This document shows, piece by piece, positions 1 to 64,000 of a DNA stretch of 64,000 bases (positions are counted from its first letter, which is position 1; each line of letters starts with the position of its first letter). A model generated the notes under the pieces. The model searched no databases, had not been told where the DNA came from, and worked only from the letters and a program-made list of their open reading frames with translations. The DNA is from an uncultured Bacteroidales bacterium. GTDB lineage: Bacteria > Bacteroidota > Bacteroidia > Bacteroidales > Paludibacteraceae. The position numbers were made by a program, and so were the translations under genes. The stretch covers positions 418 through 64,417 of the forward strand of contig ONBO01000003.1 of assembly GCA_900316125.1 (NCBI GenBank), written 5' to 3'.

Positions 1-521
1 CCTACTACCCATTCTGGCACAATTCACTTTCAGTACTGTCAAACTCACTTGAAACCTTGGCCACAAACTTTCCAGAAAAGAGAGTTCACATAGTGGAAAC
101 CGCCTATTACTACCAATACCCAAGTGACATTATTTATGATTTCTCAAACATCTGGCCATACACCCCGGAAGGCCAGTCAAAATTCATAAAAGACCTTATT
201 AATGAGCTAAAAAAACACACTAACGTAGATGCTCTATATTGGTGGTTCCCAGAGGAGAACGGGAACGGACCAGATAGTTCAGTGCTTACGGGATGGATAA
301 ACCGCGGATTCTGGAACAACTCCACACATACAGCATTGCCCGGTCTCTATGTTATGAAAGAGTTCCTTGACCGCAGCACAGACGCGGATGAGGCTCACAT
401 AGATGAAAACGTCACCACTCCTCCTGCCTACTTTGACCTTATGGGCAGAGAAGTTTCACAACCCACAGAAGGAATATACATAATGCACCAAGGCGCCAAG
501 ACAAGCAAAATTCTTAAATAA
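1..521 (+). CDS. GH53-like endo-beta-1,4-galactanase, C-terminal fragment (5' end outside window), ending in a T9SS C-terminal sorting domain
   Basis: The frame is open from nt 3 with no stop (YYPFWHNSLSVLSNSLETL precedes the listed ORF, whose first codon at 57 is TTG). The YPFWH and YWWFPEE motifs resemble GH53 barrel strands. The tail YFDLMGREV...GIYIMHQGAKTSKILK looks like a type A T9SS CTD. Confidence 0.55.
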   Translation, partial: YYPFWHNSLSVLSNSLETLATNFPEKRVHIVETAYYYQYPSDIIYDFSNIWPYTPEGQSKFIKDLINELKKHTNVDALYWWFPEENGNGPDSSVLTGWINRGFWNNSTHTALPGLYVMKEFLDRSTDADEAHIDENVTTPPAYFDLMGREVSQPTEGIYIMHQGAKTSKILK

Positions 522-525
522 GAGG

Positions 526-575
526 CAAAAAGAGAGCGGCTAAGACCAAATGTCAAAGCCGCTCTCTTATTTTTC
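526..575. terminator. Bidirectional intrinsic terminator between the convergent galactanase and rplT genes
   Basis: A perfect 10-bp stem, AGAGAGCGGC (531-540) / GCCGCTCTCT (558-567), is flanked by an A-run on the left and a T-run on the right. Confidence 0.7.
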
Positions 576-589
576 AGTTATATACTAAC

Positions 590-934
590 TTACTTTACCT
601 TAGCAACTATAGCTTGGAATGCTTGTGGCTCATTCATTGCAAGCTCTGCAAGAGCCTTGCGGTTGATATCAATACCAGCCTTGTGAAGAGCACCCATAAG
701 CTTAGAGTATGACATACCCTCTATGCGTGCAGCAGCATTGATACGCTGAATCCAAAGTGCACGGAAGTTACGCTTTTTAGCTTTTCTGTCACGATAAGCA
801 TACTGAAGACCCTTCTCCCATGTGTTTTTGGCAACTGTCCAAACATTCTTTCTGGCTCCGTAGTAGCCACGAGTAAGTTTTAAAACTTTCTTTCTTCTTG
901 CTCTTGAAGCAACGTGATTTACTGATCTTGGCAT
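590..934 (-). CDS. rplT: 50S ribosomal protein L20
   Basis: 114 aa. [30 protein letters not shown] is the canonical bL20 N-terminus. It lies downstream of rpmI and infC. Confidence 0.97.
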
Positions 935-1003
935 TTTCTTTAATTTTTGATTGTCAGCGTTATCTGTTTAGATAAACTTTAAGGCTGAACATTCGGTTAA
1001 TAA

Positions 1004-1201
1004 CTATTTAAGACCCAACAACAATTTTACATTTGACTTATCTGCTTTGTCAACCAGACCTGCGTAAGTAAGGTTACGTTTCTGTTTGGTTGTCTTCTTA
1101 GTCAGAATATGACTCTTGTAAGCGTGTTTTCTCTTGATTTTCCCTGACCCGGTAAGGCTGAACCTTTTTTTGGCACCGGAATTAGTTTTCATTTTTGGCA
1201 T
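1004..1201 (-). CDS. rpmI: 50S ribosomal protein L35
   Basis: 65 aa. [14 protein letters not shown]...[14 protein letters not shown] is typical bL35. It sits in the conserved infC-rpmI-rplT order. Confidence 0.96.
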
Positions 1202-1230
1202 TGTCTTAAAATATTTAATTAATAAAAAAG

Positions 1231-1791
1231 TTACTTTTTCTTTTTTGGAGACATCAGTATGGTCATTCTTTTGCCCTCAAGAACAGGCATTTGATCAACT
1301 TTACCATACTCCTCCAAATCATTTGCAAATCTCAGAAGCAAAACCTCACCCTGCTCTTTGAACATAATTGAACGACCCTTGAAGAACACGTAAGCTTTAA
1401 GCTTAGACCCCTCAGTAAGGAAGTTCTGGGCGTGTTTGAGCTTGAAGTTATAGTCATGGTCATCAGTCTGAGGTCCGAACCTAATCTCCTTAACTACAAC
1501 CTTAGCCGCCTTCTGTTTCTGCTCCTTCTCCTTTTTCTTGAGCTGGTACAGGAACTTAGAGTAATCTATAACCTTACAAACCGGAGGAACCGCCGATGGT
1601 GAGATTTCAACCAAATCAAGTTCCTGCTCATCCGCAATTCTTATTGCGTCTTTAATATTGTAGATACCGGGTTCTACATTGTCACCAACTAAACGGACTT
1701 CATTCACACCTCTTATATATTCATTAATACGGTGTGGGTTCTCTTTTACCGGCCGTTTATTGCCACTTCTCGGTACAAAAGTTTGTGCTAT
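1231..1791 (-). CDS. infC: Translation initiation factor IF-3, apparently starting at an ATA codon
   Basis: The listed ORF (to 1707) begins at an internal GTG. The same frame stays open upstream and encodes [28 protein letters not shown], an IF-3-like N-terminus. An in-frame TAA lies two codons upstream of ATA (1789-1791), and no ATG/GTG/TTG occurs in between. Confidence 0.85.
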
Positions 1792-1862
1792 AGGTTACGC
1801 CCTCCAAGCGTTTAATTAATTGATTTTTAAAAAATAAAAATGCTGCTTCAAAAATAAGCGTG

Positions 1863-1870
1863 CAAATATA
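1863..1870 (-). promoter_or_regulatory. Bacteroides-type -7 box (TATATTTG) for infC-rpmI-rplT
   Basis: The reverse complement of caaatata matches TAnnTTTG, about 70 nt upstream of the ATA start. Confidence 0.4.
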
Positions 1871-1911
1871 CAACTTATTCTTGAAACAGCAAAAAGAAAT
1901 TTCAACTTTTA

Positions 1912-2364
1912 TTAGTCGTACTCAAATTCAGTTATCTGACCATTGGCGTTTATCTCCACCTCTGTTCTGTCAGTGAACTTGATTTTGTACTCATAGCCGT
2001 TGTTCTCCATCTTGTAGATTTTCTTGTCACCAAAACGGCTGTCAAGAGTCTCTTGAACAATATCAGGGAGAATCATGCGAGGCATGTTACCGCCTCTTGT
2101 AAGCCAAATCTCATCCCAGCCGCCAAGCATGTCAAACTCAACTATAATACCACCCTTAAGGTAAGCCTTGTACTCAGACACACCGTCATCAAACTTTTGT
2201 GTGGTATTCTTTACAGGGTTGGCTGCAAAATACTGGGTAAGGAACTGCTGAGCCTGCTCTGGGAGCTGGCTATAAGGAATTTTAAGCTCCGGATCTCTTG
2301 CAAGTGCAACCACTGACATAAGAGCGGCAGCAACTAAAATAGCAATCTTTTTCATCTCTTTCAA
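1912..2364 (-). CDS. PepSY-like (putative beta-lactamase-inhibitor-like) exported protein
   Basis: 150 aa with a signal peptide (MKEMKKIAILVAAALMSVVALA). It has two repeats of the LP..A..FL...F pattern followed by Y(K/E)..L..G..(V/I)EFD..G.W. Confidence 0.55.
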   Translation of the reverse strand: MKEMKKIAILVAAALMSVVALARDPELKIPYSQLPEQAQQFLTQYFAANPVKNTTQKFDDGVSEYKAYLKGGIIVEFDMLGGWDEIWLTRGGNMPRMILPDIVQETLDSRFGDKKIYKMENNGYEYKIKFTDRTEVEINANGQITEFEYD

Positions 2365-2406
2365 AATTAGTTTAACGTTCTTTTGACTGTATAAAAATTA
2401 AAAAGT

Positions 2407-4356
2407 TTATTTAATAAAGCTTTTTGTCATCTGGTCAACCTCAGTGTTAATCATCTTGGCAAAATCAGATACGCTCATAGAGCCTTTGTCTCCCTCACCT
2501 TGACGACGTACAGACACAGCGCCCTCCTGCTCTTCCTTTTCACCCACAATAATCATGTAAGGTATGCGCTTCAGCTCATTATCACGTATCTTGCGGCCAA
2601 TCTTCTCATTGCGGTCATCCACAATAACACGCACATCCTCCATTTCAAGCTGTTCAGCCACCTTGCTGGCGTAATCATTAAAACGCTCACTGATAGGCAG
2701 GATAGCCACCTGGTCTGGTGTAAGCCAGAGAGGGAACTTACCGCCGGTATGCTCAATAAGCACAGCCACAAAACGCTCCATAGAGCCAAATGGTGCACGG
2801 TGAATCATAACAGGACGGTGTTTTTGATTATCCTCACCTACATACTCCAGTCCAAAACGCTCAGGCAGGTTATAATCAACCTGAATGGTGCCAAGTTGCC
2901 AGCGGCGACCAATGGCATCCTTAACCATAAAGTCAAGTTTTGGCCCGTAGAATGCAGCCTCGCCAGTCTCAACACGGGCTGGCAGCCCTCTCAGTTTGCA
3001 AGCCTCCACTATAGCGCTTTCAGCCTTCTCCCAAACATCATCAGAACCAATATATTTGCTCTTATTATTAGGGTCACGCAATGAAATCTGAGCCTCAAAG
3101 TTCTTGAAATCAAGGGCGTTGAATATAATGGATATAATATCCATCACCTTAAGGAACTCGTCGAGCAGCTGGTCTGGGCGGCAGAAAATGTGCGCATCGT
3201 CCTGAGTAAAGCTACGTACACGTGTAAGTCCGTGAAGCTCACCACTCTGCTCATAACGGTAAACAGTGCCAAACTCCGCACAGCGGAACGGCAGATCCTT
3301 GTATGAACGAGGTTTGAACTTATATATTTCACAGTGATGAGGGCAGTTCATAGGTTTAAGCAAATACTCCTCACCCTCCTCTGGTGTATGTATTGGCTGG
3401 AAAGAATCCTTACCATACTTAGCATAGTGACCCGATGTTACATATAGCACTTTATTACCTATATGAGGAGTCATTACCTGCTGATATCCAAAACGCTTCT
3501 GAATCTTCTTCAGGAAGTCCTCAAGACGCAGACGCAGCGCAGTTCCCTTTGGCAACCATAGAGGCAATCCCTTACCCACAGTGTCAGAGAATGTAAAGAG
3601 TTCAAGCTCCTTGCCTATCTTACGGTGGTCACGTTTCTTAGCCTCCTCCATAAGTGTCACATAGTCATCAAGCATCTTTTTCTTAGGGAAGGATATGCCG
3701 TAAAGACGTGTAAGCTGCTTACGCTTCTCATCGCCGCGCCAATACGCGCCAGCCACACTTGTAACCTTGAATGCCTTGATTATACCTGTATTAACAAGGT
3801 GAGGTCCTTTACAAAGGTCAAAGAAACCACCCTGCCTGTATATTGTGATATTACCATCCTGAAGGTCATTGATAAGCTCCAATTTATAATTCTCGCCACG
3901 CTCAGCAAACATCTTCTGAGCATCTGCCTTGCTAACCTCCTCACGTACAAGATTTGCCTTACGGCCTACAATCTCCATAAACTTTGCCTCAATGGCAGGG
4001 AAGTCAGACTCCTTGATAACAACGCCGTCACCCGGGTCCACATCGTAGTAAAATCCATTCTCAATAGCCGGGCCTATACCAAACTGGATACCTGGATAGA
4101 GTTCCTGCAAAGCCTCAGCCATAACGTGAGCTGAAGTGTGCCAGAAGGCGTGCTTGCCATCTTCATCATCCCACTTCAGCAGGTTTATTGTAGCATCTGC
4201 TGTTATAGGGCGGTTAGCCTCAATTACTTTGTCATCAACTTTTGCGGCAATAATGTCAGCAGCCAGACGAGGGCTGATGCTCTCCGCAATTTGAAGTGCT
4301 GTTACGCCACTCTCATACTGGCGTACACTTCCATCTGGAAATGTTATGTTTATCAT
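2407..4356 (-). CDS. thrS: Threonine--tRNA ligase
   Basis: 649 aa counted from the internal ATG at 4356 ([13 protein letters not shown] domain start). It has the class II motifs ([11 protein letters not shown], anticodon-binding C-terminus). The upstream 25 codons of the listed ORF overlap the promoter. Confidence 0.95.
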
Positions 4357-4402
4357 AGTTTTACTTTTTAAACGGGTGATACAAGGCCCGTATTGTTTTG
4401 AA

Positions 4403-4466
4403 GGTGCAAAGATACGAATAAGCGAGAGCAAATCAAAATAAATTTTTGATTTGCATAAATGATGAG
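4403..4466 (-). repeat. 64-nt promoter-associated repeat, copy A (contains the thrS -7 box and an 11-bp inverted repeat)
   Basis: 60 of 64 nt are identical to 40206-40269. The TATCTTTG -7 box is at 4407-4414. The inverted repeat is GCAAATCAAAA (4428-4438) / TTTTGATTTGC (4444-4454). Confidence 0.8.
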
Positions 4467-4471
4467 TATTT

Positions 4472-5113
4472 TCACGAGCGAATGCGAGTAAAATTACAAA
4501 CCTGTTTCAAACCACACTCCTCACACTTGGGATTGCGGGCGGTGCAGGTGTAGCGTCCAAAGAGAAGAAACCAATGATGGGCTTTTGAAAGTATCTCCGC
4601 AGGAATATTTTTTGTGAGCACTGCCTCCACCTTGGCAGGAGTGTCCTCTTTCTCTGTAACCAGCCCAAGGCGATGTGAGACTCTGAACACATGTGTATCA
4701 ACAGGCATGGCAGGTTTGCCAAACGCCACCGCCATAACCACATTAGCGGTCTTGCGCCCCACTCCGGGCAGTTGGGTCAGCTCCTCCATGGTCTGCGGCA
4801 CTACCCCGCCAAACTTCTCCACAAGCGTCTGGGCAAGCCCTTTCAGGTGAGCTGCCTTACTATTTGGGTAGGAAATCTCCTTAATATATTGGAATATTTC
4901 TGCATCGGTGGCACGGCTCATAGCCTCAGCATCAGGATATGCGGCAAAAAGCGCCGGAGTGTTCTTGTTCACACGCTTGTCAGTACACTGGGCAGACAGC
5001 ACCACCGCCACTATCAGTTCAAAAGGGTTCCTGAACCGAAGTTCGCTCTCCGCATCGGGAAGCCGCGCCGCCAGCTCCTTCAACACAATACTATAGCGCT
5101 CTTCTGTAGTCAT
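4472..5113 (-). CDS. nth: Endonuclease III (DNA glycosylase/AP lyase)
   Basis: 213 aa. It has the HhH-GPD motif [12 protein letters not shown] and a C-terminal 4Fe-4S Cys cluster ([17 protein letters not shown]). Confidence 0.92.
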
Positions 5114-5194
5114 TATTAATTTTTATTGATTTTTTACCTCTTAATGTTGGTATTGCTTTAATTGCTGTTGCCATACTGATATGATTTGATACTG

Positions 5195-5202
5195 CAAAGA
5201 TA
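5195..5202 (-). promoter_or_regulatory. -7 box (TATCTTTG) upstream of nth
   Basis: The reverse complement of caaagata matches TAnnTTTG, about 82 nt upstream of the nth ATG. Confidence 0.35.
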
Positions 5203-5378
5203 GAATACAAATTTTTCCCGTGCAACACCATTAAAAGGCTTTAACGCAAAAACAAAATCTACTATACAAATCCGTTTTGCTATATGACGCCACACACAGA
5301 TAAGCAAAAAAATAGCTTATTTTCAGCGGAAATACTATAAAAACCACAAATTTCCGCTGGTTATAAGGCAAAAATTAC

Positions 5379-5386
5379 TATATTTG
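5379..5386 (+). promoter_or_regulatory. -7 box (TATATTTG) upstream of the ATPase gene
   Basis: It matches TAnnTTTG, 31 nt upstream of the ATG at 5417. Confidence 0.45.
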
Positions 5387-5416
5387 TAGCGGATTTAATA
5401 TAAAACCATAGAGTTT

Positions 5417-6850
5417 ATGATAATAGGACGAGAAAAAGAGCAGCATGAACTGTTGAGCCTACTTGAGAAGGAAGAATCTCAGTTTTGCGCCGTATATGGC
5501 AGGAGACGCGTAGGTAAAACATATCTCATTAGAGAAACATTCAACTATCATTTTTGTTTTCAACACACAGGGGTGGCAAAGGGGACGCTGCGCCAGCAAC
5601 TGACAGCATTCAGGAACTCTCTGACCGCAGCTGGAATGAAATGTGCGATACCAAACTCATGGATTGACGCATTTGAGTTGTTAAAGGAACATATCAACAA
5701 CTCTCCTGCAGGTAAAAAAGTTCTATTTATAGATGAACTGCCATGGATGGATACTCCGAAGGGTAACCTGATAGGAGCCTTGGAAAACTTCTGGAACGGA
5801 TGGGCTACGGCACGCAAGGAGAAGGATATAATTCTCATTGTTTGCGGCAGCGCAACATCTTGGATTAGCAAGAAACTATTGAAGGATAAAGGCGGACTCC
5901 GTGGACGACTGACCAACAGAATAAAGTTAGCCCCCTTTACACTACGTGAATGTGAGCTATTTGCTAAAAATGCAAATCTCGCCCTTGAGAGAAAAGATGT
6001 GCTGGAACTATATATGATACTCGGAGGAATACCCTATTACTGGAGTTTCTTAAGAAGAGGGCTTAGCGTGGCACAGAACATAGACCAACTGTTCTTTACA
6101 GAAACAGCCCAACTACGTGATGAATTTGACGCCCTCTATTCAGTACTGTTCAAACGTCCCGAGAATTACCTCAAAATCATTGAATGTCTTAGTGACGGCA
6201 AACAGTCCGGAATGACCAGAGATGAGCTGCTCACTAAAAGCAAACTCTCAGACGGAGGTACTTTCTCCACCGTATTGGAAGAACTGGAGGAATGTGGATT
6301 CATTCGTAAATTTACGTCTGCTGACACAGCAAAGATTAACGCGATATATCAGTTGATTGACAATTACACCCTATTTCACTATCTGTGCATCAAAAAGAAC
6401 GCTTTCAGCGATGAGCATTACTGGTCAAACACAATAACATCCACAATGCACAACACATGGAAGGGGCTTGCTTTTGAGCGTGTATGCCTGCAACACATAC
6501 GCCAAATAAAAGCAACCCTCGGTATTTCTGGTGTGCAGACAAATGTCTGTTCATGGTTCACTCGTGGCACGGCAGAGATACACGGTGCACAAATTGACTT
6601 AGTGATTCAACGTGCTGACGGATGTACAGATATTTGTGAAATGAAGCACTCTGCAAATGCGTTTACCATAGACAAAGATTACTCATACAAGTTACAAAAC
6701 AAGATTTATGCATACAAAGAGCTGTCAAAAGACAAGAACACCGTTCATCTTGTAATGGTAACTACAAACGGAGTTGTCCATAACAGTTATTATAACCTCA
6801 TACAGAATGAGGTCACTATGGATGACCTGTTTGACAAAAAAAGTGGCTAA
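5417..6850 (+). CDS. AAA-type ATP-binding protein (archaeal-ATPase/DUF234-like)
   Basis: 477 aa. It has a Walker A motif (GRRRVGKTYL) and a Walker B-like motif (VLFIDELPWM). The C-terminal part is wHTH-like and nuclease-like. Confidence 0.6.
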   Translation: MIIGREKEQHELLSLLEKEESQFCAVYGRRRVGKTYLIRETFNYHFCFQHTGVAKGTLRQQLTAFRNSLTAAGMKCAIPNSWIDAFELLKEHINNSPAGKKVLFIDELPWMDTPKGNLIGALENFWNGWATARKEKDIILIVCGSATSWISKKLLKDKGGLRGRLTNRIKLAPFTLRECELFAKNANLALERKDVLELYMILGGIPYYWSFLRRGLSVAQNIDQLFFTETAQLRDEFDALYSVLFKRPENYLKIIECLSDGKQSGMTRDELLTKSKLSDGGTFSTVLEELEECGFIRKFTSADTAKINAIYQLIDNYTLFHYLCIKKNAFSDEHYWSNTITSTMHNTWKGLAFERVCLQHIRQIKATLGISGVQTNVCSWFTRGTAEIHGAQIDLVIQRADGCTDICEMKHSANAFTIDKDYSYKLQNKIYAYKELSKDKNTVHLVMVTTNGVVHNSYYNLIQNEVTMDDLFDKKSG

Positions 6851-6867
6851 AAAATAATTTTAGCCAC
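6843..6867. terminator. Hairpin shared by the convergent ATPase and LRR genes
   Basis: A 10-bp stem, GTGGCTAAAA (6843-6852) / TTTTAGCCAC (6858-6867), overlaps the ATPase stop codon. A T-run follows on the minus strand. Confidence 0.5.
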
Positions 6868-6897
6868 CCTCAATGCAAATTTATCTTACTACAGATA

Positions 6898-8439
6898 CTA
6901 CTTAACCATAACCTTCACAGCCTCATCACCTACTTTTACTACATACACACCCGATGCAGGCACTGGGTTACCAACTGGCAGACCTGCTGTGTTGTACACT
7001 CTTATATCTGATGGATCTTTCCCATTAACAGTAATCAACTTCTCACTTATAGAGATTGCATCCTTTATATTCTCTGAGGTGCTTTCATTTACATTCACCA
7101 GATCTTCTATGCATTTAAAATTAGAGGAATCAAAATAGTTCCAACCATCCGCTATCATATAATCAACAAGACTGGCACAAGGCACATAAACTTCAACATC
7201 ACTGCCCACATTTACAAACACATCGTTCGATGTTATAGTCGGAGGCACATCGGCACGACAAATAATTCGTTTAAGACTTATACAACCAAAGAAGGCTTCT
7301 TCGTTAATATTTGTAACACTACTTGGCAGATCTACGTTAAGCAACAAAAAACAATACATAAAGGTCTGAGATTCAACAGTTGAGACCCCATTGGGAATTA
7401 TCACATTAGTTAAATTGGTATTTCTAAAAGCACCACTTCCTATAGCTGTAATACAGTCAGGAATAATTATATTCGAAAGTTTAGAACATATATCAAAAGC
7501 ATAATCGCCTATTGACTTCACCGTATTGGGAATTTCTATTGATGTTAGTCCACTCCTGCTAAACGCAGCAGGCCCAATAGATTTAATGCCCATAGGGATT
7601 GTTGTATTTTTACAACCTGACACTAATGACAGGTTTGATTTTTTTATTATAGCATTACAATTATCTCTAGAATCATAAATAATGTTATTTGGATCAACGC
7701 TTATCGATGTTAATCCAGAGCACGCAAATGCTCCTTGACCTATCTCTACAATATTTTCAGAAATGTTTATTGAAGACAATCGTGACCCTCTAAATGCTGA
7801 TACGCCAATAGAAGTAACACTATTAGGGACTGTTACTGTTTCCAACTTTTCGCAACACCAAAAAGCACTATCCCCAATACTTGTAACCCCTTCAGGAATC
7901 TCTACAGTTGTCAACTCATAACAATTACCAATCGCATGTTTTCCTATTGACTTTACACTATTGGGTATTTTCACAGATGGTATGTTAAAACAGTCACTGA
8001 AAGCGTAATCATTTATTTTTTCTACTCCTTGTGGAATTTCTATTGGGCTTAACAAATCACAGCATTTAAAAAAGGCACTATCTCCAATTGAAGTTACACT
8101 ACTGGGAATATTTAAAGATTTAACATTGTAGCATGACGCAAACGCAGAATTACCTATCGATGTTATACCATTACTTATTGTAACCTTTGTTATGCCTTCT
8201 CTACCCTTACATGCATTATCACCAATGGTCTTAACACCGTATGTTTTACCATCGTAGTTTACAACAACTGGGATTGTAACCTCACCCTCATAATCTTTGC
8301 CCTTGACCGACACTATTGTGGCATACTTGCCATCCTCTGATGAATAGCCAATGCCATCAACCTCAAAATTTGTCACAGCGGCAACATCAAATGAAACCGC
8401 CAATAACACGCACACAAAAAAAGGTCTAAATCTTTTCAT
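6898..8439 (-). CDS. BspA-like leucine-rich-repeat surface protein with T9SS C-terminal sorting domain
   Basis: 513 aa with a signal peptide. It has about 14 repeats of the (I/V)P..V..IG..AF..C..L pattern. The tail VYNTAGLPVG...GVYVVKVGDEAVKVMVK is CTD-like. Confidence 0.8.
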   Translation of the reverse strand: MKRFRPFFVCVLLAVSFDVAAVTNFEVDGIGYSSEDGKYATIVSVKGKDYEGEVTIPVVVNYDGKTYGVKTIGDNACKGREGITKVTISNGITSIGNSAFASCYNVKSLNIPSSVTSIGDSAFFKCCDLLSPIEIPQGVEKINDYAFSDCFNIPSVKIPNSVKSIGKHAIGNCYELTTVEIPEGVTSIGDSAFWCCEKLETVTVPNSVTSIGVSAFRGSRLSSINISENIVEIGQGAFACSGLTSISVDPNNIIYDSRDNCNAIIKKSNLSLVSGCKNTTIPMGIKSIGPAAFSRSGLTSIEIPNTVKSIGDYAFDICSKLSNIIIPDCITAIGSGAFRNTNLTNVIIPNGVSTVESQTFMYCFLLLNVDLPSSVTNINEEAFFGCISLKRIICRADVPPTITSNDVFVNVGSDVEVYVPCASLVDYMIADGWNYFDSSNFKCIEDLVNVNESTSENIKDAISISEKLITVNGKDPSDIRVYNTAGLPVGNPVPASGVYVVKVGDEAVKVMVK

Positions 8440-8493
8440 AATTAATTGATAATTAAATTAAAACATTGTAATTAAAGCGAATAAAATTGACAC

Positions 8494-8722
8494 AAAAAAA
8501 GGCGAGACCTCAAAGTTCACTCTATCCATCTTGAGGTTCTAGCAAAACCTTACACTGAATAAAGCAACATGAAGCCTACGCCGTATGTAAAGCCCATGGC
8601 AAAAAGCCACAGGCACAATTACATACCCGTAGGCATTCATTGTCGCAACTATCCGTCAGTGTATTGAAAATTTGCTAGATTCCAAGATGCCGGACTGCGC
8701 GTCAACAAACGCCTAATATGTC
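8494..8722 (-). ncRNA. Candidate ~225-nt structured sRNA (rod-like imperfect hairpin with its own promoter and intrinsic terminator); identity unknown, possibly a 6S-like architecture
   Basis: A TACTTTTG -7 box sits at 8728-8735 (minus), with TTTG 19 nt upstream. About 59 bp of nested pairing spans 8527-8689, with a UUUUU apical loop. Several G-U pairs form only on the minus strand. A terminator-like stem, CCTCAAG/TTTGAGG, is followed by seven T (8494-8500). Confidence 0.5.
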
Positions 8723-8771
8723 GTGTACAAAAGTATGAAAAAAAATCCAACAAACAAAGGCCTCACCCCTT

Positions 8772-8803
8772 TTTGTATTTCATACTAATTTTTATTACTT
8801 TTG
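8772..8803 (+). promoter_or_regulatory. trp operon promoter (-33 TTTG / -7 TACTTTTG)
   Basis: TTTG is at 8772-8775. After a 20-nt spacer, TACTTTTG is at 8796-8803. The trpB ATG is at 8836. Confidence 0.5.
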
Positions 8804-8835
8804 CGGGTCAAAAATAATAAACTCATCTTAATTCA

Positions 8836-10041
8836 ATGAGAGATTTCCAGCAGACAGACCAGAATGGTTTTTACGGCTCATTTGGTGGGGCGTACATTCC
8901 AGAGATATTGTACAAGACGGTAGAGAATCTTAAAGAGAGCTACCTTAGTGTGATAGAGAGCGAATCCTTTAAAAAGGAGTACCACGCACTACTTAAAGAC
9001 TACGTGGGGCGTCCGAGCCCGCTCTACTACGCTAAGCGCATGAGTGAGAAGTATGGATGTCAGCTCTACCTGAAGAGGGAGGACTTGAACCATACCGGCG
9101 CACATAAGATAAACAACGCCATAGGTCAGGCATTGCTTGCAAAAAGGTTAGGCAAGAAACGCATAATTGCAGAGACGGGAGCAGGACAGCATGGTGTGGC
9201 AACCGCTACTGTATGCGCCCTGATGAACATGCCATGCCGTGTGTATATGGGTGCGCTTGACGTGGAGCGCCAGCACGTTAACGTGGAGCGTATGCGTATG
9301 CTTGGAGCAGAGGTGTTTCCTGTTCAGAGCGGCAACAAAACCCTGAAGGACGCAACTAACGAGGCCATCAGGGACTGGTGCTGCCACCCTGCAGACACAT
9401 TCTACATAATAGGTTCAACAGTAGGCCCTCACCCCTACCCCGATATGGTGGCACGCCTGCAAAGCGTTATATCAGAGGAGATAAAGTGGCAGCTTGAGGA
9501 GCACATAGGCCGTGACTATCCAGACTACATACTGGCATGCGTTGGAGGCGGAAGCAACGCCGCAGGTGCCATATACCACTTCCTAAACAATGAGAAAGTG
9601 CGCATTGTGCTTGCTGAAGCTGGCGGACTGGGCATGGAGACAGACAAGACCGCCGCATCGCTGCAGATAGGCACAACCGGCATACTGCACGGAAGCCGTA
9701 TAAAACTTATGCAGACCGCCGATGGGCAGATTGTGGAGCCATATTCAATATCGGCGGGACTTGACTACCCTGGCACAGGCCCTCTGCACTGCAACCTCTA
9801 TGAAACAGGTAGAGCCAAAGTGCTTGCTGTTAATGATGATGAGGCTCTGCAGGCTGCATTTGAGCTCACAAGGCTTGAGGGCATAATTCCGGCACTCGAA
9901 AGCAGCCATGCCCTTGCCCTGCTACCAAAAATGAAATTCAAAAAAGATGATGTGGTGGTTTTGAACGTAAGCGGGCGCGGTGACAAAGACCTTAACACAT
10001 ATCTAGCACATAAAGATGAAATAGACTATGACAAAATTTAA
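8836..10041 (+). CDS. trpB: Tryptophan synthase beta chain
   Basis: 401 aa. It has the PLP-lysine region ([12 protein letters not shown]) and GGGSNA. It is the first gene of the operon. Confidence 0.93.
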
Positions 10042-11428
10042 ATACCATACAGAATCAAAAAGCATATTAGGTGACCTTCTCACCCCTGTAAGCGCCTACC
10101 TTAAGGTTAGGGACGCATATCCGCAGAGTGCGCTGCTTGAAAGCTCTGACTATCATGGCGGAGAAAACGCCAAATCCTTTATTGCACTACACCCAATAGG
10201 CACAGTGAGCATAGCACACGGTACGGGACGTCTGGAATACCCCGATGGCAGCACCGTAGAACACAAGATTGAGGCTGGCTACACATCGGCGGACCTTATA
10301 AATGAATTTCTTAAATCATTCAGCATAGAGGGCGCCGATGCAAAATATTGTGGACTTTACGGCTACACTTCTTTCAATTCAGTGCGCTATTTTGAAAATA
10401 TAAAGGTGAAAGATGAGGTTCAGGAGAAAAACGACGCACCTGATTTGCTCTACATTCTTTACAAAGATGTGGTTGTGTTTAACCACTTTAGCAATGAGCT
10501 GACCATAATTGAAATGCTCTCTGATGGAGAGAGAAATGACCTTGACCAGCTGGAGCGAGACCTTAAAAACCGCCCGTATCAAGCGTACAACTTCAGCCCC
10601 GTGGGTGAGTGTACAAGCACGCTCACTGATGATGAGCACCGTGAGAACATACGCCGAGGCATTGCCCACTGCATGAGAGGAGACGTATTCCAGATAGTGC
10701 TGTCAAGAAGGTTCATACAGCGTTACAGCGGTGATGACTTTAAGCTATACCGTGCGTTGAGAAGCATAAATCCAAGTCCTTACCTCTTCTATTTTGACTT
10801 TGGCGGATTCAGAATATTCGGCTCCTCACCTGAGACTCACTGCAAGATTGAGAACCGCCACGCATACATTGACCCTATTGCAGGCACCACCAAGCGTACT
10901 GGCAATACGGAACAGGACCGCAAAAATGCTGAGTATCTGCGGAATGATCCTAAAGAGAATGCAGAGCATGTAATGCTTGTGGATCTGGCACGTAATGACC
11001 TGTCACGCAACTGCCACGGTGTGCACGTTGATTTCTATAAGGATATGCAGTTCTACAGCCATGTGATTCACCTTGTGAGCCGTGTAAGCGGAGAACTTGA
11101 CCCCGATGCAGACCCAGTGCAGGCATTTATTGACACATTCCCTGCCGGAACCCTTAGCGGTGCTCCAAAAGTGAGAGCCATGCAACTTATAAGCGAATAT
11201 GAGCCACACAACCGTGGAGCTTACGGCGGCTGCATAGGTTTTATAGGGTTTGACGGAAGCCTTAACCAGGCCATAACAATACGCACCTTTGTAAGCCGCA
11301 ACAGTGAGCTGTGGTTTCAGGCTGGCGGCGGCATTGTGGCAAAGAGCAATGTGGAGTATGAGCTACAGGAGGTAAATAACAAATTAGGGGCGCTGAGCAA
11401 AGCAATTAAAATAGCTGAAACATTATGA
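10028..11428 (+). CDS. trpE: Anthranilate synthase component I
   Basis: 466 aa with a chorismate-binding domain ([19 protein letters not shown]). It overlaps trpB by 14 nt. Confidence 0.92.
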
Positions 11429-11991
11429 AAAACATTGTAATCATAGATAATTATGACTCATTTACATACAATCTGAGTCACCTTACAAAAGAGCTTGGCG
11501 CAAAAGTCACAGTTTATAGGAATGACAAATTCCAGTTACCTGATTTAGAAGCTTTTGATAAAATAATACTATCCCCTGGTCCTGGCATACCAAGCGAGGC
11601 GGGTCTCCTTCTTGACACCATACGATGCTACGCAGGCAAGAAACCCATATTGGGCGTATGCCTCGGACATCAGGCCATAGGAGAGGCGTTTGGCGGCACA
11701 CTTACAAACCTAAGTGAAGTATTCCATGGCGTAGCCACCCCGATGCACATAGTAGCAAATGATTACATCTACAGCAGTCTGCCAGATACCATTGAGGTGG
11801 GACGCTACCACTCATGGGTGGTGAACCGTAATGGTTTACCTGAATGTCTTGAAATTACAGGCGTGTCAGATGAGGGCTACATCATGTCATTGCGTCATAA
11901 GGAGTTTGACATCCGTGGCATACAGTACCACCCTGAGAGCATACTAACAAAAGAGGGGCGTGTAATTCTAAAAAACTGGATTGAAAAATGA
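11425..11991 (+). CDS. trpG: Anthranilate synthase component II (glutamine amidotransferase)
   Basis: 188 aa with class I GATase motifs (GVCLGHQ, the catalytic Cys, and HPES). It has an ATGA overlap with trpE. Confidence 0.92.
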   Translation: MKNIVIIDNYDSFTYNLSHLTKELGAKVTVYRNDKFQLPDLEAFDKIILSPGPGIPSEAGLLLDTIRCYAGKKPILGVCLGHQAIGEAFGGTLTNLSEVFHGVATPMHIVANDYIYSSLPDTIEVGRYHSWVVNRNGLPECLEITGVSDEGYIMSLRHKEFDIRGIQYHPESILTKEGRVILKNWIEK

Positions 11992-12986
11992 AAACATACC
12001 TGACAAGACTTGCCGGAGGTGATACACTGAGCCGTGAGGAGACTCGTGAAATACTGCTTCGCATTACACGTAGCGAACTGAATGACTGCCAGATAGCAGC
12101 GTTTCTCATGGCCATTCAGACAAGAGGCATAACTGTGGATGAAATATTAGGTCTGAGAGACGGGATATTAGAGACGGGCAAGAGTGTGGATTTATCTGAT
12201 TATGACAACACTCTTGACATTGTGGGTACTGGCGGCGATGGCAAGAATACATTCAACATTTCCACCTGTGCGGCGTTTGTAATAGCCGGAGCAGGATATA
12301 AAGTTACCAAGCACGGCAACGGAGGCAGCACCAGTGTAAGCGGTGCAAGCAACGTGCTCATGAACCACGGTGTAAAGTTCACAGATAACATAGACACGCT
12401 GCGCCGCTCTCTTGACGAGGCTGGGATCTGCTATCTGCACGCTCCCCTGTTTGCCTACGGCATGAAGTTTGTGGGTCCTGTGCGCAAGGCGTTAGGCATA
12501 CCCACCTGCTTTAACATCTTAGGCCCGCTTGTAAACCCTTCAAGGCCAAAAAGTTCACTCCACGGCACCGCCACTCCGGCACAGATGCGCCTCTACACCA
12601 ATGCACACCAGAGAATAGGAGACAACTTTGGTGTACTCAGCAGCTATGACGGCTATGATGAAATATCGCTTACCAGCGGTTTCAAACTTATAACAAACAA
12701 CTTTGAGAAGGTGTTCACCCCTAAAGACCTTGGGTTCAACTACGTGGAGCCTGCCGAAATATATGGTGGTGAGACTGCCGCTGATGCCATGAAGATATTT
12801 GACAGCGTACTGGAGGGCACATCCACCGAGGCGCAGAAAAACGTGGTGCTTGCAAACGCAGCCTGCGGCATAAGCATAATGGACAGGAATCTCAGCATAG
12901 CTGAGAGCGTGGCTCTAGCTCAGGAATCACTTGAATCAGGCAAAGCACTAAGCGCATTAAAGAAATTTATAGAGATAAACTCATGA
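11988..12986 (+). CDS. trpD: Anthranilate phosphoribosyltransferase
   Basis: 332 aa with the motifs DIVGTGGDG and KHGN. It has a 4-nt overlap with trpG. Confidence 0.92.
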   Translation: MKTYLTRLAGGDTLSREETREILLRITRSELNDCQIAAFLMAIQTRGITVDEILGLRDGILETGKSVDLSDYDNTLDIVGTGGDGKNTFNISTCAAFVIAGAGYKVTKHGNGGSTSVSGASNVLMNHGVKFTDNIDTLRRSLDEAGICYLHAPLFAYGMKFVGPVRKALGIPTCFNILGPLVNPSRPKSSLHGTATPAQMRLYTNAHQRIGDNFGVLSSYDGYDEISLTSGFKLITNNFEKVFTPKDLGFNYVEPAEIYGGETAADAMKIFDSVLEGTSTEAQKNVVLANAACGISIMDRNLSIAESVALAQESLESGKALSALKKFIEINS

Positions 12987-13783
12987 CACAGGACATTCTC
13001 TCAAATATAACAGCGCAAAAAAGGATTGAGGTGGCTAAAGACAAGTCTTTAACCCCGCCTGCGGTGCTTTATAAATCAGTGGAGCTCCTAATGTCTGAAA
13101 ACTATGACACACGGAGCATGAGCGGCTCTCTAATGGCAAGCGCACACGGAATTATTGCAGAGTTTAAGCGCAAAAGCCCGTCAAAAGGCTGGATTCACCC
13201 CGATGTGGAGCCCGAGGATGTGGTACCATGCTACGCAAAAGCAGGCGCAGCCGCACTAAGCATACTCACTGACACAGATTTTTTTGGAGGATGCAGGGAG
13301 TTTATAAAGAGAGTGCGCCCCATGGTGCAGACCCCCATACTGCGCAAGGATTTCATAATTGACGAATACCAGATATTCCAAGCCAAGGAGATAGGAGCTG
13401 ATGCAGTGCTGCTAATTGCAGCCTGCCTGAGCAAACAGGAGTGTGAGAGCCTTATAAACATGGCTCATAACCTGAATCTAGAGGTCTTACTGGAGATGCA
13501 CAGCGAGTCTGAGCTTGACTACGCCACTCTCGGCGCTGATATGCTTGGCATTAACAACCGCAATCTTGGAACCTTTGTAACAGACGTGAACAACTCATTC
13601 AAGATGGCGGAGCTTCTGCCAAAAGAGAGGCTTAAAGTGAGCGAGAGCGGCATAAGCAACCCAGAAACAATAAGACAGTTAAGAGCTGCAGGGTTTAGAG
13701 GCTTCCTTATAGGAGAAACATTCATGAAAGAGAGCAACCCTGGTGCGGCATTGGAGAATTTTATAAAAAACATAGCTGAATGA
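12983..13783 (+). CDS. trpC: Indole-3-glycerol phosphate synthase
   Basis: 266 aa with the motifs IAEFKRKSPSKG and LRKDFI. It has a 4-nt overlap with trpD. Confidence 0.92.
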   Translation: MTQDILSNITAQKRIEVAKDKSLTPPAVLYKSVELLMSENYDTRSMSGSLMASAHGIIAEFKRKSPSKGWIHPDVEPEDVVPCYAKAGAAALSILTDTDFFGGCREFIKRVRPMVQTPILRKDFIIDEYQIFQAKEIGADAVLLIAACLSKQECESLINMAHNLNLEVLLEMHSESELDYATLGADMLGINNRNLGTFVTDVNNSFKMAELLPKERLKVSESGISNPETIRQLRAAGFRGFLIGETFMKESNPGAALENFIKNIAE

Positions 13784-14397
13784 TAGTAAAAGTATGCGGC
13801 ATGCGTGAGCCTGACAATATTAGGGATGTGGAGGCTCTCCACCCTGACATGATGGGCTTTATATGCTGGGAGAAATCTCCCAGATATGTAGCCGCAGTGC
13901 CGTCATACCTGCCTAAGTGCCAGAGAGTGTGCGTTTTTGTAAATCCTTCAATTAACTACGCACTCCAGATGGCGGATAGTTTTAAGGCAGATCATCTACA
14001 GCTGCACGGCAGTGAGACACCAGACTTCTGTCAGGAGCTAAAGCAAGCCACCGGACTTAAAATAATTAAAGCCATTTCCATTGCAAACTCTGCTGACATT
14101 GAAAAAAGCAAAAAATACCAAGGTATAGCAGACATTATGCTTTTTGACACCAAGTGCGCCACGGTGGGCGGCAGCGGAGTAAAATTTGACTGGAGCATAC
14201 TTGACAGTTACTCTGGCACCACCCCGTTCCTGCTTTCAGGCGGGATAGGACCGGATGACGCAGAAAGTATACTATCCATAAAACACCCAATGTTTGCAGG
14301 AGTTGACCTTAACAGCGGCTTTGAAAGTTCTCCGGCAGTAAAAGATATACCAAAACTAAAAAAATTCATAACAAGCATACGATATGAACAGAATTAA
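13780..14397 (+). CDS. trpF: Phosphoribosylanthranilate isomerase
   Basis: 205 aa. It starts MIVKVCGM and carries the LSGGI motif. It has a 4-nt overlap with trpC. Confidence 0.9.
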   Translation: MIVKVCGMREPDNIRDVEALHPDMMGFICWEKSPRYVAAVPSYLPKCQRVCVFVNPSINYALQMADSFKADHLQLHGSETPDFCQELKQATGLKIIKAISIANSADIEKSKKYQGIADIMLFDTKCATVGGSGVKFDWSILDSYSGTTPFLLSGGIGPDDAESILSIKHPMFAGVDLNSGFESSPAVKDIPKLKKFITSIRYEQN

Positions 14398-15160
14398 CCA
14401 ACTATTTGCAAACAAGAAACAGAATATTCTCTCCATATATTTTTGTGCAGGCCATCCAAAGGCCGGAAACTGCGCAGAGGTGATAACATCGCTGGAGCGC
14501 AACGGCATAGACATGATAGAAGTGGGCATACCGTTCAGTGACCCTATGGCAGACGGTCCTGTGATACAGAGCGCAGCCACCGCCTCACTCAGAAACGGCA
14601 CCACCCTTAGCGGAATATTCTCAGAACTTGAGGGCATACGCCAGAGTGTGAACATACCGCTGGTGCTTATGGGCTACCTGAATCCGATATACCACTTTGG
14701 TTATGAGAAGTTCTTTTGCAAATGCAGTGAGACAGGCATTGACGGAGTCATAATCCCTGACCTGCCTTTCAAGGACTACATAGAAGAGGTGAAACCCATA
14801 GCAGACCGCTATGACATTCGAGTAATCATGCTTATAACACCTGAGACCAGCGATGAGCGCATACGCTTCATTGACAGCAATACGGACGGATTCATCTATA
14901 TGGTTTCAAGTGCGGCCGTAACAGGCGCACAGAAAGAGTTTGATGCGGCAAAACAGGCATACTTCAATCATGTTAACAGCATGAATCTGACACAGCCGAG
15001 AATGATAGGTTTTGGCATAAGCAACCGCGCCACGCTTGAGAGCGCACAGAAAAACGCAGCCGGATGTATTATTGGCAGTAAGTTTGTATCTTTGCTTGAA
15101 GAGGCAGGCGGCGATGCAGACAAAGCCTGCGCAGAACTAAGAAAAGCGCTGGAGCTTTAA
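14384..15160 (+). CDS. trpA: Tryptophan synthase alpha chain
   Basis: 258 aa with the motif EVGIPFSDPMADGPVIQ. It overlaps trpF by 14 nt. Confidence 0.93.
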   Translation: MNRINQLFANKKQNILSIYFCAGHPKAGNCAEVITSLERNGIDMIEVGIPFSDPMADGPVIQSAATASLRNGTTLSGIFSELEGIRQSVNIPLVLMGYLNPIYHFGYEKFFCKCSETGIDGVIIPDLPFKDYIEEVKPIADRYDIRVIMLITPETSDERIRFIDSNTDGFIYMVSSAAVTGAQKEFDAAKQAYFNHVNSMNLTQPRMIGFGISNRATLESAQKNAAGCIIGSKFVSLLEEAGGDADKACAELRKALEL

Positions 15161-15172
15161 CACTCCAGCCTT

Positions 15173-16747
15173 TTATCCATTGTTATCCACCACATCAATT
15201 TCATTGCCGTCCTTGTCTGTAAACCTATATTGCAGGTACGGCATGTTTTGATCTGGTAATATGTTAAGACGGAACCAGTAACGGAAGCGCATCTTGCATC
15301 GCAGGCTGATAAAGCCCTTGGTCATATAGGCATAAACAAACGGATGAACCCACAGAGTGGCACGCTTTACATTCATAACCTTGAACACAAAGTAAGCCTT
15401 GCGCTCCAGAAGGTCTGTGAAAAGTATTGATGAAGTGGTTTTACCTGAGCCTCCGCACGTAGGGCAAATCTCCTTGGTGTTTACGTATGTGGCAGGACGC
15501 ACTCTCTGGCGTGTAATCTGCATAAGTCCGAATTTAGATAGCGGCAGAACGTTGTGCTTTGCACTGTCATTCTTCAAGTTCTCCACCATACGCTCATAAA
15601 CCTGCTGTTTATGCTTCTCATTATGCATATCTATGAGGTCAATTATAACTATGCCGCCCATATCTCTGAGCCGCATCTGATGCGCCACTTCATCTACAGC
15701 CATCATATTAACCTCAAAAGCATTTGACTCCTGGCTGTCCTGGTCTTTCTGTATGCGGATGCCACTGTTTACGTCAACCACGTGCATAGCCTCAGTAGTG
15801 TCAATAACCAAATACGCACCCTTCTTGAATGGAACAATCCTGCCAAAAGACGCCTTAATCTGCTTGGTTACGTTATACACGTCAAACAGCGGAAGTTCAT
15901 CATCGTAGAACTTCACAATATCACTTTTGGTAGGCTCTATAAGGCTTATGTAAGACTTTATCTCTTCATAGAACTCACGGTCATTCACCACGATGCTCTC
16001 AAAGTTGCGGTTCAGATTATCTCTGAGCACAGCCTCAGCCCTGTTAATCTCCTCCAGAATAAGAGAAGGAACCTGTTTGCGCTTTGCGGAAATACGGGCC
16101 AGAGCCTCCTCCCAGCGCTTTACTAAAATGACAAGTTCATTCTTAAGCTCATCAGCCTCCTTACCCTCAGCCACAGTACGCACTATGGCGCCGTAATTCT
16201 TTGGACGAGCAGCATTTACAATCTTTCTAAGGCGGTTACGCTCCTTACTCTGCACAATTTTCTGTGAAACAGACACCTTATTTGAGAACGGCATCAGAAC
16301 AAGCGAGCGTCCGGCAAGACTTATCTCCGTGGTAAGCCTTGGGCCTTTGGTGGATATAGGTTCCTTGGTCACCTGAACCAGTATCTCCTGCCCTGCTGTA
16401 AGTGTATTTGAGATAAGACCGTCTTTTGTGGTCTCATCCTTAAACTCAACCTTGTTCATTGAGAGCTGGCGCCCCTTGCCCTTAGGCATATCCTGCAAGA
16501 AACGGTCAATAGTGAAGAAATTGGCGCCGAGGTCAAGGTAATGCAGAAAGCCCTCCTTCTCATACCCCACCTCCACAAACGCCGCATTAAGTCCCGGCAA
16601 AAGTTTCTTAACCTTTGCAAGGTAAATATTCCCAACGGCAAAAGTGGATGTCCTGCTCTCCTTTGTGTACTCCACAAGCGAGGAATCCTCTGTGAGAGCA
16701 ATATCAATTACACCATCCGTTACATTTAGAAGAAGTCTGCTTTCCAT
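15173..16747 (-). CDS. rng: Rne/Rng-family ribonuclease (RNase E/G)
   Basis: 524 aa. It has an S1 domain (GNIYLAKVKKLLPGLNAAFVEVG), a DNase I-like/Zn-link region (VIDTTEAMHVVDVNSG) and a CPTCGGSG motif. Confidence 0.88.
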   Translation of the reverse strand: MESRLLLNVTDGVIDIALTEDSSLVEYTKESRTSTFAVGNIYLAKVKKLLPGLNAAFVEVGYEKEGFLHYLDLGANFFTIDRFLQDMPKGKGRQLSMNKVEFKDETTKDGLISNTLTAGQEILVQVTKEPISTKGPRLTTEISLAGRSLVLMPFSNKVSVSQKIVQSKERNRLRKIVNAARPKNYGAIVRTVAEGKEADELKNELVILVKRWEEALARISAKRKQVPSLILEEINRAEAVLRDNLNRNFESIVVNDREFYEEIKSYISLIEPTKSDIVKFYDDELPLFDVYNVTKQIKASFGRIVPFKKGAYLVIDTTEAMHVVDVNSGIRIQKDQDSQESNAFEVNMMAVDEVAHQMRLRDMGGIVIIDLIDMHNEKHKQQVYERMVENLKNDSAKHNVLPLSKFGLMQITRQRVRPATYVNTKEICPTCGGSGKTTSSILFTDLLERKAYFVFKVMNVKRATLWVHPFVYAYMTKGFISLRCKMRFRYWFRLNILPDQNMPYLQYRFTDKDGNEIDVVDNNG

Positions 16748-16761
16748 AATTTTTAATAAAC

Positions 16762-16806
16762 AAAAAAAAGGAACAAACCCGCCCTTGCAGGCTAAAGTTC
16801 GTTCCT
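16762..16806 (-). terminator. Intrinsic terminator-like hairpin after the small basic-peptide gene, 15 nt before the rng start
   Basis: On the minus strand, GGAACGAAC (16805-16797) pairs with GTTTGTTCC (16778-16770) with one G-U pair. Eight T follow (16769-16762). Confidence 0.65.
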
Positions 16807-16830
16807 ATTTTTCAGACTGAACGTCAACTG

Positions 16831-16920
16831 TTACTTATGTTTGTGACGATTCTTTCTCAGTCTTTTCTTACGCTTGTGAGTAGACATTTTATGTCTTTTT
16901 CTCTTCTTTCCGCTTGGCAT
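16831..16920 (-). CDS. 29-aa highly basic peptide, bS22-like small ribosomal protein candidate (not in the ORF track)
   Basis: The ORF runs from ATG to TAA and encodes MPSGKKRKRHKMSTHKRKKRLRKNRHKHK. It lies 32 nt downstream of hup and is followed by a terminator. The composition and KRxRMxxxKHRKxLR-type pattern resemble the mycobacterial bS22 family. Confidence 0.6.
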   Translation of the reverse strand: MPSGKKRKRHKMSTHKRKKRLRKNRHKHK

Positions 16921-16952
16921 AATAGTATAGTATTAAATTATTTCCTTAATAA

Positions 16953-17228
16953 TTACTTGCTAACTTTCTCAATAAAAGTTTTTGCAGGCTTGAATGCAGG
17001 AATTGAGTGAGCAGGAATATTGATGGTTGTGTTCTTTGAAATATTACGTGCAACCTTGGCAGCGCGCTCTTTAACAATGAAGCTACCAAAACCTCTCAGA
17101 TAAACATTCTCTTTAGCCTCAAGAGACTTCTTAACCTCTTCCATGAAAGACTCCACCACCTGCATAACAGCAACTTTATCAATGCCGGTGCTATTGGAAA
17201 TTTCGTTTACAATTTCAGCTTTTGTCAT
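16953..17228 (-). CDS. hup: DNA-binding protein HU
   Basis: 91 aa. MTKAEIVNEIS...LRGFGSF...R.ARN matches the HU/IHF fold signature. Confidence 0.93.
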   Translation of the reverse strand: MTKAEIVNEISNSTGIDKVAVMQVVESFMEEVKKSLEAKENVYLRGFGSFIVKERAAKVARNISKNTTINIPAHSIPAFKPAKTFIEKVSK

Positions 17229-17270
17229 AGTTGTATGTTGTTTTTAATTATGTATTTCGCAATTGGACTG

Positions 17271-17278
17271 CAAATATA
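17271..17278 (-). promoter_or_regulatory. -7 box (TATATTTG) for hup
   Basis: The reverse complement of caaatata matches TAnnTTTG, 43 nt upstream of the hup ATG. Confidence 0.45.
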
Positions 17279-17318
17279 GTATCTTTTTACGTAACATTAT
17301 AATAATCTGCTGTTTTTT

Positions 17319-20300
17319 TTAATATTTTTTGAATTTACCAGCTTTTACTCGCTTATCGCTGGAATATACAATATTATATATAAACACGCCTCTCTTCTCT
17401 TCATTATAGAGATATCCTTCAGCACACGGAGCGCATATATCCTCACAGTTAGGGTCAACAACAGGAACTTTGGCTATACGCTCTATGGCTCCAGCAAGAT
17501 TCATAATAACCACACTTATATTCTCACATCTTGTGGTGAAACGCCACCCTTCAGTATCAGAGCCTGTGATGCAGACATCATTCTCAGAAGGGACTGTGGT
17601 AGGGTCAAAATCAGCAGAAACAAAATGCACTGTGTACTTATCCTTATGCACGCAATCCTGCGCCACCACCTGCACCTCAACTGCAATCTCTGTTTCAGAT
17701 TCACTTCTCACAACCATCACACCTTGGCCGCTCTCCATAGCAGTAAATGTTACAAGTTCCTTATCCACCGTACTGGCTCCAAACGGCAGCTTTATTTCAT
17801 AGTCATGCACATCAGGGCTGAAATTATCCAGAATTACATCCTTGTAATATATAGCCTGAAGTTTTGTGTTATCAGACAGTTTGATAGATGTTTTAATCAC
17901 ATAGTTTGCTGTTTTTCCGCTTGCCGCCACCGATGTCAGGGTTATGCTCTCACGTGTAACCTGACGCATTGACACTTTGGCGTTAGGGCTCAAGGTCTTG
18001 TACTCCACGTCTTTCACCAGTGGTATAAAAGAGGAGTCTGTATAGGCCTCATGCTCTACAGTGTAAACTGGACGGTCCGGATCAAAACCCTCTATGGTCT
18101 TACCAAACACCCTTAAATCACTGAGTCTGGCCTCATCATCAGGCTGTATCAGAAAATCAACCACATACTCATTAGGCACACCCACCTCAGAGACCACATC
18201 AAGCACCACATTAACATGAGATGCATCAACCACTGTGATTTTTGGAGTTACAGTCTGGGAGCCTGGAGGCGTAAGGTCATAAGTAATTTCCACATCGGTC
18301 GATGTCCCGTATGGGAGCTTCACTTCATATTCGTTCACATTCGGGTCAAACCCTTCAACCTTTATACCGTTGTAATATATCATATCAAGCGTACCCACAT
18401 CACTTGGCACAGGTGATATTTCCACCGTGTAGTTTTTATCATTACTACCGTCAGCGGATTTTACCGTGATATTATAAACAGAGCTTTCTCCCTTTATCTC
18501 AGTGGTTACTGTCTGGTCCTCCGCAAACTTTACTGCCTCTATCACTGGTATTTTATACTCTCCAGCTTTACGTTTCACATAGTAATAGGTACTATCCGGC
18601 TTAAAGTCAAGTTCGTGTCCTATTACCTTGATGTTTTTAAGATCAGCCACATCTTTATCACCCTGCAAAAATAATATTTTGTATGAGACAGACTCTTTGA
18701 GTGACTCGGAAACAGCGGTAACAGTAACAGACAATCCTTCCTTACTCTCCGCATAATCCACATTGCATATCTGGCTTGACGATTTACCTATCACCGTTAC
18801 GTCTGGTATATAGCGGACACCTGCCGGCAGTTCATACTCATACAGGTGTTTCTCAGGATCAAAACCTTCAAGAGGCTTACCATCAACCATAATTGATTTT
18901 ACGCCCACATTATCAGTCTTGCTTCTGGTAACATTAAGGTTGTAGTCTGTATATGTGCCATCCTCAGCATAACTTCTTATGCTTATATGATGCACATTAT
19001 CCTTATACTCACCATAAGTAATGTCATACATCTGGTCCTCCACCTCGCCTTCTATCTCTATCAAAGGTGTTCCAGTGCTTTCTGAGCTTATTATTGCCAT
19101 GACATCAGTACCGTTTATTACAGCCTTTTTACCATCCACTGTAATTTTAGCAATCTTAGAACTGTACTTAAACCTAATGTAATCAACTATGAGTTGGGAA
19201 CAGAGGTCATAGCTAACTGGATCAAATCCATTTTTATAATATGGAAAATCTTTAACACTGTTATACTTTGCACTGTTGACAATTATATTAAGCTGGCTTG
19301 GATTCTTGAATTTACCTGTTATTGGTACACTCTTAACCTTCCATGTGTCATTATATTCATAATCCTTAAAAGAGTATGTCTTAGTGCCACTGTCATCTGT
19401 CAGATAACAATCCATGTGAATGTAGTTATCGTCGATGCCTATATAGTCCTTGTTGTTTGAGACTGGATTGTATCTCATCTCAATGGCATCAGGTGTATTA
19501 TGGAACGGTATGCCTCCTGAGATCTTTACAGTGGTGTAACTGGCCGCCTTAAAATCAACCGCTATATCACCTAAAGTCATAAGGCCAGGGAAACGGCCAG
19601 CCAAAAACCAATAATTACGTACCGTTTTTAGAGTAACCTGACCTTCTCCCTTTTCAATAAGGTATTTGGTGTTAAATCGTCCGTAGGAGCTTTCCACATC
19701 AGCAGGGACAACCCAGCCCTTGGGTTTATCTGTTTTCTTCTCTTCTGAATGCATACATTTAGTCCACTCATCAAACTCACCATTAGGTATCTCATCATTC
19801 TCATAGTGCAGGTATAAGTCATATCTGGCGGGACCGAGTTTACCTGAACCTCCAGTTTCAAACCTTACATGGTTGTTTTCAGAGATGGTCTTATTAAAGG
19901 GGACATCAGCAACCGCTTCAATGCTTTTGGGAGCCCTCTTTACATTTATTATGTACTTGAATTTATCTGGTCTGAAATTTTCAATCGGCTTACCATCTAC
20001 AACAATGCCTTTAATTGCATTGTAAGATTTATGTCTGTTAAAATGGAGGGTGTATCTCACATTTTCCACACCTTTCTGATTTGATATGACATCCAAAAAA
20101 GCATGACCATTATCAGCCGTTGACAGAACTACAGACTGGACATCATAACTCTTTACATACCTCACAACCAACGAGTCTGACATATTTGTTTCAACGTTAT
20201 ATTCAAACACATTAGGATTAAAGTTTTCAACTTCACTGCCATTCACGTTTATGGATTTAAGACGGTTATTCTTACCCGTATAATCATGAACATACCTTAG

Positions 20301-22112
20301 TGTGTAGGTTTTCAAAGAGCCGCTCTTTGATGTCACCATCAGTGATGTGGAATTCTCATACGGACGGTCAACTATCTTAACCGTGGATTCGTCGCACCTT
20401 CTTTGACAAGAGATAACTCTGTTACTGCCATATTCCTCATACATTATATTGTATCTCACAACATCCGGGTCAAAGTCATCTATTATCTCTCCATTAATCA
20501 TTATCTGGTCCAGCCTGTTTTCTGTAGGGTCATCACACTCACTCGGAGCATCAGAGTGTTTGACGCTGAACATTATCCTATATTCACGTGGTAGCTTGGC
20601 ACCAACGGCCGACACTGTAATAGTAGAGACTTCTGACACATCCCTGCTGTCAACAACAACGGTCTGCATACCTTCAGGATACGCAGACTCGTATGTTATC
20701 TTTTGGGCTCCTGTAGTTCCTTCTGGCAGTTCCACTCTGTATATATTTTTTGAAGGGGCGAAATCTTTTATAGGCTCTCCATTGATAAAGATGTTTTTTA
20801 GTGTGGTGTCATCAAACTCCTTAACTCTGAAGTTTATAGTGTACGTGGCACTTATGTCCGCATCCTGGGCGTGTGTAACTATTTTAAGAATTCCAGGCAC
20901 CTTAAACTCCCCTATTTCATAACTCTGATTTTCGTTTGCCTTTTCCACCTCTATCTTTGGTAGTGACGTCCCGTATGGCAGTTCCACCTCATAATCAGTT
21001 ATATAAGAGTTGAAGCCTGGAATTTCCACCCCATTTACTTTAATGGATTTCACATACGGGCTGTTATCAGTCATTGACACAAAGTAGATATTATACGTAG
21101 TGGTGGAGCTACCATCCTCTGCTCTTACTGTTATGGTTGTGGCTCCTTGGTCTTTGGGAGTGTAGTTAATGGAGATTTCATCACCTGAAAGAAGACGTCC
21201 GCTACGGTAGCAAGTTATCTTTGGCAGTTTGTCGTCAGCTACAGAATAGTAGTATTCATATTTGTCCTTTTGGAACTTAGGATAGGCAAAACCGTCAAAA
21301 CGCAGTTCATCAATTTTTGATGAATAAATGAGACTAATGTCATCTACCAATAGTTTGCTGGTCTTTGAGAAATCCGTATCTTCACGTTTGTTTGGATAGT
21401 TGCCAACGCAAAGAATTATATTCATTTTCTCAGGCCTCTCATTTGTCATATATTTTATAGGTATTTTTATTAAAGACCATTCAGGATAGTCTTCTGCACT
21501 CTTCAGCCAGCCTTCAGCCACCTGCACGGCATTACCGCTTGGTGTGCTGCAGGTGTTACCGTCTGAGGTGCGGCAAATGTCAGACTCCTCATCAGTATGT
21601 GACGAACTTATGCAACTGCCAGCTTTGGCCTTATACTTACTGTTATGGGCCGTACCCTTCCATGAGTAGTACATAAGGTTCATTTTCTCACCATTAGGGG
21701 CAATACGTTTTACCCACACAGCCATAGTGTCAGGACGAGCCGTCCATGATATACCGCCATCTGTACCGCCAGAGCCTGTATCAACAGGATCTCTCCATGT
21801 TCCGTAATCAGACCACGGAGTACCAAGTGTAATCCATGACGGCGCCACACTAGTAAAGCCCGCTGCACCCACCTTTTTTGACTGTAGTTCCACAGCATAG
21901 CTACCAGTATGCGAATCAGATGTTCGCCTGCCTATTGCAACTTTACAAAGTGTTTGAGAAATATTTGACAGGTTCCATACGTCCGGCTGCGGTTCTCCAT
22001 CAAAAGAGCCCTTACCCCAACTTTCAAAATTGCTGTTTTGCAACTGGTAGTTGGCAGAATATGCCATAGAGGCTATTGCACTTAACAGTAGTATAAATAA
22101 TGACTTTCTCAT
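17319..22112 (-). CDS. Giant surface protein, 1597 aa: two PCMD-like domains, about 10 cadherin-like beta-sandwich modules and a Cys-rich CTD-like tail
   Basis: It has a signal peptide (MRKSLFILLLSAIASMAYS). The N-terminal NSNFESWG...ISWTARPD domain recurs mid-protein (IPNGEFDEWTK). Repeats follow the pattern L..I.VNG..I.GF.P....Y.V.LP.G. It is a paralog of the adjacent 3097-aa gene. Confidence 0.8.
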   Translation of the reverse strand: MRKSLFILLLSAIASMAYSANYQLQNSNFESWGKGSFDGEPQPDVWNLSNISQTLCKVAIGRRTSDSHTGSYAVELQSKKVGAAGFTSVAPSWITLGTPWSDYGTWRDPVDTGSGGTDGGISWTARPDTMAVWVKRIAPNGEKMNLMYYSWKGTAHNSKYKAKAGSCISSSHTDEESDICRTSDGNTCSTPSGNAVQVAEGWLKSAEDYPEWSLIKIPIKYMTNERPEKMNIILCVGNYPNKREDTDFSKTSKLLVDDISLIYSSKIDELRFDGFAYPKFQKDKYEYYYSVADDKLPKITCYRSGRLLSGDEISINYTPKDQGATTITVRAEDGSSTTTYNIYFVSMTDNSPYVKSIKVNGVEIPGFNSYITDYEVELPYGTSLPKIEVEKANENQSYEIGEFKVPGILKIVTHAQDADISATYTINFRVKEFDDTTLKNIFINGEPIKDFAPSKNIYRVELPEGTTGAQKITYESAYPEGMQTVVVDSRDVSEVSTITVSAVGAKLPREYRIMFSVKHSDAPSECDDPTENRLDQIMINGEIIDDFDPDVVRYNIMYEEYGSNRVISCQRRCDESTVKIVDRPYENSTSLMVTSKSGSLKTYTLRYVHDYTGKNNRLKSINVNGSEVENFNPNVFEYNVETNMSDSLVVRYVKSYDVQSVVLSTADNGHAFLDVISNQKGVENVRYTLHFNRHKSYNAIKGIVVDGKPIENFRPDKFKYIINVKRAPKSIEAVADVPFNKTISENNHVRFETGGSGKLGPARYDLYLHYENDEIPNGEFDEWTKCMHSEEKKTDKPKGWVVPADVESSYGRFNTKYLIEKGEGQVTLKTVRNYWFLAGRFPGLMTLGDIAVDFKAASYTTVKISGGIPFHNTPDAIEMRYNPVSNNKDYIGIDDNYIHMDCYLTDDSGTKTYSFKDYEYNDTWKVKSVPITGKFKNPSQLNIIVNSAKYNSVKDFPYYKNGFDPVSYDLCSQLIVDYIRFKYSSKIAKITVDGKKAVINGTDVMAIISSESTGTPLIEIEGEVEDQMYDITYGEYKDNVHHISIRSYAEDGTYTDYNLNVTRSKTDNVGVKSIMVDGKPLEGFDPEKHLYEYELPAGVRYIPDVTVIGKSSSQICNVDYAESKEGLSVTVTAVSESLKESVSYKILFLQGDKDVADLKNIKVIGHELDFKPDSTYYYVKRKAGEYKIPVIEAVKFAEDQTVTTEIKGESSVYNITVKSADGSNDKNYTVEISPVPSDVGTLDMIYYNGIKVEGFDPNVNEYEVKLPYGTSTDVEITYDLTPPGSQTVTPKITVVDASHVNVVLDVVSEVGVPNEYVVDFLIQPDDEARLSDLRVFGKTIEGFDPDRPVYTVEHEAYTDSSFIPLVKDVEYKTLSPNAKVSMRQVTRESITLTSVAASGKTANYVIKTSIKLSDNTKLQAIYYKDVILDNFSPDVHDYEIKLPFGASTVDKELVTFTAMESGQGVMVVRSESETEIAVEVQVVAQDCVHKDKYTVHFVSADFDPTTVPSENDVCITGSDTEGWRFTTRCENISVVIMNLAGAIERIAKVPVVDPNCEDICAPCAEGYLYNEEKRGVFIYNIVYSSDKRVKAGKFKKY

Positions 22113-22231
22113 AACTAACTTTTTTACATAATGGATAAAGTTAGTTAATAGTTATTAACACACCAGATATTAAATGTTAATAATTTTAATATTTAACATA
22201 TTGAAGAATCTTTTAACATAACCAGACTGTA

Positions 22232-22266
22232 AAAACAACAAAAGCGGAGACCTGAGCCCCCGCTTC
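22232..22266 (-). terminator. Terminator of the 3097-aa gene
   Basis: On the minus strand, AAGCGG (22265-22260) pairs with CCGCTT (22247-22242) across a 12-nt loop. A TTTTGTTGTTTTT tract follows. Confidence 0.5.
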
Positions 22267-22289
22267 TGTAATAAGTTTGTAACAAAACA

Positions 22290-25200
22290 CTACTTACATC
22301 TAATCTTACCTGTAAGCACTCGCTTCTTCTGTGCATACAGGAAGTTGTAGGTTACAACCTGGTTCTGCTCGCCCTTGAATATGTAACCCTCTGCAAGAGG
22401 ACTGCAAATATCCTCGCAGTTAGGATCTACAGTAGGAAGTTCTACTATGCCAAGGAATCTACCACTAAGGTCTGTAAGAATTACATTGACATTCTTGCAG
22501 CGTGTGGTGAACTTCCAGCTACCGTCAGGTGTACTTGTCAGGCAAACGTCAGCCTGAGTAGGCTCTGCAGTCGGGTCGAATTCATCAGGTACAAAGTGGA
22601 TGGTATAGATAGCGTAGCTTTTACCATCCTGAGCCATAACCTGAAGCTGCACGTCAAGATTATCCTTAACAACCATCACTGTCTGTCCAGGTTCCTGAGT
22701 CTCGTATGTAACCAGCTCCTTGTCAATAGTAGTTGCACCAAACGGAATCTTTATGGTGTAATCAAGAATGTCAGGCTCAAATCCGCTTACAAGAACATCC
22801 TTATAGTATATAGCCTTAAGTGCTGTGTTGTCTGATATGCGAATTGTGGTTTGTATTACATAGTGAACGAAATCACCGCTTGGGGCCGTTACCTTTACAA
22901 TAACGCTCTCACGAGTATTTTGCATAATCTCTACAACTTCATTTTCACTCATCTTAACATACTCAACATCCTTTGGATATGGAAGCAGTGAAGAGTCACT
23001 GTAAGCCTCAAGTTCAAATGAGTAGTTATAAATATCAGGGTTGAAGCCCTCAACCGTCTTACCAAACACCTTGAGGTCTTTCAGGCGGTTCTCCTTGTCA
23101 GGGGCTACTGTGAATATTACAGTATACTCATTCTCATCACCGCTCTCAGTTGTTACAGTAATAATAGACTTCCAACCTGTATGAACGTAACTAGAAGTAA
23201 CTACACTTGCTGTCTGATGTCCAGGTACAGAGAAGTCGTATGTAACAACTGGTGCAACCACTGTGCCATACGGAAGCTCAACCTCATACTCATTTTTATC
23301 AGGAGCAAACTCATCAATTGCGTTACCGTTATAGTAAATCATATCAAGTGTGGTGATATCACAAGGCAGCACACTGAATGTTATTGAATAGGTTTCAGTT
23401 GTAACACCGTCAGCGGCTGTAACCTTGATGGTTGACGTGCCTGTCACACTCTCTGTATATGAAGTCTCAACAGTCTGCTCTTCCTCAGCCTTCTCATAAT
23501 CTATGGCCGGAACCTTAGTGGTGCCGAACGGAAGCTTAACCTCATAGAAGAACACATCGCCGTCAAATGAAGGGATAAGCTGACGCTCATCACCAAGAGT
23601 TATGCTCTTAAGTGTGGCGTTATGTGAAGGCTCTTTGGTATAGCTTACTGTGTATGTGCGGCTATCCATGTTCTGAGCTGTTACCTTCACTGAGAAGAAG
23701 AGGCTGTCAGCTGCCACGCTCTTTTCTATGGTCTGGTACTCATCACCCTCTACGTATGTAACGTCAGGAATGTACTTGGTTCCTAGAGGTATCTCTATAG
23801 AGTAATCAAGAGTCTCAGGATCAAAGCCTGGAACAGTCTTACCACCTGACATAAGGTCTGCCAGTGCGGTGTTGGTTGATTTCTCAACATTAAGATTAAC
23901 CTTATATGTCTGCTTAACCTCAACATCCTGAGCTGAAACCACAAGGTCAACACCACCTTCAAACGGAACCTTCTCAACGATCTGCCACTCTGTTCCCTTT
24001 TGATAATCAACAACTACCTTGGTAATGTCTGTGCCAAGAGGCAGGGTTACGGTGTACTCAAGTGTCTCCTTAGCAAAGTTCTCAACCTCATCGCCGTTAA
24101 CATATATCATGTTAAGAGAGGCGTCTTTGCTGAGCACAATTGTATAGTTAAGAGTATAGGTCTTGGTGTTAATACCGTTGCCGGCTTTAACCTCAAGTGC
24201 AACTGTTGTACCATCCGCTATCTTGGTTACAGTCTGTTCATCATCACCCTTGGTGTATGTAATCTCAGGAATTGCAGTAACACCTACAGGCAGTGTAAAA
24301 TTATATTCTGTAACATCAGGAGCAAATCCGCTAATCTCTGTACCGTCAGCGTATATCATTGCCAAGTCACAGTTTGCAGACTTAGCCACGCTGAAGTGAA
24401 TTACGTAGCGGCTGCTGTTCTGTCTGTCTTGTGAGGTAACATTGATTTCAGTATCACCCTCCACACTCGATGTTATGATTACAATATCCTGACCAGCGTC
24501 ACCCATTACAGCCTCAATGGCAGGCAATGTCTCAGAGCCGTATGGCAGCTCAACTGAGTACTCATACTTTGTAGGTTCAAATCCTTCTATTGAGACACCG
24601 TCAAGTTTGATATCAGCCAGATCAGAACCAGATGCCAAGTGGCGTACAAAAGTTACGATGTACTCTTGTGAGTTTCCAGCCTCAGCAATTACAGTTATTT
24701 TATACTTATCACCGTCAAGTACGGCAGATACCCTCTGATTTGGCTCGCCAAGATCAACTGTTATAACAGGGTCATCCTTACCGGCTGGAACATCTACAGA
24801 ATATTCAAACTTCTCAGGCTCAAAGTCTGGTAGTGGAACGTAGTTGGCAGATATGCCGCTAAGCAGCGCATTGTCAGAGAGTGCAACTGTGAAGCTGAGC
24901 ACGTATGTCTGCTCATCGCCGTTCTCAGCATTAACATTTACTGTGGTAGCATCAGAGATAGAGCCTACACTCATACCTAATGTCTGGCTGCTCTGTGCAC
25001 CAAATGCATATACTTCTGGCAGTTTTGTGGTACCTGCAGGAAGCTCAACTCTGTACTCTGTTACGGCAGGGTCAAAGCCTGGAACCTGAGCTCCGCCAAG
25101 AGTGATATCATTCAAGTTCACATTACCGTTTTTCTCTCTGTCAAGATTTACAATGTATGTAAGAGTGTTTCCGTTTGCAGCAGTTACTATGAACTGATAT

Positions 25201-28200
25201 GCAAGCAGAGCGTTATCAGGCATTAAGACAGAGCTCTCAAGAGTCTGCTCTGGCTCACCAAGCACAGGCTCCACAATCAGACCGTCTGTCTCACCTACTG
25301 TAATGTTGTACTCAGTTACCGCAGGGTCAAACTCAGCATAACTTGCACCGTTGACCATAATGGCAGAGAGTTTTGCATTATCACTCTTGCGGTTAGTGAA
25401 TCTCAATTTGTACTCATTCTCTGTCTCTGAAACTTTATTGCTAAGGTTCCATACAAGAGAGTCACTGTTAACTACAACCGCCATTGAGTCTTCTGCAAAC
25501 GCCCTGTTGTAGTTTACAAGAGCGACTTCCTCTATAGCCTTGTCAAACTCATACTCATATACATCCTGTCTGAATGGGACTGGAGCAGCAGCGTCAAGCA
25601 CTTCAATGCCTTCAAGCTGTGATGTGGTCTCAGCACTTGGGTCCACGCTGAACTTAATGTTGTAGGTCAGTTCATTCTCGCCGTCGGCCGATGTAACCTT
25701 TATAGAAGTCATACCATTTACGCCACCCTCTGTAAGAACTACAGACTGTTTGTCTGATATCTTATTGTAAGATATGTGAGGCATGGCCACTGTGCCAGAC
25801 ATCAGTGCAACGGCATAATCTGTCTTGTCCGCCTCAAAGTCAATAGCATAGCCTTCAATTTCAATGTTATTAAGAGCAGCCTTACTGTAATCAGTCTCCA
25901 CAACATTTATAGTGTAGGTCTTGCTGTCACCGTTCTCAGCAGTTGAAACCACTGTGATAACACCATCAGCAAATGATGTCTGAATTGTCTGATATGTTGA
26001 TTTACCCTTAACACTAATATTCTTAATGAAGCGTGTGCCGGCAGGAACAGCCACTGTGTACTCAGTCTGACCGTCATTCAAGCCAACGCTTACGCCGTCA
26101 ACCATAACACTCTTAAGACCTGTCTCAGCAGACTTTTCTCTTGTTATTGTAAGTGTGTAATCAGTGTAGCTCAGATTCTCAGCGTAGCTCACTATGCTTA
26201 CAGTACGTACCCCGTCAACCTCTGTGTCATAGTCAATACGATACATCTGGTCATCAACCTCACCAGTAATCTTGATGTCAGGCAGACCAATATACTCACT
26301 GTCTATTGTAGCGGTGGCAGTTGTTCCACTGATTGATGCGGCCTCACCATTTACAGTTATGGCGGAAATCTTAGAGTTATATAAGAAACTTATGTAATCA
26401 ACATATACCTCGGCCATGTTAAGAGCTGTAAGACCCTTCCAAGTGTTACCGTTAGGGTTAATGGCAATATTCATCTTGGTTGGGTGAACATCTCCAAGCT
26501 CCAGCTGCTTAGTGTACTCAGCATAACCAGAGGTCTCATTCTCAATGAGAATATCTTTGTTAATTTCCGTTCCACCTTCAAAGAAACGTACGGCAAACAG
26601 AGCACCGTCATTAGCCTTGGACTTATAATTATAACGGAGTTTTACAGCATCAGGAGTGTTACGGAATGTTATACCGCCAGAGAATCCAGTTTCAGACTGT
26701 GCAGCCACATTCATATTACAACTTACATTTCCTAGAGTGAGCACGGCTGGGATCTCACCTGCAAGTGCACACTGGTATGTTTTTGTATTAACACCCACTA
26801 CGGTATTGCTTTCCTTGGAGATCTCGTAACCAGCCTTACCGCTTCTAACGCCAGCACAAACAAGAGCTGCCGCTGCTGACACTTTCTGTTCACCAACAAC
26901 ATCCGCCGGACAGTTCCAGCCTACAGGCTTAACTGCAGATGATACAACTGTGTATTTAGGCTTAGTCCACTCTGTGAAGTGGTTGTTAGGAATAACATCA
27001 TCAGAGTAGTAGAAGTATAAGTCATAAACAACACCTGCAAGGCCGTCCTTCTCAAGAGTTTCAAACCTTACGTGGTTTTGGTTGTTTATGGTCTTGTTAA
27101 CATCGCTGCCGTCAGTCATCTCAGCAACAACAGAAGCTGGAGTTGATGTCACATCAATTACATACTTGGTCTTATATGGGTCAAAGCCTGAAATCTCCAC
27201 ATCATCAATCTTAATTGTTGAAGCAACATTATAAGGCAGTGCGTATGTATAGTTTATAGTGTATGTCACATCAGCAACACCATCTTGGTTAGATTTAAGA
27301 GTAATAACACTCTTACCCTGCTCAGATGTTGTAACCACTGCGGTCTGAAGCTCATAATTCTTAACAAATGTTACATCTGGTGTTTCATTAGAATAGAGCT
27401 CAACATTATATTCAAACTTGTCAGGTGCAAAACCGCTCACAAGCGTCTCATTAACCATAAGAGCCTTGAGCACGTTCTCACCTACAGGAGCCTTAGTACT
27501 GAAGTTTAAAGTGTAAACTGTCTCAGAGCCGTCTTCTGCGGTAACTGTAACTGTAGAAGCAGTGTTGTAGCTGTTATCCCTAACTGTTACGAGCGATGCT
27601 GCGTCAGTGCGCACAAATGAGATATCGCCGCGCGTCTCATCAGCCTCAAGCTCAATATTATAGGTAAGAGTCTCTGGGTCAAAGCCTTCAACCATATCGC
27701 CTCCCACTTGGAGTTCATCAAGTGTGCTTACTGAAGATTTCTCCCTTTCAAATGTGATTGTGTAATCAGCGGTGGTCTCACCATCCTCTGCTGTAACCTT
27801 AATGGCAACCGGCTCGCTAAACTTGCCGTATGAAATAAGGTATGTCTGACGCTCGTTAACGCCTACGCAGTTAACAGCAGGGAAATCTGTGCTTGTAATA
27901 GGCAGCTGAACAGTGTAGTCAAACTTGTCAGGAGCAAAGCCCTCAACAGATACAAACTTATTACTTGAGCTGTCATATACCTGCAAATCAGAGAGAAGCG
28001 CGTTATTATCAAGAATAGCCTTGAAGGTTACGGTATACTGCTGCTCGCCACCATCCTCTGCAAGCACCTTTATAACAGCCTTTTTACTGTCTTTGTCAAG
28101 CAGAACTTTCTGAGTATCAGCGCCTCTTGCGTATGTAACAGTTGGAACATAACCACTTGCAACCTCATAGACATAGTCCAGAACACCAGGTGAGAAGTTC

Positions 28201-31200
28201 TCAATGGTAACACCGTCAACCTTCAAATCAGAGAGTGAAGCATTGCTGTCCGCCACAGGTATGAACTTCACAGAATAGGTGGCTTTGTCAACACCGTTAT
28301 CTGCTGTTACATAGAAGTTTGCATTTCCATATAAAGCAGGAAGCACAGCGTCAACACGTGATGAAGCGTCTGCCTTAACAGGCTGTATAGAAGGAAGCTC
28401 AGTGGCATCCTTGCCTACATAGTAAGTATAGTCATACTTGTCAGCAGAGAAGCCCTCAATGGAAACACCGTCTATCTTCAAATCAGAGAGGAGTGCAACA
28501 TCTGACTTTTCTGTGGAGAAGTTAAGGTAGTATGCCTTAAATCTACCACCGGCAGACATAACTGAGATGGTGGTTACACCATTCACACCACCCTCTCTAA
28601 GCTCTACGGTCTGGCCATCATTGCCTTTTACGTATGTAATTGCTGGCAGCACTGTGGTACCCTTAGCAAGAGTTATATCGTATTCTGTCTTATCTGGAGC
28701 AAAACCCTCTACGGTCACACCATCCACGCTAATGTCAGCGAGGTCACAATTACCGCCTGCTGCGCTAAAGATGTTTATGGTGTAAATATTAACTGCACCC
28801 TCTTCAGGTATAACCTTAATGGTTGCCGCACCTGCACCATGAGGCTTTGTAATAACAACTTCCTGATTACCGTCTTTCTCAACTGTAATAGCAGGGCAAG
28901 TTGCCTCAGATGCTGAAAGTGTATAATCGTATGAATAAACATCAGGGGTGAAACCTTCAAGTGCCACACCACCTATGAATATGTTCTTAAGATTTGCGCT
29001 CTCAGACTTCTGTACGTAGAAGTTTATAGTGTAAGTATTCTCATCACCGTCTTCAGCCACAACCCTGATGGTGGTAGCGCCCTTAACGCCACCCTTGGTG
29101 ATATAAACCCTCTGGTACTCATCACCCTGTGTGCAGCTAATTTCAGGCAGCACGGTGGTTCCGGCTGGAAGTTCATAATCATAACTGAACTTGTTTGGAG
29201 CAAAGCCCTCAATGGTGGAGCCTGCAACCTTCAAATCCTGAAGCAAAGCATTATTAGATTTCTCAACACTGAATGAGAGTGAATATACTGTAACATCACC
29301 GCTCTGGGCCTTAACGGTAATACGTGTAACACCATTCACACCACCCTCTATCTTGGTAATCTTCTGTAACTCATCATACGGAGTGTATGTGATCTCAGGC
29401 AGAGTCTTGGTACCGCGAGGCAGTACAATGAAATACTCTGTCTTTTCAGGCATAAATCCCTCAATGCTTACTCCGCCAACCTTAATATCCTTAAGAGTTG
29501 AGTTTGAAGCCTGGGTCACACTGAATGTAATGCTATATGTAGTTACAGAACCATCCTGAGCGGTGACCACAATCTTGGTAATACCGTTAACGCCACCATA
29601 TATAGGCTTTACAGTCTGGTAATCATCACCTTGAATCCAAGTAATCTCAGGCAGGGCTGTAGTTCCCACTGGAAGTACGTATGAGTAAGAAGTAACGTCT
29701 GCTGAGAAACCAGGCAATGTAACTCCACCAACTTTAAGATCAGCGAGTTTTGAATTGCTTGATTTTGTAAGCGGGAAGCTGATTCTGTATATTGAAGTGT
29801 TTATGTTATTCTGTGCCTTAACGGTAATTTTTGTGGTACCGTCAACACCGCCATCCTCTTTGGTGACTGTCTGATAGCTATCACCCTGAGTCCATGTCAC
29901 AGCAGGTACTGATGTGGTGCCGAGTGGAAGCGGATATGTATAGTTAAGAGTAGCAGGAGCAAAACCGCTAATGGTAACGCCGCCCACCTTCAAATCCTGA
30001 AGATATGAGTAGGCTGACTCTGTAACATTATATGATATTTTATAAACGCGGCTCGATGTAGCCTCTGGTGCAGAAACCGTAATTGTAGATGTCTCTGAAA
30101 TATCACGGCTGTCAACAACTACAGTCTGAGCGCCCTTAGGATATGCAGAAACGTATGTAATCTGCTGAGCGCCAGTGGTTCCTACAGGAACATTAACCTT
30201 ATAAATTGTCTTGGTTGGAGAGAATCCCTCAATAGAAACTCCATTCACCAAGATATCTTTCAATGTGGTGTCACTGAGGCCCTTGACAGTGAATTTAATA
30301 TTGTAAACTACAGAGTAATCTGTATTCTCAGCATATACTGTAACCTTAGCTGTGCCAGGTATTGTGTATGGCGCAATGTTTACTGTCTGCTTAGGATTTG
30401 CCTTTACAACCTCTATATTAGGATTCTCTGTGGTGCCGTATGGCAGAGCCACAGTGTAGTCAGAGACGTATGCATTAAATCCTGCAAGTGCAGTTCCGTT
30501 AACCTTAATTGATGTTGGATACTGGTTTGTATCACGTTTTGAAACAAAATTTATAGTGTAAGTGCTTGTAGAACTGCCGTCCTCAGCCTTTACGGTAATC
30601 ACTGTAGGCGCACCGTCAATCTGGCCGTAAGAGATATTAATCTCACTGCCAGAGAGCTGACGTTCACTACGGTAGCATGTAATAACAGGCATACTTCCAT
30701 CAACCTCGTATGTGTATTCATACTTGTCCTTGTTGAACTTGGAGTATGACATTCCGTTAAATCTCAAATCATATATCTGAGATGAGTAGATAAGTGTAAC
30801 ATCATCAGCATAAAGTTTTGAGGAAGTAAACAGACCACTGTTAGCTCGCTTATTAGGATAGTTGGAAGCAGAGAGAATAATATTCATCTTCTGAGGTATG
30901 CTTCCATTAAAATACTTGATTGGAACCTTTATGAATGTCCAGTTATTGTATGTAGTCTTGGTTCTAAGCCAGCCCTCAGCCACTTGAACTGCGTTACCAG
31001 AAGGGCGTCCGCACTCATTTCCGTCTGTTGAGTAGCATATATCAGATTCCTCATCATTCTGTGTCACCTCTGTACAGCCTCTATCCTTATTTTTGTACTT
31101 AGTGTTAGTAGAAGTTCCCGTCCAAGAGTAGTAGACGATGTTCATATCCTCATTGCCAGCTGACTCACGTATAATCCACACTCCCAGGGTATCAGGACGT

Positions 31201-31583
31201 GCGGTCCAACTGATACCACCGTATGTACCAGCTGTGGCAGAGCCTGTTGAGAGGCCCTTAAGGTATGCCCACGGAGTTCCGAGTGTTACCCACGATGGAG
31301 ACACCTCTGTTATACCAAAGGCACCTACCTCCTTATCCTGACAAAGTACAGAATAGGAGCCTGAGTGTGCTCTTGTAGAACGTTCACCGATGCAGAAATC
31401 AAAACCGGCCTGAGACACATTGGAAAGATTCCATGTGGCAGGTTGAGGTTCACCGTTCCAAGTTGAAGGCCAACTTTCAAAATTTGAGTTTGGAACCTGA
31501 TACTGCGCATTAGCGGTAGCTACTGAAAGTAGCATGACAGCTGCAGTAATTTTTGTTAAAAATTTGCAAAAAATTTGTTTCAT
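22290..31583 (-). CDS. Giant surface protein, ~3097 aa: two PCMD-like domains, about 28 cadherin-like beta-sandwich modules and a Cys-rich CTD-like tail
   Basis: I place the start at ATG 31583 (MKQIFCKFLTKITAAVMLLSVATANAQ is a good signal peptide), whereas the listed ORF starts at GTG 31607. I counted 28 occurrences of the (E/S/P)GF.P....Y motif. The N- and C-terminal domains are clearly homologous to those of the 1597-aa neighbour. Confidence 0.8.
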   Translation of the reverse strand: MKQIFCKFLTKITAAVMLLSVATANAQYQVPNSNFESWPSTWNGEPQPATWNLSNVSQAGFDFCIGERSTRAHSGSYSVLCQDKEVGAFGITEVSPSWVTLGTPWAYLKGLSTGSATAGTYGGISWTARPDTLGVWIIRESAGNEDMNIVYYSWTGTSTNTKYKNKDRGCTEVTQNDEESDICYSTDGNECGRPSGNAVQVAEGWLRTKTTYNNWTFIKVPIKYFNGSIPQKMNIILSASNYPNKRANSGLFTSSKLYADDVTLIYSSQIYDLRFNGMSYSKFNKDKYEYTYEVDGSMPVITCYRSERQLSGSEINISYGQIDGAPTVITVKAEDGSSTSTYTINFVSKRDTNQYPTSIKVNGTALAGFNAYVSDYTVALPYGTTENPNIEVVKANPKQTVNIAPYTIPGTAKVTVYAENTDYSVVYNIKFTVKGLSDTTLKDILVNGVSIEGFSPTKTIYKVNVPVGTTGAQQITYVSAYPKGAQTVVVDSRDISETSTITVSAPEATSSRVYKISYNVTESAYSYLQDLKVGGVTISGFAPATLNYTYPLPLGTTSVPAVTWTQGDSYQTVTKEDGGVDGTTKITVKAQNNINTSIYRISFPLTKSSNSKLADLKVGGVTLPGFSADVTSYSYVLPVGTTALPEITWIQGDDYQTVKPIYGGVNGITKIVVTAQDGSVTTYSITFSVTQASNSTLKDIKVGGVSIEGFMPEKTEYFIVLPRGTKTLPEITYTPYDELQKITKIEGGVNGVTRITVKAQSGDVTVYSLSFSVEKSNNALLQDLKVAGSTIEGFAPNKFSYDYELPAGTTVLPEISCTQGDEYQRVYITKGGVKGATTIRVVAEDGDENTYTINFYVQKSESANLKNIFIGGVALEGFTPDVYSYDYTLSASEATCPAITVEKDGNQEVVITKPHGAGAATIKVIPEEGAVNIYTINIFSAAGGNCDLADISVDGVTVEGFAPDKTEYDITLAKGTTVLPAITYVKGNDGQTVELREGGVNGVTTISVMSAGGRFKAYYLNFSTEKSDVALLSDLKIDGVSIEGFSADKYDYTYYVGKDATELPSIQPVKADASSRVDAVLPALYGNANFYVTADNGVDKATYSVKFIPVADSNASLSDLKVDGVTIENFSPGVLDYVYEVASGYVPTVTYARGADTQKVLLDKDSKKAVIKVLAEDGGEQQYTVTFKAILDNNALLSDLQVYDSSSNKFVSVEGFAPDKFDYTVQLPITSTDFPAVNCVGVNERQTYLISYGKFSEPVAIKVTAEDGETTADYTITFEREKSSVSTLDELQVGGDMVEGFDPETLTYNIELEADETRGDISFVRTDAASLVTVRDNSYNTASTVTVTAEDGSETVYTLNFSTKAPVGENVLKALMVNETLVSGFAPDKFEYNVELYSNETPDVTFVKNYELQTAVVTTSEQGKSVITLKSNQDGVADVTYTINYTYALPYNVASTIKIDDVEISGFDPYKTKYVIDVTSTPASVVAEMTDGSDVNKTINNQNHVRFETLEKDGLAGVVYDLYFYYSDDVIPNNHFTEWTKPKYTVVSSAVKPVGWNCPADVVGEQKVSAAAALVCAGVRSGKAGYEISKESNTVVGVNTKTYQCALAGEIPAVLTLGNVSCNMNVAAQSETGFSGGITFRNTPDAVKLRYNYKSKANDGALFAVRFFEGGTEINKDILIENETSGYAEYTKQLELGDVHPTKMNIAINPNGNTWKGLTALNMAEVYVDYISFLYNSKISAITVNGEAASISGTTATATIDSEYIGLPDIKITGEVDDQMYRIDYDTEVDGVRTVSIVSYAENLSYTDYTLTITREKSAETGLKSVMVDGVSVGLNDGQTEYTVAVPAGTRFIKNISVKGKSTYQTIQTSFADGVITVVSTAENGDSKTYTINVVETDYSKAALNNIEIEGYAIDFEADKTDYAVALMSGTVAMPHISYNKISDKQSVVLTEGGVNGMTSIKVTSADGENELTYNIKFSVDPSAETTSQLEGIEVLDAAAPVPFRQDVYEYEFDKAIEEVALVNYNRAFAEDSMAVVVNSDSLVWNLSNKVSETENEYKLRFTNRKSDNAKLSAIMVNGASYAEFDPAVTEYNITVGETDGLIVEPVLGEPEQTLESSVLMPDNALLAYQFIVTAANGNTLTYIVNLDREKNGNVNLNDITLGGAQVPGFDPAVTEYRVELPAGTTKLPEVYAFGAQSSQTLGMSVGSISDATTVNVNAENGDEQTYVLSFTVALSDNALLSGISANYVPLPDFEPEKFEYSVDVPAGKDDPVITVDLGEPNQRVSAVLDGDKYKITVIAEAGNSQEYIVTFVRHLASGSDLADIKLDGVSIEGFEPTKYEYSVELPYGSETLPAIEAVMGDAGQDIVIITSSVEGDTEINVTSQDRQNSSRYVIHFSVAKSANCDLAMIYADGTEISGFAPDVTEYNFTLPVGVTAIPEITYTKGDDEQTVTKIADGTTVALEVKAGNGINTKTYTLNYTIVLSKDASLNMIYVNGDEVENFAKETLEYTVTLPLGTDITKVVVDYQKGTEWQIVEKVPFEGGVDLVVSAQDVEVKQTYKVNLNVEKSTNTALADLMSGGKTVPGFDPETLDYSIEIPLGTKYIPDVTYVEGDEYQTIEKSVAADSLFFSVKVTAQNMDSRTYTVSYTKEPSHNATLKSITLGDERQLIPSFDGDVFFYEVKLPFGTTKVPAIDYEKAEEEQTVETSYTESVTGTSTIKVTAADGVTTETYSITFSVLPCDITTLDMIYYNGNAIDEFAPDKNEYEVELPYGTVVAPVVTYDFSVPGHQTASVVTSSYVHTGWKSIITVTTESGDENEYTVIFTVAPDKENRLKDLKVFGKTVEGFNPDIYNYSFELEAYSDSSLLPYPKDVEYVKMSENEVVEIMQNTRESVIVKVTAPSGDFVHYVIQTTIRISDNTALKAIYYKDVLVSGFEPDILDYTIKIPFGATTIDKELVTYETQEPGQTVMVVKDNLDVQLQVMAQDGKSYAIYTIHFVPDEFDPTAEPTQADVCLTSTPDGSWKFTTRCKNVNVILTDLSGRFLGIVELPTVDPNCEDICSPLAEGYIFKGEQNQVVTYNFLYAQKKRVLTGKIRCK

Positions 31584-31651
31584 TTTCTCATTAATTAAGA
31601 TTAGCACTATCCCTGTTACACATTATTATATAAAAGGGTATAGTTAACGCG

Positions 31652-31659
31652 CAAAAATA
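31652..31659 (-). promoter_or_regulatory. -7 box (TATTTTTG) for the 3097-aa gene
   Basis: The reverse complement of caaaaata matches TAnnTTTG, with TTTG 20 nt upstream on the minus strand. It lies 69 nt upstream of ATG 31583. Confidence 0.45.
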
Positions 31660-31742
31660 GTTAAATTTGATTTGCTAATCAAAGTTGAAATGTTAAAAAT
31701 TTTATGAGGTACTATTTTTTAACATTTCACGTTACAAAATGA

Positions 31743-31784
31743 AACAAAAAAGAAATAAACGAAACCGTTTATTTCTTTTTTGTT
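31743..31784. terminator. Perfect 19-bp hairpin terminating the RND efflux operon
   Basis: AACAAAAAAGAAATAAACG (31743-31761), loop AAAC, then CGTTTATTTCTTTTTTGTT (31766-31784). The arms themselves supply U-tracts on either strand. Confidence 0.75.
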
Positions 31785-31870
31785 ACATGACCTTAAATAA
31801 TGAGGCTACGCCTCTTTACGTGCTTCACACGGCACGCAGAAGCGTGCTTGTCGCTACTTTTCCTAATAGT

Positions 31871-32164
31871 TTATACTGTAGCTTCTATATTCCAGACAAA
31901 CGCCCTCACGCCCACGTCTGTGTTACGGAGGTCAAGTTTGTGAACTGTTTTTAGTAGTTCAGGAACCTTTTCATCTTCCACCACTGTTATAACCGCAGAG
32001 TTCATCTCAGGCCAGCAGTGCGTACCGCGGCGCGGCTCGCCTCCGTTGGTTCCCCTACCCTGCACCTGCTCAAAGAGCGTGAATCCATTTATTTTAAGCT
32101 CATCAAGCAAATACTCCACACGCTCAGTGTTCGCCTGATTAAAAATTATCATTACTGCTTTCAT
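31871..32164 (-). CDS. Small PII/GlnB-like transporter-associated protein (PG0541-like family)
   Basis: 97 aa with the motif VQGRGTNGG..RRGTH and a beta-alpha-beta pattern. Its start is 1 nt after the RND permease stop. Confidence 0.55.
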   Translation of the reverse strand: MKAVMIIFNQANTERVEYLLDELKINGFTLFEQVQGRGTNGGEPRRGTHCWPEMNSAVITVVEDEKVPELLKTVHKLDLRNTDVGVRAFVWNIEATV

Positions 32165-32165
32165 A

Positions 32166-35100
32166 TTATTCTTCCTCTAGTTGCATGAATATATACTCTT
32201 TACGTTTCTCCGCATCCCTGTCACGCTCTCCATGACGTGAAATTGCCGCATAGAATATAGGCACCACAATCAACGTAACCACAGTTGATATCAACAGACC
32301 GCCTATTACCACTATACCCATAGGCTTCCACATCTCAGAACCCTCACCAGAACTTACTGCCATAGGAATCATACCAAGCATTGTGGTAAACGCTGTCATA
32401 AGCACAGGACGCAGACGTGACTCACCAGAAAGCTTTATAGCTTCATTAAGTTCATAGCCACGCTCACGCATAAGGTTAATGTAGTCAACCAGCACAATAC
32501 CGTTCTTTACGGCAATACCCACAAGCATAACCACGCCAAGGGCGCCAATCATATCAAGTGTTGTATGAGTAATCCACAGCGCAAGTACCGTACCTGAAAG
32601 TGCGAATGGTATAGAGCCGAGCATAATAATGAATGGCTTCGACATTGATTCAAACTGTGACGCCATAACCACATATACCAGAAGAATAATGAGTGCGCCA
32701 AGCAGAACCATATCACCAAATGTTTCCTGCTGGTCTTCAAACTGACCTGCGTAACGGATTGATATACCAGCCGGTTTATCAAGCTTTTGCATTGCCGTCT
32801 GAATTTCAGCGGCCAATTCACCAAGTGATGTGTTATACGGTGTTACTGAGACCGTTACCACGCGCTGACGTGTCTTACGGTCAATTTGAGGCGGCTGGAA
32901 GTACTCCACCACCTGAGCAAGCTCACTCAGTTTAACTTGTCCGCCTGTTGGAGTAGGCACGGTCAAGTTCTCAATCTTTGATATAGTGTTACGGTCGTTC
33001 TCCACAAGACGTACCACTATGTTATACTCATCACCATCCTCTTTTAGGTATCCGGCAGTATAGCCGTTCACACGGTTACGCACATACGTTGAAATAGTGG
33101 CTGATGAGAGGCCGTGGCTTGCAGCCTTCTCTTTATCTACCACAATCTTAAGCTCCGGACGGTCATCCTCACGGCTTATGTCAATGTCACGGGCGCCAGC
33201 CACTTCGCTCATAATAAGACGCTTAACATCCTGTGCAAACTGGTTTGTCTGGTCAAAATCATACCCGTAAATCTCCACGTCAACCGTATTTGAGTTTCCA
33301 CCCATACCGCTTGACACCTGACAAGTATAGTCAACTATCTCTGGGTAGCGGCTCATCTCCTTACGCAGAACCTCAGCGATGTCAAATATAGAGCGCTCAC
33401 GCTCATACTTCTTGGAGCAGCGGACACGCATCTGTATCTTATTGTTAGATGTATTGTTAATAAGAGCTGCGAATCCGGCATCGTCAGCAGAACCTGCCGT
33501 GGTACTAATAAGCTCAATCTCAGGAGCAAGCGCTTCAAATCTGGTTTCAAGCACACGGGCAAGTTTCATAGCCTCCTCCACTCTTGTGGTCTGATGCAGC
33601 TCAATGTTCACAGTAAGACGCCCGTTATCTGTCTGTTGCATAAAGTCAGTACCCACAAGCCCGAATATCATTGGTGATATTGAAGCAAAGAAGAACGCCA
33701 ATGTTACTACTATGGTGGTAAACTTGTGATTCAGACACCAGCCCAAAGCATTTGCATAGAAATTATCTACTTTGTCAAGGAAATGCACCACATACCTCTG
33801 GTACCAGCCGGCACGCACGTCCTCCTCTATAAGTTTACCATTTACCACCTTTACCTTCTTGGCTTTCAACAGCTTAGAGCAAAGCATCGGAGTAAGTGTA
33901 ATGGCCACAGTGGTTGATGTACATACCGTTATGGTTACAATCCATCCAAGTTCCTGGAACATTATACCAGCCAGACCTGAAAGCATGGTAAGAGGCACAA
34001 ACACAGCACAGGTTACAAGTGTGGTGGCTATAACAGAAACCCAAACCTCATTTGTGGCATATATCGCCGCCTCACGCGGATTGGAGCCTCGCTCTATATG
34101 CTTGGTAATATTCTCAAGCACAACAATGGCGTCATCCACCACCATACCTATAGCTATGGTGAGAGAGCAGAGAGAGATAATGTTTATTGAACGCCCTGCA
34201 CCCTTTAGGTATATGAACGCCACTATAAGGGCTATAGGAATGGTGATACCAATTATGAAAGTGGCACGCCAGCGACCCAGGAAGAATAGAACCACAAGCA
34301 CCACAAACAGAAGAGCATACATAATTGACTCTTCAAGTGAGTTGATTGAGTTCTGGATGTTCTCAGAAGAGTCATAAATGGTCTGTATCTTGACATCGGG
34401 TGGGAGGGTCTTCTTTATCTCCTCTATCTTTTTGTTCACATCACGGCATATCTGCACTGTATTGGCGCCAGACTGCTTCATTATTATAAGACGAACGCCG
34501 TCGCCACCGTTAAGTTTCTCATCAAGCGACACATCCTTTATTGTATCTCGCACAATAGCCAAATCCCTGACATGCACCTGCTTACCTTGTCTGGTGGTGG
34601 TTACAACGATGTCACCTATCTCACGGCTGTCAACATACTCACTGCGCACCTGAAGCTGGTACTGCTCATCAAGCATCTTCACCTTACCTGATGACATATT
34701 GAGGTTGTTTGTGCTGATGGCACTGCCCACTGTCTCAAGAGGAATACCGTAAGAGTCAAGTTTCTCCTGGTCTATATCCACATACACATAACGCTCAGGC
34801 TCACCTGACATGGAGATATTACCTATACCGTTTACTTGGTTTAGCACAGGAATAACCTCATCATCAAGCAGTTTTTCAAGACCTGGATATGACTCCTCTG
34901 CTGTCACCGCAAACTGGATTATAGGCATTGAACTTGAGCTCAACTTAAAGATAATAGGTGTAGAAGCCCCGTCCGGCAGGTTGTCCTTGGCCATCTCTAT
35001 GTATGAACGCACATCGTTTGATGCTTCATCAAGGTTCCAGCCCCACTGAAACTCCAGAGTAACCACAGACATATTATCCTTTGATACTGAGGTGAGCTCC

Positions 35101-35333
35101 TTAAGACCGTCAACAGAGTTAAGGGTGTTCTCCATCAGTTTGGTAACATTAGTCTCTATTTCAGAGGCATTCGCCCCCGGATAGGTGGTCATTACCATTA
35201 TGTAAGGCGGGTCTATCTCAGGAAACTGGTCTATAGGCAGTTTCAAAAATGAGAAGATACCTATAATTATGACTGCCACAAAGATAAGCGCCGTGGTTAC
35301 GGGCTTGTCAATGGCTGTTTTGTAAATGCTCAT
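32166..35333 (-). CDS. RND efflux transporter permease (AcrB/HAE1-type)
   Basis: 1055 aa. The 12-TM organisation shows the typical AcrB motifs (VDDAIVVLENI, GIAVKNGIVLVDY). Confidence 0.92.
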   Translation of the reverse strand: MSIYKTAIDKPVTTALIFVAVIIIGIFSFLKLPIDQFPEIDPPYIMVMTTYPGANASEIETNVTKLMENTLNSVDGLKELTSVSKDNMSVVTLEFQWGWNLDEASNDVRSYIEMAKDNLPDGASTPIIFKLSSSSMPIIQFAVTAEESYPGLEKLLDDEVIPVLNQVNGIGNISMSGEPERYVYVDIDQEKLDSYGIPLETVGSAISTNNLNMSSGKVKMLDEQYQLQVRSEYVDSREIGDIVVTTTRQGKQVHVRDLAIVRDTIKDVSLDEKLNGGDGVRLIIMKQSGANTVQICRDVNKKIEEIKKTLPPDVKIQTIYDSSENIQNSINSLEESIMYALLFVVLVVLFFLGRWRATFIIGITIPIALIVAFIYLKGAGRSINIISLCSLTIAIGMVVDDAIVVLENITKHIERGSNPREAAIYATNEVWVSVIATTLVTCAVFVPLTMLSGLAGIMFQELGWIVTITVCTSTTVAITLTPMLCSKLLKAKKVKVVNGKLIEEDVRAGWYQRYVVHFLDKVDNFYANALGWCLNHKFTTIVVTLAFFFASISPMIFGLVGTDFMQQTDNGRLTVNIELHQTTRVEEAMKLARVLETRFEALAPEIELISTTAGSADDAGFAALINNTSNNKIQMRVRCSKKYERERSIFDIAEVLRKEMSRYPEIVDYTCQVSSGMGGNSNTVDVEIYGYDFDQTNQFAQDVKRLIMSEVAGARDIDISREDDRPELKIVVDKEKAASHGLSSATISTYVRNRVNGYTAGYLKEDGDEYNIVVRLVENDRNTISKIENLTVPTPTGGQVKLSELAQVVEYFQPPQIDRKTRQRVVTVSVTPYNTSLGELAAEIQTAMQKLDKPAGISIRYAGQFEDQQETFGDMVLLGALIILLVYVVMASQFESMSKPFIIMLGSIPFALSGTVLALWITHTTLDMIGALGVVMLVGIAVKNGIVLVDYINLMRERGYELNEAIKLSGESRLRPVLMTAFTTMLGMIPMAVSSGEGSEMWKPMGIVVIGGLLISTVVTLIVVPIFYAAISRHGERDRDAEKRKEYIFMQLEEE

Positions 35334-35354
35334 AATATACTCTCCATCTAATAA

Positions 35355-36407
35355 TTATTCTTTAACAATCTGCTCCTCTCCAAGCTGTTCACGTGTAACC
35401 ACCTCTATGTGGCTTCCGTCAACAAGCCTGCCCTGCCCCATTGTTATAATCTCATCACCCTCCTTTACATTTCCAATAATCTCCACATACTTGTCAAAAC
35501 GCTGGCCAAGCTCCACATCCACACGTTTGGCCACATCGCCGTCACGAATGAATATGTAACGGTTATTGGAGCCTATAAGTTTAAGCACAGCCTGATATGG
35601 CACCACCAAGGTGGAAGCCTTACCCACTGGCAGCGTGGTATTTACATACATACCAGGACGCAGCAGCTCAGATGAATTAGGAATCTTAACCTTAACAGTG
35701 AATGTGTGTGAAGAGACATCTATAGTAGGATAAACAATCTCCACAGTACCCTTGAACTCCTTGTCGGGATAAATCTCTGACTTGAGGGTCAGAGACATAC
35801 CCTTCTTAATCTGAGGGAAATAGAGCTCAGGTATATTGATATAGGCCTTCAGAACATTAATCTGAGCCAATGCGAGAATAGGCTGACCGGCGCAAAGCTC
35901 ACCACTCTCAAAGTTCTTGGCTGTAATAACGCCAGAGAAATCAGCTTTCACAAAAGTGTTCTTCTCATAAAGGGCAAGGGTCTCACCCAGCTGGTCATAC
36001 TGAACCTTGGTCTGGTCGTATGTCTGCTGAGACACACTACCAGCCTCTTTCAGAGCCTTAACACGCTCCATCTCCACGCCTAAGTTGGCATACTGGAGCT
36101 TATAGTTTGTGTACTGTGTAGGATCCATGCGTACAAGCAACTGTCCCTTTGAAACCTTGTCACCCACCTCCACAAATATCTGGTCAATAATGCCACTTAT
36201 GGTTGAAGATATATTTCTGGTTTCATAACCCTGCAATGTAGAAGGAAGATTAACTTCACGGTCTATCTCCTTCATCTCAATTTTTTCAGTCTCAACCTTC
36301 TCTTTTTTAACAGACTCTGTAGCACTGGTGTCAGCACTCTCCTTTGTACATGATGCCAGCATAACGCCAAGCATCAGGACAAATGTTAATTTAATAACTT
36401 TGTTCAT
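35355..36407 (-). CDS. RND efflux periplasmic adaptor (membrane fusion protein)
   Basis: 350 aa with a lipoprotein signal (MLASC). It has the biotinyl-lipoyl/hairpin pattern (VEVGDKVSKGQLLVRMD). Confidence 0.88.
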   Translation of the reverse strand: MNKVIKLTFVLMLGVMLASCTKESADTSATESVKKEKVETEKIEMKEIDREVNLPSTLQGYETRNISSTISGIIDQIFVEVGDKVSKGQLLVRMDPTQYTNYKLQYANLGVEMERVKALKEAGSVSQQTYDQTKVQYDQLGETLALYEKNTFVKADFSGVITAKNFESGELCAGQPILALAQINVLKAYINIPELYFPQIKKGMSLTLKSEIYPDKEFKGTVEIVYPTIDVSSHTFTVKVKIPNSSELLRPGMYVNTTLPVGKASTLVVPYQAVLKLIGSNNRYIFIRDGDVAKRVDVELGQRFDKYVEIIGNVKEGDEIITMGQGRLVDGSHIEVVTREQLGEEQIVKE

Positions 36408-36439
36408 ATGTATAAATTGTTTAATCGTGGAAACGGTTA

Positions 36440-37732
36440 TTATTCAACATTCAGCAAATCTTTAAGATTCAGGTAAGCCTCCACTGTTGAGAGCAGCGCA
36501 GACACATAGCTGGTCTGAGCATTTATAAGGCTCTGGCTGGCGGTGGTGACATCGGTGCTGGAGCCGTAGCCGTACTCAAACTTCTTAGATGTATTGTCAA
36601 GCACCTTCTGGCACACCTCAATGTTCTTCTCCTGCACCTTGAACTTATCATACGCACTCTTGAGGTTGTAGCGTAGCTGATAGTTTGAAATATTCAGTTT
36701 ATCTTCAGTATCCCTCTGTGTGTTTTCAGCCGCCTCCCTGGCCCAGCGCTTCTCTTTTATTGAATAAGTGTTCTTCCCCGATGTCCACAAAGGTATGCTA
36801 AGTGACACACCCACAACATTAGGCGGAGTATTGTTAAAGCCAGCCTCCTTGCCAAAGTATGATTTAGCGGAATACTGGTAATATGCGCTAAGCGTAGGCA
36901 CAAAGCTCATAGCGGCAAGCACCTCCTGCTTTTTGGCAAGTTCAGTCTGCTTCACAACCAACTGATAGTCAAAGTTATTCTCTATGTTGAAATCAGTGTC
37001 AAGAATAAGTTGGGTCTCCTCCGGCTTCATAAGATTCTCAAAACCGTCAGTAAGCTCAATATTCTCATCCATACCCAAGCCAAGGTAGAGACGCATCATA
37101 CTTGTAAGCACCTCCTTCTGCACCCTGGTGTCAGTTATCTGAGTCTCAAAGCTGTTCACCTGCACCTCTATCTGGTCCGCCGATGTCTGCTCTGCAGCAC
37201 CCACATCAACAGCCTTCTGCGCACGCTGATGCAGTGTTTTAAGGTTCTCATAGTTCTTCTCCAGAAGTTTAAGAGTTGACTCCATTGTAAGAATTGAATA
37301 GTAGGTGGTCACCACATTGTTTATTACAGTCTGCTCGCTCTTCTTAGCTGATATGTCAGCCATCTTAACAGCAAGGTTACTAATAACAGCCGCCATAACC
37401 ATTGTACCAGATACAGCCATTGAGGCCTTTACACCCAATGTGCCGTAAGGGTTCATTGGCACGCCCATACCCATAAGCTCCATCTCATAGCCGCACATGT
37501 TCATATAGTCAAGCGACGCACTTGCCTGTGGCAGCATAGTTGCTATAGACTGCCAGCGTGCTGCATACTTCTGCTTTATAGTAAGTGAAGCATTCTGCAG
37601 GGTACGGTTATGCTCAAGAGCATACTTTTTTGCATCCTCAAGAGAGAGAGCAAGTGTGCCCTCTGTCTGCTCCTGGGCAAAAGCCAGACCTGCAAGCATA
37701 AACGCACTCAACACAAAAATTAATCTTTTCAT
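36440..37732 (-). CDS. TolC-family outer membrane efflux protein
   Basis: 430 aa with a signal peptide. It has two TolC-type repeats rich in coiled-coil sequence. Confidence 0.85.
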   Translation of the reverse strand: MKRLIFVLSAFMLAGLAFAQEQTEGTLALSLEDAKKYALEHNRTLQNASLTIKQKYAARWQSIATMLPQASASLDYMNMCGYEMELMGMGVPMNPYGTLGVKASMAVSGTMVMAAVISNLAVKMADISAKKSEQTVINNVVTTYYSILTMESTLKLLEKNYENLKTLHQRAQKAVDVGAAEQTSADQIEVQVNSFETQITDTRVQKEVLTSMMRLYLGLGMDENIELTDGFENLMKPEETQLILDTDFNIENNFDYQLVVKQTELAKKQEVLAAMSFVPTLSAYYQYSAKSYFGKEAGFNNTPPNVVGVSLSIPLWTSGKNTYSIKEKRWAREAAENTQRDTEDKLNISNYQLRYNLKSAYDKFKVQEKNIEVCQKVLDNTSKKFEYGYGSSTDVTTASQSLINAQTSYVSALLSTVEAYLNLKDLLNVE

Positions 37733-37737
37733 ATATT

Positions 37738-38334
37738 TTATTGTTTTGAATTCAAATAGTACTCAAGCCCCTCACTGTTGCACACCAAGCGCATAAAGGC
37801 GTCAATCTTTAGCGCAAACAAATCCTTATCGCCGCCATCAATAACTGTCATCATCATATTATAGACAAGAGCCACAAAACTATCTCCGGCAGTTACATCC
37901 GCAAGTTCTCCCCTATACAAACCCTCCTGCACTCCCTTTATTATATTATTGTATATGATATTTTTAATAGCCTCCTTATTACTTGCAACAAAGGCATTGT
38001 GAATATCAGGATAATATTTTACAAGGTCACGCATGAACTTCTCATGTTTGAGGCGGCGTTTCTGAAGCGCAGGATGACGGAAAAAGAGCGCCACATCAAT
38101 AGCGTTAGCCGTCTGGCAATGCATGGCGTACTCCTTGTCCTCCTTCTTGTTGGTCTCAGTAACGTGCTCAAGCACAGCGCTTACAAGCTCCTCCTTCTGG
38201 CGGAACTCAGTGTAGAAAGTCTTTTTAGAGATGCGGAGAATTTCACAGATGTCATCAATGCTGACACTGCGTATGCCGTATTTCAGGAACTCTGACTCGG
38301 CTGTTTTAAGTATGTTCTGACGCAAGTTTCCCAT
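37738..38334 (-). CDS. TetR/AcrR-family transcriptional regulator
   Basis: I place the start at ATG 38334 (MGNLRQNILKTAESEFLKYGIRSVSIDDICEILRISKKTFY is a TetR HTH). The -7 box TATCTTTG at 38356-38363 lies inside the longer listed ORF. Confidence 0.85.
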   Translation of the reverse strand: MGNLRQNILKTAESEFLKYGIRSVSIDDICEILRISKKTFYTEFRQKEELVSAVLEHVTETNKKEDKEYAMHCQTANAIDVALFFRHPALQKRRLKHEKFMRDLVKYYPDIHNAFVASNKEAIKNIIYNNIIKGVQEGLYRGELADVTAGDSFVALVYNMMMTVIDGGDKDLFALKIDAFMRLVCNSEGLEYYLNSKQ

Positions 38335-38355
38335 ATTGATATACCTAAGCGGGTG

Positions 38356-38363
38356 CAAAGATA
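38356..38363 (-). promoter_or_regulatory. -7 box (TATCTTTG) for the tetR-efflux operon
   Basis: The reverse complement of caaagata matches TAnnTTTG, 22 nt upstream of ATG 38334. Confidence 0.45.
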
Positions 38364-38525
38364 ACACAATATGGGAAACCCGATGCAAAAATTAGCAAAA
38401 ATTTTAAAAATATTTTATCAACAATTTGACATCTTGCTAATTATCAGTGTTTTATACGGAAACTCTCTAACATTAAGAGTTTTCAAGTGAAAAAGTTTTG
38501 CAACAATTACAAAGCGTTTGCGCCA

Positions 38526-40269
<1,744 letters not shown>

Positions 40270-40422
40270 CGAATGAGCCAAAATAAAGCTTGCTTGATTT
40301 TGGAGAATGAGGTCAGCATTTGGAGCAAAGCAGTCTTTTAAGAGTGCTTTGCCGAGCGTGAGTAACTTCACGAACATACGTAGTATGTGAGTAAAGTACG
40401 AATAAGCGAGAGCCGCATTCCA

Positions 40423-42105
40423 TTAGAATATATATCCGTACGCCACAGTGGCGCTAAAACGAAAGATGTCATCATTATTCAGCACCCACTGGTACTGACC
40501 AATGGCGTTAAACGTAAATTTGTGATGTTTCTTAAGTGTATATGCCAGTGATGTCCGTGCATTGGCGACAAAACGTTGATAAATCTTCTGTTCCAGACCA
40601 ACATTAGCGGAGAGCGAGGATGTCCAGTTAAGCGTCTTTTTAACAAAAAGCGCCGTCACACCAATGGTTGGCCCCACGTATATTGTCTCCAATCCAGCCA
40701 CTTTGTTCCATGTAACATTGGCGGAAGAGTTAAGTGTTACATTCTTCGTCTTAAACATTGCACTGTGCATGAGCGCCGTGTTTAGCATCATTGAGTTACC
40801 TACATCCGGAATACTGTCTCCGTAACGGTCATTAGTACACTGGAAAGAGGCGTTGGCGCTTAGAGACTGAGAACAGAAATCAGTACTCTCAACATTCCAC
40901 ATAGCAGAAAGATACGCATTATGAGACAACTGGGAAAAGTTGAGCGTGTCAAGATTCTCCGTTATGTCATACTGATTTATGTAGTCAAACTGAGAACGAA
41001 CGTTCTTATGCATCTGAAAGTTTGAATACGAGGCAGAGAAATTCATTTTCTCATTAGGAATGTAGGACCAGTTCAAAGACCCTACAAACCTGAGGCTTGT
41101 ATTCGTCTGAGTCTTACGTATATTGTCTCGTTCCACACCCACACTCGCCGTAAGATTCATCTTGTCACTTAGAAAAGCGGAAGCCACGTTCAATGTATAA
41201 TTCTCAAAATCAGAATTGAAATAATATGCGCCAAGCGATGCGTAATCAGGGTCAACATGCTCAAAGGCAAAACCTATGGATGTCTTTTTAACCTGATAAG
41301 AAAATCCGCACTTGGCGGCTTGGTAAAAGCCCAACGTAGCACCATTGGGAATGCGAAAATCATGTTCAAGAAAACTAAAGGCATACTCAGCAAACAGATG
41401 CAGAGCCTTAAACAGGGTGAACCCCACTTCAACATTGGCGGCGACGTTACGCTGAGGGGTTATTCCCAGACTGTCAGGTTTCCACTTGAGGGAGTTTTCA
41501 TAATCCTTTGCTATGAAAACACTGCCGCCCACATAAAATATCCTGTGATCATATCTGAGTTTTGCCGCCGCTCCCAAACGCTTGTAACACGCCGCAACAG
41601 TTGTCTGGGTGTTGTCAGGGTCATATTCCACAGCTTTCTGTAGCCTGCCGAACATTATTGACGCAGTCCAGTGTTCTGGTGTCAAATCAACACCTGCACC
41701 AGTAAACTGATGTCCGCCGAGCGTGTACGGGGAATAACTCATTGAAACGTCACCAATATGAGCCGAAGCCCACTTGTATGACGGATGTATGCCAAATCTG
41801 TTAGGCATATTAGGATACGCGTATGTGAAGCCTGAATTGGTGAAATTAAAGTTAAATGGTAAATCTATGAGTCTGAACAACTTGAAATTAACGCTCCCCT
41901 GTATCATGTAAGTCCACGGCAGATGCCCGTACATCTTACTCGCGGCATAATATGTGCCTGATGCAGACACGCCACCGCTTACCTTAAACAGCTCTTTTTT
42001 TGAGAAGTTCCGTTTCATATCCTCAATGCGTATGGTCTGGGCGGACAATGAGAACATTCCCAATGCCAGCATCAAAGCCACTATGCCACAACGTAAGACC
42101 TGCAA
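40423..42105 (-). CDS. Outer-membrane beta-barrel protein, family unknown (operon gene 8)
   Basis: 560 aa. A TTG start gives a good signal peptide (MQVLRCGIVALMLALGMFSLSAQ). The sequence has an alternating beta-strand pattern rich in aromatic residues and Gly. The C-terminus, YGYIF, has the aromatic terminal residue typical of OMPs. The start is 4 nt after the preceding stop. Confidence 0.6.
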   Translation of the reverse strand: MQVLRCGIVALMLALGMFSLSAQTIRIEDMKRNFSKKELFKVSGGVSASGTYYAASKMYGHLPWTYMIQGSVNFKLFRLIDLPFNFNFTNSGFTYAYPNMPNRFGIHPSYKWASAHIGDVSMSYSPYTLGGHQFTGAGVDLTPEHWTASIMFGRLQKAVEYDPDNTQTTVAACYKRLGAAAKLRYDHRIFYVGGSVFIAKDYENSLKWKPDSLGITPQRNVAANVEVGFTLFKALHLFAEYAFSFLEHDFRIPNGATLGFYQAAKCGFSYQVKKTSIGFAFEHVDPDYASLGAYYFNSDFENYTLNVASAFLSDKMNLTASVGVERDNIRKTQTNTSLRFVGSLNWSYIPNEKMNFSASYSNFQMHKNVRSQFDYINQYDITENLDTLNFSQLSHNAYLSAMWNVESTDFCSQSLSANASFQCTNDRYGDSIPDVGNSMMLNTALMHSAMFKTKNVTLNSSANVTWNKVAGLETIYVGPTIGVTALFVKKTLNWTSSLSANVGLEQKIYQRFVANARTSLAYTLKKHHKFTFNAIGQYQWVLNNDDIFRFSATVAYGYIF

Positions 42106-42109
42106 CCTG

Positions 42110-44968
42110 CTACTTAATTATCAGTTTAAATGTCTGTCTTATACTGTTTTCCGGCAGCATTAGTACCATGATGTACATACCAGCTGTCAGAGACAAGCTC
42201 ATCCGCTCAAAGTACTTGTCACTTCCTGCAAGGTTGAGCGTTTCAGCCACCTGAACACCTTTCACAAAATCACAGATGCGGATCTCTGCGTCAGACGCTT
42301 TGGACAGCTCCAGCGATACGGACACATTACCGTCTGACGGATTCGGTGATACGGAGAATCTTTTAATTGAGAGCCCCTCGTCATCATAATCACCAGCAAT
42401 AAACGGAGCGTCAACAACCTCCACTTTCTTGTAAACAGTCTCCTTGCAACCGTCATGATAGCTGCTCATACCCAGCATATACTCTCCTTCTTCGCTAAAC
42501 CTCATATCCAGATACCTATCTCCCTCCTCCACTATCTCTATTCCCGCATCTTGAGGATAGTGCCACTGGTATGAAGTAAAATTATCCCTTGTAATATTCG
42601 CTAGACGCACCAGGCCGTTCTTCTTGACGGTTGAGGCCACAATCCAGTCACAAGACACCTCTTTGGGTGACTTTATAACCTGCATGGTTGACGTGTCACT
42701 GCACAAACCGTCTGACGCTATTACCGAGTACAATCCGCCATCCGTTACATCTATTGAATCTCCATTAGTTAGATACTCATCACCACGATACCACTTGTAA
42801 ATATTTTCTGGAGCAGGCTTGTCAACTCCCACACGTACAGTCTGACCTTTGCAAACTGTTATCTCATCGGGGATACTCACCTCTATATTGCCATGCTGTG
42901 ACAAACTGACGTCCGTACTACTCGTACGGTTGGCAATATCTATTGCTGTGACGTTGTAGTCTCCAGCTCTAAGGTCTTGCAGTTTCAGCGTATGATTTTC
43001 AACCTTGTAATTCTCAGAGTCATCATTAGAACTGACAGTAACGGAATACGGCGGCTCCCCGCCGTCCAGACTGACGGATATCATACCGTCAGAATATCCA
43101 TAGCAAGTGACATTACGTTTGTCAAGGTTAAGCGCTATTGGTTGATGTATGTCAATCTCTGATGAACCAGTACAGCCATTATGGTCCATGACCTCAACAG
43201 TATAATGTCCTGATTGCAAACTGTTATTCACTACATACGAGGAGCTGAACGGATATGGAATAATAACGTCACCCTCCACCTCGGCGTCATCAGAGCGCCA
43301 ACTGACAGAATACGGAGCACACCCGCCGGTCACATGATTAAAATTCAGCACTCCGTCTGGTTTGCCATATTGTGTAGCGTCCACTCCGGACACACTGAAA
43401 TCCAGCGGCTCGTTTTCAAATATCTCTATGGTTTTGCCATACTGTGCCTGACATCCGTTGCCGTCAATGACCGATAGTGTGTATGACCCTGCGTCCAATC
43501 CTGAGAACTGAACCGCATTTGACTGACGGTTCTTGTATTCTCCTTTTACTGACTGAAGTGTTGCCGTATATCCGCCTTTTGCATTGAGTACGCTGTATGA
43601 AACGCTTCCGTCTTTAGCACCAAAACACGTTATGTCACTTTTCCCTACATTTGCAATTTCAAGAGCGGGTGGTGCCGCCGGCATCGTAACAACCGCACGG
43701 TGACGGGGTGCTCCTGCGTAATACTCATGAAAGTTTCCATTCGTATCAGTCCATCCGCCGCTTATTTCAACCTTGTAGGTTTCAGGTAAAATATCATTAA
43801 ATACAGTTACTGTACTCACATTTGTAGTATCACATATTGGTTTTTCACCATCCAAAGCATTATCCTTTTTTACAATCAAATTGATATTACCTGAAGAAGC
43901 AACCTCTTTGGATAGTTTAACAATCAATTTCCCTTTGTCTCCAGCACATTTAGGTTCCACAACCTCAACATCTATACCTGGAGCGGATAATACTGGTTCC
44001 AACGTAATTGAACCTTCTGATTTTTTACACACAACAGATTCATCCATATTAATATATATCTTATCTCCATCAACAATCATCTGTTTAAATTTTTCCTCAG
44101 AGAACAAATCATATCCGTCAAAAGACAAAAATGGAGCGAAATAATCATCGCCATACAGCATAAAGGCAGTCAAACTCTTGAATGATGATTTTTGTTCGTT
44201 ATGTGTTACTGTGAACTGTGGTTTATATATTCTCTCAGGAAAACCAGGCGTCATCTCAAAATAAACTTCATCCTCTGATGGTAAATTCATTGTAACTCTA
44301 GAATCAGAATTCAACTTATATTGCCAATCACTATCAAATGCATACATTAAAATTCTATTGGGAATTACTGTGAGTACACTCTTAAATGTGCATTTTATTC
44401 TTGCTCCATCATAATTATATTGGAAGGCACTCTTACAGTTATACCCTAAACTTTGGAGCTCAATATCGTTTATTTTCCTTTCATAAGTGAAGGCATTTAT
44501 CTCAATTGGAGTGCCAACTTTAAAAATGAAAGTTGTTTGATTGTTTACCGTTTCATTCCTCAACTCTCTGCAACTACTACTTATTTCAAATGCTCCATAA
44601 TACGACCGAGTTAGATTTATTACATTACCCTCTTTTAAATAATGATTACCTACTGTTGCTCTAACAGACGGGAATGACCTTGATGACTGATTAAATGTAG
44701 ATGATTGTTGAGTGCCGACACCCATAAATGTTTGATTTAGATTATATTTAAAAATGTTTGACTTTGAATTGTGAGATATCCACCCTCCGTTATATTCCTC
44801 AACATATTCAGTGTCAAACTTTATTACATACTCCCCAAACGGAATATCCACATCATCTGAAAAAGAACTCTCCATTGCACAGCATCCAATAGGAATGACA
44901 CACATTGCAATTATGAACGATACAACATGCAATTTAATGTTGCTCTTTATGTTTTTTAAGTTTCTCAT
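42110..44968 (-). CDS. SprB-repeat cell-surface protein with type A T9SS C-terminal sorting domain (operon gene 7)
   Basis: 952 aa. It has repeated C.G..DG.(I/V)......GG..PY motifs (ITCFGAKDGSVSYSV, VTCYGYSDGMISVSLDGGEPPYSV). The tail FSVSPNPSDGNVSV...GMYIMVLML...FKLIIK is CTD-like. Its start overlaps the gene 6 stop (TAATG). Confidence 0.75.
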   Translation of the reverse strand: MRNLKNIKSNIKLHVVSFIIAMCVIPIGCCAMESSFSDDVDIPFGEYVIKFDTEYVEEYNGGWISHNSKSNIFKYNLNQTFMGVGTQQSSTFNQSSRSFPSVRATVGNHYLKEGNVINLTRSYYGAFEISSSCRELRNETVNNQTTFIFKVGTPIEINAFTYERKINDIELQSLGYNCKSAFQYNYDGARIKCTFKSVLTVIPNRILMYAFDSDWQYKLNSDSRVTMNLPSEDEVYFEMTPGFPERIYKPQFTVTHNEQKSSFKSLTAFMLYGDDYFAPFLSFDGYDLFSEEKFKQMIVDGDKIYINMDESVVCKKSEGSITLEPVLSAPGIDVEVVEPKCAGDKGKLIVKLSKEVASSGNINLIVKKDNALDGEKPICDTTNVSTVTVFNDILPETYKVEISGGWTDTNGNFHEYYAGAPRHRAVVTMPAAPPALEIANVGKSDITCFGAKDGSVSYSVLNAKGGYTATLQSVKGEYKNRQSNAVQFSGLDAGSYTLSVIDGNGCQAQYGKTIEIFENEPLDFSVSGVDATQYGKPDGVLNFNHVTGGCAPYSVSWRSDDAEVEGDVIIPYPFSSSYVVNNSLQSGHYTVEVMDHNGCTGSSEIDIHQPIALNLDKRNVTCYGYSDGMISVSLDGGEPPYSVTVSSNDDSENYKVENHTLKLQDLRAGDYNVTAIDIANRTSSTDVSLSQHGNIEVSIPDEITVCKGQTVRVGVDKPAPENIYKWYRGDEYLTNGDSIDVTDGGLYSVIASDGLCSDTSTMQVIKSPKEVSCDWIVASTVKKNGLVRLANITRDNFTSYQWHYPQDAGIEIVEEGDRYLDMRFSEEGEYMLGMSSYHDGCKETVYKKVEVVDAPFIAGDYDDEGLSIKRFSVSPNPSDGNVSVSLELSKASDAEIRICDFVKGVQVAETLNLAGSDKYFERMSLSLTAGMYIMVLMLPENSIRQTFKLIIK

Positions 44969-46032
44969 TATTTTCCGGCTTCAATTACATTCACCAACTC
45001 GTTAATATTAACGGTTAAGTCAGGCGAACCATTCTTGTATTTCTCGTAAATATTATGAGAAAGGATTAAATCACACTTTTGCGGTTCTGGAACCCAATCC
45101 ACTAAAACAACTTCTAAATATTCCAAATTATCACACTCACTTAAATCAATTTTCCGAATCCCGTGACAGTTAGATAATGCCACATTTTTAACGTTTTTTG
45201 CATTTGACATGTTTAATTCTTTAATCGAGAATTTTTCTACCGATAGAGATGTTAACAATGGCATATCAAGTTTTTCAAAACCATATATTGTAGGACAAGT
45301 GGAAGAATTGGATGTTAACGCAATACCTTCTATTACTGATTCAGATGAAAAAATCAATCTTATATGATTAGCCGTACTATTGCAATTAATATAGTTTAAA
45401 TTAATGATTCTAAGTGCTTTATTTCGACTAAAATCAACTGGTCTATCATAATAATAGTCATACTCTTCATCATAATAATCGAGATCTATATAAGCATAAT
45501 AATTAATTTCAGACATAATAACCTTAACATTTTTCAACAAAGAGGCATCTGCCTGATACCACTTGTCAAGCATCTCTATTTTTGACATTTCATATTTTGA
45601 CATAATGCCGTCATTGTTCAAGTCAAGACCTTTACTTATGTAATATGAATCCCCTCCTGAAGGCAAGGTTACAAGTACAACCAATGTATCCTTATACACC
45701 TTCCCATTATTTTCACAATACAAAGAAACGTATGTGGGGTCACTGCTTAATGAGGTTATTTCACACTGTTCATTGACAGAAAGTACAGACGGGTCACACG
45801 GAGTGAATTTAATGTTATAATCTACTGGATTCTCTATCTTCTTATAATCCACATATATATCCGGCTTAATTACATCACCCACTTTGCATTTAATCACACG
45901 TGGCACAAATACTACCGTATTGTTAACTGGCAAGTATTTCTTTTGTGGAGTGTCATCCTTCTTCTCACACCCGCACAACAGCACAGCACCTGCCACTAAT
46001 AGAATAACTGCTCTTAAAATTGTTTTGTTCAT
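44968..46032 (-). CDS. Lipoprotein with Ig-like, EF-hand/dockerin-like and LRR-like segments (operon gene 6)
   Basis: I place the start at ATG 46032 (MNKTILRAVILLVAGAVLLCGC is a lipobox). The sequence has DLNNDGIMSKYEM and C-terminal LRR-like repeats (L..L.......I..L....). Confidence 0.6.
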   Translation of the reverse strand: MNKTILRAVILLVAGAVLLCGCEKKDDTPQKKYLPVNNTVVFVPRVIKCKVGDVIKPDIYVDYKKIENPVDYNIKFTPCDPSVLSVNEQCEITSLSSDPTYVSLYCENNGKVYKDTLVVLVTLPSGGDSYYISKGLDLNNDGIMSKYEMSKIEMLDKWYQADASLLKNVKVIMSEINYYAYIDLDYYDEEYDYYYDRPVDFSRNKALRIINLNYINCNSTANHIRLIFSSESVIEGIALTSNSSTCPTIYGFEKLDMPLLTSLSVEKFSIKELNMSNAKNVKNVALSNCHGIRKIDLSECDNLEYLEVVLVDWVPEPQKCDLILSHNIYEKYKNGSPDLTVNINELVNVIEAGK

Positions 46033-46060
46033 TTCTGTTTTGTTTTTATTTAGGTTAATA

Positions 46061-47278
46061 TTATTTGTTATCACTTTTATCCAATTGCTTTCCATTGAGG
46101 AACTGGTCAAACTCTGATTTGTGTACCCTGTAAAATTCTTTGTTTACGGTAATAGGCTTCTTGAAGATTTCAAGTTCATTCAACTTGTCGTTGCCGTAAA
46201 TAAACCGGTCTAGCAGATAAATCATCTCAACAAATCTGGATTCTACAGAACCCTTGTGTTTTTTCTTGTATTCCTCACTGTCAACAGGACAACCAAAGAC
46301 CATGTGCTTTAAGGCAGCAATATCTTCTATATTATCTGGGAATGGATTCAGTCTTCCTCCTGCAGCATCTAAAATAACCATTTCACAATAATACACGGTC
46401 TCTTCAGACGGTGAGCAAAACAACGTTTTTTCGCCATAGAATTTATTCTCCTCGTTTAACCTGACTATTATAACAAAGTCTTCACACTGCATAAAGAGAG
46501 ATCCGTCGATAAACTCATACCTGATGTTGTGTCTTTCCACAAATTCCTTAAAATAGAATTTCTCTTTATAAATTGACAAATTAACATACGGGCATATCAC
46601 CCCCTTTTTCTCCATCAAACTGAGAATGTCTGGGTCTGGATTTTTCAAATCAAGTTCATACACATCTTCCTTCCCTGTATATTCTTTTTTGAGCGATTTC
46701 TCTATATTGTCGGTTTTCAAATAACGGCGTCGAAGGATAATCTTTTCAATATATCGTTTAGGAATAAATGTATATGAATCATATCCGTCATAGTGGCTTC
46801 CCCCTGATTTTTCTATAACCTCGCTTTGCGGTATGGTCTTCAGTATCTCCTTCTGAATGTCTGTCAACTCCAGTGTGTAGCCTGAATGGGAAAGGATGAC
46901 ATATTCCGGGAATATCTCCGTCATACTCCACAAAAAACAATCTGCCTCCTTCTCAAACTTAACCTCGTATCCGTTTATAACCATTGTGACATAATAGTCG
47001 TAAAAAGCCTCAACTTCTGACTTGCGGATTAAGTGGATAGGATACCAGTAGTCTTTATTATCATTGGACTTAGCCACATGGTCTGGTTTTACAACTACTG
47101 TACCTTTTCCATTATACCATCCGTCAGACAAGACCGATGAATTTTCAGCAAAGCGACACATATCAACAAATGTTACAGTCCCCACTCTTGCTTTTTTTTG
47201 TATCATTGGTCGGCATTCTCTACCATATATTAAAACAGAACCTCTATCATTAAATATATTATTAATAACAATATTCAT
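46061..47278 (-). CDS. Hypothetical cytoplasmic protein, 405 aa, no signal peptide (operon gene 5; immunity-protein candidate)
   Basis: An intact ORF starts 8 nt after the gene 4 stop. I recognise no motif. It is very AT-rich, like the 3' half of gene 4. Confidence 0.5.
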   Translation of the reverse strand: MNIVINNIFNDRGSVLIYGRECRPMIQKKARVGTVTFVDMCRFAENSSVLSDGWYNGKGTVVVKPDHVAKSNDNKDYWYPIHLIRKSEVEAFYDYYVTMVINGYEVKFEKEADCFLWSMTEIFPEYVILSHSGYTLELTDIQKEILKTIPQSEVIEKSGGSHYDGYDSYTFIPKRYIEKIILRRRYLKTDNIEKSLKKEYTGKEDVYELDLKNPDPDILSLMEKKGVICPYVNLSIYKEKFYFKEFVERHNIRYEFIDGSLFMQCEDFVIIVRLNEENKFYGEKTLFCSPSEETVYYCEMVILDAAGGRLNPFPDNIEDIAALKHMVFGCPVDSEEYKKKHKGSVESRFVEMIYLLDRFIYGNDKLNELEIFKKPITVNKEFYRVHKSEFDQFLNGKQLDKSDNK

Positions 47279-47286
47279 AATTCCAT

Positions 47287-50200
47287 TTACTTACTAATCC
47301 ATATTAATTTTTCGTTTACCTCTATCAATTCATATACATTCTCTACTACTCCATTAGCATTATATTGGGTAGCGGTTGCACCTTTCTGCAATGGGAATCT
47401 TACATCCTTTTCCCCAATATAGAACTCCGGAACAATCAAGTCCGTTTCCTTGTGACCTAAAACACCTGTATATGTCTGAGGCAGTTTTTTCTCTACATTA
47501 TTCAAATATTCCTTGGCTTCATACGGACGTTTAACATTTCTTACCATGTCGTCTGTCATTGTTGTCTCAATCTTAACATATCCAGTTGAATTAAGGAAAG
47601 GTGAATTATCATAATGCAAACCTATATCTACTATCAATTGACTTAATTCAACATTATTTAAACTGTAATCAGATGCTTTTAAAATACATCCATTGATTTC
47701 AGTTGAATTGTTTTTTATAAAACGATATTCAAATTTTACAGCTTCAACATATTTAACTACCTTCTCACCTGATTTAGGCAGTTCAAAGCATTTTTCAGAA
47801 ATTGCTCTGGTCAACATTACAAGTTCATCACTTGCATCCCCTGTGGAGGCAAGCCTGTTAATCTGGATAAGTTTACCTATATCATCATCGGTCAACCCCT
47901 CTTTTTTCAGAATATTACAAATGTTCTTGTTCACTTTTGTAATATCTACAGTTTCCAATCCTTCCCATGCTTTTAAAACCTTAGCGTCCACTTTTGCAAA
48001 AGAAGAGAGTCTCTTGTGCAAACTCAACTTTGAAGCGATATGTTCTGCTACCTTTGGCAACTGTTTAACAAAAACAGACCCTGCAACAATTGTTAATACA
48101 GATCTTGTTGTACCCCTGGAGCCTAAATTGCGTTTTCTTCCACCATCAGTTTCATTTAAGCCAAGTTCCCTATATTCATCCGACGTCAGTCCGGTTGCCT
48201 CCTCCAATGCAATGTCAGCAAGCAGTTTGAACAGCACACTCTTGTCTTCTCCTATGGCATCTGCAATGGCTGACAAAGATTGCCTTACCTCTTCTCTTTT
48301 TTCTTCGCTTACAACTAACTCATATCCCGTATAAACAATGGACGTGACATCCGTAACATCTCTTAGAGCGGCTTCTGATGTACCTGTAAGCAACCCTGGT
48401 AACTTTATTATACTTTCACTGTTGTCATTATATATTTTCTGCTGGAATTCACCGGTTTTTAATACTTCAGAAACCATTTCTATTCCAGATGCAGCGATTT
48501 TGAAAAAAGTTTCATTTCCCCTGACCTGAACCTGTTCCCCTCCTGGAAACTCGTCCTCTATATGATTCTTCGTCTTTTCAGACAAAGATGTTACGTTCTC
48601 TTCCTTAAGCCACTGGTTCGTACTCCTGCAAATCTCATCAGACAGTTCTCCGTAATTAACAACACCTATGTTTTGAGACTTGAAATTCTTGTTTATGCCA
48701 ACAACTTTTAGTTGCCATATTCCGTTTTTCTTGTAAATGCGAATCTTTGATTCTGATTCATCCCCAAGAATACCTTGCCTTATATCTTCATAAGTAACAT
48801 TATCTTGTTTAACAACTCCGTTATCTAGATAATATGCCTTTCCGTTGTAGAGAATCTCGAATTGTTGACCCTTTGATGCATATTCCGCCAGTTCTTTCAA
48901 TTGCCCGCTTACAAAATCAGAAAAACATTTTTCAACAATTGAAGTCAGTTCCTTGTTGTCTATAGAGGCATTCTCACATATATTTGAGACATTTGAAGAA
49001 GGGTCACACGCAGAGACAACAATTCCATTGTCAAGTATTACAACAGCATCAACAAAATCCTCTGAAATTACAAAATTAGCATTAGAAAAAAACTCTCTAT
49101 CTGTTATTTCAATAACCTTAGACCATTCTCCGTCTCTGCAACCATACGCTTTGTATGTTTCAACCACATCTATGCCTGTTTCTCTTCTATTGGCATCTGA
49201 ACCGCACTTTCTGATATATGCGTAATCATAACCGGCAAGCTGTTTCACCGCATCTCTAACCCATTCGCTATCCTCATCCTTCTCCCATAGTTCCGTTAGC
49301 AGGGCGGGATTGTGGATTTGGTTCCACTGCCACTTGGCTATGTGCGTGGCTCTGCTTGGTGTGGGGGCGTAGTCCATAAGGTTGTCTGTCTTTCCCTTTT
49401 TGCTCTCCGCTCCCTTTCCGTATTCGCTGTCAAACGTATGGCGCAGGCGGTATTTGCCGTGCCCGAGCTCGTGCGCTATTACAGCCGGCAGGTTTTCAGA
49501 CTTAACGGCGTCTGTGTTTATGTACCCGTACTGCTCGCCGCGCGGCATGAAGCCTGCAAGCTCCCTCTTGGAGCCTGAGCCGTTTGCCGGCATCATAAAC
49601 AGGTAGCACGTTTTGCCGTCATACCTGTCTCCAAGATATGTTTCAAACGCCCTGTTAAGGTTTTTCTGGCGAGAGTTGTAAAGTTCCAGAGCCTTGCTTT
49701 TGCTGTCAAACAGGTACGCTATGCTATCCTTTGGGTATGAGAATCCGTTCTCCTCCGTGACGTTCCACGTTACACCCACCCTGCCGTATATGGAGTTAAG
49801 CCCCGCCTCAATCTGGCTTGCGCTGTATGAACCGCCCAGATTAACCAGACACACACCTGCTCTCATTGGTGCGCGGGTGTCAACATCAAGCATACCTAAC
49901 TGGTAGCACCTGTCTCCCACCATGTAAACCGCATGGACGGTCTGGCGACTGTCTGCCTGTGAGGCGGCAACCGTTACGCTGTACGTCCCGTCTGCATTGT
50001 ACGTTGACGGCAGTACCGTAACACCGCCTTCATCTGAAACAATGAACTGGAGGTCCTCCGGCTTTGGTATCTCCTTCTTGCCTGAGCCTGTGAGCTTGAG
50101 CCTCGCTCGCACCTGCTCCGTGCAACCCTCTCCTATAAAGAGCCACGGCACGTCATAATACGGGTCACAGTTTGACATCCTGCGGTATATGCGCCCGCCG

Positions 50201-51876
50201 CCGTTGGCTCCGTCACTGTTGAGCAGCAGCGCTGCTGTCTCATAGAACTTCAGCGGTGAGTCAAATGTAAACACGCCGCTGTCGTCCTTCTCAAAGGTCA
50301 CGGTCCCAAGGTCTCCCCTTATCCCGCTCAGCTGGCTCTCGCTTATGTATTTGCCAGTCTGGCGCCCTAACGGTGTGAACTTGTACCTGCCTGTAGGTCT
50401 GCTGTCTGTGTCCGTCTCCTCCTCAATCTGAACCAGATTACCATCATTGTCCTTGACCCTTATAGGGAACACAGGCTCGCCCTGCTCGTTCCGAGGCGTT
50501 TCTATTGTGCCTATAACGCTCCCGTTCTCATCTTTAAGGGTAAGCGTTCCTGTGACGCTGTCATACTCAGCTCCGCTTACGTCTGTCAGGAGGAAACCAA
50601 CCGAAAGGTCTGGCAACACCACCCCGTTTTTGAGTCTCTTGCCACCGCCTTGCAGCAGCATGTCCGTGCCGCCTATCTGAGAGCCTGACATGTCACACCT
50701 GACTTCCGTATAGCCAGATATCAGCTGCCTGGATGCGTTCACCTGTATGTTCCTGATATCTACCGTGAAATCCACGCCTATGTACGGTATGAACATATAC
50801 CCCTCTCCGCTGAAGGTGGACCCGCTCTGCGTGAGCGATGTGACAACAACCTTAAAACCTCCGCCCACGGTTATGGTGTCTCCCACCTCCAGATGCTCCG
50901 CAGGGGTGAGGTCTGTCACCGTGTAGCTGTCCTCTCCGCAGCGTGATATGCGCTCAGGGCTCTTGTCAAAGGGGTCCCTGTCTTCTTTACGCTTGACCGT
51001 AACTGTGTCATGAACATCATACCCGTCCGGATGCCTGACATCAAATGTGAACACCTCACTGTAACCTCCGTTTGTAAAATGCACAGTGCCCTCCACGCTG
51101 TACGCCCTGACACACCAGCCGTAACGCTTACCCTCCTCCAGTTCAGGTTCTGACAGGGAGTACGTCAGGCTGGTGGATGCCGTCTCTGTCTGGTATATAG
51201 TCTGCGAGTAGTTATATGCTGACGTGGGGTTGGACAGCGTATCCGCTATCTCCTTGATGGTAATCTCATACATTACTCCGGCTCCTGAATAGCTGTGACG
51301 GGGCTGCCACTGCAGCTGGAAGGAACGTGCGCTCAGCGGACGCATGACTATGCCGTTCTTAGGATACAGCAGTGCTGGGGGCTTGTTTATTGTGAGGTTA
51401 GTGACTGTGGTGTACGGTGTGGAGACTACAACTCCCGTGTGATACTCCACTGCCTCAAATGTGAACGTGGCGAGACCTTCGGGCATCGCCCCCTGGAACA
51501 TGGTGCCTGTGACATCAAGATTGCGAAGCTCAAAGTACGGGGAGAGCTCTGCGGCGCCAAGGCGTTCTGACATACCTGGGTATAGCGTGACAGCCTCAAA
51601 CACGGCCGACGGCTTTGTCCTCAGCATTAGTCCGTTCTGACACTTGACGGTCATGCGAAGGCGAACATCAATGCCTGTACTCATCACATCACGGTTAACA
51701 AGCACAACTGTGGCTCGGTCTTCAAAGCCGCTCACATAGTCTGACAAGTACACTGACGGAGACGTAATCTGTGCGCTGACCTGTACAGGGAAGGATGATA
51801 CTCCCTGCGCAGACACACGCACAACATATAACAGTAGTGATAATGTTAATATTATTTGTTTACTGAATCCTTTCAT
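47287..51876 (-). CDS. Giant exported protein, 1529 aa: N-terminal Ig/Fn3-like region, metzincin-like HExxH domain and AT-rich C-terminal module (operon gene 4; polymorphic-toxin-like)
   Basis: It has a signal peptide (MKGFSKQIILTLSLLLYVVRVSAQG). HELGHGKYRLRHTF is encoded at about 49438-49473 and is followed by NLMDY. Its ATG directly abuts the gene 3 stop (TAAATG). Confidence 0.7.
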   Translation of the reverse strand: MKGFSKQIILTLSLLLYVVRVSAQGVSSFPVQVSAQITSPSVYLSDYVSGFEDRATVVLVNRDVMSTGIDVRLRMTVKCQNGLMLRTKPSAVFEAVTLYPGMSERLGAAELSPYFELRNLDVTGTMFQGAMPEGLATFTFEAVEYHTGVVVSTPYTTVTNLTINKPPALLYPKNGIVMRPLSARSFQLQWQPRHSYSGAGVMYEITIKEIADTLSNPTSAYNYSQTIYQTETASTSLTYSLSEPELEEGKRYGWCVRAYSVEGTVHFTNGGYSEVFTFDVRHPDGYDVHDTVTVKRKEDRDPFDKSPERISRCGEDSYTVTDLTPAEHLEVGDTITVGGGFKVVVTSLTQSGSTFSGEGYMFIPYIGVDFTVDIRNIQVNASRQLISGYTEVRCDMSGSQIGGTDMLLQGGGKRLKNGVVLPDLSVGFLLTDVSGAEYDSVTGTLTLKDENGSVIGTIETPRNEQGEPVFPIRVKDNDGNLVQIEEETDTDSRPTGRYKFTPLGRQTGKYISESQLSGIRGDLGTVTFEKDDSGVFTFDSPLKFYETAALLLNSDGANGGGRIYRRMSNCDPYYDVPWLFIGEGCTEQVRARLKLTGSGKKEIPKPEDLQFIVSDEGGVTVLPSTYNADGTYSVTVAASQADSRQTVHAVYMVGDRCYQLGMLDVDTRAPMRAGVCLVNLGGSYSASQIEAGLNSIYGRVGVTWNVTEENGFSYPKDSIAYLFDSKSKALELYNSRQKNLNRAFETYLGDRYDGKTCYLFMMPANGSGSKRELAGFMPRGEQYGYINTDAVKSENLPAVIAHELGHGKYRLRHTFDSEYGKGAESKKGKTDNLMDYAPTPSRATHIAKWQWNQIHNPALLTELWEKDEDSEWVRDAVKQLAGYDYAYIRKCGSDANRRETGIDVVETYKAYGCRDGEWSKVIEITDREFFSNANFVISEDFVDAVVILDNGIVVSACDPSSNVSNICENASIDNKELTSIVEKCFSDFVSGQLKELAEYASKGQQFEILYNGKAYYLDNGVVKQDNVTYEDIRQGILGDESESKIRIYKKNGIWQLKVVGINKNFKSQNIGVVNYGELSDEICRSTNQWLKEENVTSLSEKTKNHIEDEFPGGEQVQVRGNETFFKIAASGIEMVSEVLKTGEFQQKIYNDNSESIIKLPGLLTGTSEAALRDVTDVTSIVYTGYELVVSEEKREEVRQSLSAIADAIGEDKSVLFKLLADIALEEATGLTSDEYRELGLNETDGGRKRNLGSRGTTRSVLTIVAGSVFVKQLPKVAEHIASKLSLHKRLSSFAKVDAKVLKAWEGLETVDITKVNKNICNILKKEGLTDDDIGKLIQINRLASTGDASDELVMLTRAISEKCFELPKSGEKVVKYVEAVKFEYRFIKNNSTEINGCILKASDYSLNNVELSQLIVDIGLHYDNSPFLNSTGYVKIETTMTDDMVRNVKRPYEAKEYLNNVEKKLPQTYTGVLGHKETDLIVPEFYIGEKDVRFPLQKGATATQYNANGVVENVYELIEVNEKLIWISK

Positions 51877-54800
51877 TTAGTACTTGTAATAAACCTCTAC
51901 ATCTGATGTCTTTATGCCGCCCGGAATTGTATATGAAACAAACGACTTGTATTTTCCTCTTGGCATGGACGAAACGGAATATTTTATAAGCCGCTTTTCA
52001 TAATCATTCAGGGATCCGCCTTGCACCCAGCGGTTCATAACCAGACCTAATAAATCATAAAAGTCACTTGAATAATACAGGCTCAGTCTGTATATGTGGG
52101 GGAATACGCTTAACATTCCACCCTCATCACCATTTGATAGGCAATGTGAATAATACGGGCTTACAGTAATTGCATTAAGCGGCGGCACTCCAATAACAGA
52201 TGTATCCCTGTTGACATTGAATTCTGAGGAAGAATATCCTGAATACAGATTAGGGTATATATTCTGTTTGTAATAAGCGTCATCACCTGTTGAACGTACA
52301 GTGACAAGTGGTTGCGCTGACCACTCTGACGCAAACAGGTCAACAGCGTCAAAACTTTCATCCGCCTTTGCAGCTAAACCGAGCAGCACAGTGCTATAAC
52401 TATTCTCTATGTCCCAGAACCCGCGAAGCGACATGGAATTCACCTTCTGCCTGAACGTCTTGTACTTACTTGTGCGGAATGCGTAACTGAGAATTGATTT
52501 CCCAATATCCGTACGCATCTCACTGTCCGCAACATTATGCTTGGTGCTGATATCCGCATTAACACCTGACAGCTTTTTATAGACAGCCTCATTTTTCACA
52601 GATTTTACCTCTGCGTCCTTAGGCCTGCCGCATAGATTGACATTTAACTCCGTTCCAACTGGGAGTTGTGACGGTACGTCATATTTAATAGTTTTTGAAG
52701 ATTTATCATACTTAATCTCCTGCGAGGCAATAATGTCTCCATCTTCATTTATAAAATCGGCAGTAAACATAAGGGAGTCAGCGAATAGATATGTCTGACC
52801 CTGCTTTAACCGGATGTACCCATGTCCGTACTCTTCCTTATGAAAATTACGCTGATTTCTGACAGGATATGAATACTCTATGTTGCGATCAGGAATGTAA
52901 TCTGGTGCTTTTCCTGTCACAAACACAACCTCTCGTTTCTCCTGACTCGCCTGCCCTGATGTATAGACTGTGCTCCACACCCCTTCCTTGTACTGACGGA
53001 ATCCTACAGAGACATTTATCTTAAACGTGGTTTCAGGGTCAAGAATCTCATGCGGATAAAAACTGTATTTATCCTTCTCATCATTCCAGCTCCATTCACC
53101 CTGTACAATGGCACCAGTCTGCATGTTTGTCAATGTGCAGTTATCTATAACCGCCATCATGTTTACAAATTCCTCGTCCAGCCTTGTCTCAAAAGGTTTG
53201 TTAATTCCAATGTTGAACGCCACCTGCGGAACAGAGAACACATCTACGTCTGATTCAGAAGGAGAAATGTCACCTATCACCTCCATGTCAAGCGGAGACT
53301 GTCCGGGAACAAGCAGATTACACTTTTCTCCAAGTTCAAACTTGAAATCAATACTGCCCTTTATCAAGCCGCCCAAGATGCTAAAATTAACACCCATCTT
53401 GCCTCCGAACCACGTTGGATTTGGAAGCATTCCCTGAAGCAACACAGCCGCGCCACCCTTGATAACCGGGATTTTGGCCTTTATAAACCATAGATTAACT
53501 CCTACTCCGAGTTCACCTGCAAGATAAGCGTACAACTGACCCGTGGCGTACCAGCCATCCATTCCTATGGTTCCGCTACGCCCCGCACACTGCGCATTCT
53601 CATACTGTCTTAGCATCAGGTCAAAACCTAAACCAGCCTGGAATCTGGCGTATAGAATAATACACCAAAGCTCTCCTGTGTCAATTGACAGACTTGAACC
53701 AAAGGCGAAGCCTTTACCCTTGGAAAATGCATCATTATTTCTGCTGACACTAAGGCTGCTTAGTTCAGACGAGCCAAACACTTCAGCAATCTGAGGCGGC
53801 ACAGGTAACGCATCCGGCATATTACACCCGGCCATCATGTATGCAGTGGTCTGAATATGGACAATATCTAATGCATTGAGCTCCACACCTATCGGGTTTG
53901 ATGGTGTTCCTATATGCAGATACCACTCCTTGGGCTCAATATGAAGAGTTACCCATCCTGCACGGCCTTCCGCACCCACTCCCTTTAGAAACCCTTCCAT
54001 AAAGTTTACGTATATTTCAAAATTGGAGTGCAGTACATCATTTACGAAATCATACTCTATGGCAAGATTAGCCACAATTCCATTAGCTGACGGCCTCTTT
54101 CTTACATCTTCATCTGTTTGTGACAGCATGTTCTTTGCTCCGCCCATATTAGACAAAGACGCACTGTCAAGAAATTTGCCCTGCCCGTAAAAACCTACTC
54201 TGTTAACGCCTCCATACCTGTTGAACTCCATCTCAAGCATAAGTTTAAGGCTTGCGACCTCCTGACTTGGAATAACAAGTATGACTCCGGCCTTGAAACC
54301 AAGCCCGCTGTTATTATCAGGTATGTAATTATAGGCGTTTGAATCAATAACACCCAAGCCTGAACGTTTCATACCGTATGACATACCACCAGCAAAGCCC
54401 CCAATGTTTACATATCCCGCACATGGTATAGGTGGCGTAAATGCTGCACTTGCGTCCACATACCAATATGAATCTCCGTTAACCCTGCCAAACACAGCAC
54501 TTGCTTTTATTACAAACTTAACCCCTGCAGACACCTCCAAATCAAGACTTCCTGCATATCCGTTGCCGTAAACTGGATCATCATAACGGGCAGAGGCTCT
54601 GCCTCTTAACTTCACTACTCCTCCTATTTCCGCATATACATCTATCTCCCTCAGTTCAAAACGCTTGAACCTCCACTGCTGAATGCCATCATCCTCCTGC
54701 AAATCACCCAACAATGCGAAACTGGTTGAAGCGCTGGTCACTTGTATGTCCATCTTAAGACCTGCATAGAAGTTAAGTGAACGGTCATTGGCTGTAAGAC

Positions 54801-56232
54801 CAAGCTCTGTGATGGAGACTGGCATATTCATAACAGATGATTCATTCCTATAGCCAAAGTAGTCCACGCTTACATACGGCTGCTCAGTCTGAATATGCAA
54901 ATTCTGGAAAACAACCCCCTTAAATGATGCGATGCTGTCTCCCTTGTCACTTTTTACAGACAGGTCCAGATTGCCGCACAGATTTGCCTCTGGACGGAAA
55001 ACGCCTTCACGCACCGCCAACTTAATGTATGAACCAGGCATGATGTTTGCCTGCGCTTGTAAAACGTCAAAAGATACGGTATCACCAACACTGACCGTCA
55101 TGGAGTAATTATTGTCAATATCCCACATACCTTCATACTCAAAGGCGGAGCTCTTCTGATCTGCTATAGGGATGCCTATGCGTCCGGCAAACGCAGCCTC
55201 TGTAAGCGTATTGGCCATAAGCCCCACTCTGAACTTGTCCACAGAGAATCGCCATCCTGATGCGTTGCCGTCAGAAAAGTCTAAAATAGGGGTCTCAGCC
55301 ACAAAAAGCCCGCTGATACCGTTTTCATCTATCAAAAGGTCATTGGCTGAAAAAGTAAGTCTGCCGCCTTTTTTACCCTTAAACTGCTCCGGCACTGTTA
55401 CCAGGATGCGGCCTGCGTAAAAGCCTTGCCAGATATTAACATCTGGCAGACCGTAGAGGTAGTTTGCTTCATAGTTCTTAGGAAATGTGACATTGCCGTT
55501 TCTGCGATGGCTGAAATCAAACACAACGTCCTCACACGCAAAATCAAAACCGTCCAACCCCATTATGGCAAATCTCGGCAAAGTGGCCTCTGCCAGCCAG
55601 TCTTCCCAATCATCAGCCTTGACCTGAAACGAGGCTCTTACGGCACCTCCATTGGGCTTGCCATCCTCGCTTACTGTCTGCATTATGGATTTGCTGAACT
55701 CCACATCGGCGGCTATTCCAAACCCTGTCACACCCTGACATGAAATATTAGCATAAGTCAAGTCGGCCATCTGACCTGAGTTGGAGATTCCGCCTCTCAA
55801 AATAATTTTTGCGTTATTGTCAAAAATTGGCATCTCAACATCTTGCAATAGAACTAGCCTTGCATCTCCAACAATATCACCATCATTTGACAACATGATT
55901 CCCTCCGCTCCAAAAAACAGAGGGATGCTGTCCTCCGGGCTGTCAGCACTTTTACTTGGTATGAATATACGTGCAAAGATATCCATTGAACAGTATTCCT
56001 TCGTGCTCCGCACCTTTGAAACTGCCAACGTGACGGTGGTGTTACCCATTGTGTGGCGGATTCCCATTGGAAGGTTATTACGAACGCTACCTGGGTCAAG
56101 TTTTGTTACAAAATTCCCGTTGTCGGTCACTTTCTGCAAATATGACCTTGCCTGCTCAATAGTGTTTGATGAGGCATATACAGGAATTGCAATAGCCGCC
56201 AATATGATTAGTTGTAACAGTCTTTTAGTCAT
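51877..56232 (-). CDS. Giant exported beta-rich protein, 1451 aa, family unknown (operon gene 3)
   Basis: It has a signal peptide (MTKRLLQLIILAAIAIPVYAS). The ORF is long and intact and starts 9 nt after the gene 2 stop. I recognise no catalytic motif. Confidence 0.6.
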   Translation of the reverse strand: MTKRLLQLIILAAIAIPVYASSNTIEQARSYLQKVTDNGNFVTKLDPGSVRNNLPMGIRHTMGNTTVTLAVSKVRSTKEYCSMDIFARIFIPSKSADSPEDSIPLFFGAEGIMLSNDGDIVGDARLVLLQDVEMPIFDNNAKIILRGGISNSGQMADLTYANISCQGVTGFGIAADVEFSKSIMQTVSEDGKPNGGAVRASFQVKADDWEDWLAEATLPRFAIMGLDGFDFACEDVVFDFSHRRNGNVTFPKNYEANYLYGLPDVNIWQGFYAGRILVTVPEQFKGKKGGRLTFSANDLLIDENGISGLFVAETPILDFSDGNASGWRFSVDKFRVGLMANTLTEAAFAGRIGIPIADQKSSAFEYEGMWDIDNNYSMTVSVGDTVSFDVLQAQANIMPGSYIKLAVREGVFRPEANLCGNLDLSVKSDKGDSIASFKGVVFQNLHIQTEQPYVSVDYFGYRNESSVMNMPVSITELGLTANDRSLNFYAGLKMDIQVTSASTSFALLGDLQEDDGIQQWRFKRFELREIDVYAEIGGVVKLRGRASARYDDPVYGNGYAGSLDLEVSAGVKFVIKASAVFGRVNGDSYWYVDASAAFTPPIPCAGYVNIGGFAGGMSYGMKRSGLGVIDSNAYNYIPDNNSGLGFKAGVILVIPSQEVASLKLMLEMEFNRYGGVNRVGFYGQGKFLDSASLSNMGGAKNMLSQTDEDVRKRPSANGIVANLAIEYDFVNDVLHSNFEIYVNFMEGFLKGVGAEGRAGWVTLHIEPKEWYLHIGTPSNPIGVELNALDIVHIQTTAYMMAGCNMPDALPVPPQIAEVFGSSELSSLSVSRNNDAFSKGKGFAFGSSLSIDTGELWCIILYARFQAGLGFDLMLRQYENAQCAGRSGTIGMDGWYATGQLYAYLAGELGVGVNLWFIKAKIPVIKGGAAVLLQGMLPNPTWFGGKMGVNFSILGGLIKGSIDFKFELGEKCNLLVPGQSPLDMEVIGDISPSESDVDVFSVPQVAFNIGINKPFETRLDEEFVNMMAVIDNCTLTNMQTGAIVQGEWSWNDEKDKYSFYPHEILDPETTFKINVSVGFRQYKEGVWSTVYTSGQASQEKREVVFVTGKAPDYIPDRNIEYSYPVRNQRNFHKEEYGHGYIRLKQGQTYLFADSLMFTADFINEDGDIIASQEIKYDKSSKTIKYDVPSQLPVGTELNVNLCGRPKDAEVKSVKNEAVYKKLSGVNADISTKHNVADSEMRTDIGKSILSYAFRTSKYKTFRQKVNSMSLRGFWDIENSYSTVLLGLAAKADESFDAVDLFASEWSAQPLVTVRSTGDDAYYKQNIYPNLYSGYSSSEFNVNRDTSVIGVPPLNAITVSPYYSHCLSNGDEGGMLSVFPHIYRLSLYYSSDFYDLLGLVMNRWVQGGSLNDYEKRLIKYSVSSMPRGKYKSFVSYTIPGGIKTSDVEVYYKY

Positions 56233-56241
56233 TTCATGCTG

Positions 56242-57162
56242 CTATTTAATGTCAATTGGAGCCGTATAACCCACAGCTCCTGTATTGAGACGGTATTTAA
56301 TAAAATACGAATATTCAAGTCCGGGCTTGACATCTCGGTCAAGATATGACCTGTAATCTCCTGCAAGTATTTTAATGACCCTTACACCTGCTGAATCATG
56401 CCTGTACACTTCAAAACACTTAAAAGACTCCGTTGTCTTTGGTTTCCAAAGAATCCAGATGCCAATGCCAGGCTCCTTCTGCAGTTTAACAGAAATGTCT
56501 GACTTTTTCTGTGTGACAGCCTTGACTGCTACAGGTTGGGATTCTGATGATTTATTGCTACTGCTGTCAATTGCTGCTATTGAGTAGATGTATTTTGTAC
56601 CAAAATCTGAGTCATTGTCTGTGTATGACAGGCTGTCTTTGGGAATGTCTATGTAAACAGTGTCATTGAGGCTGTCTGTACGTCTCATCCTGTAAGTCTC
56701 AACATCATCTGGAGTGGCGCAAACCCACCTTAATGTAACACCGTCTTTTGTTGCATTAAATGATGTGAAGCATGGTGTCATTGGAGGTATGACATCTGGC
56801 TTTGACAGTCTCACAACCGCACTCTTATCTGATAGGTTGTACCTTTCATCTATGCCAGCAATGGCGTAACAGACACTGCGGTTAAGCATCTTTATGTTGA
56901 CAGTATCAACATAAGCTGTATCAGTTACAACTTCACTGTTGACTTGTATTAAGTGTCCGCCATCGATGTCTGACCTGTAAAGGCGGTAGCCCAATATGTC
57001 AGCATCTTTGTTGGCGTTCCAGCGCAGACGCACCACACCAGCGGTGTCTATCTCGCCTATCAAGCCTATTGGTACCATTGGAGGCACACTGTCTATAGTC
57101 TGGACAAGCACAGGCAGGGATAACTTACGGCTGCCGTCTTTGCCTACTGCGGCTATCTTCAA
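56242..57162 (-). CDS. Fn3-repeat protein, 306 aa; probably the C-terminal part of a split gene (operon gene 2)
   Basis: It has three units of the pattern D..PP..P.GL......G.V.L.W......D(I/V).GYR(L/M)YR....Y.Y.I.A(I/V)D..(S/G)N.S. It begins at TTG in the middle of an Fn3 domain and has no signal peptide. Confidence 0.5.
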   Translation of the reverse strand: MKIAAVGKDGSRKLSLPVLVQTIDSVPPMVPIGLIGEIDTAGVVRLRWNANKDADILGYRLYRSDIDGGHLIQVNSEVVTDTAYVDTVNIKMLNRSVCYAIAGIDERYNLSDKSAVVRLSKPDVIPPMTPCFTSFNATKDGVTLRWVCATPDDVETYRMRRTDSLNDTVYIDIPKDSLSYTDNDSDFGTKYIYSIAAIDSSSNKSSESQPVAVKAVTQKKSDISVKLQKEPGIGIWILWKPKTTESFKCFEVYRHDSAGVRVIKILAGDYRSYLDRDVKPGLEYSYFIKYRLNTGAVGYTAPIDIK

Positions 57163-57176
57163 ATAATTTGTAGGTT

Positions 57177-57300
57177 TTGTTATTGTTTGAACATCAGTTT
57201 CAGGTGGGCGATATCATAGAGATCGAGGGATACCGCGGCAGGGTTTTGGAGATCGGTGTGCGCTCCACAAGGCTGCTGGGCTCCGGCAATGCCGTAATCG
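57177..57300 (+). pseudogene. About 40-codon fragment of an MscS-family mechanosensitive channel gene, antisense to the operon
   Basis: The plus-strand translation LLFEHQFQVGDIIEIEGYRGRVLEIGVRSTRLLGSGNAVI fits the MscS beta-domain consensus (F..PF.VGD.I.I.G..G.V..I.LR.T.(L/I)....G..V.I). It is bounded upstream by TAG (57171-57173). No further channel sequence flanks it. Confidence 0.55.
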
Positions 57301-58151
57301 CCAAACACATCAATGCCTCTTATTTTATAGTGATATGTCTTATGGTTTGCGGCAAGTGAGTCAGGATAGGTGACAAAATCTTTGCCGTCAATATTCATCA
57401 GCGGTATGTCTGAAATAGGACTGAACGTTATTCCGTCTTCTGATTTCCGGATTTCAAATGATGTGTATTGTGTCTTAACGTCCTGGACATTCCATGTCAG
57501 CATCACAACTCTGTCTGAGAACCGTCCTTTGAAAAATGTAATTTTGGGTAAATTTTGTTGTAAAGAATCATCTATATAGACATAGCCGTATTTTATATCA
57601 CGGCAGATGACTGTGTCTGCTGGATATATACGGTACAGATAACTGCATCCTTTCTTAACATCGGAGTCTGTCATACCCCACCCTGCCATACACGCCGCCT
57701 CATAATCCATCTCTGACGCATACATGGAAGTCAGGAATCGCTGTTCCTGCTCCCTGCTGATATTCACTAATGCCGATATTGAGCCCTGGCTTTGACCGCC
57801 TACGCTGAACGAATCTCCATAAAGAGCCTGCGCAATTATGGCCGCATAATTGCTTCTCTTTGAGATTTGTTCCCAGTTATTCAATGGTTCAGCCTTAACA
57901 TGGCTGTTAAAAATTTGTTTGACTGGTGAATCAACAAGCTGTCCGTTCTCTTTTACGACATACCTTTCCACCATAAAACCGCACTCATTAGTGCGACGCC
58001 ATGACGAGGCATCACTTGCAGACCAACGAAGTTTCACTCCTACGTCAGAGAATTTACCCTTTACCGCTATATAGACGCTGTCTGACGCGTGAATCTTTAA
58101 AAGAGAAAATATTAATATACCTAAAAGTAGAGTAAAATTTTTCTTATACAT
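57180..58151 (-). CDS. Exported Fn3-containing protein, 323 aa; probably the N-terminal part of a split gene (operon gene 1)
   Basis: It has a signal peptide (MYKKNFTLLLGILIFSLLKIHA) and Fn3-like segments (VKLRWSAS, VMLTWNV...YHYKIRGIDVFGDYG). The last ~35 codons are the antisense reading of the MscS-like fragment. Confidence 0.6.
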   Translation of the reverse strand: MYKKNFTLLLGILIFSLLKIHASDSVYIAVKGKFSDVGVKLRWSASDASSWRRTNECGFMVERYVVKENGQLVDSPVKQIFNSHVKAEPLNNWEQISKRSNYAAIIAQALYGDSFSVGGQSQGSISALVNISREQEQRFLTSMYASEMDYEAACMAGWGMTDSDVKKGCSYLYRIYPADTVICRDIKYGYVYIDDSLQQNLPKITFFKGRFSDRVVMLTWNVQDVKTQYTSFEIRKSEDGITFSPISDIPLMNIDGKDFVTYPDSLAANHKTYHYKIRGIDVFGDYGIAGAQQPCGAHTDLQNPAAVSLDLYDIAHLKLMFKQ

Positions 58152-58190
58152 TTGACTTTATTGTTATAACTTAGCTTCTGAATCTTTCCC

Positions 58191-59735
58191 CTACACCGCC
58201 TTCCAGCTCTCTATGGTGCGGGATTCTGTGGAGAAGTTGACGCCAACCTTCAGGATGCGGCGTTTGTCAGCTGCGTATGGGTCTGCATAGTGCTTGTCTT
58301 CAATCTGCTTGAGCGCCTCGTCAGCAGACTTGTCAACCTTATACTCAATTATATAGACAGTGTTTGTAGTCTCAAGAATGGCGTCTGTACGACCTGCCGC
58401 AAACGGAACCTCTACCTTCATATTTTGCCCTAAAAGCGTAAGTATCAGATACATTATAGTCTGAAACGCAGGCTCCTTCTTATTCTCATAGTAATATGGT
58501 ATGGCGGCAATATATGCCTTTATATGTGTGAGTGCTGTATCTATATCATCAGCGTACAGTGCTTGAACCACACTTACAAGCATACTGTTACCCACTGCCA
58601 CAGGTATGTTTGACACAGTAGGCAGAAAGGCTTTCAAAAAGCCGTTCTTCACCTCTTTGTTTGGGAAACCTAAGGTATAGAGGTTTAGAATTGGATTATA
58701 TGATTTAATTGTAAGATAGCCACTCTGATAAAGGACAGGTAGCGCAGAACCAGCCACCTCCGGAGAGATGTTGAAATCATCCTCATTCACAACCTTGTTG
58801 TCAATATCCTGTAGCTCAGCTTTAAAGTGACGCATCTGCTCAAAAAGGAATGTAGGTGTGCCTGTGGAGTACCAATACTGGCCTATGCGCTTTGTAGCGA
58901 AAGCGTTTATCAGACTGAATGGATTAAACATATCTTCTGATTTGAACGAGAAATGATAACCATCATAATTCTCGGTCAGCTTATTTACAGCTTCATCATA
59001 ACTGCAACCCATGGAATCCGCCATAGACTGAATATCTGGTTTGCATTGCGAGAGAAGTTCACCTTTTGATATTCCGCAGATACCTGAATAATCAGACTCC
59101 ATGCTAATATCCATCAAATTGTTTATCTCACTAAATATGCTGAGTTGTGAGAACTTGGTTATGAAACCAAAGCGGAGCATTGCGTCACATATCTTGATTG
59201 GAGAATAGAAACTACGAAGCATCTCCCTTAGCTCATCAAAGACCTGCTTATTATGCACAACCTTTAATAATGCAGAATCATACTCGTCTATTAGCAGCAC
59301 CACTTTCTGACCTGTCTCAGCGTATGCTCGTTTTATGATGTTCTCAAGCCTCCTTCCTAATGATATAGAGTCATCCTCTTTGCCATATTGTTTTTCATAT
59401 ACGCCAAGCATGGAATCTATATTATTTCTCACTTCCACAGGATCCATTGACTTTATGGTACTCATGTCGAAACGGAGCACAGGATACTTAACCCACTCTT
59501 TTTCAAGAGCATCAAGAGCCAAACCTTTGAACAGTTCTTTCTTAGCTTCAAAATAGCATTGCAGCGTATCTACAAGCAGTGACTTTCCAAAACGGCGCGG
59601 ACGCCCCAGAAATACATAATTGAACTTATGTGTAATATTATACACAAACCTGGTTTTGTCTACATAAAACAAATCATTTAGCCTTATTTTGTCAAATGTG
59701 TATATTCCTACAGGGTACTCCTTAGTCTGATACAT
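58191..59735 (-). CDS. AAA-ATPase-like / PD-(D/E)XK nuclease family protein
   Basis: I place the start at ATG 59735 (MYQTKEYPVGIYTFDKIR...FYVDKT). It has a Walker A-like motif (GRPRRFGKS), a Walker B motif (VLLIDEYD) and a C-terminal PD-(D/E)XK-like motif (GRTDAILET...IIEYKVD). The -7 box TAATTTTG is at 59765-59772. Confidence 0.7.
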   Translation of the reverse strand: MYQTKEYPVGIYTFDKIRLNDLFYVDKTRFVYNITHKFNYVFLGRPRRFGKSLLVDTLQCYFEAKKELFKGLALDALEKEWVKYPVLRFDMSTIKSMDPVEVRNNIDSMLGVYEKQYGKEDDSISLGRRLENIIKRAYAETGQKVVLLIDEYDSALLKVVHNKQVFDELREMLRSFYSPIKICDAMLRFGFITKFSQLSIFSEINNLMDISMESDYSGICGISKGELLSQCKPDIQSMADSMGCSYDEAVNKLTENYDGYHFSFKSEDMFNPFSLINAFATKRIGQYWYSTGTPTFLFEQMRHFKAELQDIDNKVVNEDDFNISPEVAGSALPVLYQSGYLTIKSYNPILNLYTLGFPNKEVKNGFLKAFLPTVSNIPVAVGNSMLVSVVQALYADDIDTALTHIKAYIAAIPYYYENKKEPAFQTIMYLILTLLGQNMKVEVPFAAGRTDAILETTNTVYIIEYKVDKSADEALKQIEDKHYADPYAADKRRILKVGVNFSTESRTIESWKAV

Positions 59736-59796
59736 AATTGTGATTTTAAGTTTATTGTATTTTGCAAAATTACTAAATAACGAGCGCAAATGCAAA

Positions 59797-60702
59797 TCAG
59801 AATTTGAGTTGCATTACCATTCGGCATTTCTCGTCATCTGGTATGCTGTAGTCTATCCAGTGAATGTTGAAGCCACGTTTCTCCATGCCGCGCAGCCATG
59901 TCATCTGGCGCTTTGCAAACTGATGTATGGCTATCTCAAGGCCGCTGAACATTTCAGAGTATGAGAGTTCACCAATAACATACTGCGTTACAAACTTATA
60001 CTCCAAGCCGTAGTATTTAAGGCTATCCGGAGCCACTCCTCTGTCTATCAGTCCTCTGATTTCATCCACCATACCAGCGTCAAGCCTCGCTTTCAGACGC
60101 TCAGTTATGCGGCGGCGGCGCGCCTCACGGTCTATGTCAACACCAATGATAAGGCTGTCAATAGGCTCATAATCATTGGCTTTAGCTCCATTTTCTGCAT
60201 AGTAGGTTTCAATTTCTATGGCACGTATGGCACGCTTAGCGGTATCCACATCGGTGGAGTTATGGAGGGTCTTGAAACCTTTAAGAATCTCCGTGAGTTC
60301 TGCAAGGCTCTTGTCTTTAAGGCTCTCACGCAGAGCAGGGTTCTCTGGCACCTCAAGCAGGCGGTATCCCTTTAGTACAGACTCAATGTAAAGTCCTGAG
60401 CCTCCGCAGAGTATGGGCTGCACCCCACGGCTCACAATATCGGAGTAGGCATCGTGGAAATCATGCTGATACTCAAATATATTGTACCGTTCGCCTGCAT
60501 TACGTATGTCTATGAGGTGGTACGGTATGGGCTTGCCATCAACCACATAATCTGCGAGATCCTTGCCCGTGCCTATATCCATGCCACGATACACCTGACG
60601 GGAGTCTCCGCTGAGTATCTCCCCGCCTGTTAGATACGCCAAACGGCAAGCAAAGGATGTCTTCCCGCTTGCCGTAGGTCCTATAATGGTTATAAGCTTC
60701 AT
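59797..60702 (-). CDS. miaA: tRNA dimethylallyltransferase
   Basis: 301 aa. It has a P-loop (GPTASGKTS) and the motifs RQVYRGMDIGTGK and VPYHLID-like (IPYHLID). Confidence 0.92.
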   Translation of the reverse strand: MKLITIIGPTASGKTSFACRLAYLTGGEILSGDSRQVYRGMDIGTGKDLADYVVDGKPIPYHLIDIRNAGERYNIFEYQHDFHDAYSDIVSRGVQPILCGGSGLYIESVLKGYRLLEVPENPALRESLKDKSLAELTEILKGFKTLHNSTDVDTAKRAIRAIEIETYYAENGAKANDYEPIDSLIIGVDIDREARRRRITERLKARLDAGMVDEIRGLIDRGVAPDSLKYYGLEYKFVTQYVIGELSYSEMFSGLEIAIHQFAKRQMTWLRGMEKRGFNIHWIDYSIPDDEKCRMVMQLKF

Positions 60703-61742
60703 TTAGCGTTTTTTGGCATCTTCTTGGCAACTGTACGTATATGGGTCAGCACCTTGGCGGCACCCTCATCTGTAAGTTTCTTCTGATGAAAGTCATGTCC
60801 TAAAGAATCTGGAGTAAATGTAACCACCATGTTATCGTCAATGTGCGCCACGCCACGCTCGCTTAGTTCAAACAACTCAGGATTTGTAAGTTGCAGCACT
60901 GTGCAAACATCCCACATACGCTGACCTGTGGCGGTGAAGCACTTTTCATAAACCACTTTTATAGGGTTAAGATTATGTTCTTTGAGGTCTTCAAGCACAA
61001 GTTCCCCAGGATAATCAACTGCCTGCCCCACTTCCATTGGGGAGTAGTATATTGGAGTTGTCCAACCATTAATCAGTATGCGAGCATTCTCCTTATCTTG
61101 CCTGAAATTATAATCAGGCTCAGGATTTCCTGAATAAAACTCACCTGCCATGATATACAACGCCTTAACTTTTTGAGCCACTAACTCAGGGCCTGAGAGA
61201 GGAGAATATTCATCAGCCTCAGATCTAAGCAGATTGGCAAGATTTGTAGCAAAGCCCAACAGACAAATAACCACACTGCTATCCTTTGCCTCAGACAAAA
61301 TCTTGCGGTACAACTCTGTTGCATCTGGTAACTGAGAGAGTTCTTCAAGCGTGAGTGAGCGGCGCAGGCTGTCACCATCAGCTGTTCTATGGTCAAGCAT
61401 AACCCTGGAGTAGTCAATAAACACGTGCGGGTCTTTTACAGCACCTGACACAATACCCATAGGAGTGTCCGGACGTCCGTACCAGCAGTTCATCAAATCC
61501 ATTACGGCATAGTAGTTTATACCTTCTCTATCGGCCATAACAGCCTTTATATCCACGATGCCGTCATCGGCAGCCTTCTCAAGAATATCAAGCGCAAAAA
61601 GATCATCTGTAGATGAGCCCCAGTCTCCGTCTATAATCACAGGCACTGGCTCCTGAATCTCTGTTTCAGATGTTTTATTACAAGAAACAACAAATAAGGA
61701 TATGGCTCCTCCAAGCAAACAAAACAACAATGTTCTTTTCAT
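60699..61742 (-). CDS. Nucleoside hydrolase (IU-NH family) lipoprotein
   Basis: I place the start at ATG 61742 (MKRTLLFCLLGGAISLFVVSC is a lipobox), whereas the listed ORF starts at TTG 61751. It has the Asp cluster IIDGDWGSSTDDLFAL. It has an ATGA overlap with miaA. Confidence 0.75.
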   Translation of the reverse strand: MKRTLLFCLLGGAISLFVVSCNKTSETEIQEPVPVIIDGDWGSSTDDLFALDILEKAADDGIVDIKAVMADREGINYYAVMDLMNCWYGRPDTPMGIVSGAVKDPHVFIDYSRVMLDHRTADGDSLRRSLTLEELSQLPDATELYRKILSEAKDSSVVICLLGFATNLANLLRSEADEYSPLSGPELVAQKVKALYIMAGEFYSGNPEPDYNFRQDKENARILINGWTTPIYYSPMEVGQAVDYPGELVLEDLKEHNLNPIKVVYEKCFTATGQRMWDVCTVLQLTNPELFELSERGVAHIDDNMVVTFTPDSLGHDFHQKKLTDEGAAKVLTHIRTVAKKMPKNAK

Positions 61743-61762
61743 AACTTTCAACTGTCAACTAA

Positions 61763-63109
61763 CTACTCCACCACCTTTCTGTACTTACCTTCAATTATAA
61801 GCATACCAGGGTATATCTCGCCGCCGCCGGTCTTCTTAAAGAATGTGGCGTCAAGGTCTGCCGCATCAGACTGCTCCTCTGCCGCCATGAAGCGGTTATC
61901 CCAAATTTTGCCTTTTACAGGCTTCAGGGAGGCAACGTATTTATACTTGGTTTTGTTTGTGTTAGGATCAACTATACGCTGTATAACCTGGAACTTACTC
62001 TTCTCTGTTATACCCTCCTTCATGCCCACCTTGGCGGTGTAGCCCTCTATCTTGCCTGCGTCATTCATCTTGACCTCATAGATAGGGGTCTTGAGTTTGA
62101 AGTCCTCGTATGCAACCTGCAGAGCGGCTACGTTCTTATCCTGCGAGCGGGTGCAGTTGAGTTTCACAAGGTCACTGCGCTCATATTTGCCTTTAAATGT
62201 GGAATTTGAGTCAAACTCATACTCATGTGCCACATACTTAACCTTGAACAGCGATGTATCATTCATAAAGGCGCTCATTTTAGCCTCATCAGGCACCTCT
62301 GTGTAGTAGTTATTGTAGAATATGGCTGCCACAGAGTCATTCCACTGTAGCTGGTAGAGGTATGAGTGGTTCATAACCTTAAAGCCAGTGAAGCTGTCTG
62401 CAAAGTCACTTGCCGCCTGTGCAAGGTCTGAACCTGTCTTATCCCCTGTAAAGGCATCACCTATAGCACCCAGAATGCCAAGAGCAACCTTGGCAGCTGC
62501 GGCACGCTCCTCTGCGGTAACGTAGGTCATATCGTTTATAAGAATGAATGTCTGGCCAAGAAGCTCCTCTCCGGCATCAGAGAGTGTGGCAAGACCACGG
62601 GTGGTCAGTTTAGCATTCTGCACGTCAAGAGCAGTGGCGTCATACTGGCCGCGCTCCTTGATAAGCTCCATGTTGAATGTGGCGGTGGCAGGGTCTTCAG
62701 ATGAAATATTGAACCACTTGGCCACCATATAGAGGCCCACATTGCTCTTGTTAAGGAACTGCTCTATGGCACGTCCGTTCTTCTCTATATTGCTTGCTGT
62801 AAGTTTCTTAGTGAAAGAGGCCTTATAGAGCCCTGATTTATCCTTGCCTTGAACATTGTAGAACCACTCGTTTTCAAGTACTTTAAGCCCCATATCGTGG
62901 TCATCATACTTGTCTGGCACAGGAATCTTCTCGTATGCTTCACGAATATCCTTGCCAAACTCATCCTCTGGGTGATAAACCATCATTGTGGCAAGGGAAC
63001 TACGGCGGTATTTCTGAAGCGAGCCGTCTTTTGCATTATCCTGCGCCTGAGCCTGCATAGACAGGGATAATGCACTGAAAATAAATACAATAGTAATAAG
63101 TTTCTTCAT
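61763..63109 (-). CDS. Exported hypothetical protein
   Basis: I place the start at ATG 63109 (MKKLITIVFIFSALSLSMQAQA is a signal peptide). I recognise no motif. Confidence 0.55.
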   Translation of the reverse strand: MKKLITIVFIFSALSLSMQAQAQDNAKDGSLQKYRRSSLATMMVYHPEDEFGKDIREAYEKIPVPDKYDDHDMGLKVLENEWFYNVQGKDKSGLYKASFTKKLTASNIEKNGRAIEQFLNKSNVGLYMVAKWFNISSEDPATATFNMELIKERGQYDATALDVQNAKLTTRGLATLSDAGEELLGQTFILINDMTYVTAEERAAAAKVALGILGAIGDAFTGDKTGSDLAQAASDFADSFTGFKVMNHSYLYQLQWNDSVAAIFYNNYYTEVPDEAKMSAFMNDTSLFKVKYVAHEYEFDSNSTFKGKYERSDLVKLNCTRSQDKNVAALQVAYEDFKLKTPIYEVKMNDAGKIEGYTAKVGMKEGITEKSKFQVIQRIVDPNTNKTKYKYVASLKPVKGKIWDNRFMAAEEQSDAADLDATFFKKTGGGEIYPGMLIIEGKYRKVVE

Positions 63110-63204
63110 ACGCAAAATTTTCTGCTTATAAAAAAGAATGAGGGTTACTAAGGAGTGACGTAAAGCTCCCTTAGTCTCCCCCATTCATTGTTTTAAGTCT
63201 ATAG

Positions 63205-64000
63205 TTATCTCATCCAAGGCATAACAAGTGTGGTTGGTTTCTGTCCGTTACCGTAGGCAACACCAACAGCACGTGAGGCCTCAATACGCTGGCTCTCAAG
63301 ATCAACACCGTCCTGCCATTTCTTCATCTCAAACTTCCAGTCATCAAGCACCTTGGCCTTAACCTCATTGTAGAGACCTTGAGCCTCTCCGTAGCACTTA
63401 GCGTCAGGATAAATCTGAGAGAGGTACTCTCCAGCCTCAGCAGCGCCGCCGCTGTTCTGCTGTGCAGCCCATGCAGCCTTTGCCTTGGCAAGGTTGACAT
63501 CGCAGAGGTGGTCTATGTACTGCTGATAAACCTCCTTGGTCTTGGCAAGGGCGTCATCATAGCAGTCACAAACCTCTGGAACAGATGAAAGCTCATAAAG
63601 GGCGTTCTCATACTGTTTCTGGAATGAGAGGTTCTCTGCCTTCTTTATAATGTTAGGACAGTTTGCATTGTAGTAGTCAATGATCTTCTGCTTACCATCC
63701 TGCATAAACTGTGCAATCTCCTTAGAGTTTACGTTTATGGCCTTCACAGCGTTGATGAAGCACTTTGTCTCATTTGTACCTACAGCCTTGGTCTCAATGC
63801 TTGTAGAGGCAAACACCTTCTGGTCAAAGTAGTCACACAGGAAGAATGTAACCTGCATGTTCTGTGCTATCTGCATTGGAGGTCCAGGGAGAATGTCCTT
63901 GGTTATAGGTGTAAGCTCCAGCGATATGAAGAAACGGCTGAAATCCTCATTTGCTGCAACACCGTTATTGGCGGCTATCTGTTTCAACTTGGTGATAGCG
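63205..64000 (-). CDS. Hypothetical protein, C-terminal part (5' end outside window)
   Basis: The frame stays open from 63987 to the window edge (..AITKLKQIAANNG..). I recognise no motif. Confidence 0.5.
   Translation of the reverse strand, partial: AITKLKQIAANNGVAANEDFSRFFISLELTPITKDILPGPPMQIAQNMQVTFFLCDYFDQKVFASTSIETKAVGTNETKCFINAVKAINVNSKEIAQFMQDGKQKIIDYYNANCPNIIKKAENLSFQKQYENALYELSSVPEVCDCYDDALAKTKEVYQQYIDHLCDVNLAKAKAAWAAQQNSGGAAEAGEYLSQIYPDAKCYGEAQGLYNEVKAKVLDDWKFEMKKWQDGVDLESQRIEASRAVGVAYGNGQKPTTLVMPWMR

Follow-up and report, generated by a model that had tools for sequence, protein, structure and literature searches.

The closest described systems to the locus reported here are terminator/antiterminator leaders, in which a promoter, a conserved structured leader, an intrinsic terminator and an ORF follow one another in this order, and in which mutually exclusive pairings involve the 5' arm of the terminator. 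The RNA family described below shares this order of parts, its predicted alternative pairings would exclude each other in a comparable way, and most of its copies contain a third competing strand, comparable to the 1:2 / 2:3 / 3:4 logic of attenuators. Nevertheless, there are clear differences from attenuators and riboswitch platforms: the family has no leader peptide, its downstream genes are unrelated, it matches no Rfam model, and its conserved domain is a rod of ~170 nt rather than the compact aptamer of riboswitch platforms. T-box and c-di-GMP riboswitches are similar in copy number, from several to about 15 in a genome, in that each copy heads a different transcription unit and has a terminator at its end, and in having long irregular helices with conserved internal loops. 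They differ in that the present family is nearly Bacteroidales-only, with no match to their models, no aminoacyl-tRNA or amino-acid genes downstream and no identified specifier or T-box sequence. 6S RNA is encoded by one (rarely two) stand-alone genes per genome and binds RNA polymerase holoenzyme through a conserved central bubble. Its overall rod shape and size (RF00013) recur here, but the family is multi-copy and gene-attached and has neither a covariance-model match nor a conserved central bubble. RfaH-ops/JUMPstart, UpxY (Bacteroides capsule loci), LoaP and put/EAR likewise place a long leader with termination control before variable surface-structure genes; however, those elements are short motifs in DNA or RNA, whereas the present family is a covarying rod of 170-300 nt, and a single NusG-domain gene was found in the host genome. 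From the same bacterial order, Bacteroidales-1 (RF01693), Bacteroides-1 (RF01694) and Bacteroid-trp (RF01692) were reported as candidate structured RNAs from comparative genomics (Weinberg et al., 2010; PMC2864571), but none of these models matches any tested copy. The Rfam models set the family apart from the published Bacteroidales motifs, a comparison outside which the Bacteroides-2 motif falls, as it has no Rfam model.

The window, which is the whole 64,000-nt stretch of DNA analysed from an uncultured Bacteroidales bacterium, contains at 8494-8735 on the minus strand a Bacteroidetes-type promoter, an irregular rod of ~165 nt and a U-tract; this observation of the initial annotation was confirmed. 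The region comprises the following features, listed with their basis.

8751..8758, minus strand: two overlapping TTTG motifs, candidate -33 element (read in the sequence)
8728..8735, minus strand: -7 box TACTTTTG (sequence and the equivalent box upstream of family copies)
8494..8724, minus strand: predicted leader RNA of ~230 nt, short-5' form of the family (nhmmer profile, covariance model R1 and alignment A1)
8698..8713, minus strand: P1, small 5' hairpin GGCGUU-UGUU-GACGCG, conserved in the family (RNAalifold columns 109-113 with 122-127)
8527..8689, minus strand: irregular rod, helices P2 to P6 and apical hairpin, with conserved internal loops (fold and family covariation)
8574..8583, minus strand: most conserved core segment CGGCGUAGGC (CGGCGUGGGC in most copies), 3' strand of P5 (invariant or near-invariant columns in A1)
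8508..8536, minus strand: alternative hairpin CCUCAAG / UUUGAGG, exclusive with P2 (sequence and enforced fold)
8494..8504, minus strand: CGCC plus seven U, the 3' closing strand of the rod plus the U-tract (minimum-energy fold; aligned with GUCCCGC-U7 of canonical family terminators)
6898..8439, minus strand: downstream gene, 513-aa BspA-type leucine-rich-repeat (LRR) protein (ORF list; Pfam LRR_5, E = 1.9e-93)

The -7 box (TACTTTTG, 8735-8728, minus strand) follows the TAnnTTTG consensus and is located directly 5' of the conserved 5' end ACGACAUAUUAGGCG. A TTTG motif lies 19 nt 5' of it (8758-8755, minus strand), both elements being where the initial annotation had placed them, and a second TTTG (8754-8751) gives a spacing of 15 nt. 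Judged by the known consensus, these motifs may serve as the -33 element of a Bacteroidetes-type promoter, and the transcript of the window leader would start near 8720-8724. By its sequence, the RNA is one 5'-shortened member of a large multi-copy family and not a singleton: it matched positions 60-293 of the 293 in the nhmmer family profile with 162.9 bits, covariance model R1 scored it at 126.1 bits (E = 3.6e-27), and the optional 5' domain (GUCCACGCCG ... GGGUGGGCU) is absent. The start codon of the LRR gene is at 8439, 55 nt past the U-tract, and no TAnnTTTG box was found in the gap between the Ts and this codon (8440-8493). The N-terminus of the 513-aa protein looks like a signal peptide.

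On the minus strand of the window copy, the rod is built from nested helices: CATCTTGG (8689-8682) pairs with CCTCAAGATG (8536-8527), TCTAGCAAA (8679-8671) with TTTGCTAGA (8546-8538), TACACTGA (8663-8656) with TCAGTGTA (8558-8551), GCGAC (8646-8642) with GTTGC (8568-8564), ATGAA (8640-8636) with TTCAT (8573-8569) and GCCTACGGGTATGTAA (8634-8619) with TTACATACGGCGTAGGC (8590-8574), while the apical helix joins GCCTGTGGC (8614-8606) to GCCATGGGC (8600-8592) around a TTTTT loop. The minimum-energy fold from ViennaRNA recovers all of them, reproducing the imperfect hairpin of ~163 nt (8527-8689) that had been proposed from the letters. This minus-strand fold has an energy of -97.5 kcal/mol (z = -7.16, with 0 of 200 shuffles as good), and the plus strand of the same region reaches -80.4 kcal/mol, which is 17 kcal/mol worse. 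P1 forms in the predicted fold of a window transcript that ends before the 3' end. The G001 ortholog is 93% identical to the window copy, and its seven substitutions in the RNA are all in loops or pair-preserving.

The rod and a 9x5 internal loop had reminded the initial annotation of 6S RNA. 6S RNA or a 6S-like regulator of RNA polymerase would agree with the rod shape, with a length in the 6S range and with a genome that has no match to the Rfam 6S model, but it is an exceedingly improbable explanation. The 6S models gave no match in window 8000-9300 at E <= 10, and RF00013 gave none in the whole genome at E <= 1. The host genome holds at least 11 copies, always before a co-directional ORF, and the 9x5 loop is not conserved, the family alignment showing a variable helix in that region. 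A 6S identity was rejected because the RNA has no model match, is present in at least 11 copies and is always gene-attached.

The copies in the host genome (2.07 Mb, 96%-complete) were identified with the nhmmer profile and covariance model R1 and comprise 7 strong and 4 'mini' copies. Within the same family (Paludibacteraceae / Ca. Enterocola-type MAGs), 91 of 151 genomes gave matches, 1-15 per genome and over 450 in this sample as a whole, and a cross-family sample of 151 Bacteroidales genomes contained 27 with matches; the sample of the rest of the phylum gave one genome with a match. The RNA is almost wholly confined to Bacteroidales, where its copies span many genera. A permissive cmscan of the window, canonical and mini copies against Rfam 15 returned only chance matches to eukaryotic families, so the comparison with 6S and Bacteroidales sRNA families that the initial annotation had suggested produced no relevant match. 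A literature search by conserved sequence strings and topic words found no description of the family. A 17-mer pattern matched viral contigs 27 times, and the same pattern gave many matches in unrelated phyla in a genome scan. The family appears to be an uncatalogued, strongly covarying RNA of gut and rumen Bacteroidales. Bacteroidales dominate gut and rumen communities, and to our knowledge very few RNA regulators of the order have been described. About 60% of the genomes sampled from one family carry this RNA, as do roughly a sixth of those in the cross-family Bacteroidales sample, and hundreds of 'empty' 200-400-nt gaps in carrier genomes would gain an explanation in annotation.

The structure is supported by covariation across the family, which the initial annotation had named as a check. 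RNAalifold predicted 42 pairs, 24 of them with compensatory changes. In the MAFFT alignment A3, 95.4% of cells pair, compared with 31-48% when the partners are slid, and 25 of 38 pairs show double changes, compared with 9-14 in the slid controls; none of 500 shuffles reached the observed values. Among paired cells family-wide there are 241 G.U and 27 A.C combinations, so the fold belongs to the transcribed strand. The structured minus-strand RNA that the initial annotation had proposed, partly from G-U pairs in the window copy, is supported by the G.U excess, the covariation and the better minus-strand fold. The helices are also highly conserved in sequence, for instance GGUAUGUA / UACAUACGGCGUGGGC in alignment A1. 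The family alignment contains no conserved small ORF. One candidate, starting at a conserved AUG inside the rod, was rejected because the AUG is not invariant, translation stops after 5 codons in many copies, and only 25 of 50 copies have an apical insert whose length is divisible by three.

These data also bear on an element acting at the DNA level, be it an inverted repeat of the MITE type or a folded, attC-like recombination site marking the places at which gene cassettes are exchanged. The module does have sharp boundaries before variable cargo. Three copies (L016, L019 and L022) have the upstream gene and the leader in common and then diverge past the Ts, within 35-45 nt for L019 and after about 300 nt between L016 and L022, and in a further copy (L014) the shared stretch around the RNA is limited to about -180 to +16. 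However, paralogs are 68-78% (about 70%) identical with compensatory changes instead of near-identical, and they are dispersed, one per locus on separate contigs, with no arrays. Neither terminal repeats nor target duplications were seen to flank the hairpin, and blastn against phage and plasmid collections found no match. The constant framing by promoter and terminator and the excess of G.U on the transcribed strand point to RNA. We consider a DNA-level element very unlikely, and a strain-specific inverted repeat, the scenario that the initial annotation had set against its own reading, is excluded by the identity of ~70%, the compensatory changes and the spread over many genera.

The surroundings of the RNA are similarly constant. 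A TAnnTTTG box is located upstream of all 20 copies examined whole (L025 and L011, cut off at one end, have none), and at least 6 Ts follow the RNA in every copy examined whole; canonical copies usually have a strong GC stem plus U6-8 terminator right after the RNA. Each of the 55 distinct copies precedes an ORF in the same direction, which starts 0-384 nt beyond the Ts (median about 70). A TAnnTTTG box falls within this gap in 3 of the 55, compared with 42-53% of ORF-free regions upstream of long ORFs in the host genome. The same arrangement was observed in about 13 of 14 copies from other families and mini copies. Most downstream units open with a single ORF and not a long operon. The genes are functionally unrelated (BspA-type LRR proteins, lipoproteins, AbiH, a restriction enzyme, glycosyltransferases): Pfam assigned LRR_5 (4), Fib_succ_major (2), AbiH, PvuRts1I-like, DEAD helicase, GT2, sulfatase and AraC among 51 downstream proteins, many of which had no match. 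The shared downstream pathway that would be expected of a metabolite riboswitch was not seen among these 51 proteins by Pfam, and a T-box leader finds no support, with no Rfam match and with downstream genes unrelated to amino-acid metabolism.

In view of this arrangement, window 8494-8724 (minus strand) probably encodes the 5' leader of the LRR-protein mRNA. Among the three identities offered by the initial annotation, namely 6S RNA, a new sRNA and a switchable leader of the LRR gene, the leader fits best, given the co-directional ORFs at all 55 copies and the rarity of promoter boxes in the gap, whereas 6S RNA fails. Stand-alone trans-acting sRNAs or protein-binding scaffold RNAs of ~230-300 nt would instead end at the terminator, and the downstream gene would be expressed by incidental read-through or from an unrecognised promoter. 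A promoter box at each copy and, usually, a terminator made of a strong GC stem plus U7 would suit such RNAs, as would the conservation of sequence inside helices such as GGUAUGUA / UACAUACGGCGUGGGC, which is seen in protein-bound RNAs, and the mutual unrelatedness of the downstream genes. We nevertheless find them rather doubtful: close co-oriented ORFs at every copy and the depletion of promoter boxes are unexpected for free-standing sRNA genes, and the alternative pairings overlap the terminator.

Processive antitermination or an mRNA-protecting leader, resembling put/EAR or served by a specialised NusG paralog, would modify polymerase, either through the folded RNA itself or through a factor recruited to it, and make it ignore the terminators next to the RNA and further along accessory operons. 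Consistent with this, the RNA precedes, as a leader, horizontally variable genes for surface proteins, defence and glycosyltransferases, gene classes that the RfaH, UpxY and LoaP systems serve; the terminator directly 3' of the RNA also agrees. Such a mechanism is nonetheless unlikely. The 96%-complete genome contains a single NusG-domain gene (one PF02357 match) and no detected specialised paralog; the Rfam models for put and EAR showed no similarity; and most downstream units start with one ORF and not a long operon. The presence of a specialised NusG paralog was rejected, as only the housekeeping NusG gene was found in the genome.

Our preferred reading is a cis-acting leader that toggles between read-through and termination, which we hold with moderate confidence. 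Transcription would begin at the TTTG / TACTTTTG promoter, and the first ~230 nt would fold as the P1 hairpin and the long irregular rod P2-P6. The U-tract directly after the closing strand of the rod could then halt RNA polymerase 55 nt before the start codon, and the choice between two mutually exclusive pairings would decide between stopping and reading through into the LRR gene. Beyond the observed family, its covarying sense-strand structure, the constant arrangement of promoter, U-tract and ORF and the alternative pairings, we infer that termination occurs, that it is regulated, and that the rod represents the 'on' state. Against a switch, the downstream genes share no function, which is unusual for a metabolite riboswitch, and the strong terminators fit stand-alone stable small RNAs as well. 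If the leader is a switch, it would constitute a new regulon and a new class of effector-sensing RNA, and would explain common control of variable surface and defence genes. A pairing of the leader with the translation start of its own gene was tried as well and rejected as too weak (own -16.8 versus permuted -16.2 +/- 0.33 kcal/mol, with 195 of 5000 permutations as good).

At the 3' end of the window copy, a stem of CCTCAAG (8536-8530) with TTTGAGG (8514-8508) reuses the 3' arm of the basal helix. The initial annotation described it as terminator-like and followed by seven T. The stem exists and, because the 3' arm of P2 is reused, this alternative hairpin and P2 exclude each other; however, it is not a canonical intrinsic terminator, because its loop has 15 nt and it ends 7 nt short of the seven Ts (8500-8494), and it was not called in a consensus terminator scan. 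In the minimum-energy fold, the U-tract instead adjoins the helix of AGGCG (8714-8710) with CGCCU (8504-8500), the base of the entire rod, and the segment 8494..8504, which ends in the U-tract, is likely the point at which the window transcript would terminate in this model. In this variant, which has no 5' strand and a rewired 3' end, P1 would compete with the AGGCG/CGCCU closure and P2 with CCUCAAG/UUUGAGG. The rod has an energy of -97.4 kcal/mol and the enforced alternative hairpin -93.2 kcal/mol, a cost of 4.2 kcal/mol. As the rod is the more stable state, the window copy may be locked in constitutive read-through or in constitutive termination.

Canonical members have a GC-rich terminator whose 5' arm and loop would be sequestered by a lengthened basal helix (P2 plus the 5' linker). 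The two competing folds are nearly isoenergetic, lying within 3-4 kcal/mol of each other; in the canonical copy L016, the terminator fold has -107.3 and the antiterminator fold -103.9 kcal/mol. The 5' strand (GUCCACGCCG), carried by about four fifths of members, has two possible partners, a local one and the invariant core strand CGGCGUGGGC, and pairing with the latter would break the rod. A nested fold of the 5' strand with the core was rejected as a thermodynamic equal of the rod, since the minimum-energy fold is more stable by 4-28 kcal/mol (mostly 8-25); the pairing, if used, must therefore be kinetic, a pseudoknot or factor-driven.

We also put forward, as a tentative possibility, a genome-wide switch for accessory genes, in which the promoter and leader form a portable module before newly acquired surface-protein, defence and peptide-biosynthesis genes, all under one common signal. 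The three-way choice would then lie among the 5' strand with its local partner, the 5' strand with the core, and the rod versus the terminator, and the signal could be, for example, a small molecule, an RNA-binding protein or a stress such as phage attack. If so, the family would represent a new attenuator class, either riboswitch-like or protein-dependent, whose regulon is unusual.

In copies equipped with the 5' domain, the core segment would also act as long-range partner to the 5' strand. The 5' strand-core pairing is present in most of the 38 copies aligned there; it is weak in one (L018) and maintained by compensatory changes in two others (L032 and G0_C40). Covariation support for the antiterminator extension is modest: the complementarity of the 5' linker to the terminator arm and loop is -5.5 kcal/mol within a copy's own sequence and -4.9 kcal/mol across copies, a difference reached in 26 of 2000 permutations (p about 0.013).

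The RNA lies on the minus strand ahead of the LRR gene, and the promoter elements, T run and gene spacing described in the initial annotation are all present in the sequence, as are its seven nested helices at the positions claimed.

8735-8728, minus strand: -7 box TACTTTTG, read in the sequence
8758-8755, minus strand: TTTG, 19 nt upstream of the -7 box, read in the sequence
8500-8494, minus strand: seven Ts, read in the sequence
6898-8439, minus strand: LRR gene, starting 55 nt beyond the Ts

Folding the minus strand with ViennaRNA returned the same rod at -97.5 kcal/mol (z-score relative to dinucleotide shuffles, -7.16); the best value for the plus strand was -80.4 kcal/mol. In the minimum-energy fold, AGGCG (8714-8710) pairs with CGCCU (8504-8500) to form the base of the whole rod, which adjoins the U-tract. 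The proposed terminator-like stem CCUCAAG/UUUGAGG is also present, but its 15-nt loop and its distance of 7 nt from the Ts set it apart from textbook terminators, and a consensus terminator scan did not call it.

This RNA is one member of a family. A DNA search identified a second copy in the window's own genome (2.07 Mb, 75 contigs, 96% complete) at 72% identity and many matches at 68-78% identity in genomes of the same genus. Public genomes were examined by a pattern scan and then an nhmmer profile, which told true copies apart from chance matches and also picked up, in the own genome, one fragment that lies where a contig ends. The true copies come from MAGs labelled Paludibacteraceae, Candidatus Enterocola or Bacteroidales (RUG, RGIG and UBA series; rumen and gut), with a few in MAGs labelled Prevotella, Prevotellaceae or Bacteroides. 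We aligned 50 non-redundant copies (alignment A1) and, separately, their cores (A3), from which a covariance model (R1; 173 positions, 38 pairs) with rough E-values was built.

Matches to covariance model R1
Window's own genome: seven strong copies, plus four of a shorter 'mini' form whose core is ~120 nt
Same bacterial family: 91 of 151 genomes and 25 of 33 genera, with 1-15 matches per genome
Bacteroidales sampled across families: 27 of 151 genomes
Wider phylum sample (151 genomes): one match beyond the window's own family

Since no Rfam 15 family matched the window, canonical or mini copies at permissive thresholds, phage and plasmid collections held nothing similar and literature text searches did not find a description, the family is undescribed within the limits of the libraries searched. 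The likeness to 6S RNA that had been suggested is rejected by the same Rfam scan, and the 6S model RF00013 has no match in the whole genome at E <= 1.

Canonical copies share the following anatomy.

Elements of a canonical copy, 5' to 3', with conserved rod segments
1: TAnnTTTG box (Bacteroidetes-type -7 box consensus)
2: optional 5' domain, a local helix made up of GUCCACGCCG, then a variable hairpin, then GGGUGGGCU
3: ACAUAUnA sequence
4: P1, small hairpin GGCGUC-UUUA-GACGYU
5: U-rich linker UUGUnnUU
6: long rod, helices P2 to P6
7: GC-rich terminator GCGGAAC-nGCAAnAnUGnA-GUCCCGC with a conserved 11-12-nt loop, then six to eight Us
Rod segment: GAAUCUnGCAAAUUC
Rod segment: GCAACAnAAGAUG
Rod segment: CCUAYGGGUAUGUA ... 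UACAUACGGCGUGGGCUUC
Rod segment: GGGCAAUGCnAGAGCC

The rod helices are hypervariable in sequence, conservation being found in the internal loops and some stems, and the apical hairpin ranges from about 20 to more than 100 nt. In about one copy in five the 5' domain is missing, so that the promoter box directly precedes ACAUA; this group includes the window copy and its ortholog in the sister genome G001. A further loss in the window copy is that of the canonical 5' terminator arm, and in A1 this copy retains GUCUCGCC-U7 at the place of GUCCCGC-U7 in other copies. The mini form, with a core of about 120 nt and without P6 or the apical extension, retains P1, GAAUCUnGCAAAUUC, GCGUGGGC, AUGCnAGAGCC and the terminator; it also occurs in four further genomes (G112, G039, G119 and G066) and predominates in a number of other Bacteroidales families whose genomes are large.

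Mini copies in the own genome (loci L195-L198)
G000:C43:6740-6861
C18:3939-4058
C23:32120-32240
C56:181-303

A conserved small ORF within the RNA was excluded.

The structure is under selection, as the folding and covariation check indicates: RNAalifold predicted 42 pairs, 24 of them with compensatory double changes. Both sides of P2 differ in up to 23 of 50 sequences, and at one P3 pair 23 sequences have G-C, 21 have C-G and five have A-U. In A3, a MAFFT alignment not fitted to structure, standard pairs occupy 95.4% of cells, compared with 31-48% in controls made by sliding the 3' partners 1-3 columns; double changes affect 25 pairs (9-14 in the slid controls) and 205 cells (26-44), counts that overstate their statistical weight because related copies are not independent. 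These pairing values were attained in none of 500 column shuffles. Paired cells contain 241 G.U and 27 A.C combinations family-wide; this places the fold on the strand running from promoter through terminator to ORF, as the initial annotation had held for the minus strand of the window copy, and the excess, as a sequence signature, argues for RNA over duplex DNA. Compared with the G001 ortholog (93% identical), the window copy has seven differences within the RNA, all at unpaired positions or pair-preserving (G.U to A-U, C-G to U.G). It is unlikely that the element is a DNA repeat or recombination site, given that the copies are single and dispersed, have diverged with compensation and show strand asymmetry.

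Every copy examined whole is preceded by a TAnnTTTG box and followed by six or more consecutive Ts. A co-directional ORF starts 0-384 nt past the Ts in all 55 distinct copies (median near 70), and the box occurs in only three of these 55 gaps; among 233 ORF-free control regions upstream of long ORFs in the own genome, it lies within 150 nt in 53% and within 75 nt in 42%. Owing to this constant arrangement and the scarcity of boxes relative to the control, the downstream genes appear to rely on the leader's promoter. The arrangement recurs in about 13 of 14 further cases, which comprise the mini copies and copies belonging to other Bacteroidales families. That these are stand-alone small RNAs is a less probable reading, and it would leave both the constant co-orientation and the missing promoter boxes unexplained. 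The downstream proteins are mutually unrelated: four of 51 are BspA-type LRR proteins, including that of the window (LRR_5, E = 1.9e-93), and others are Fib_succ_major lipoproteins, AbiH, a PvuRts1I-like restriction enzyme with an SRA domain, a DEAD helicase, DUF559, glycosyltransferases, a sulfatase and an AraC-type regulator. Many lack a Pfam match, with N-termini that by eye resemble signal peptides or lipoprotein signals. The picture is one of accessory genes with rapid turnover.

Alternative pairings exist. In canonical copies, base pairs between the 5' linker and P2 on one side and the terminator's 5' arm and loop on the other can lengthen the rod. At locus L016, UUGUAGUU on the linker/P2 side pairs with AACUGCAA in the terminator arm and loop; blocking the terminator 3' arm gave the extended rod at -103.9 kcal/mol, and the terminator fold has -107.3 kcal/mol, so that the two are predicted to be mutually exclusive and nearly isoenergetic. 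Linker-terminator complementarity is modestly stronger within copies (-5.5 kcal/mol) than between them (-4.9; 26 of 2000 permutations as good), and individual compensatory cases occur, for example L015 versus L016. The 5' strand GUCCACGCCG, complementary also to its local partner GGGUGGGCU, can base-pair to CGGCGUGGGC, the invariant strand of the core; this holds for most of the 38 copies that align there, with a weak match in L018. A changed core is matched by a changed 5' strand in two lineages, CUG in L032 and CAG in G0_C40.

Loci with matched 5'-strand and core changes (A1 columns 13-22 with 321-330)
L032:1242-1600
L184:2577-2911 (G000:C40)

The local GUCCACGCCG/GGGUGGGCU helix resembles a duplicate of core helix P5. 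According to the folding models, the 5'-strand/core pairing cannot coexist with the rod as a nested structure; because the nested version is 4-28 kcal/mol (mostly 8-25) weaker than the minimum-energy fold, the pairing, if used, would be kinetic, factor-assisted or a pseudoknot. A leader served by a specialised NusG paralog is a weakened proposal, as the own genome holds just one NusG-domain gene. In the window copy, which has no 5' strand, P2 and the CCUCAAG/UUUGAGG hairpin would exclude each other, the rod being preferred (-97.4 versus -93.2 kcal/mol with the hairpin), and P1 would compete with the AGGCG/CGCCU closure beside the U-tract. The analysis shows the family, its structure, its strand and framing, and that alternative pairings are available. 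We infer that the family is a leader choosing between read-through and termination; that termination occurs, that it is regulated and which fold is 'on' we infer likewise.

Locus comparisons indicate that promoter and leader act as one unit. Loci L016, L019 and L022, from three species, have the same 350-aa gene upstream and leaders that are nearly identical; L019, with a different first gene, departs from the other two 35-45 nt past the Ts, and L016 and L022 are alike until about 300 nt past the Ts and then diverge. At L014, similarity covers no more than the RNA with about 180 nt on its upstream side and 16 nt on its downstream side. Gene replacement seems, on these alignments, to have a hotspot in the slot that follows the leader.

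Rearrangements were also observed beside the module. In G001 (L187 = G001:C25:31000-41000), a 2.5-kb insert, absent from the window genome, lies between the leader promoter and trpB and carries two ORFs (339 and 227 aa) in the direction of the leader. It is bracketed by a 198-nt direct repeat, 97% identical (L187 4147-4344 and 6851-7047), consisting of the trpB promoter and the first ~115 nt of trpB, and resembles what a single-crossover insertion would leave behind. A second direct repeat bracketing an insert beside a leader module occurs at L014, where ~120 nt adjoining the leader promoter upstream are duplicated (L014:74-196 and 1259-1380) around a 303-aa ORF. The middle of the LRR gene (window 7275-8098) has no blastn match to the G001 ortholog, and its flanks are 91-97% identical; the two proteins are only 60% identical overall, and the repeat region of the gene is, to judge from this pair, diverging fast.

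Follow-up and report, generated by a model that had tools for sequence, protein, structure and literature searches.

In a 64,000-nucleotide stretch of DNA (hereafter the window) from a Bacteroidales bacterium of the gut or rumen, two neighbouring genes on the reverse strand code for giant repeat proteins. Gene A (17319-22112, minus strand) is an open reading frame (ORF) of 1597 aa. Gene B (22290-31607, minus strand) is an ORF that opens with a GTG; an ATG at position 31583 is its likely start, which gives 22290-31583 and a protein of ~3097 aa. Genes B and A are separated by a terminator-like hairpin (22238-22269, minus strand) that begins 21 nt past the stop codon of B and has a 14-bp stem, 7 GC pairs and a T-run. 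Thus, the two adjacent, separately terminated genes reported in a preliminary description of this DNA are both present at the sizes given there. Upstream of gene A we find the palindrome ATGTTAA...TTAACAT (22174-22199), for which the window contains two matches versus 0.02 expected. A sigma-70 promoter scan returned sites that were no commoner than in shuffled sequences; Bacteroidota use another consensus.

A and B follow the same plan, as had been described: a signal peptide, a PCMD-like domain, an arm of repeat modules, a second PCMD-like domain, a second arm and a C-terminal domain. The sequence motifs previously used to recognize this plan are located as expected (NSNFESW at residue 26 of A and 40 of B, ISWTARPD at 121 of A and 132 of B, IPNGEFDEWTK at 775 of A and IPNNHFTEWTK at 1539 of B). 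Both signal peptides were called by eye. In gene A it comprises residues 1-19, MRKSLFILLLSAIASMAYS (22056-22112, minus strand), a hydrophobic N-terminus with no Cys lipobox, and in gene B it runs from the ATG at 31583 (MKQIF...VATANA, then Gln; 31509-31583, minus strand).

Repeat modules and PCMD-like domains

The modules have a period of 84-85 aa in both proteins, in agreement with the ~85 aa estimated before. Our own module HMM tiles A and B almost without gaps and assigns 12 modules to A, six in each arm, and 30 to B, 15 in each arm; these numbers replace the earlier counts of about 10 and 28, and the strict motif (E/S)GF.P....Y.(V/I) on which those had relied matches just two modules in A and nine in B. 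In gene A, arm 1 spans residues 258-764 (19821-21341, minus strand; module HMM) and arm 2 residues 990-1496 (17625-19145, minus strand; module HMM and PF12733). In gene B, arm 1 lies at 27015-30803 (minus strand) and arm 2 at 22596-26387 (minus strand), where two weak matches to the module HMM (iE ~5e-3) complete the tiling. The proposed cadherin-like identity is borne out by hmmscan, in which PF12733 scores above its gathering cut-off of 24.2 bits in A (29.2 bits) and in B (73 bits; E 2.9e-20 for the protein). It was the sole match when whole proteins and excised domains were scanned directly with Pfam and NCBIfam. The likeness of the giants to other PF12733 repeat proteins consists of these matches above the curated cut-off, and PF12733 is a generic module of many unrelated surface proteins that is uninformative on the two-arm plan. 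For some relatives a PF27200 annotation is listed.

The six arm-1 modules of A correspond to modules 1-3 and 13-15 of B arm 1, and its arm-2 modules likewise to 1-3 and 13-15 of B arm 2. At the DNA level, repeats within the pair are at most 52 nt long and 60-86% identical, with spacings that are multiples of ~252 nt. Because these repeats are so short and diverged, we regard the modules as old, in line with the earlier statement that they are diverged at the DNA level and do not reflect recent slippage.

The N-terminal PCMD-like domain of A (residues 20-257; 21342-22055, minus strand), assigned from its AF2 model, Foldseek and distant homologues, is a predicted beta-sandwich with a Cys-containing insert. 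Its counterpart in B (residues 34-268 of the GTG frame; 30804-31508, minus strand) is a member of the same N-domain alignment and 56% identical. The middle domains (A, residues 765-989, 19146-19820; B, 26388-27014; both minus strand) are only 28% identical to each other, and that of B is the most variable part of the protein in identity comparisons. Aligned to the N-domain family with hhalign, the middle domains match over 200 columns (99.65%, E 5e-25), as a diverged copy of the N-domain without the Cys-containing insert.

The assignment of these domains to PCMD stands at the level of the superfamily and not as a direct match to PF13201: with that model hmmscan at E <= 10 gave zero matches in A, B or any of the four domains excised from them. 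The connection runs through intermediate sequences. Three relatives (P0219, P0234 and P0253) match the A N-domain with E-values of 1e-29 to 1e-19, and over the same residues match PF13201 at 1.9e-20, 9.6e-7 and 6.2e-5, respectively. The AF2 model of the A N-domain (pLDDT 90.6) retrieved 4het, 3s30 (two chains) and 3hbz as the top four Foldseek matches (E 6e-7 to 1e-6, TM 0.51-0.57), which we take to be solved PCMD (PF13201) structures. PDB sequence searches with single domains and profiles gave nothing useful, the best being 3hbz at E 0.3 with the N-domain alignment profile. Transitive homology and predicted fold thus indirectly place the N-terminal and middle domains in the PCMD superfamily.

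Together with the Bacteroides PCMD proteins (3hbz, BT_2081; 4het, BT3745; 3s30, BVU_0247), the giants share the beta-sandwich fold (Foldseek E ~1e-6, TM 0.56), an N(S/G)xFE(x)W start and a GGIxF..RPD motif. The Bacteroides proteins are ~250-340 aa long, with one PCMD domain and often a calycin-like domain. In contrast, the giants carry the domain twice per chain, each copy heading a long repeat arm; their N-terminal copy has the extra Cys-containing insert, and neither copy scores with PF13201. In the PDB, 4het, 3s30 and 3hbz are titled "putative glycoside hydrolase", which would make the PCMD-like domains enzymes and the giants surface glycanases. We consider this extremely unlikely, as such titles were guesses made in structural genomics, the folds that rank next for the N-domain model are non-catalytic carbohydrate-binding modules (CBM16/61/4/22) and gingipain adhesin domains, and A and B have zero matches to catalytic families in Pfam and NCBIfam.

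The C-terminal domain and a probable export route

The C-terminal domains (A, residues 1497-1597, 17322-17624, with a conserved Cys; B, 22293-22595; both minus strand) are 48% identical, and a profile search of the genome found these two as its sole copies. The AF2 model of the domain from A (pLDDT 89.4) has seven strands, and Foldseek places the CTDs of RgpB, PorZ, RemA and NucA near the top, with target TM scores up to 0.66 and E-values of just 0.04-0.2. Searches of whole proteins and excised domains with the T9SS CTD models of Pfam and NCBIfam gave zero direct matches in A or B. This includes the type-A models (PF18962/TIGR04183), which match two of 20 relatives weakly, and the type-B models (PF13585 CHU_C/TIGR04131), of which CHU_C matches four of 20 relatives with a best value of 8e-4. 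An identity as type-A CTD was rejected, since hhalign against 18 type-A CTDs of the same genome aligned a local 19 columns at 9.6% probability. With 12 type-B CTDs of the genome, the alignment covered 78 columns (probability 54%, E 1.3e-4).

The host genome encodes a T9SS (SprA_N at 2e-177, GldM at 7e-40 and PorP/SprF genes), and its CTD ORFs number at least 15 of type A and at least 12 of type B. An adjacent PorP/SprF partner is usual, though not universal, for type-B cargo. Several of the PorP/SprF matches in this genome adjoin canonical CHU_C cargo and none lies on the contig of the window (C34), where the gene 3' of A is an HU gene.

On predicted fold and profile alignment, the C-terminal domain is a divergent T9SS-CTD-like beta-sandwich. 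The features of T9SS cargo present here are the Sec signal peptide called by eye, the CTD fold at the C-terminus and a T9SS-encoding host. The earlier suggestion of T9SS secretion fits the modelled fold and the genome. The Sec signal peptide would take the proteins across the inner membrane, and passage through the T9SS by means of the divergent beta-sandwich would probably follow, with retention at the cell surface. Alternatively, the domain could be a mere Ig-like module with no secretion signal, and the proteins periplasmic, or released or retained by another route. The silence of all T9SS CTD HMMs on A and B, the Foldseek E-values and the lack of a PorP/SprF gene beside the giants speak for this alternative. 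We nevertheless regard it as very unlikely: the domain sits at the extreme C-terminus in ~170 relatives, T9SS CTD structures top the fold search, its profile aligns nearly end to end with type-B CTDs of the same genome, some relatives weakly match CHU_C or Por_Secre_tail, and the T9SS of the genome is complete.

SprB and RemA are giant T9SS-secreted repeat adhesins of Bacteroidota. The giants resemble these Flavobacterium johnsoniae proteins in their very large size, Sec signal, many Ig-like repeats and putative C-terminal beta-sandwich sorting domain, but we found no sequence relation beyond the fold class; moreover, the C-terminal domain is a clean fit to neither the type-A nor the type-B model, and an adjacent sprF-like gene is missing. 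To our knowledge, neither SprB nor RemA has a two-arm plan or matched arms.

Arm lengths and the variable middle across the family

By sequence comparison, A and B are paralogues in one large, unnamed family of Bacteroidales exported proteins. The family comprises 544 representative clusters and is present in 70 of 201 sampled genomes of the source's taxonomic family; most genomes that carry the giant gene have one copy. Literature searches for PCMD/PF13201 and for T9SS with cadherin-like and rumen returned nothing on this giant-protein family. The earlier remark that this is not a characterised design therefore holds for the literature searched, yet the design is not rare.

Among 177 complete relatives, the numbers of modules in arm 1 and arm 2 are tightly correlated (Pearson 0.978), with size classes of 6+6, 7+7, 9+9, 11+11, 15+15, 20+20 and 26+26. 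This correlation persists when independent contrasts are computed on a tree built from the non-repeat domains (r = 0.94, permutation p <= 1e-4). The relative P0178 has gained nine modules per arm, each arm by its own amplification of a 3-module block, and the new modules score 290-370 within their arm versus ~120 across arms. Module gains and losses arise separately in each arm. Copying between the arms by gene conversion was considered as a source of equal lengths and rejected on three grounds: the repeats seen at the DNA level are short and old, a similarity matrix of arm 1 against arm 2 shows no diagonal, and the modules newly gained in P0178 resemble only those of their own arm.

We also compared the positions of the changes. 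P0008 has lost arm-1 modules 7, 9 and 11-14 and arm-2 modules 2-7, an overlap of 5/6 in mirror register versus 1/6 in the same order. A further loss in P0010 ({5,6} and {10,11}) overlaps 2/2 in mirror and 0/2 in same-order register, and the blocks amplified in P0178 (arm-1 5-7, arm-2 9-11) overlap 3/3 and 0/3, respectively. P0137 retains 4+2 and 2+4 modules. For the four events, the mirror register has a rough combined p of 0.005, a post hoc value that depends on an uncertain orthology of the generic central modules. The module maps of older size changes (11+11, 10+9, 20+20 and 26+26 classes) were too noisy to score. Indels at mirror-image positions in the four informative cases fit an antiparallel fold-back with the middle domain at its tip. 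In 41 proteins of the 15+15 class, covariation of rates also gave an anti-diagonal signal (p ~1e-4 with one component removed), a coarse signal that is gone with three components removed. We do not count it as independent support because it is coarse and confounded by recombination of the central cassette.

Variation between strains is centred on the middle of the protein. In a sister strain the locus is syntenic and the flanking genes are 94-100% identical at the amino acid level, while B is 61% identical to its orthologue. The N-terminal domain is 69% identical and the middle domain 30-33%; base-side modules are 66-94% identical, with modules 1-6 of arm 1 best conserved (80-94%), and the modules adjoining the middle domain mostly 38-53%. 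The middle domain of B is 62% identical to middle domains of 9+9 and 7+7 relatives. These comparisons show a central region that diverges fast and, judged from such identities, is exchanged between lineages as a central cassette. A comparison of A with P0005 gave the same pattern of a conserved base side and a divergent middle. Cassette exchange alone, with no fold-back, could explain a variable middle.

For repeat adhesins the default picture is a single-file, extended stalk, with which the domain order alone is compatible. Here it would put lectin-like domains at half height and at the far N-terminal end, and the equality of the arms would reflect history or a functional spacing. We regard this as quite unlikely, since arm numbers have shifted repeatedly and in concert every time, through events that were separate for the two arms and fell at mirror-image positions. 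Furthermore, an N-terminus exposed as the tip would be expected to show the reverse of the pattern in B, where the best-conserved modules adjoin the N-terminal domain and this domain is much more conserved than the middle one.

A candidate fold-back fibre

Equal arm lengths suggest a chain folded back as a two-stranded stalk with a fast-changing tip. In such a fold-back, for which the evolutionary pattern argues, arms 1 and 2 would pair antiparallel, the middle PCMD-like domain would lie at the far tip, and the N-terminal domain would return to the base beside the C-terminal anchor. The tip domain, and perhaps the base domain too, may bind glycan. Module number would set the reach, which at an assumed ~4 nm per module comes to ~25 nm in A and ~60 nm in B, and the cell would display long and short versions of one fibre. 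We consider the chances evenly balanced that this whole picture, with exported paralogues, an antiparallel fold-back stalk, a glycan-binding tip and a long and a short fibre, is the correct one; it is the best explanation we have. The earlier observation is confirmed and its interpretation partly supported; equal arms, mirror-image indels and the hypervariable middle are new points.

Pairing could instead occur between molecules. Extended chains would then assemble as antiparallel dimers, or as a polymer or lattice with a half stagger, arm 1 of one chain running alongside arm 2 of the next; equal arms would be needed for register, and the product would be a surface mesh or a long S-layer-like fibre. 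This arrangement makes the same predictions as the fold-back for arm matching and mirror-image indels, and an S-layer-like role had been proposed in the preliminary description, although we found no specific support for it. We judge it rather unlikely: extended antiparallel dimers would have to lie flat if the C-termini of both chains were anchored to a single surface; the majority of genomes have just one copy; signs of a lattice were not found; and a lattice offers no obvious reason for variation centred on the middle.

Two known systems are analogous to the proposed fold-back. In antigen I/II of streptococci (SpaP/P1, SspB), a fold-back pairs distant repeats into a stalk with a lectin-like tip and both ends at the base. 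The stalk of antigen I/II consists of an alpha-helix and a polyproline helix wound together, in Gram-positive bacteria with a sortase anchor, whereas the stalk proposed here would consist of two files of beta-sandwich modules, and the sequences are unrelated. The coiled-coil arms of SMC and Rad50 follow a matched-arm rule: the halves of the chain pair antiparallel and indels are matched between them, as would be the case in the giants. They are intracellular coiled coils acting on DNA, unrelated to the giants in sequence, fold and function. So far, a rule of arms in step has been known chiefly from coiled-coil proteins, SMC among them. Slightly short of even, in our estimate, is the chance that the giants represent an undescribed bacterial surface fibre, with a two-stranded antiparallel beta-sandwich stalk whose arms are kept in step at facing positions, a hypervariable lectin-like tip swapped as a cassette between strains and species, and 15+15 and 6+6 proteins as a long and short pair.

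In gut and rumen Bacteroidales, few genes are as poorly understood as those for giant repeat proteins, which tend to be dismissed as "hypothetical adhesins". The rule found in this family, equal arms with mirrored changes, constrains a three-dimensional arrangement without a structure and predicts the outcome of electron microscopy. If the fold-back is true, it would reveal a new principle by which Ig-like modules can be built into stiff stalks whose length is adjustable. The middle PCMD-like domain would then meet the outside world, giving a first functional lead for the uncharacterised PCMD family, and the tip would be under strong diversifying pressure, for which phage, host antibody or the choice of substrate may be responsible.

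The tandem long and short pair offers a natural experiment, and the short protein (1597 aa) is of a size that can be expressed. The pair appears to be a lineage-specific duplication at a conserved locus: it is conserved in L003 and L004, and L005 has one 9+9 gene in its place. The tree indicates that gene A arose by this duplication with loss of the nine central modules of both arms. Upstream of gene B lies the palindrome ATGTTAAAAA...TTTTTAACAT (31690-31725), which recurs upstream of the orthologues in L003, L004, L005 and L006.

Anatomy of the tandem giants and identity of their globular domains

Re-examination of genes A (17319-22112, minus strand, 1597 aa) and B (22290-31607, minus strand, counted from a GTG) confirmed the tandem pair of giant genes proposed in the preliminary description: both ORFs are present, the proteins follow the proposed plan, and all quoted motifs lie where they had been placed. 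When B is read from the ATG at 31583, the start chosen in that description, it encodes 3097 aa with a plausible signal peptide at the N-terminus. A module HMM built from the A and B proteins themselves tiles both chains with almost no gaps and divides A into six modules, a 225-aa domain and six modules, and B into 15 modules, a 209-aa domain and 15 modules, so that the earlier counts of about 10 and 28 have to be raised to 12 and 30. The repeats match Pfam PF12733 (Cadherin-like) above the cut-off. In DNA, similarity between modules is limited to brief segments (up to 52 nt, 60–86% identity), which agrees with the divergence noted before, and the repeat arrays are old. Between A and B, the N-terminal domains are 56%, the middle domains 28% and the C-terminal domains 48% identical.

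Pairwise BLAST confined the likeness of the N-terminal and middle domains to their last strands. Alignment of the two family profiles (29 and 28 sequences) extended over 200 columns (probability 99.65%, E 5e-25), showing that the middle domain is an old, diverged copy of the N-terminal domain without its ∼45-residue, Cys-containing insert. With E values allowed up to 10, PF13201 (PCMD) still matched neither A nor B nor any excised domain, and NCBIfam and PDB sequence searches gave no match to these domains either. A full-library search with the N-terminal domain retrieved 544 representative clusters, and distant homologues match PF13201 over exactly the same region (1.9e-20, 9.6e-7 and 6.2e-5). 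The AlphaFold model of the N-terminal domain (pLDDT 90.6) has as nearest structures 4het, 3s30 and 3hbz, which we take to be solved PCMD proteins, followed by carbohydrate-binding modules (CBMs) 16, 61, 4 and 22 and gingipain adhesin domains. Thus, the two globular domains are homologous and have a CBM-like fold, and the PCMD link of the N-terminal domain is indirect but consistent. The earlier interpretation is supported in part: the PF12733 repeats stand and “PCMD-like” is a fair label by way of distant homologues and fold, but a direct PF13201 match is absent. For the PCMD-like domains, glycan binding is likelier than catalysis.

All domains are of known kinds (PF12733, PCMD superfamily, T9SS-type CTDs). 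Neither the two-arm plan nor a matched-arm rule turned up in our literature search, in keeping with the previous statement that this is not a characterised design; the giants are probably T9SS-type repeat surface proteins with an undescribed architecture rule. Added here are a mirror-register test, a case of independent amplification, the variable centre, and a tandem long/short pair together with its origin.

Matched arms with independent, mirrored changes

Among 177 complete relatives, the lengths of arm 1 and arm 2 are tightly correlated (Pearson r 0.978); modules per arm vary from 6 to 26 between proteins, and the arms of one protein differ by less than 0.75 module in 151 of them. In the main exceptions, the additional length comes from insertion of a GEVED domain and not from more modules. 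In P0014 this domain (PF20009) lies in arm 1 directly before the middle domain, and PF20009 also appears in the precomputed Pfam lists of P0015, P0017, P0034, P0028 and P0029. The extra length falls in arm 1 in P0014, P0015, P0017 and P0034, and in arm 2 in P0028 and P0029. It is because of this insertion that proteins with 11+11 modules seem to break arm equality as 13+11 or 11+13.

In a tree calculated solely from the non-repeat domains, the 15+15 form is widespread, and arm size has changed on many occasions, always in both arms together; the correlation of arm lengths persists in independent contrasts (r = 0.94, permutation p ≤ 1e-4). The modules of A match modules 1–3 and 13–15 of each arm of B, and A therefore is without the nine central modules in both arms. 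In the relative P0178 (4742 aa, 24+24), each arm has gained nine modules from a block of three that was amplified recently and separately in that arm; amplified copies score 290–370 within an arm vs ∼120 across arms or against other modules. These separate amplifications rule out that arms are matched by copying one into the other. P0178 offers a rare view of arms in the course of growing.

We asked whether module changes occupy the same ordinal (parallel) or mirror (antiparallel) positions in the two arms. The deletion in A is itself symmetric and thus uninformative, and older size changes were not scorable. Each of the four other events fits the mirror rule and none the parallel rule. P0008 has lost modules 7, 9 and 11–14 of arm 1 and 2–7 of arm 2 (mirror overlap 5/6 vs parallel 1/6), the further losses in P0010 are 5 and 6, and 10 and 11 (2/2 vs 0/2), and P0178 amplified modules 5–7 of arm 1 and 9–11 of arm 2 (3/3 vs 0/3). 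In P0137, arm 1 retains four N-side and two middle-side modules, and arm 2 two middle-side and four C-side modules. The combined probability of ∼0.005 is rough, as the test is post hoc and module orthology is weak for generic central modules. Rate covariation in 41 proteins of the 15+15 class gave an anti-diagonal pattern, which is coarse and confounded by recombination.

From these sequences we infer, as the key structural claim, that the chain folds back so that its arms pair antiparallel. Such a fold-back would explain the equal arms, the mirrored indels and why the best-conserved arm modules adjoin the N-terminal domain. An antiparallel arrangement of different chains would likewise account for the equal arms and mirrored indels. 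The closest working analogues, both unrelated in sequence, are streptococcal antigen I/II, with its fold-back stalk, and SMC proteins, with their matched coiled-coil arms.

A hypervariable centre

Compared with the syntenic sister locus L003, the flanking genes are 94–100% identical in protein and about 92–97% in DNA. B (22290-31583 vs L003 502-9816) is 61% identical overall, graded along the chain: 69% in the N-terminal domain, 80–94% in arm-1 modules 1–6 (91–94% in modules 3–4), 45–52% in modules 10–15, 30% in the middle domain, 38–53% in arm-2 modules 2–7, 66–92% in modules 11–15 and 75% in the C-terminal domain. Moreover, the middle domain of B shares 62% identity with its counterparts in 9+9 and 7+7 members from other lineages vs 33% with that of its own orthologue. 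Compared with this syntenic orthologue, B is a recombination mosaic. A mosaic of this kind is also seen between A and P0005, whereas A and P0004 show the opposite pattern, their ends diverging and their centres being identical. The hypervariable gene centre therefore behaves as an exchangeable cassette around the middle domain. In a folded-back chain this domain would form the distal tip, which may bind glycan under diversifying pressure; module number would set reach, with A and B as short and long versions on the same cell.

Locus organization, spread and secretion

Upstream of B, a P-II-like gene (31871-32164, minus strand, 97 aa) starts directly after an RND pump gene, and the order RND pump, P-II, giant is conserved in the related locus L005. 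Compared with L003, this P-II gene is also unusually divergent (84% nt), and a 19-bp hairpin (31784-31743) follows it ahead of B. Between B and A lies a terminator-like hairpin (22269-22238, minus strand) with a 14-bp GC-rich stem and a T-run, so that the earlier “separately terminated” is reasonable for B. An HU-family gene (16953-17228, minus strand) follows A after 90 nt; no terminator-like site was detected in this gap, and HU may thus be co-transcribed with A. The order giant gene, HU is conserved in L003 and L005.

The 64-kb window contains exactly two copies of the palindrome ATGTTAA N5-30 TTAACAT vs 0.02 expected, one upstream of A (22174-22199) and one upstream of B (31690-31725), ∼60–110 nt 5′ of each start codon. 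It is retained 5′ of orthologues in other assemblies (L003 360-395; L005 9865-9891; L006 308-334), a single-gene locus included; an exact-match search did not find it 5′ of the A orthologue in L003. It looks like an operator or promoter element common to both giants.

Relatives are numerous, all annotated “hypothetical protein”, and come from Paludibacteraceae or Prevotellaceae MAGs and metagenomes; nearly all share the double plan. In a sample of the window's GTDB family, the middle domain was found in 70 of 201 genomes and 13 of 33 genera. Most carriers have one intact ORF of ∼3100–3300 aa with 0 internal stops, indicating that the genes are maintained and not decaying; pseudogenisation in relatives, considered in the preliminary description, was not seen in them. 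A bovine metagenome contig has the same locus with, in this order, P-II, 3104-aa and 1607-aa giants, HU, RNase G and the trp operon, and a more distant Paludibacteraceae MAG has a single 2107-aa gene (9+9) there; thus, the tandem pair is a lineage-specific duplication. Two further genomes of the sample likewise carry a long and a short giant in tandem (3163+2138 aa in one, 3156+2242 aa in the other).

The C-terminal 100 residues form a seven-strand sandwich in the AlphaFold model (pLDDT 89.4), whose best structural neighbours, at weak E values (0.04–0.2), include the RgpB CTD, PorZ, and the RemA and NucA CTDs, the latter two in complex with the T9SS translocon. In the genome there are genes for a T9SS (SprA, GldM and at least seven PorP/SprF genes) and at least 15 type-A and at least 12 type-B canonical cargo ORFs. 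The match between the C-terminal domain of the giants and the type-B CTDs of this genome covers 78 columns (probability 54%, E 1.3e-4), and that to its type-A CTDs 19 columns only. No PorP/SprF gene adjoins the giants, unlike several canonical type-B cargoes of the same genome. Thus, the C-terminus has a CTD-like fold in a host with a T9SS, and is probably a divergent T9SS sorting domain with type-B leanings. The chain would be exported by Sec and then the T9SS and be retained at the cell surface; once folded back, it would have its N-terminal domain at the base, close to the anchor. Elsewhere in this genome, contigs C52, C31, C38 and C30 carry several canonical type-B (CHU_C) cargo genes, each directly followed by a PorP/SprF gene. 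In the window, a 952-aa ORF (42110-44968, minus strand) has a weak, sub-cut-off match to a type-A T9SS CTD (PF18962, E 9.8e-5).

Follow-up and report, generated by a model that had tools for sequence, protein, structure and literature searches.

The 64,000-nucleotide stretch of DNA analysed here (the window) carries eight co-directional ORFs on its minus strand (g1 to g8; 40423-58151 by ORF calls on the window), which occupy about 17.7 kb and raise the question of what kind of system they encode. The tight packing described in the initial annotation, with its ORFs, strand and spacers, was recovered as claimed. The non-coding spacers across the 17.7-kb operon sum to 66 nt: 17 nt up to the first start codon of g2 (the g1 and g2 frames overlap, the latter being open as far back as 57213), 9 nt between g2 and g3, 0 nt at the g3-g4 junction (TAAATG), 8 nt between g4 and g5, 28 nt between g5 and g6 (counting g6 from the ATG at 46032), an overlap of 1 nt at the g6-g7 junction (TAATG) and 4 nt between g7 and g8 (counting g8 from the TTG at 42105). 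This TTG gives g8 a length of 560 aa; other gene callers choose a later ATG (549 aa). Such an arrangement is not due to chance, since the same gene set recurs throughout the phylum. All gene and domain coordinates below are on the minus strand.

The genes had been described as having no recognisable system identity and as representing an undescribed system. This description is replaced here by an assignment to the TANFOR class, a group of polymorphic toxins in Bacteroidetes that Jana, Salomon and Bosis defined in 2020 (Life Sci Alliance, PMC7073777). Sequence comparison makes it highly probable that the locus represents a polymorphic toxin-immunity operon of this class, accompanied by a conserved accessory module, in a Paludibacteraceae bacterium. 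In that paper, toxicity and immunity are demonstrated for the BaCT domain, SprB, Fn3, PKD and T9SS-CTD proteins are found enriched beside TANFOR genes, and export by the T9SS is proposed. A TANFOR protein of T. forsythia was found in a vesicle proteome (PMC10682907).

The assignment was made from g4 (47287-51876; 1529 aa), identified as a TANFOR-class polymorphic toxin by modular sequence comparison. Residues 1-165 (51382-51876) comprise a Sec signal peptide (MKGFSKQIILTLSLLLYVVRVSAQ, read by eye from the sequence) and a divergent TANFOR domain; they are followed by an Fn3 domain at residues 172-267 (51076-51363; Pfam fn3, 26.2 bits, cut-off 25) and by a conserved linker at residues ~309-400 (50677-50952; GDxxxVGGxFxVxV...SGxG...IxVN). 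By BLASTP, g4 residues 36-393 matched residues 198-582 (TANFOR-Fn3-linker) of protein P0093 (E = 2e-18), which itself matches TIGR02542 at residues 196-339 (74.8 bits, cut-off 67). With hhalign, the family alignment A2 matched the TANFOR protein P0094 (99.6%, E = 2e-24). TIGR02542 was matched at E <= 0.01 by 6 of 20 orthologous N-termini (best 7e-11); g4 gave no match to it at E <= 0.01, and residues 1-200 gave none at E <= 1. By these sensitive comparisons the N-terminus of g4 is homologous to TANFOR domains and lies below the detection limit of TIGR02542. The curated model does not recognise so divergent a domain, which is why the identity of the system was overlooked at first.

The middle of g4 (residues 689-851; 49324-49812) was assigned to a zincin-type metallopeptidase from weak HMM matches and a conserved motif, HELGH, at residues 802-806. 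Both Pfam matches were below cut-off (Peptidase_M57, 20.8 bits against 21; Reprolysin_4, 17.5 against 22), and the pattern AHE[LVI][GA]HG-x5-HTFD...N[LV]MDY is kept in 13 of 16 long g4 orthologues. The zincin HExxH core and the conserved NLMDY are both present in g4. When set against HExxHxxGxxH, the zinc motif (HELGHGKYRLRH) has its third histidine one residue later and is missing the glycine. Membership of a metzincin family was rejected, as the signature is imperfect and no family HMM scored above cut-off. The earlier description of this product as an exported protein with a metzincin-like core and a foreign C-terminus is borne out by the HELGH core at residue 802 and by a drop in GC.

Residues ~990-1295 (47992-48909) form a conserved pre-toxin module, module A, which recurs in related proteins; it lies at about residues 1100-1400 of many proteins of 1200-1700 aa, each with an unrelated tail. 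The last ~235 residues (~1296-1529; 47290-47991) form module B, a putative toxin module of an uncharacterised family, with the conserved motifs FPxPxxGxKxxK, PQTxTGxxG and PE[YF] and with no Pfam or PDB match. Module B recurs behind unrelated N-termini: it is shared with the C-termini of DUF4280 (PAAR-like) proteins, at 32-36% identity, and with those of other small proteins. One of the DUF4280 proteins that carry it sits in a T6SS cluster, adjoining VgrG and a Tle1-like effector. The likeness to DUF4280 T6SS effectors is confined to this module, as g4 is without a PAAR/DUF4280 domain and the trafficking part is wholly different. Mean column identity was 16% among seventeen tails, taken from behind module A or from the ends of orthologous proteins; an Endonuclea_NS_2 and an AHH nuclease were among them. 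Judged from these comparisons, the C-terminus of g4 is an exchangeable candidate toxin domain.

The conserved HExxH core would also suit a secreted zinc protease aimed at the host or the environment, in virulence or nutrient acquisition, with no interbacterial toxin involved; predicted anti-eukaryotic domains such as VIP2 occur on some TANFOR proteins, according to PMC7073777. This reading is quite improbable, as the peptidase is part of the conserved scaffold and lies outside the variable end, the variable end is common to PAAR-like effectors, including one in a T6SS cluster, and a gene for a cytoplasmic partner comes directly after the toxin gene.

The GC profile delimits a low-GC cassette at 44000-49200 (29-43% GC, against 44-56% in the flanks), which spans g4 residues ~890-1529, the whole of g5 and g6, and the N-terminal ~320 residues of g7. 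Within g4, GC drops to 33-43% near nt 49200 (about residue 890), down from 52-56%. Comparison with strain L081 gives a mosaic, in which identity runs 97.5%, 81.7% and 90.4% in turn. By composition, a foreign, swapped cassette is formed by the C-terminal part of the toxin gene together with g5, g6 and the beginning of g7. The product of g5 (46061-47278) is, as first described, a 405-aa cytoplasmic orphan: it has no signal peptide, and its homologues fall into only three clusters (73-87% identical). A homologue of g5 follows the toxin gene in close relatives too. Scans with Pfam, NCBIfam and further collections gave no homology to known immunity families, and g5 bore no resemblance to the genes downstream of other module-B toxins. 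Its position, cytoplasmic location and narrow distribution make g5 a likely candidate for the cognate immunity protein of g4. The product of g6 (44968-46032; 354 aa) has a lipobox (LLCGC); no family match was found for it, the best in Pfam being LRR_EndoS at E = 0.15, and it was not found in 80 related loci. Its designation as an Ig/LRR lipoprotein can thus be kept for the lipoprotein part and was dropped for Ig/LRR. The suggestion of an antagonism-type system agrees with a predicted polymorphic toxin that has a mobile C-terminal domain and is followed by an immunity-like gene.

Conservation of the neighbourhood was scored across five orders of Bacteroidota, in 44 loci with full flanks. The product of g3, here called the body, was encoded in all 44, an SprB/CTD protein in 43, an Fn3 protein in 42, a TANFOR protein in at least 28, a PKD lipoprotein in at least 19 and a g8-type barrel in at least 13, the barrel counts being lower bounds because the flanks were limited to 10 kb. 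These partner genes recur together far beyond this genome, which clears the refuting condition set in the initial annotation that they would not co-occur elsewhere, and homologues of the body are carried by at least 581 species genomes. The window has the neighbourhood typical of TANFOR genes, with SprB and a CTD from g7 and Fn3 from g1 and g2; no PKD lipoprotein was found in it.

The body (g3, 51877-56232; cluster C0) had been described as a 1451-aa beta-rich exported protein, which its signal peptide and its predicted all-beta structure bear out. The AlphaFold2 (AF2) model has a pLDDT of 81 and a low pTM of 0.43; known folds were matched by Foldseek only at TM <= 0.17, with Rhs and Tc shells absent among the matches, and no relative was found in Pfam, NCBIfam or the PDB. 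Sequence comparison aligned g3 with residues 587-1922 of P0093 at 26% identity over 1415 aa (E = 9e-111). This alignment makes g3 a homologue of the C-terminal part (~1,400 residues) of long TANFOR proteins. The TANFOR-Fn3-linker module is in some genomes fused straight onto the body, with the linker directly preceding it. Two such loci (L094 and L096) have the order BARREL-[TANFOR+BODY]-FN3.

No toxin domain is recognised in the long fusions, which extend only ~70-200 residues past the body, and short TANFOR proteins (~760 aa) are too small to hold the peptidase and toxin modules; the apparatus may therefore chiefly serve something besides toxin delivery. Both kinds of protein lend weight to a reading of the module as mainly a surface adhesin, motility or envelope structure with toxin domains as occasional add-ons, in which the window operon would serve adhesion. 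SprB, Fn3 and PKD are typical adhesin modules, and SprB-like paralogues stand in tandem in Flavobacteriaceae loci. This reading is nonetheless improbable for the window, where g4 ends in a domain common to T6SS-type effectors, is followed by a cytoplasmic orphan and has a compositional boundary that marks a cassette. Orthologous operons also hold nuclease toxins, Imm49 and orphan cassettes; in one of them (L093) the C-terminus is an Endonuclea_NS_2 domain, Imm49 is encoded along with an orphan toxin/immunity pair, and the operon ends with a PKD-barrel gene pair after the toxin array.

The first two genes had been taken as one exported Fn3 protein in two ORFs, and relatives do carry an intact, 677-aa version (cluster C1; family length ~690 aa). 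The 323-aa product of g1 (57180-58151) corresponds to positions 8-296 of the C1 HMM, and the 306-aa product of g2 (56242-57162), with Fn3 repeats, to positions 374-689. The split arises because 98 unrelated nt (57194-57291) stand in place of 222 nt. No match to this segment was found elsewhere. On its two sides the window is 100% and 99.8% identical to L087, and sister assemblies, with the Fn3 gene whole, are 100% identical to it over 38000-57193. The split is private to this assembly, either as an assembly artefact or as a private lesion. The broken Fn3 gene and the missing PKD lipoprotein could suggest a decaying or misassembled remnant with no present function; against the intact gene of sister assemblies that are identical for 19 kb, and against remaining ORFs that are complete and align over their entire length with family HMMs, the chance of this is very slight.

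The SprB-repeat protein with a type A CTD reported for g7 (42110-44968; 952 aa) was confirmed above curated cut-offs. The CTD lies at residues 873-952 (Por_Secre_tail, PF18962, 31.5 bits, cut-off 27; TIGR04183, 32.4 bits, cut-off 23), and Pfam also returned SprB (45.5 bits) and Ig_7 (29.9 bits). The cluster C2 HMM covers g7 residues 349-956 only; the N-terminal ~348 residues are lineage-specific and of low GC. Like the SprB/RemA adhesins, g7 has SprB repeats, an Ig domain of the CHU_C-associated kind and a CTD that the T9SS recognises. It differs from them in its size (952 aa against more than 6000 aa for SprB), in a CTD that is type A and not type B, in having no adjacent PorP/SprF-like partner gene and in a lineage-specific N-terminal third that lies inside the foreign cassette.

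The product of g8 (40423-42105; cluster C5) was modelled by AF2 as a plug-less barrel of 26 strands with no periplasmic domain (pLDDT 84, pTM 0.72), which accords with its description as an outer-membrane beta-barrel. At least 1374 homologues were found, all unnamed. In Foldseek, MtrB (6r2q_B) was the best match to the model (TM 0.53), followed by usher and TonB-dependent-transporter barrels; usher pores gave TM 0.41-0.48. MtrB, LptD and ushers thus resemble the model in having a barrel of about 26 strands, and in most genomes the PKD lipoprotein gene is directly beside the barrel gene, as in LptE/LptD. No sequence similarity of g8 to MtrB, LptD or usher barrels was found, and the operon is without cytochromes, usher plug or N/C domains, and the LptD jellyroll. 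With TM-scores this moderate, the likeness is an analogy of form and not membership.

According to the hypothesis of Jana et al., the T9SS by itself would export the toxin. It would exit through the SprA translocon, by piggyback on g7 or by recognition of the TANFOR domain, with g3 and g8 serving at the surface as anchors or receptors and not as a conduit. The genuine type A CTD of g7 and the SprB/CTD gene that adjoins the TANFOR gene in 43 of the 44 loci favour this hypothesis, as does the T9SS encoded in more than 95% of TANFOR genomes (PMC7073777). It is rather unlikely all the same, as the Por_Secre_tail and TIGR04183 models gave no match to g4, g3 or the g1-g2 protein, nor to g6 or g8, and a plug-less 26-strand barrel conserved in the operon, as predicted for g8, is hard to account for as an anchor alone. 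T9SS-dependent secretion has been demonstrated experimentally for no TANFOR protein; a literature search returned no work after 2020 on how TANFOR toxins leave the cell, and no paper describing the g3 or g8 families.

The conserved helper genes may instead be the machinery that exports the toxin. We propose tentatively that the barrel, the PKD lipoprotein, the body, the Fn3 protein and the SprB-like cargo form a dedicated, undescribed outer-membrane export or delivery pathway for TANFOR proteins. All products but g5 would pass the inner membrane via Sec, g8 would insert into the outer membrane, and g7, exported and anchored by the T9SS, would provide cell contact. The toxin would dock onto the body by its TANFOR/linker module, as the TANFOR-body fusions suggest, and would get to the surface via or beside the g8 barrel, or carried by T9SS cargo; this specific route is possible, the balance of judgement being somewhat against it. 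The HExxH peptidase would then free the C-terminal toxin, active inside a competing bacterium, and g5 would neutralise the toxin in the producer cytoplasm. If the dedicated pathway is real, the Bacteroidota would in effect have a new secretion system, separate from the T9SS but working together with it. In that case the body would be a new fold carrying or sheathing the toxin, and the TANFOR-Fn3-linker module its docking signal.

Compared with the TANFOR toxins described so far, the operon has the same TANFOR-type domain with Fn3, Sec signal and exchangeable C-terminal toxin, the same small downstream gene, the same SprB, T9SS CTD and Fn3 neighbours and the same restriction to Bacteroidota. 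It differs in a TANFOR domain below TIGR02542 detection and, relative to PMC7073777, in a module B that is not among the toxin domains listed there, in a conserved zinc peptidase, module A, ~1,450-aa body family, 26-strand barrel family and TANFOR-body fusions that are not described in the available portion of that paper, and in the lack of the PKD lipoprotein, one source of the PKD enrichment reported there.

The logic of CdiB-CdiA-CdiI is similar: a giant exported beta-rich protein, a dedicated barrel, an exchangeable C-terminal toxin and a candidate immunity gene directly downstream, with orphan toxin/immunity cassettes in relatives. However, TPS domains, FHA repeats and VENN motifs are all lacking from the window operon, its toxin (g4) and proposed carrier (g3) are separate polypeptides, and a TpsB/Omp85 barrel has 16 strands plus POTRA domains, against 26 strands and none of the latter in the g8 model. 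Two-partner secretion/CDI was rejected on the 26-strand model without a periplasmic domain and on the lack of any relevant Pfam or NCBIfam match. Hallmarks of T6SS, Rhs, Tc and Sus systems had been reported absent, and no scan of the eight genes and the flanking ORFs covered gave Hcp, VgrG, TssBC, YD repeats, TcA/TcB/TcC, a SusC plug or SusD.

The TANFOR class is far wider than the curated model detects, with the body in at least 581 species genomes from five orders. Many such species are members of gut, oral, soil and marine communities, where competition is at close range. Two large unannotated families travel with TANFOR toxins. One is a predicted barrel of 26 strands without a plug; the other is an all-beta protein of ~1,450 aa, to which the TANFOR module is fused in some lineages. 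A candidate toxin domain has been swapped between TANFOR proteins and T6SS effectors, and module B adds an uncharacterised candidate toxin domain family. The locus supplies concrete genes with which a further toxin-delivery route of Bacteroidota can be tested. A hairpin with a 12-bp stem at 40231-40257 (minus strand), about 165 nt 3' of g8 and detected by consensus scan only, is a possible terminator of the operon.

The minus strand of the window carries, between positions 40423 and 58151, eight co-directional ORFs (g1 to g8) of a Paludibacteraceae MAG. The spacers measure 17, 9, 0, 8, 28, -1 and 4 nt, giving a non-coding total of 66 nt in 17.7 kb, and the tight operon reported in the initial annotation was recovered with the ORFs and spacers as claimed. 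All eight proteins were searched against Pfam, NCBIfam and PADLOC, and nothing was matched beyond Fn3, SprB/CTD and weak peptidase models; sequence searches of the PDB with g3, g8, the g4 C-terminus, the peptidase region, module B (the predicted C-terminal toxin region of g4), the Fn3 protein and the TANFOR family returned generic Fn3 at most. The SprB, Ig_7 and T9SS type A CTD models were all matched by g7 over the curated cut-offs. One Fn3 domain and the motif HELGH (residue 802) were found in g4, together with weak M57/reprolysin matches, and g5 was without a signal peptide. Most of the first product descriptions were thereby retained, including the SprB/CTD protein (g7), the HExxH protein (g4), the signal-less g5 and the barrel (g8); the LRR label of the lipoprotein g6 was dropped, its best match reaching only E = 0.15.

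The operon had been described as lacking any recognisable system identity, a statement overturned by the homology of g4 and g3 to TANFOR proteins. No relative of g3 was found in Pfam, NCBIfam or the PDB. Full-length homologues were present in Niastella, Filimonas, Prevotella, Bacteroides pyogenes and Tenacibaculum, and distant homologues measured 2000-2450 aa, one of them named at source as a 'TANFOR domain-containing protein'. Two long homologues with a TANFOR region and a body, P0093 and P0094, scored respectively over and under the cut-off of the curated TANFOR model TIGR02542. By BLASTP, g3 aligned to P0093 residues 587-1922 (E = 9e-111), and g4 residues 36-393 aligned to the TANFOR-Fn3-linker stretch directly before the body (P0093 residues 198-582, E = 2e-18); P0094 was compared as well. 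The alignment of 20 orthologous N-termini including that of g4 (A2) was compared with P0094 using hhalign (probability 99.6%), and TIGR02542 was matched by 6 of the 20, g4 itself not being matched. By this homology, g4 carries a divergent TANFOR module and g3 is the counterpart of the 'body' that long TANFOR proteins hold in one polypeptide. The system very probably belongs, as a divergent member, to the TANFOR class of polymorphic toxins, and the guess that its biology is of the antagonism type was correct as to the kind of system. In most TANFOR orthologues the first Fn3 is followed, ahead of the linker, by another Fn3 domain with conserved cysteines on both sides (A2 profile positions ~285-370); g4 of the window is without it.

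The two modules are also found fused. The related loci L094 and L096 read barrel, a TANFOR and body fusion (2306 and 2434 aa, respectively), Fn3 and small CTD proteins. Such a fusion suggests a physical interaction of TANFOR module and body in the split systems. Long TANFOR-body proteins extend only ~70-200 residues past the body and showed no recognised toxin domain, and the TANFOR proteins of Chitinophaga (~760 aa) are too short for peptidase and toxin modules; the apparatus may therefore have roles beyond toxin delivery.

An exhaustive HMMER search with g4 residues 880-1529 divided this region into two modules. Module A, the pre-toxin region (residues ~990-1295), was found at the same position in many proteins of 1200-1700 aa, and module B (residues ~1296-1529) as the C-terminal part of small, unrelated proteins. 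Two of these start with DUF4280 (a PAAR-like domain), and one adjoins VgrG and a Tle1-like effector. The motifs FPxPxxGxKxxK, PQTxTGxxG and PE[YF] were conserved in module B, in which K95, T188 and E204 (alignment A5 numbering) are invariant and which was unmatched in Pfam and the PDB. Seventeen tails, taken from behind module A or from the ends of orthologous proteins and including one AHH and one Endonuclea_NS_2 nuclease, had a column identity of only 16%. The HExxH region (AHE[LVI][GA]HG-x5-HTFD...N[LV]MDY) was kept in 13 of the 16 long orthologues, and the peptidase is therefore part of the scaffold. As releasing peptidases do in other polymorphic toxins, it would probably set the toxin free.

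The GC content was 52-56% over g4 residues 1-890 and 29-43% over a cassette that takes in the remainder of g4 and continues through g5 and g6 into g7 (first ~320 residues). In g4, the conserved N-terminal portion (2.6 kb; 49200-51600, 52-56% GC) lies ~10 points over the neighbour genes (~44%) and ~20 over the toxin cassette, so that g4 contains two compositional boundaries and not one. The stretch 46467-58198 was compared with the sister strain locus L081; identity was 97.5% over the beginning of g1, 81.7% from g2 through g3 into the N-terminal part of g4, and 90.4% over the C-terminal part of g4 together with g5, with ~390 nt (49782-50173) unaligned between the last two blocks. This mosaic suggests recombination within the operon. 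The N-terminal third of g7 (43925-44968, residues 1-348) is lineage-specific and lies inside the low-GC cassette with the toxin end and g5; it may have been swapped along with them and is possibly a targeting domain.

The g5 gene begins 8 nt past g4 and its product is cytoplasmic. Its homologues fell into only three clusters (73-87% identity), and in close relatives the same gene follows the toxin gene; g5 is accordingly designated a candidate immunity protein. An immunity family common to module-B toxins was considered and rejected: the genes that follow other module-B toxins showed no similarity to g5, the toxins themselves being only ~32% identical (one module-B contig was too short to contribute). 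The lipoprotein g6 lies in the same cassette as g5.

For the conservation of the partner genes, the ORFs of 80 loci were clustered and then searched with family HMMs, and counts were made over the 44 whose 10-kb flanks were complete. The body was present in all 44, the SprB/CTD protein in 43, the Fn3 protein in 42, the TANFOR protein in at least 28, a PKD-repeat lipoprotein of ~450 aa in at least 19 and the barrel in at least 13, the last three counts being lower bounds because the flank often stops within the SprB or TANFOR gene. Of the GTDB species genomes scanned, at least 581 contained a member of the body family; they belong to Cytophagales, Chitinophagales, Sphingobacteriales, Flavobacteriales and Bacteroidales. 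Tractable genera with species carrying the operon include Flavobacterium, Chitinophaga, Pedobacter and Prevotella. Co-occurrence of the partner genes beyond this genome, raised as a question in the initial annotation, was thus confirmed. The commonest orders were PKD-barrel-body-Fn3-SprB-TANFOR and body-Fn3-SprB-(PKD-barrel)-TANFOR; that of the window differs (Fn3-body-TANFOR-g5-g6-SprB-barrel). The PKD lipoprotein was absent from the window by tblastn and HMM search, and one idea is that g6 stands in for it. Loss or relocation of partners (Fn3, PKD) may be a Paludibacteraceae trait. The locus of another Paludibacteraceae MAG (L064) reads barrel-body-SprB-TANFOR, without an Fn3 gene or PKD lipoprotein within 10 kb. 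In Flavobacterium and Tenacibaculum (L038, L059, L062, L068, L075 and L078-L080), one to four tandem SprB-related paralogues of ~430 aa (cluster C6) separate the Fn3 gene from the SprB/CTD gene.

An orthologous operon in Cytophagaceae DM2B3-1 (L093, 1-4608, overlapping the end of L002) encodes a TANFOR toxin of 1810 aa with an Endonuclea_NS_2 end, followed by a 231-aa gene and Imm49. An orphan 117-aa Endonuclea_NS_2 fragment and a 233-aa partner gene come after Imm49, and PKD and barrel genes close the operon. Such an arrangement is typical of orphan toxin/immunity arrays.

The Fn3 protein had been described as split into two ORFs, and g1 and g2 are indeed separate in the window. Relatives have a single 677-aa Fn3 protein in their place, and the gene is intact in sister assemblies that carry an identical g4 and match the window at 100% identity over 38000-57193 and 99.8% over 57292-61743. 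Between these blocks (57194-57291), 98 unrelated nt (~58% GC), matched nowhere in related loci, stand in place of 222 nt of Fn3 coding sequence. The split is confined to this assembly, being either an assembly artefact (chimeric join) or a private lesion or indel, and does not belong to the system itself.

The predicted structure of g8 (pLDDT 84, pTM 0.72) has 26 strands and neither plug nor periplasmic domain, and its C-terminal residues are ...YGYIF. Foldseek placed MtrB first (TM-score 0.53), followed by usher pores (0.41-0.48) and TonB-dependent barrels. By analogy, a wide unplugged barrel with a lipoprotein gene adjoining in most genomes would have the look expected of a protein conduit. 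The model of g3 (residues 21-1200; pLDDT 81, pTM 0.43) consists nearly throughout of long antiparallel hairpins. Its Foldseek matches in the PDB and BFVD reached TM <= 0.17 only (large barrels or beta-belts, with LptD, ushers, ApoB100, SlpA and SprA; phage fibres), and because all were low-TM g3 was assigned no fold. An Rhs or Tc-like shell was also considered for g3 and rejected, none being among these matches.

TANFOR proteins were defined as a Bacteroidetes polymorphic-toxin class by Jana, Salomon and Bosis (2020; PMC7073777). They report 339 TANFOR proteins in 5.8% of genomes, C-terminal toxins including AHH, NUC, EndoU and BaCT with immunity genes downstream, and neighbourhoods enriched in SprB, Fn3, PKD and Por_Secre_tail domains, and they put forward T9SS export of the toxins as a hypothesis. 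The enriched domains listed there correspond to partner genes found here; the body and barrel have no domain model and are therefore invisible to domain-enrichment analysis. The later papers found cite TANFOR only as a trafficking domain, apart from one that lists a T. forsythia TANFOR protein in a vesicle proteome (PMC10682907). A literature search for a later account of the accompanying machinery returned just the 2020 paper and its citations, its coverage being incomplete and absence from it not proof.

The domain architecture, toxin exchangeability, synteny, fusions, barrel model and CTD were established computationally, and a mechanism may be proposed. All products but g5 would be exported by Sec, and g7 would be exported and anchored by T9SS, serving as the contact element. 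The TANFOR/linker module would dock g4 onto g3, with outer-membrane passage or presentation via g8 or, alternatively, via T9SS. The peptidase would release the toxin, which would act in the cytoplasm of a competitor while g5 would protect the producer. A dedicated g8/g3 export route is put forward tentatively, as the somewhat doubtful part of this scheme. Given the fusions, the wide distribution and the conservation of the barrel and body families, the question of TANFOR export is open to direct testing.

Downstream of the operon, 32166-40148 encodes a TetR regulator, an outer-membrane efflux protein (OEP), an HlyD-type adaptor, an AcrB-type RND pump and an ABC-F ATPase, and is an ordinary efflux locus; a TetR-OEP-adaptor set is also found near the fusion locus L094. 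Two more giant ORFs on the minus strand (17319-22112, 1597 aa; 22290-31607, 3105 aa), with Cadherin-like beta-sandwich as sole Pfam matches, are probably large surface proteins unrelated to the operon. The protein P0101 was suspected to be the 1597-aa ORF and, on comparison, was not. A BspA-type leucine-rich-repeat protein is encoded at 6898-8439 (LRR_5, E = 2e-93).

Follow-up and report, generated by a model that had tools for sequence, protein, structure and literature searches.

Polymorphic toxin systems, as reportedly delineated by Zhang, Aravind and colleagues in 2012, combine a conserved N-terminus with unrelated C-terminal toxins, an immunity gene downstream and displaced fragments. In Rhs proteins, a GC-rich core carries AT-rich tips that are exchangeable at a short conserved motif, with immunity genes downstream, and in E. 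coli displaced tip fragments and orphan immunity genes follow the Rhs genes. In CdiA, a VENN motif precedes the exchangeable toxin-immunity modules, and a separate polymorphic region forms the receptor-binding domain. For the Bacteroidetes, a class of TANFOR polymorphic toxins has been described (Jana, Salomon & Bosis, 2020; PMC7073777). According to passages of that paper, these toxins possess an N-terminal Sec signal and polymorphic C-terminal toxin domains, which are followed by immunity genes, and they occur in neighbourhoods with SprB repeats, a T9SS sorting domain and Fn3 (PMC7073777). The same passages present them as known from domain architectures and one nuclease, with their exit and their route to the target an open question (PMC7073777). 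Among papers that name TANFOR in their full text, no follow-up on delivery was apparent from titles and abstracts.

In the 64-kb stretch of DNA analysed here (the window), we examined a block of low GC content that begins within one large gene, gene 4, and ends within another, gene 7. With a probability of roughly 0.8, we take this block to be the segment of a TANFOR-type polymorphic toxin locus that related lineages exchange by recombination at conserved junctions, the bearer being a gut Bacteroidales that resembles Candidatus Enterocola. The coordinates of the features are collected in Table 1.

The original prediction had placed a low-GC cassette at 43,760-49,270, and likelihood segmentation agreed with it, since the three strongest GC change points of the 64 kb were 43,761, 49,231 and 51,821. 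In 300-nt sliding windows, GC was 28-40% across ~43,850-49,250, 44-49% below the block and 51-57% above it. The block as a whole had 35.2% GC, compared with a mean of 43.9% for all outside 5.5-kb windows (sd 1.6, minimum 40.2), and therefore lies more than 5 sd low. Codon usage stepped at the claimed borders as well. In gene 4 (47,287-51,876, minus strand), GC3 fell from 0.59-0.71 to 0.26-0.39 at codon ~870, with averages of about 0.63 before the step and 0.31 after it, and in gene 7 (42,110-44,968, minus strand) it rose from 0.21-0.29 to 0.39-0.48 at codon ~400-430. Because GC3 drops most, amino-acid composition was ruled out as the source of the low GC. The gene map also agrees with the predicted content of the cassette: ~660 aa from the C-terminus of gene 4, the whole of genes 5 and 6, and ~400 aa from the N-terminus of gene 7. 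The 5' part of gene 4 (49,231-51,821) forms a GC-rich island, with 54% GC and a GC3 of 0.63 against a background of 44% GC.

Table 1. Positions, within the window, of the genes, gene parts and left crossover discussed in the text
Feature	Coordinates	Strand	Basis or remark
Gene 2, Fn3-containing secreted protein	56242..58151	-	retained beside gene 4 homologues throughout Bacteroidota
Gene 3, 1451 aa, signal-peptide-like N-terminus	51877..56232	-	conserved toxin-gene partner
Gene 4 carrier, aa 1-872, GC-rich (54%)	49262..51876	-	domain matches and GC
Left recombination crossover	49420..49423	-	informative sites in six-locus alignment and 100-nt identity profile
Module A, gene 4 tail aa ~969-1299	47980..48972	-	helical pre-toxin region, exhaustive HMMER search
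Module B, gene 4 tail aa ~1285-1529	47290..48024	-	terminal putative toxin domain, uncharacterised family
Gene 5, 405 aa	46061..47278	-	presumed cognate immunity protein; no signal-peptide-like N-terminus
Gene 6, 354-aa lipoprotein (…LLCGC/EKKDD)	44968..46032	-	leucine-rich-repeat-like C-terminal half
Gene 7 head (aa 1-~430), hypervariable, low GC	43679..44968	-	N-terminal part of SprB-repeat surface protein
Gene 7 first SprB-like repeat (aa ~431-522)	43400..43678	-	normal GC, still lineage-B type
Gene 7 stalk and T9SS C-terminal sorting domain	42110..43399	-	lineage-A type, 99-100% identical to L005 and L011
Gene 8, 549-aa secreted protein	40423..42072	-	last conserved partner gene

The carrier part of gene 4 comprises, in order, a start that resembles a signal peptide as judged by eye (MKGFSKQIILTLSLLLYVVRVSAQG), a predicted, divergent TANFOR domain (aa 28-153, 51,418-51,795), an Fn3 domain (aa 172-267), a metzincin-like peptidase (aa ~689-851), in which HELGH is found at aa 802-806 (49,459-49,473) and NLMDY at aa 832-836, and the junction motif ...NPALLTELWEKDEDSEW. 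Genome matches to gene 4 came from Bacteroidota only, and a PDB sequence search with the carrier returned no match. Alignment with approximately 25 homologues is confined to aa 1-~872 of gene 4, beyond which their tails are unrelated. The shared region closes with ...WEKDEDSEW, and in the closer relatives BLASTP homology stops at aa 868-882. The tails of the homologues sort into several unrelated or mosaic groups. The 660-aa tail sequence of gene 4 itself is contained in P0001 and P0002, and the same tail (~99% identity) also occurs behind a carrier whose identity is no more than ~68%, in keeping with the proposal of a conserved N-terminal carrier joined to an exchangeable C-terminus. Gene 4 would encode a Sec-exported carrier, with the TANFOR-like domain, Fn3, a beta-rich region and the metzincin-like peptidase, which ends in ...NLMDY...WEKDEDSEW and is followed by an exchangeable tail of module A (pre-toxin) and module B (putative toxin). 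The tail may be toxic and may be released by the peptidase.

Module A is common to many carriers of the family, and the unrelated C-terminal domains that come after it there number at least 14, AHH among them. Module B displays the conserved motifs GYVKIE, RPY, PQTxTGxLG and PE[FY]Y. In P0076 and P0096, it is fused to DUF4280, which we take to be a PAAR-like domain of type VI effectors, and it would therefore be a toxin domain common to different carrier types. The P0076 sequence comes from a 1.4-kb contig. An AlphaFold model of module B reached a pLDDT of 91.6, compared with 36 only for a single-sequence model of the whole tail. When the module B model was submitted to Foldseek, no significant PDB match was obtained; the top matches, pertussis toxin S1 (E = 0.06) and the Vis ADP-ribosyltransferase (E = 0.34), were not significant, and we did not call module B an ADP-ribosyltransferase because, in our judgement, its conserved R, QT and E motifs seem too closely spaced for that fold. 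A module B profile found nothing among PDB sequences and Pfam, and of 245 pattern matches in JGI metagenomes none was confirmed as a relative. Judged from its sequence, gene 4 appears to be a polymorphic toxin whose putative toxin domain represents an uncharacterised family, to which module B contributes a confident structural model with no fold relative found in the PDB. Searches of Pfam and NCBIfam detected no T9SS C-terminal sorting domain of type A or B in gene 4, as its C-terminus is the putative toxin domain. The variant tail of L005 contains a GLMQ-type motif that is reminiscent of lytic transglycosylases, a hint only, as it lacks confirmation by Pfam, and the gene downstream of that tail has a signal-peptide-like start.

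Gene 5 starts 8 nt after gene 4 and is presumed, from its sequence and position, to encode the cognate immunity protein of the gene 4 tail. At 405 aa, it is large for an immunity protein, and it has no family assignment. Its place is taken by unrelated genes in other cassettes, with a background identity of 18-31% between types. Only three close homologues of gene 5 were found, and the two of them with context inspected sit in this type of locus. Across three loci, the variable patches of gene 5 (aa ~103-132 and ~225-330) co-vary with the toxin patch at gene 4 aa ~1375-1450 (the window and L032 versus L001), a pattern that could reflect linkage alone. Since gene 5 has no signal peptide, the toxin would probably act in the cytoplasm of the target. 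Displaced fragments are present in related loci: L028 retains a 3' remnant of gene 5, the scar of a displaced copy, and L001 contains a 172-nt orphan toxin fragment together with an extra 147-aa membrane ORF. Searches with blastn and tblastx for orphan copies of the cassette, which the original prediction had suggested, found none elsewhere in the 64-kb window. The reading as a polymorphic toxin locus is borne out by the CHAP, AHH and PT-HINT domains in the tails of relatives, and by the replacement of gene 5 whenever the tail changes.

Comparison with related strains located the exchanged segment. The closest strains were 98-100% identical to the window in the flanks, with the alignment lost from ~49,300 to ~43,700, such that identity collapsed at both predicted borders when L005, L011 and L012 were used. 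The window is of lineage-A type above 49,423 and of lineage-B type from 49,420 downward, and this switch lies inside the codons for HTFDSEYG in the peptidase domain of gene 4. On the other side, the crossover at ~43,400 coincides with the end of the first SprB-like repeat of gene 7 (between ENEPL and DFSVSG), and near-identity to same-lineage strains (~100%) resumes only below 43,400. The crossovers are situated ~150 nt and ~350 nt beyond the two GC steps; the imported tract, at ~6.0 kb (49,420 to ~43,400), is slightly wider than the GC block and constitutes one continuous lineage-B-type segment in the otherwise lineage-A backbone of the window. At the nucleotide level, P0002/L001 is 62-72% identical to the window in the carrier and 98-100% identical from 49,400 to 41,800. 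We propose that homologous recombination placed the lineage-B tract into the lineage-A backbone, with one crossover at the SprB-repeat boundary of gene 7 and the other where gene 4 encodes its conserved peptidase and junction.

Both crossovers fall within stretches that are conserved between lineages, as they would if a metagenome assembler had gone from one co-occurring strain over to another within conserved sequence. The window also has an oddity of its own in gene 2, a single 677-aa gene in relatives that is here divided into two ORFs (323 aa and 306 aa) because 98 nt (57,194-57,291), a putative MscS-like fragment, stand in for 222 nt; this feature is confined to the window and missing from other assemblies. 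Such a chimera is, however, difficult to reconcile with contigs of three separate assemblies (ERZ931543, ERZ27279861 and ERZ1029110), to which the window is 100% identical over 14-20 kb spanning both junctions, or with L001-L004, which show a different, equally reproducible mosaic in four assemblies. We rejected an assembly artefact as highly improbable, and retain recombination between lineages.

The compositional steps could also be read as the edges of a genomic island, gained once from an unrelated low-GC organism and landing by chance inside two genes. This would account for the sharpness of the GC and GC3 steps and for a gene 5 almost without homologues, but not for reading frames that remain intact across both borders of the block, nor for a synteny that is conserved in all relatives. 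Moreover, within gene 6 and the gene 7 head the tract shares 91-100% identity with Enterocola-like loci of lineage B, and no defence or mobility domains were detected in genes 2-8 with PADLOC and Pfam. A mobile-element island was rejected because of the lack of mobility domains and the conserved synteny. The GC pattern also argues against a single import: it was the same in all seven loci examined, across lineages and alleles, and the low GC of the same segments holds for every allele in three diverged lineages. We therefore conclude that the low GC is the mark of a variable allele pool, not of one foreign import, and that the description of the C-terminus as compositionally foreign was misleading; the low GC is probably a standing property of fast-turning allele pools rather than the trace of a single foreign donor. 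An island of this kind is very improbable, and the low-GC block is better understood as the exchangeable part of the toxin locus.

The part of the block beyond gene 5 varies in a manner of its own. Gene 6, which had been taken for an orphan accessory gene, proved to be a lipoprotein gene that is present in every locus of the clade, with very divergent alleles (24-48% aa identity). The allele in the window and the lineage-B allele share 96% identity, and dN/dS values for gene 6 were 0.09-0.16. A PDB sequence search with gene 6 returned nothing. The head of gene 7 shows 26-44% identity between allele classes, with a dN/dS of 0.31-0.39 within a class, and the gene 7 protein matches SprB, Ig_7 and Por_Secre_tail in Pfam, as well as TIGR04183 (32.4 bits versus a cut-off of 23). 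Among the seven loci that were compared for assortment, the window, L028 and L030 have one gene 6/gene 7-head allele in common, and each combines it with a toxin-immunity pair of its own. The block thus consists of two independently assorting modules, i.e., toxin-immunity and gene 6/gene 7-head. The original prediction of a whole unit being swapped, as far as into gene 7, holds for the window, where a single lineage-B tract extends from 49,420 to ~43,400, but such a swap is not obligate, as the same three loci demonstrate. Genes 6 and 7 would therefore constitute another hypervariable module, in which a lipoprotein accompanies a T9SS-sorted SprB-repeat protein with a varying head, and population-wide the two modules may be exchanged separately via a third junction, around the place where the immunity gene (3' end) gives way to gene 6 (5' end).

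The gene 6 protein and the gene 7 head may take part in target recognition. A rival account of their variation, to which we give somewhat short of even odds, is that it is unrelated to the toxin and that these proteins are surface antigens or phage receptors under pressure from host antibodies or phages. The toxin cassette would then merely adjoin them, with one recombination tract able to carry both. The pairing of one gene 6/gene 7-head allele with three different toxins fits this account, as does the combination of deep divergence between allele classes (24-48% aa identity) with purifying selection inside each of them (dN/dS 0.09-0.39). Furthermore, a gene 7 homologue is located upstream of the toxin gene in Cytophagales, so that the head does not lie beside the tail, and no gene 6 homologue was found in distant Bacteroidota loci. 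On the other hand, the linkage of SprB/T9SS-sorted genes to the toxin family of gene 4 is tight and extends widely across Bacteroidota, both in the loci compared here and in PMC7073777, although this points to a shared function of the whole genes and not specifically of the head. The antigen or phage-receptor account competes only with the proposed role in target recognition, and the reading of the block as an exchangeable cassette is compatible with it.

The flanking genes are retained over large distances. Gene 3, for which no family, known-domain or solved-structure match was found, is 37-40% identical beside gene 4 homologues in Paludibacteraceae, Cytophagales and Cyclobacteriaceae, and gene 8, without a family or PDB sequence match, shows 40-47% conservation in distant loci of Bacteroidota. 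A sigma-70 promoter scan is uninformative for Bacteroidota. Export of the toxin may be aided by the T9SS-linked partner genes. It is conceivable, but on balance doubtful, that genes 2, 3, 4, 7 and 8 constitute a dedicated T9SS-linked apparatus for contact-dependent toxin delivery, in which the gene 7 head, and gene 6 in Enterocola, would provide target recognition. If so, strains would reshuffle two neighbouring cassettes, one for the choice of target and one for the toxin delivered, in a functional analogue of the receptor-binding and toxin regions of CdiA that is spread over several proteins. In this common gut lineage the locus amounts to a natural experiment, in that near-identical strains differ only in a 6-kb tract, whose breakpoint in gene 4 is resolved to within a few bases and whose breakpoint in gene 7 is placed at the edge of a repeat; it lets killing specificity, immunity and the part of the SprB-like adhesin in delivery be tested.

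Set against the known systems, the locus displays several traits of polymorphic toxins. The gene 4 homologues combine a conserved N-terminus with unrelated C-termini, the downstream gene changes with the toxin at these loci as far as sequence can tell, and displaced fragments are found in the related loci L001 and L028. The GC-rich carrier, the AT-rich tips and the displaced fragments in those two loci resemble Rhs. However, neither RHS nor YD repeats (Pfam, NCBIfam) nor an association with PAAR or VgrG (Pfam) was found for gene 4, and its carrier architecture and presumed export route are unlike those of Rhs. As with VENN in CdiA, a demarcation motif (...WEKDEDSEW) is present in gene 4, and both the CdiA/CdiB system and this locus have a separate polymorphic region. 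Here, in contrast, the second variable region lies outside the toxin protein, divided between the gene 6 protein and the head of gene 7, and Pfam searches detected no two-partner-secretion domain, FHA repeats or CdiB-like transporter (E <= 0.01 for genes 3-8 and E <= 0.1 for gene 2). Gene 4 differs from type VI effectors in having no part that corresponds to PAAR, DUF4280, VgrG or Hcp, and among the genes scanned none belonged to a type VI system.

The closest likeness is to TANFOR toxins. The curated TIGR02542 model gave no match to the gene 4 protein of the window at E <= 0.1, but matched its distant homologues P0022, P0023, P0025 and P0026 with E = 1.5e-11 to 5e-4, below the 67-bit cut-off, and a profile built from those homologue segments matched aa 28-153 of gene 4 with 87 bits (E = 5e-23). 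The N-terminal domain of gene 4 is thus, on profile evidence, a predicted TANFOR homologue, but a divergent one. Like the published toxins, gene 4 is large and Bacteroidota-restricted, with a signal-peptide-like start, a predicted N-terminal TANFOR-type domain and Fn3, and its neighbourhood contains SprB, Ig_7 and Por_Secre_tail in gene 7 and Fn3 in genes 2 and 4. It differs from them in being too divergent for the curated TIGR02542, and in the metzincin-like domain that lies right before the toxin junction, the text of PMC7073777 containing no word beginning with "metallo-". Neither strain-level breakpoints, nor the conserved set of genes 2, 3, 4, 7 and 8, nor a second hypervariable module is described in the passages of PMC7073777 considered here, and module B is not among the toxin domains that those passages name. 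The polymorphic toxin cassette as such belongs to a class that is already described (Jana et al., 2020).

The genes from miaA through the ABC-F ATPase form a tight row on the minus strand.

Genes of the minus-strand row, with window coordinates
Feature	Position	Strand	Description
miaA	59,797-60,702	minus	IPP transferase
AAA-ATPase-like / PD-(D/E)XK gene	58,191-59,795	minus	
gene 2	56,242-58,151	minus	Fn3 protein; single 677-aa gene in relatives, split in window
gene 3	51,877-56,232	minus	1451 aa, without known domain
gene 4	47,287-51,876	minus	1529 aa
gene 5	46,061-47,278	minus	405 aa
gene 6	44,968-46,032	minus	354 aa counted from ATG
gene 7	42,110-44,968	minus	952 aa; SprB repeat, Ig_7, T9SS sorting domain
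gene 8	40,423-42,072	minus	549 aa
ABC-F ATPase	38,526-40,148	minus	

In the window only, gene 2 is split into ORFs of 323 and 306 aa, because 98 nt (57,194-57,291) replace 222 nt of the gene that are kept in L008-L010, three assemblies otherwise 100% identical to the window. The plus strand of these 98 nt codes for a mechanosensitive-channel beta-domain fragment (PF00924, 29 bits), and the replacement reflects either genuine rearrangement or a local misassembly. Elsewhere in the window, two very large minus-strand ORFs of 1597 aa (with a cadherin-like domain) and 3105 aa lie at 17,319-31,607.

A 300-nt sliding profile showed 28-40% GC across approximately 43,850-49,250, with 44-49% below this block and 51-57% above it, in a window of 43.6% GC overall. 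By likelihood segmentation of all 64 kb, the three strongest GC change points were located at 43,761, 49,231 and 51,821, thereby confirming the low-GC block of the original prediction, whose hand-placed borders (~43,760 and ~49,270) were essentially the same. The 5.5-kb block has 35.2% GC, as compared with 43.9 ± 1.6% (minimum 40.2%) for 5.5-kb windows outside it. At codon ~870 of gene 4, GC3 falls from 0.59-0.71 to 0.26-0.39, and at codon ~400-430 of gene 7 it climbs from 0.21-0.29 to 0.39-0.48; the step is not accounted for by amino-acid composition, since the drop is greatest at third codon positions. Gene 4 has a GC-rich island of its own in its 5' 2.6 kb (49,231-51,821; 54% GC, GC3 0.63, background 44%). 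A second low-GC patch (35-37%; 6,898-8,439 and 7,001-9,000) contains a BspA-type leucine-rich-repeat gene (LRR_5, E = 2e-93).

The gene 4 protein begins with a signal-peptide-like sequence and contains Fn3 and a zincin peptidase region, with HELGH at aa 802-806, NLMDY at aa 832-836 and weak matches to Peptidase_M57 and Reprolysin. Homology searching identified 33 relatives, approximately 25 of which align to the N-terminal part only; in the closer relatives, alignment stops at aa 868-882. The last conserved residues of this N-terminal carrier are ...NPALLTELWEKDEDSEW, ending at W872 (window ~49,261). Proteins P0003 to P0006 are 96-97% identical to gene 4 up to the junction and then continue into tails of 426-468 aa that are unrelated to the window's, while P0002, encoded in the related locus L001, is 56-78% identical over aa 1-750 (50-residue blocks) and 94-100% identical over aa 801-1350. 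The tails of the relatives are mosaic among themselves. Amongst distant relatives, P0024 ends in a CHAP domain and P0029 has PT-HINT ahead of its last domain. Taken together, this arrangement of conserved N-terminus and exchangeable C-terminus supports the proposal that gene 4 encodes a polymorphic toxin.

TANFOR-domain polymorphic toxins of Bacteroidetes were defined by Jana, Salomon and Bosis (2020; PMC7073777). TIGR02542, the curated model for TANFOR, did not match the window's gene 4 protein. It did match four distant gene 4 homologues at aa ~17-164, below cut-off (E 1.5e-11 to 5e-4), and a profile made from the TANFOR segments of those four matched gene 4 aa 28-153 (87 bits, E = 5e-23). 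Given these two sets of matches, gene 4 appears to be a divergent member of the TANFOR class. The genome matches identify the organism as Candidatus Enterocola sp., and the family reaches Paludibacteraceae, Cytophagales, Cyclobacteriaceae and Chitinophagales. The original interpretation was essentially right. As this class of polymorphic toxins has already been described, the basic claim of a toxin cassette is not new.

The 660-aa tail of gene 4 was divided into modules A and B by an exhaustive HMMER search with the tail as query; a word-indexed search with the same query gave zero matches, although P0001 and P0002, in the same database, contain the tail. Module A (tail residues ~100-430) is internal in many carriers of the gene 4 family, where the C-terminal domains that come after it belong to at least 14 unrelated families, with an AHH nuclease following it in P0039 (Pfam). 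Module B, the last ~245 aa, is a terminal domain found in short proteins as well, and it is preceded in P0076 and P0096 by DUF4280, a PAAR-like domain of type VI effectors. Module B had no match in Pfam or among PDB sequences. Its structural model was confident (pLDDT 91.6, pTM 0.88; 16-sequence alignment), with no significant structural relative by Foldseek (best match pertussis toxin S1, E = 0.06). We regard module B as an uncharacterised putative toxin domain, beyond the TANFOR description in the available parts of the published account.

The gene order 2-3-4-(immunity)-6-7-8 was found in most of the contigs with a relative of gene 4, several of which end early. L029, a more distant locus, differs: its gene 8 homologue (561 aa) separates the immunity gene from gene 6, and its gene 7 is longer (1114 aa), with extra SprB repeats (L029:13,696-20,229). 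In L032:1-4,585, from the same MAG as L013 and L017, an AAA-ATPase-like/PD-(D/E)XK gene, not gene 7, directly follows the gene 6 homologue, and this variant may be rearranged.

Three loci that share the window's backbone (lineage A: L005, L011 and L012) have flanks 98-100% identical to it. Their identity is 75% at 49,301-49,400, is then absent until ~43,700, recovers to 60-70% over 43,700-43,400 and is again 100% below 43,400; the collapse at both borders that had been anticipated for related strains was thus observed. L028 and L030 (lineage B) lie at another genomic location, with backbone proteins just 50-79% identical to the window's. Against these, the carrier was 58-84% identical and 49,301-49,400 was 98-99% identical; the tails were without any alignment, identity was mostly 91-100% from ~46,200 (L028) or ~46,050 (L030) down to 43,401, and alignment was lost or weak below 43,400. 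Informative sites confined the left crossover to 49,423-49,420, within the HTFDSEYG codons of the peptidase domain, and the right crossover at gene 7 aa ~522 (between ENEPL and DFSVSG), a SprB-repeat boundary. From the mirrored identity profiles and the two mapped crossovers, the window carries one continuous ~6.0-kb tract of lineage-B type inside a lineage-A backbone, exceeding the GC block by ~150 nt and ~350 nt at its two ends. Both junctions are 100% identical in three independent assemblies, which rules out an assembly artefact as the source of the mosaic.

In a protein identity matrix of seven loci, the gene 4 tails and their downstream genes were unrelated between cassettes. The downstream product has 405 aa in the window; in L005 it has 433 aa, in L011 it has 334 aa, and in L028, L029 and L030 it has 126-147 aa. 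A signal-peptide-like start is present in the L005 product and absent from the window's. Gene 6 and the gene 7 head (aa 1-~430) were homologous in all seven loci, with allele classes 24-48% and 26-44% identical, respectively. The window, L001, L028 and L030 have a common gene 6/head allele (96-99% and 88-99% identity) and, on this one allele, three different toxin-immunity pairs. In L028, the final 55 codons of a gene of the gene 5 type (L028:12,828-12,998; 96% identical to window 46,061-46,231) sit behind an unrelated 126-aa immunity gene, as the scar of an exchange of the toxin-immunity pair in which gene 6 was spared. In L001, an insertion (L001:15,941-16,682) separates the gene 5 homologue from that of gene 6. 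It comprises a 172-nt orphan copy of the window-type toxin patch (97% identical to 47,639-47,810), a duplicate of the gene 6 5' end and an ORF of 147 aa with multiple hydrophobic membrane spans, which may be an orphan immunity gene. As the gene 6 products of L005 and L011 are identical over their first 27 aa and 38% identical overall, a third junction can be placed at the immunity-gene 3' end/gene 6 5' end. These comparisons indicate that the toxin-immunity and gene 6/gene 7-head modules assort independently in the population, and that both most likely arrived together in the window genome. The suggestion that effector, immunity, accessory and adhesin-head genes are swapped as a whole therefore holds for the single tract of the window, but not as a rule, the two modules being separable.

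Gene 5, the putative immunity gene, starts 8 nt past gene 4. Only three close homologues were found (73-87% identity), in a search that did not return the window's own gene 5 at 100%; the two with context read, L001 and L032, are both in a window-type locus. The variable patches of gene 5 (aa ~103-132 and ~225-330) and the toxin patch (aa ~1375-1450) are all of the window type in L032 and of another type in L001. This co-variation, seen in three loci and in linked DNA, is consistent with a co-evolving interface. Within allele classes, gene 6 had a dN/dS of 0.09-0.16 and the gene 7 head one of 0.31-0.39, with most other segments at 0.02-0.20; one exception was the gene 7 stalk (0.57 in the window-L005 pair, where the stalk is nearly invariant). 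Genes 6 and 7 are both functional, and the protein sequence of the gene 7 head evolves faster by a factor of two to three, at a dN/dS not above 1. The gene 6/gene 7-head module could serve in target recognition, or it could provide surface variation unconnected with the toxin.

In distant Bacteroidota (L014-L026, e.g., L020:196-12,772), gene 4 homologues occur together with those of genes 2, 3, 7 and 8, which suggests a dedicated multi-protein apparatus. No gene 5 or gene 6 homologue was seen in these distant loci, and the only recognisable domains of the partner proteins, which otherwise matched no known family or solved structure, were Fn3, SprB and the T9SS sorting domain. In the available parts of the published account, TANFOR gene neighbourhoods are enriched in SprB repeats, the T9SS sorting domain and Fn3, a SprB/T9SS-sorted gene is often the immediate upstream neighbour of the toxin gene, and T9SS export of the toxins is offered as speculation only (PMC7073777). 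The 3-2-7-4 order in Cytophagales and Cyclobacteriaceae matches that placement. Relative to the same parts of that account, the present data add a set of partner genes conserved across the phylum, an organisation in two modules, in which a lipoprotein and an adhesin head, both hypervariable, adjoin the toxin-immunity pair, and breakpoints located to within a few bases in gene 4 and at a repeat boundary in gene 7.

Finally, the GC of each segment was compared in seven loci, covering two diverged lineages plus L029 and all alleles. The carrier has 52-53% GC (GC3 ~0.6), even between lineages whose carriers are just 58-68% identical, with 24-45% in the tail and immunity gene, 32-37% in gene 6, 33-35% in the gene 7 head and 46% in the gene 7 stalk. 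Because this pattern is the same in all seven loci, across lineages and alleles, low GC is a constant feature of the variable segments rather than the imprint of a single foreign donor, and the view of the block as compositionally foreign is misleading. Rhs elements likewise have a GC-rich core and AT-rich tips, and the present locus resembles them in joining a GC-rich carrier to AT-rich, exchangeable tips.
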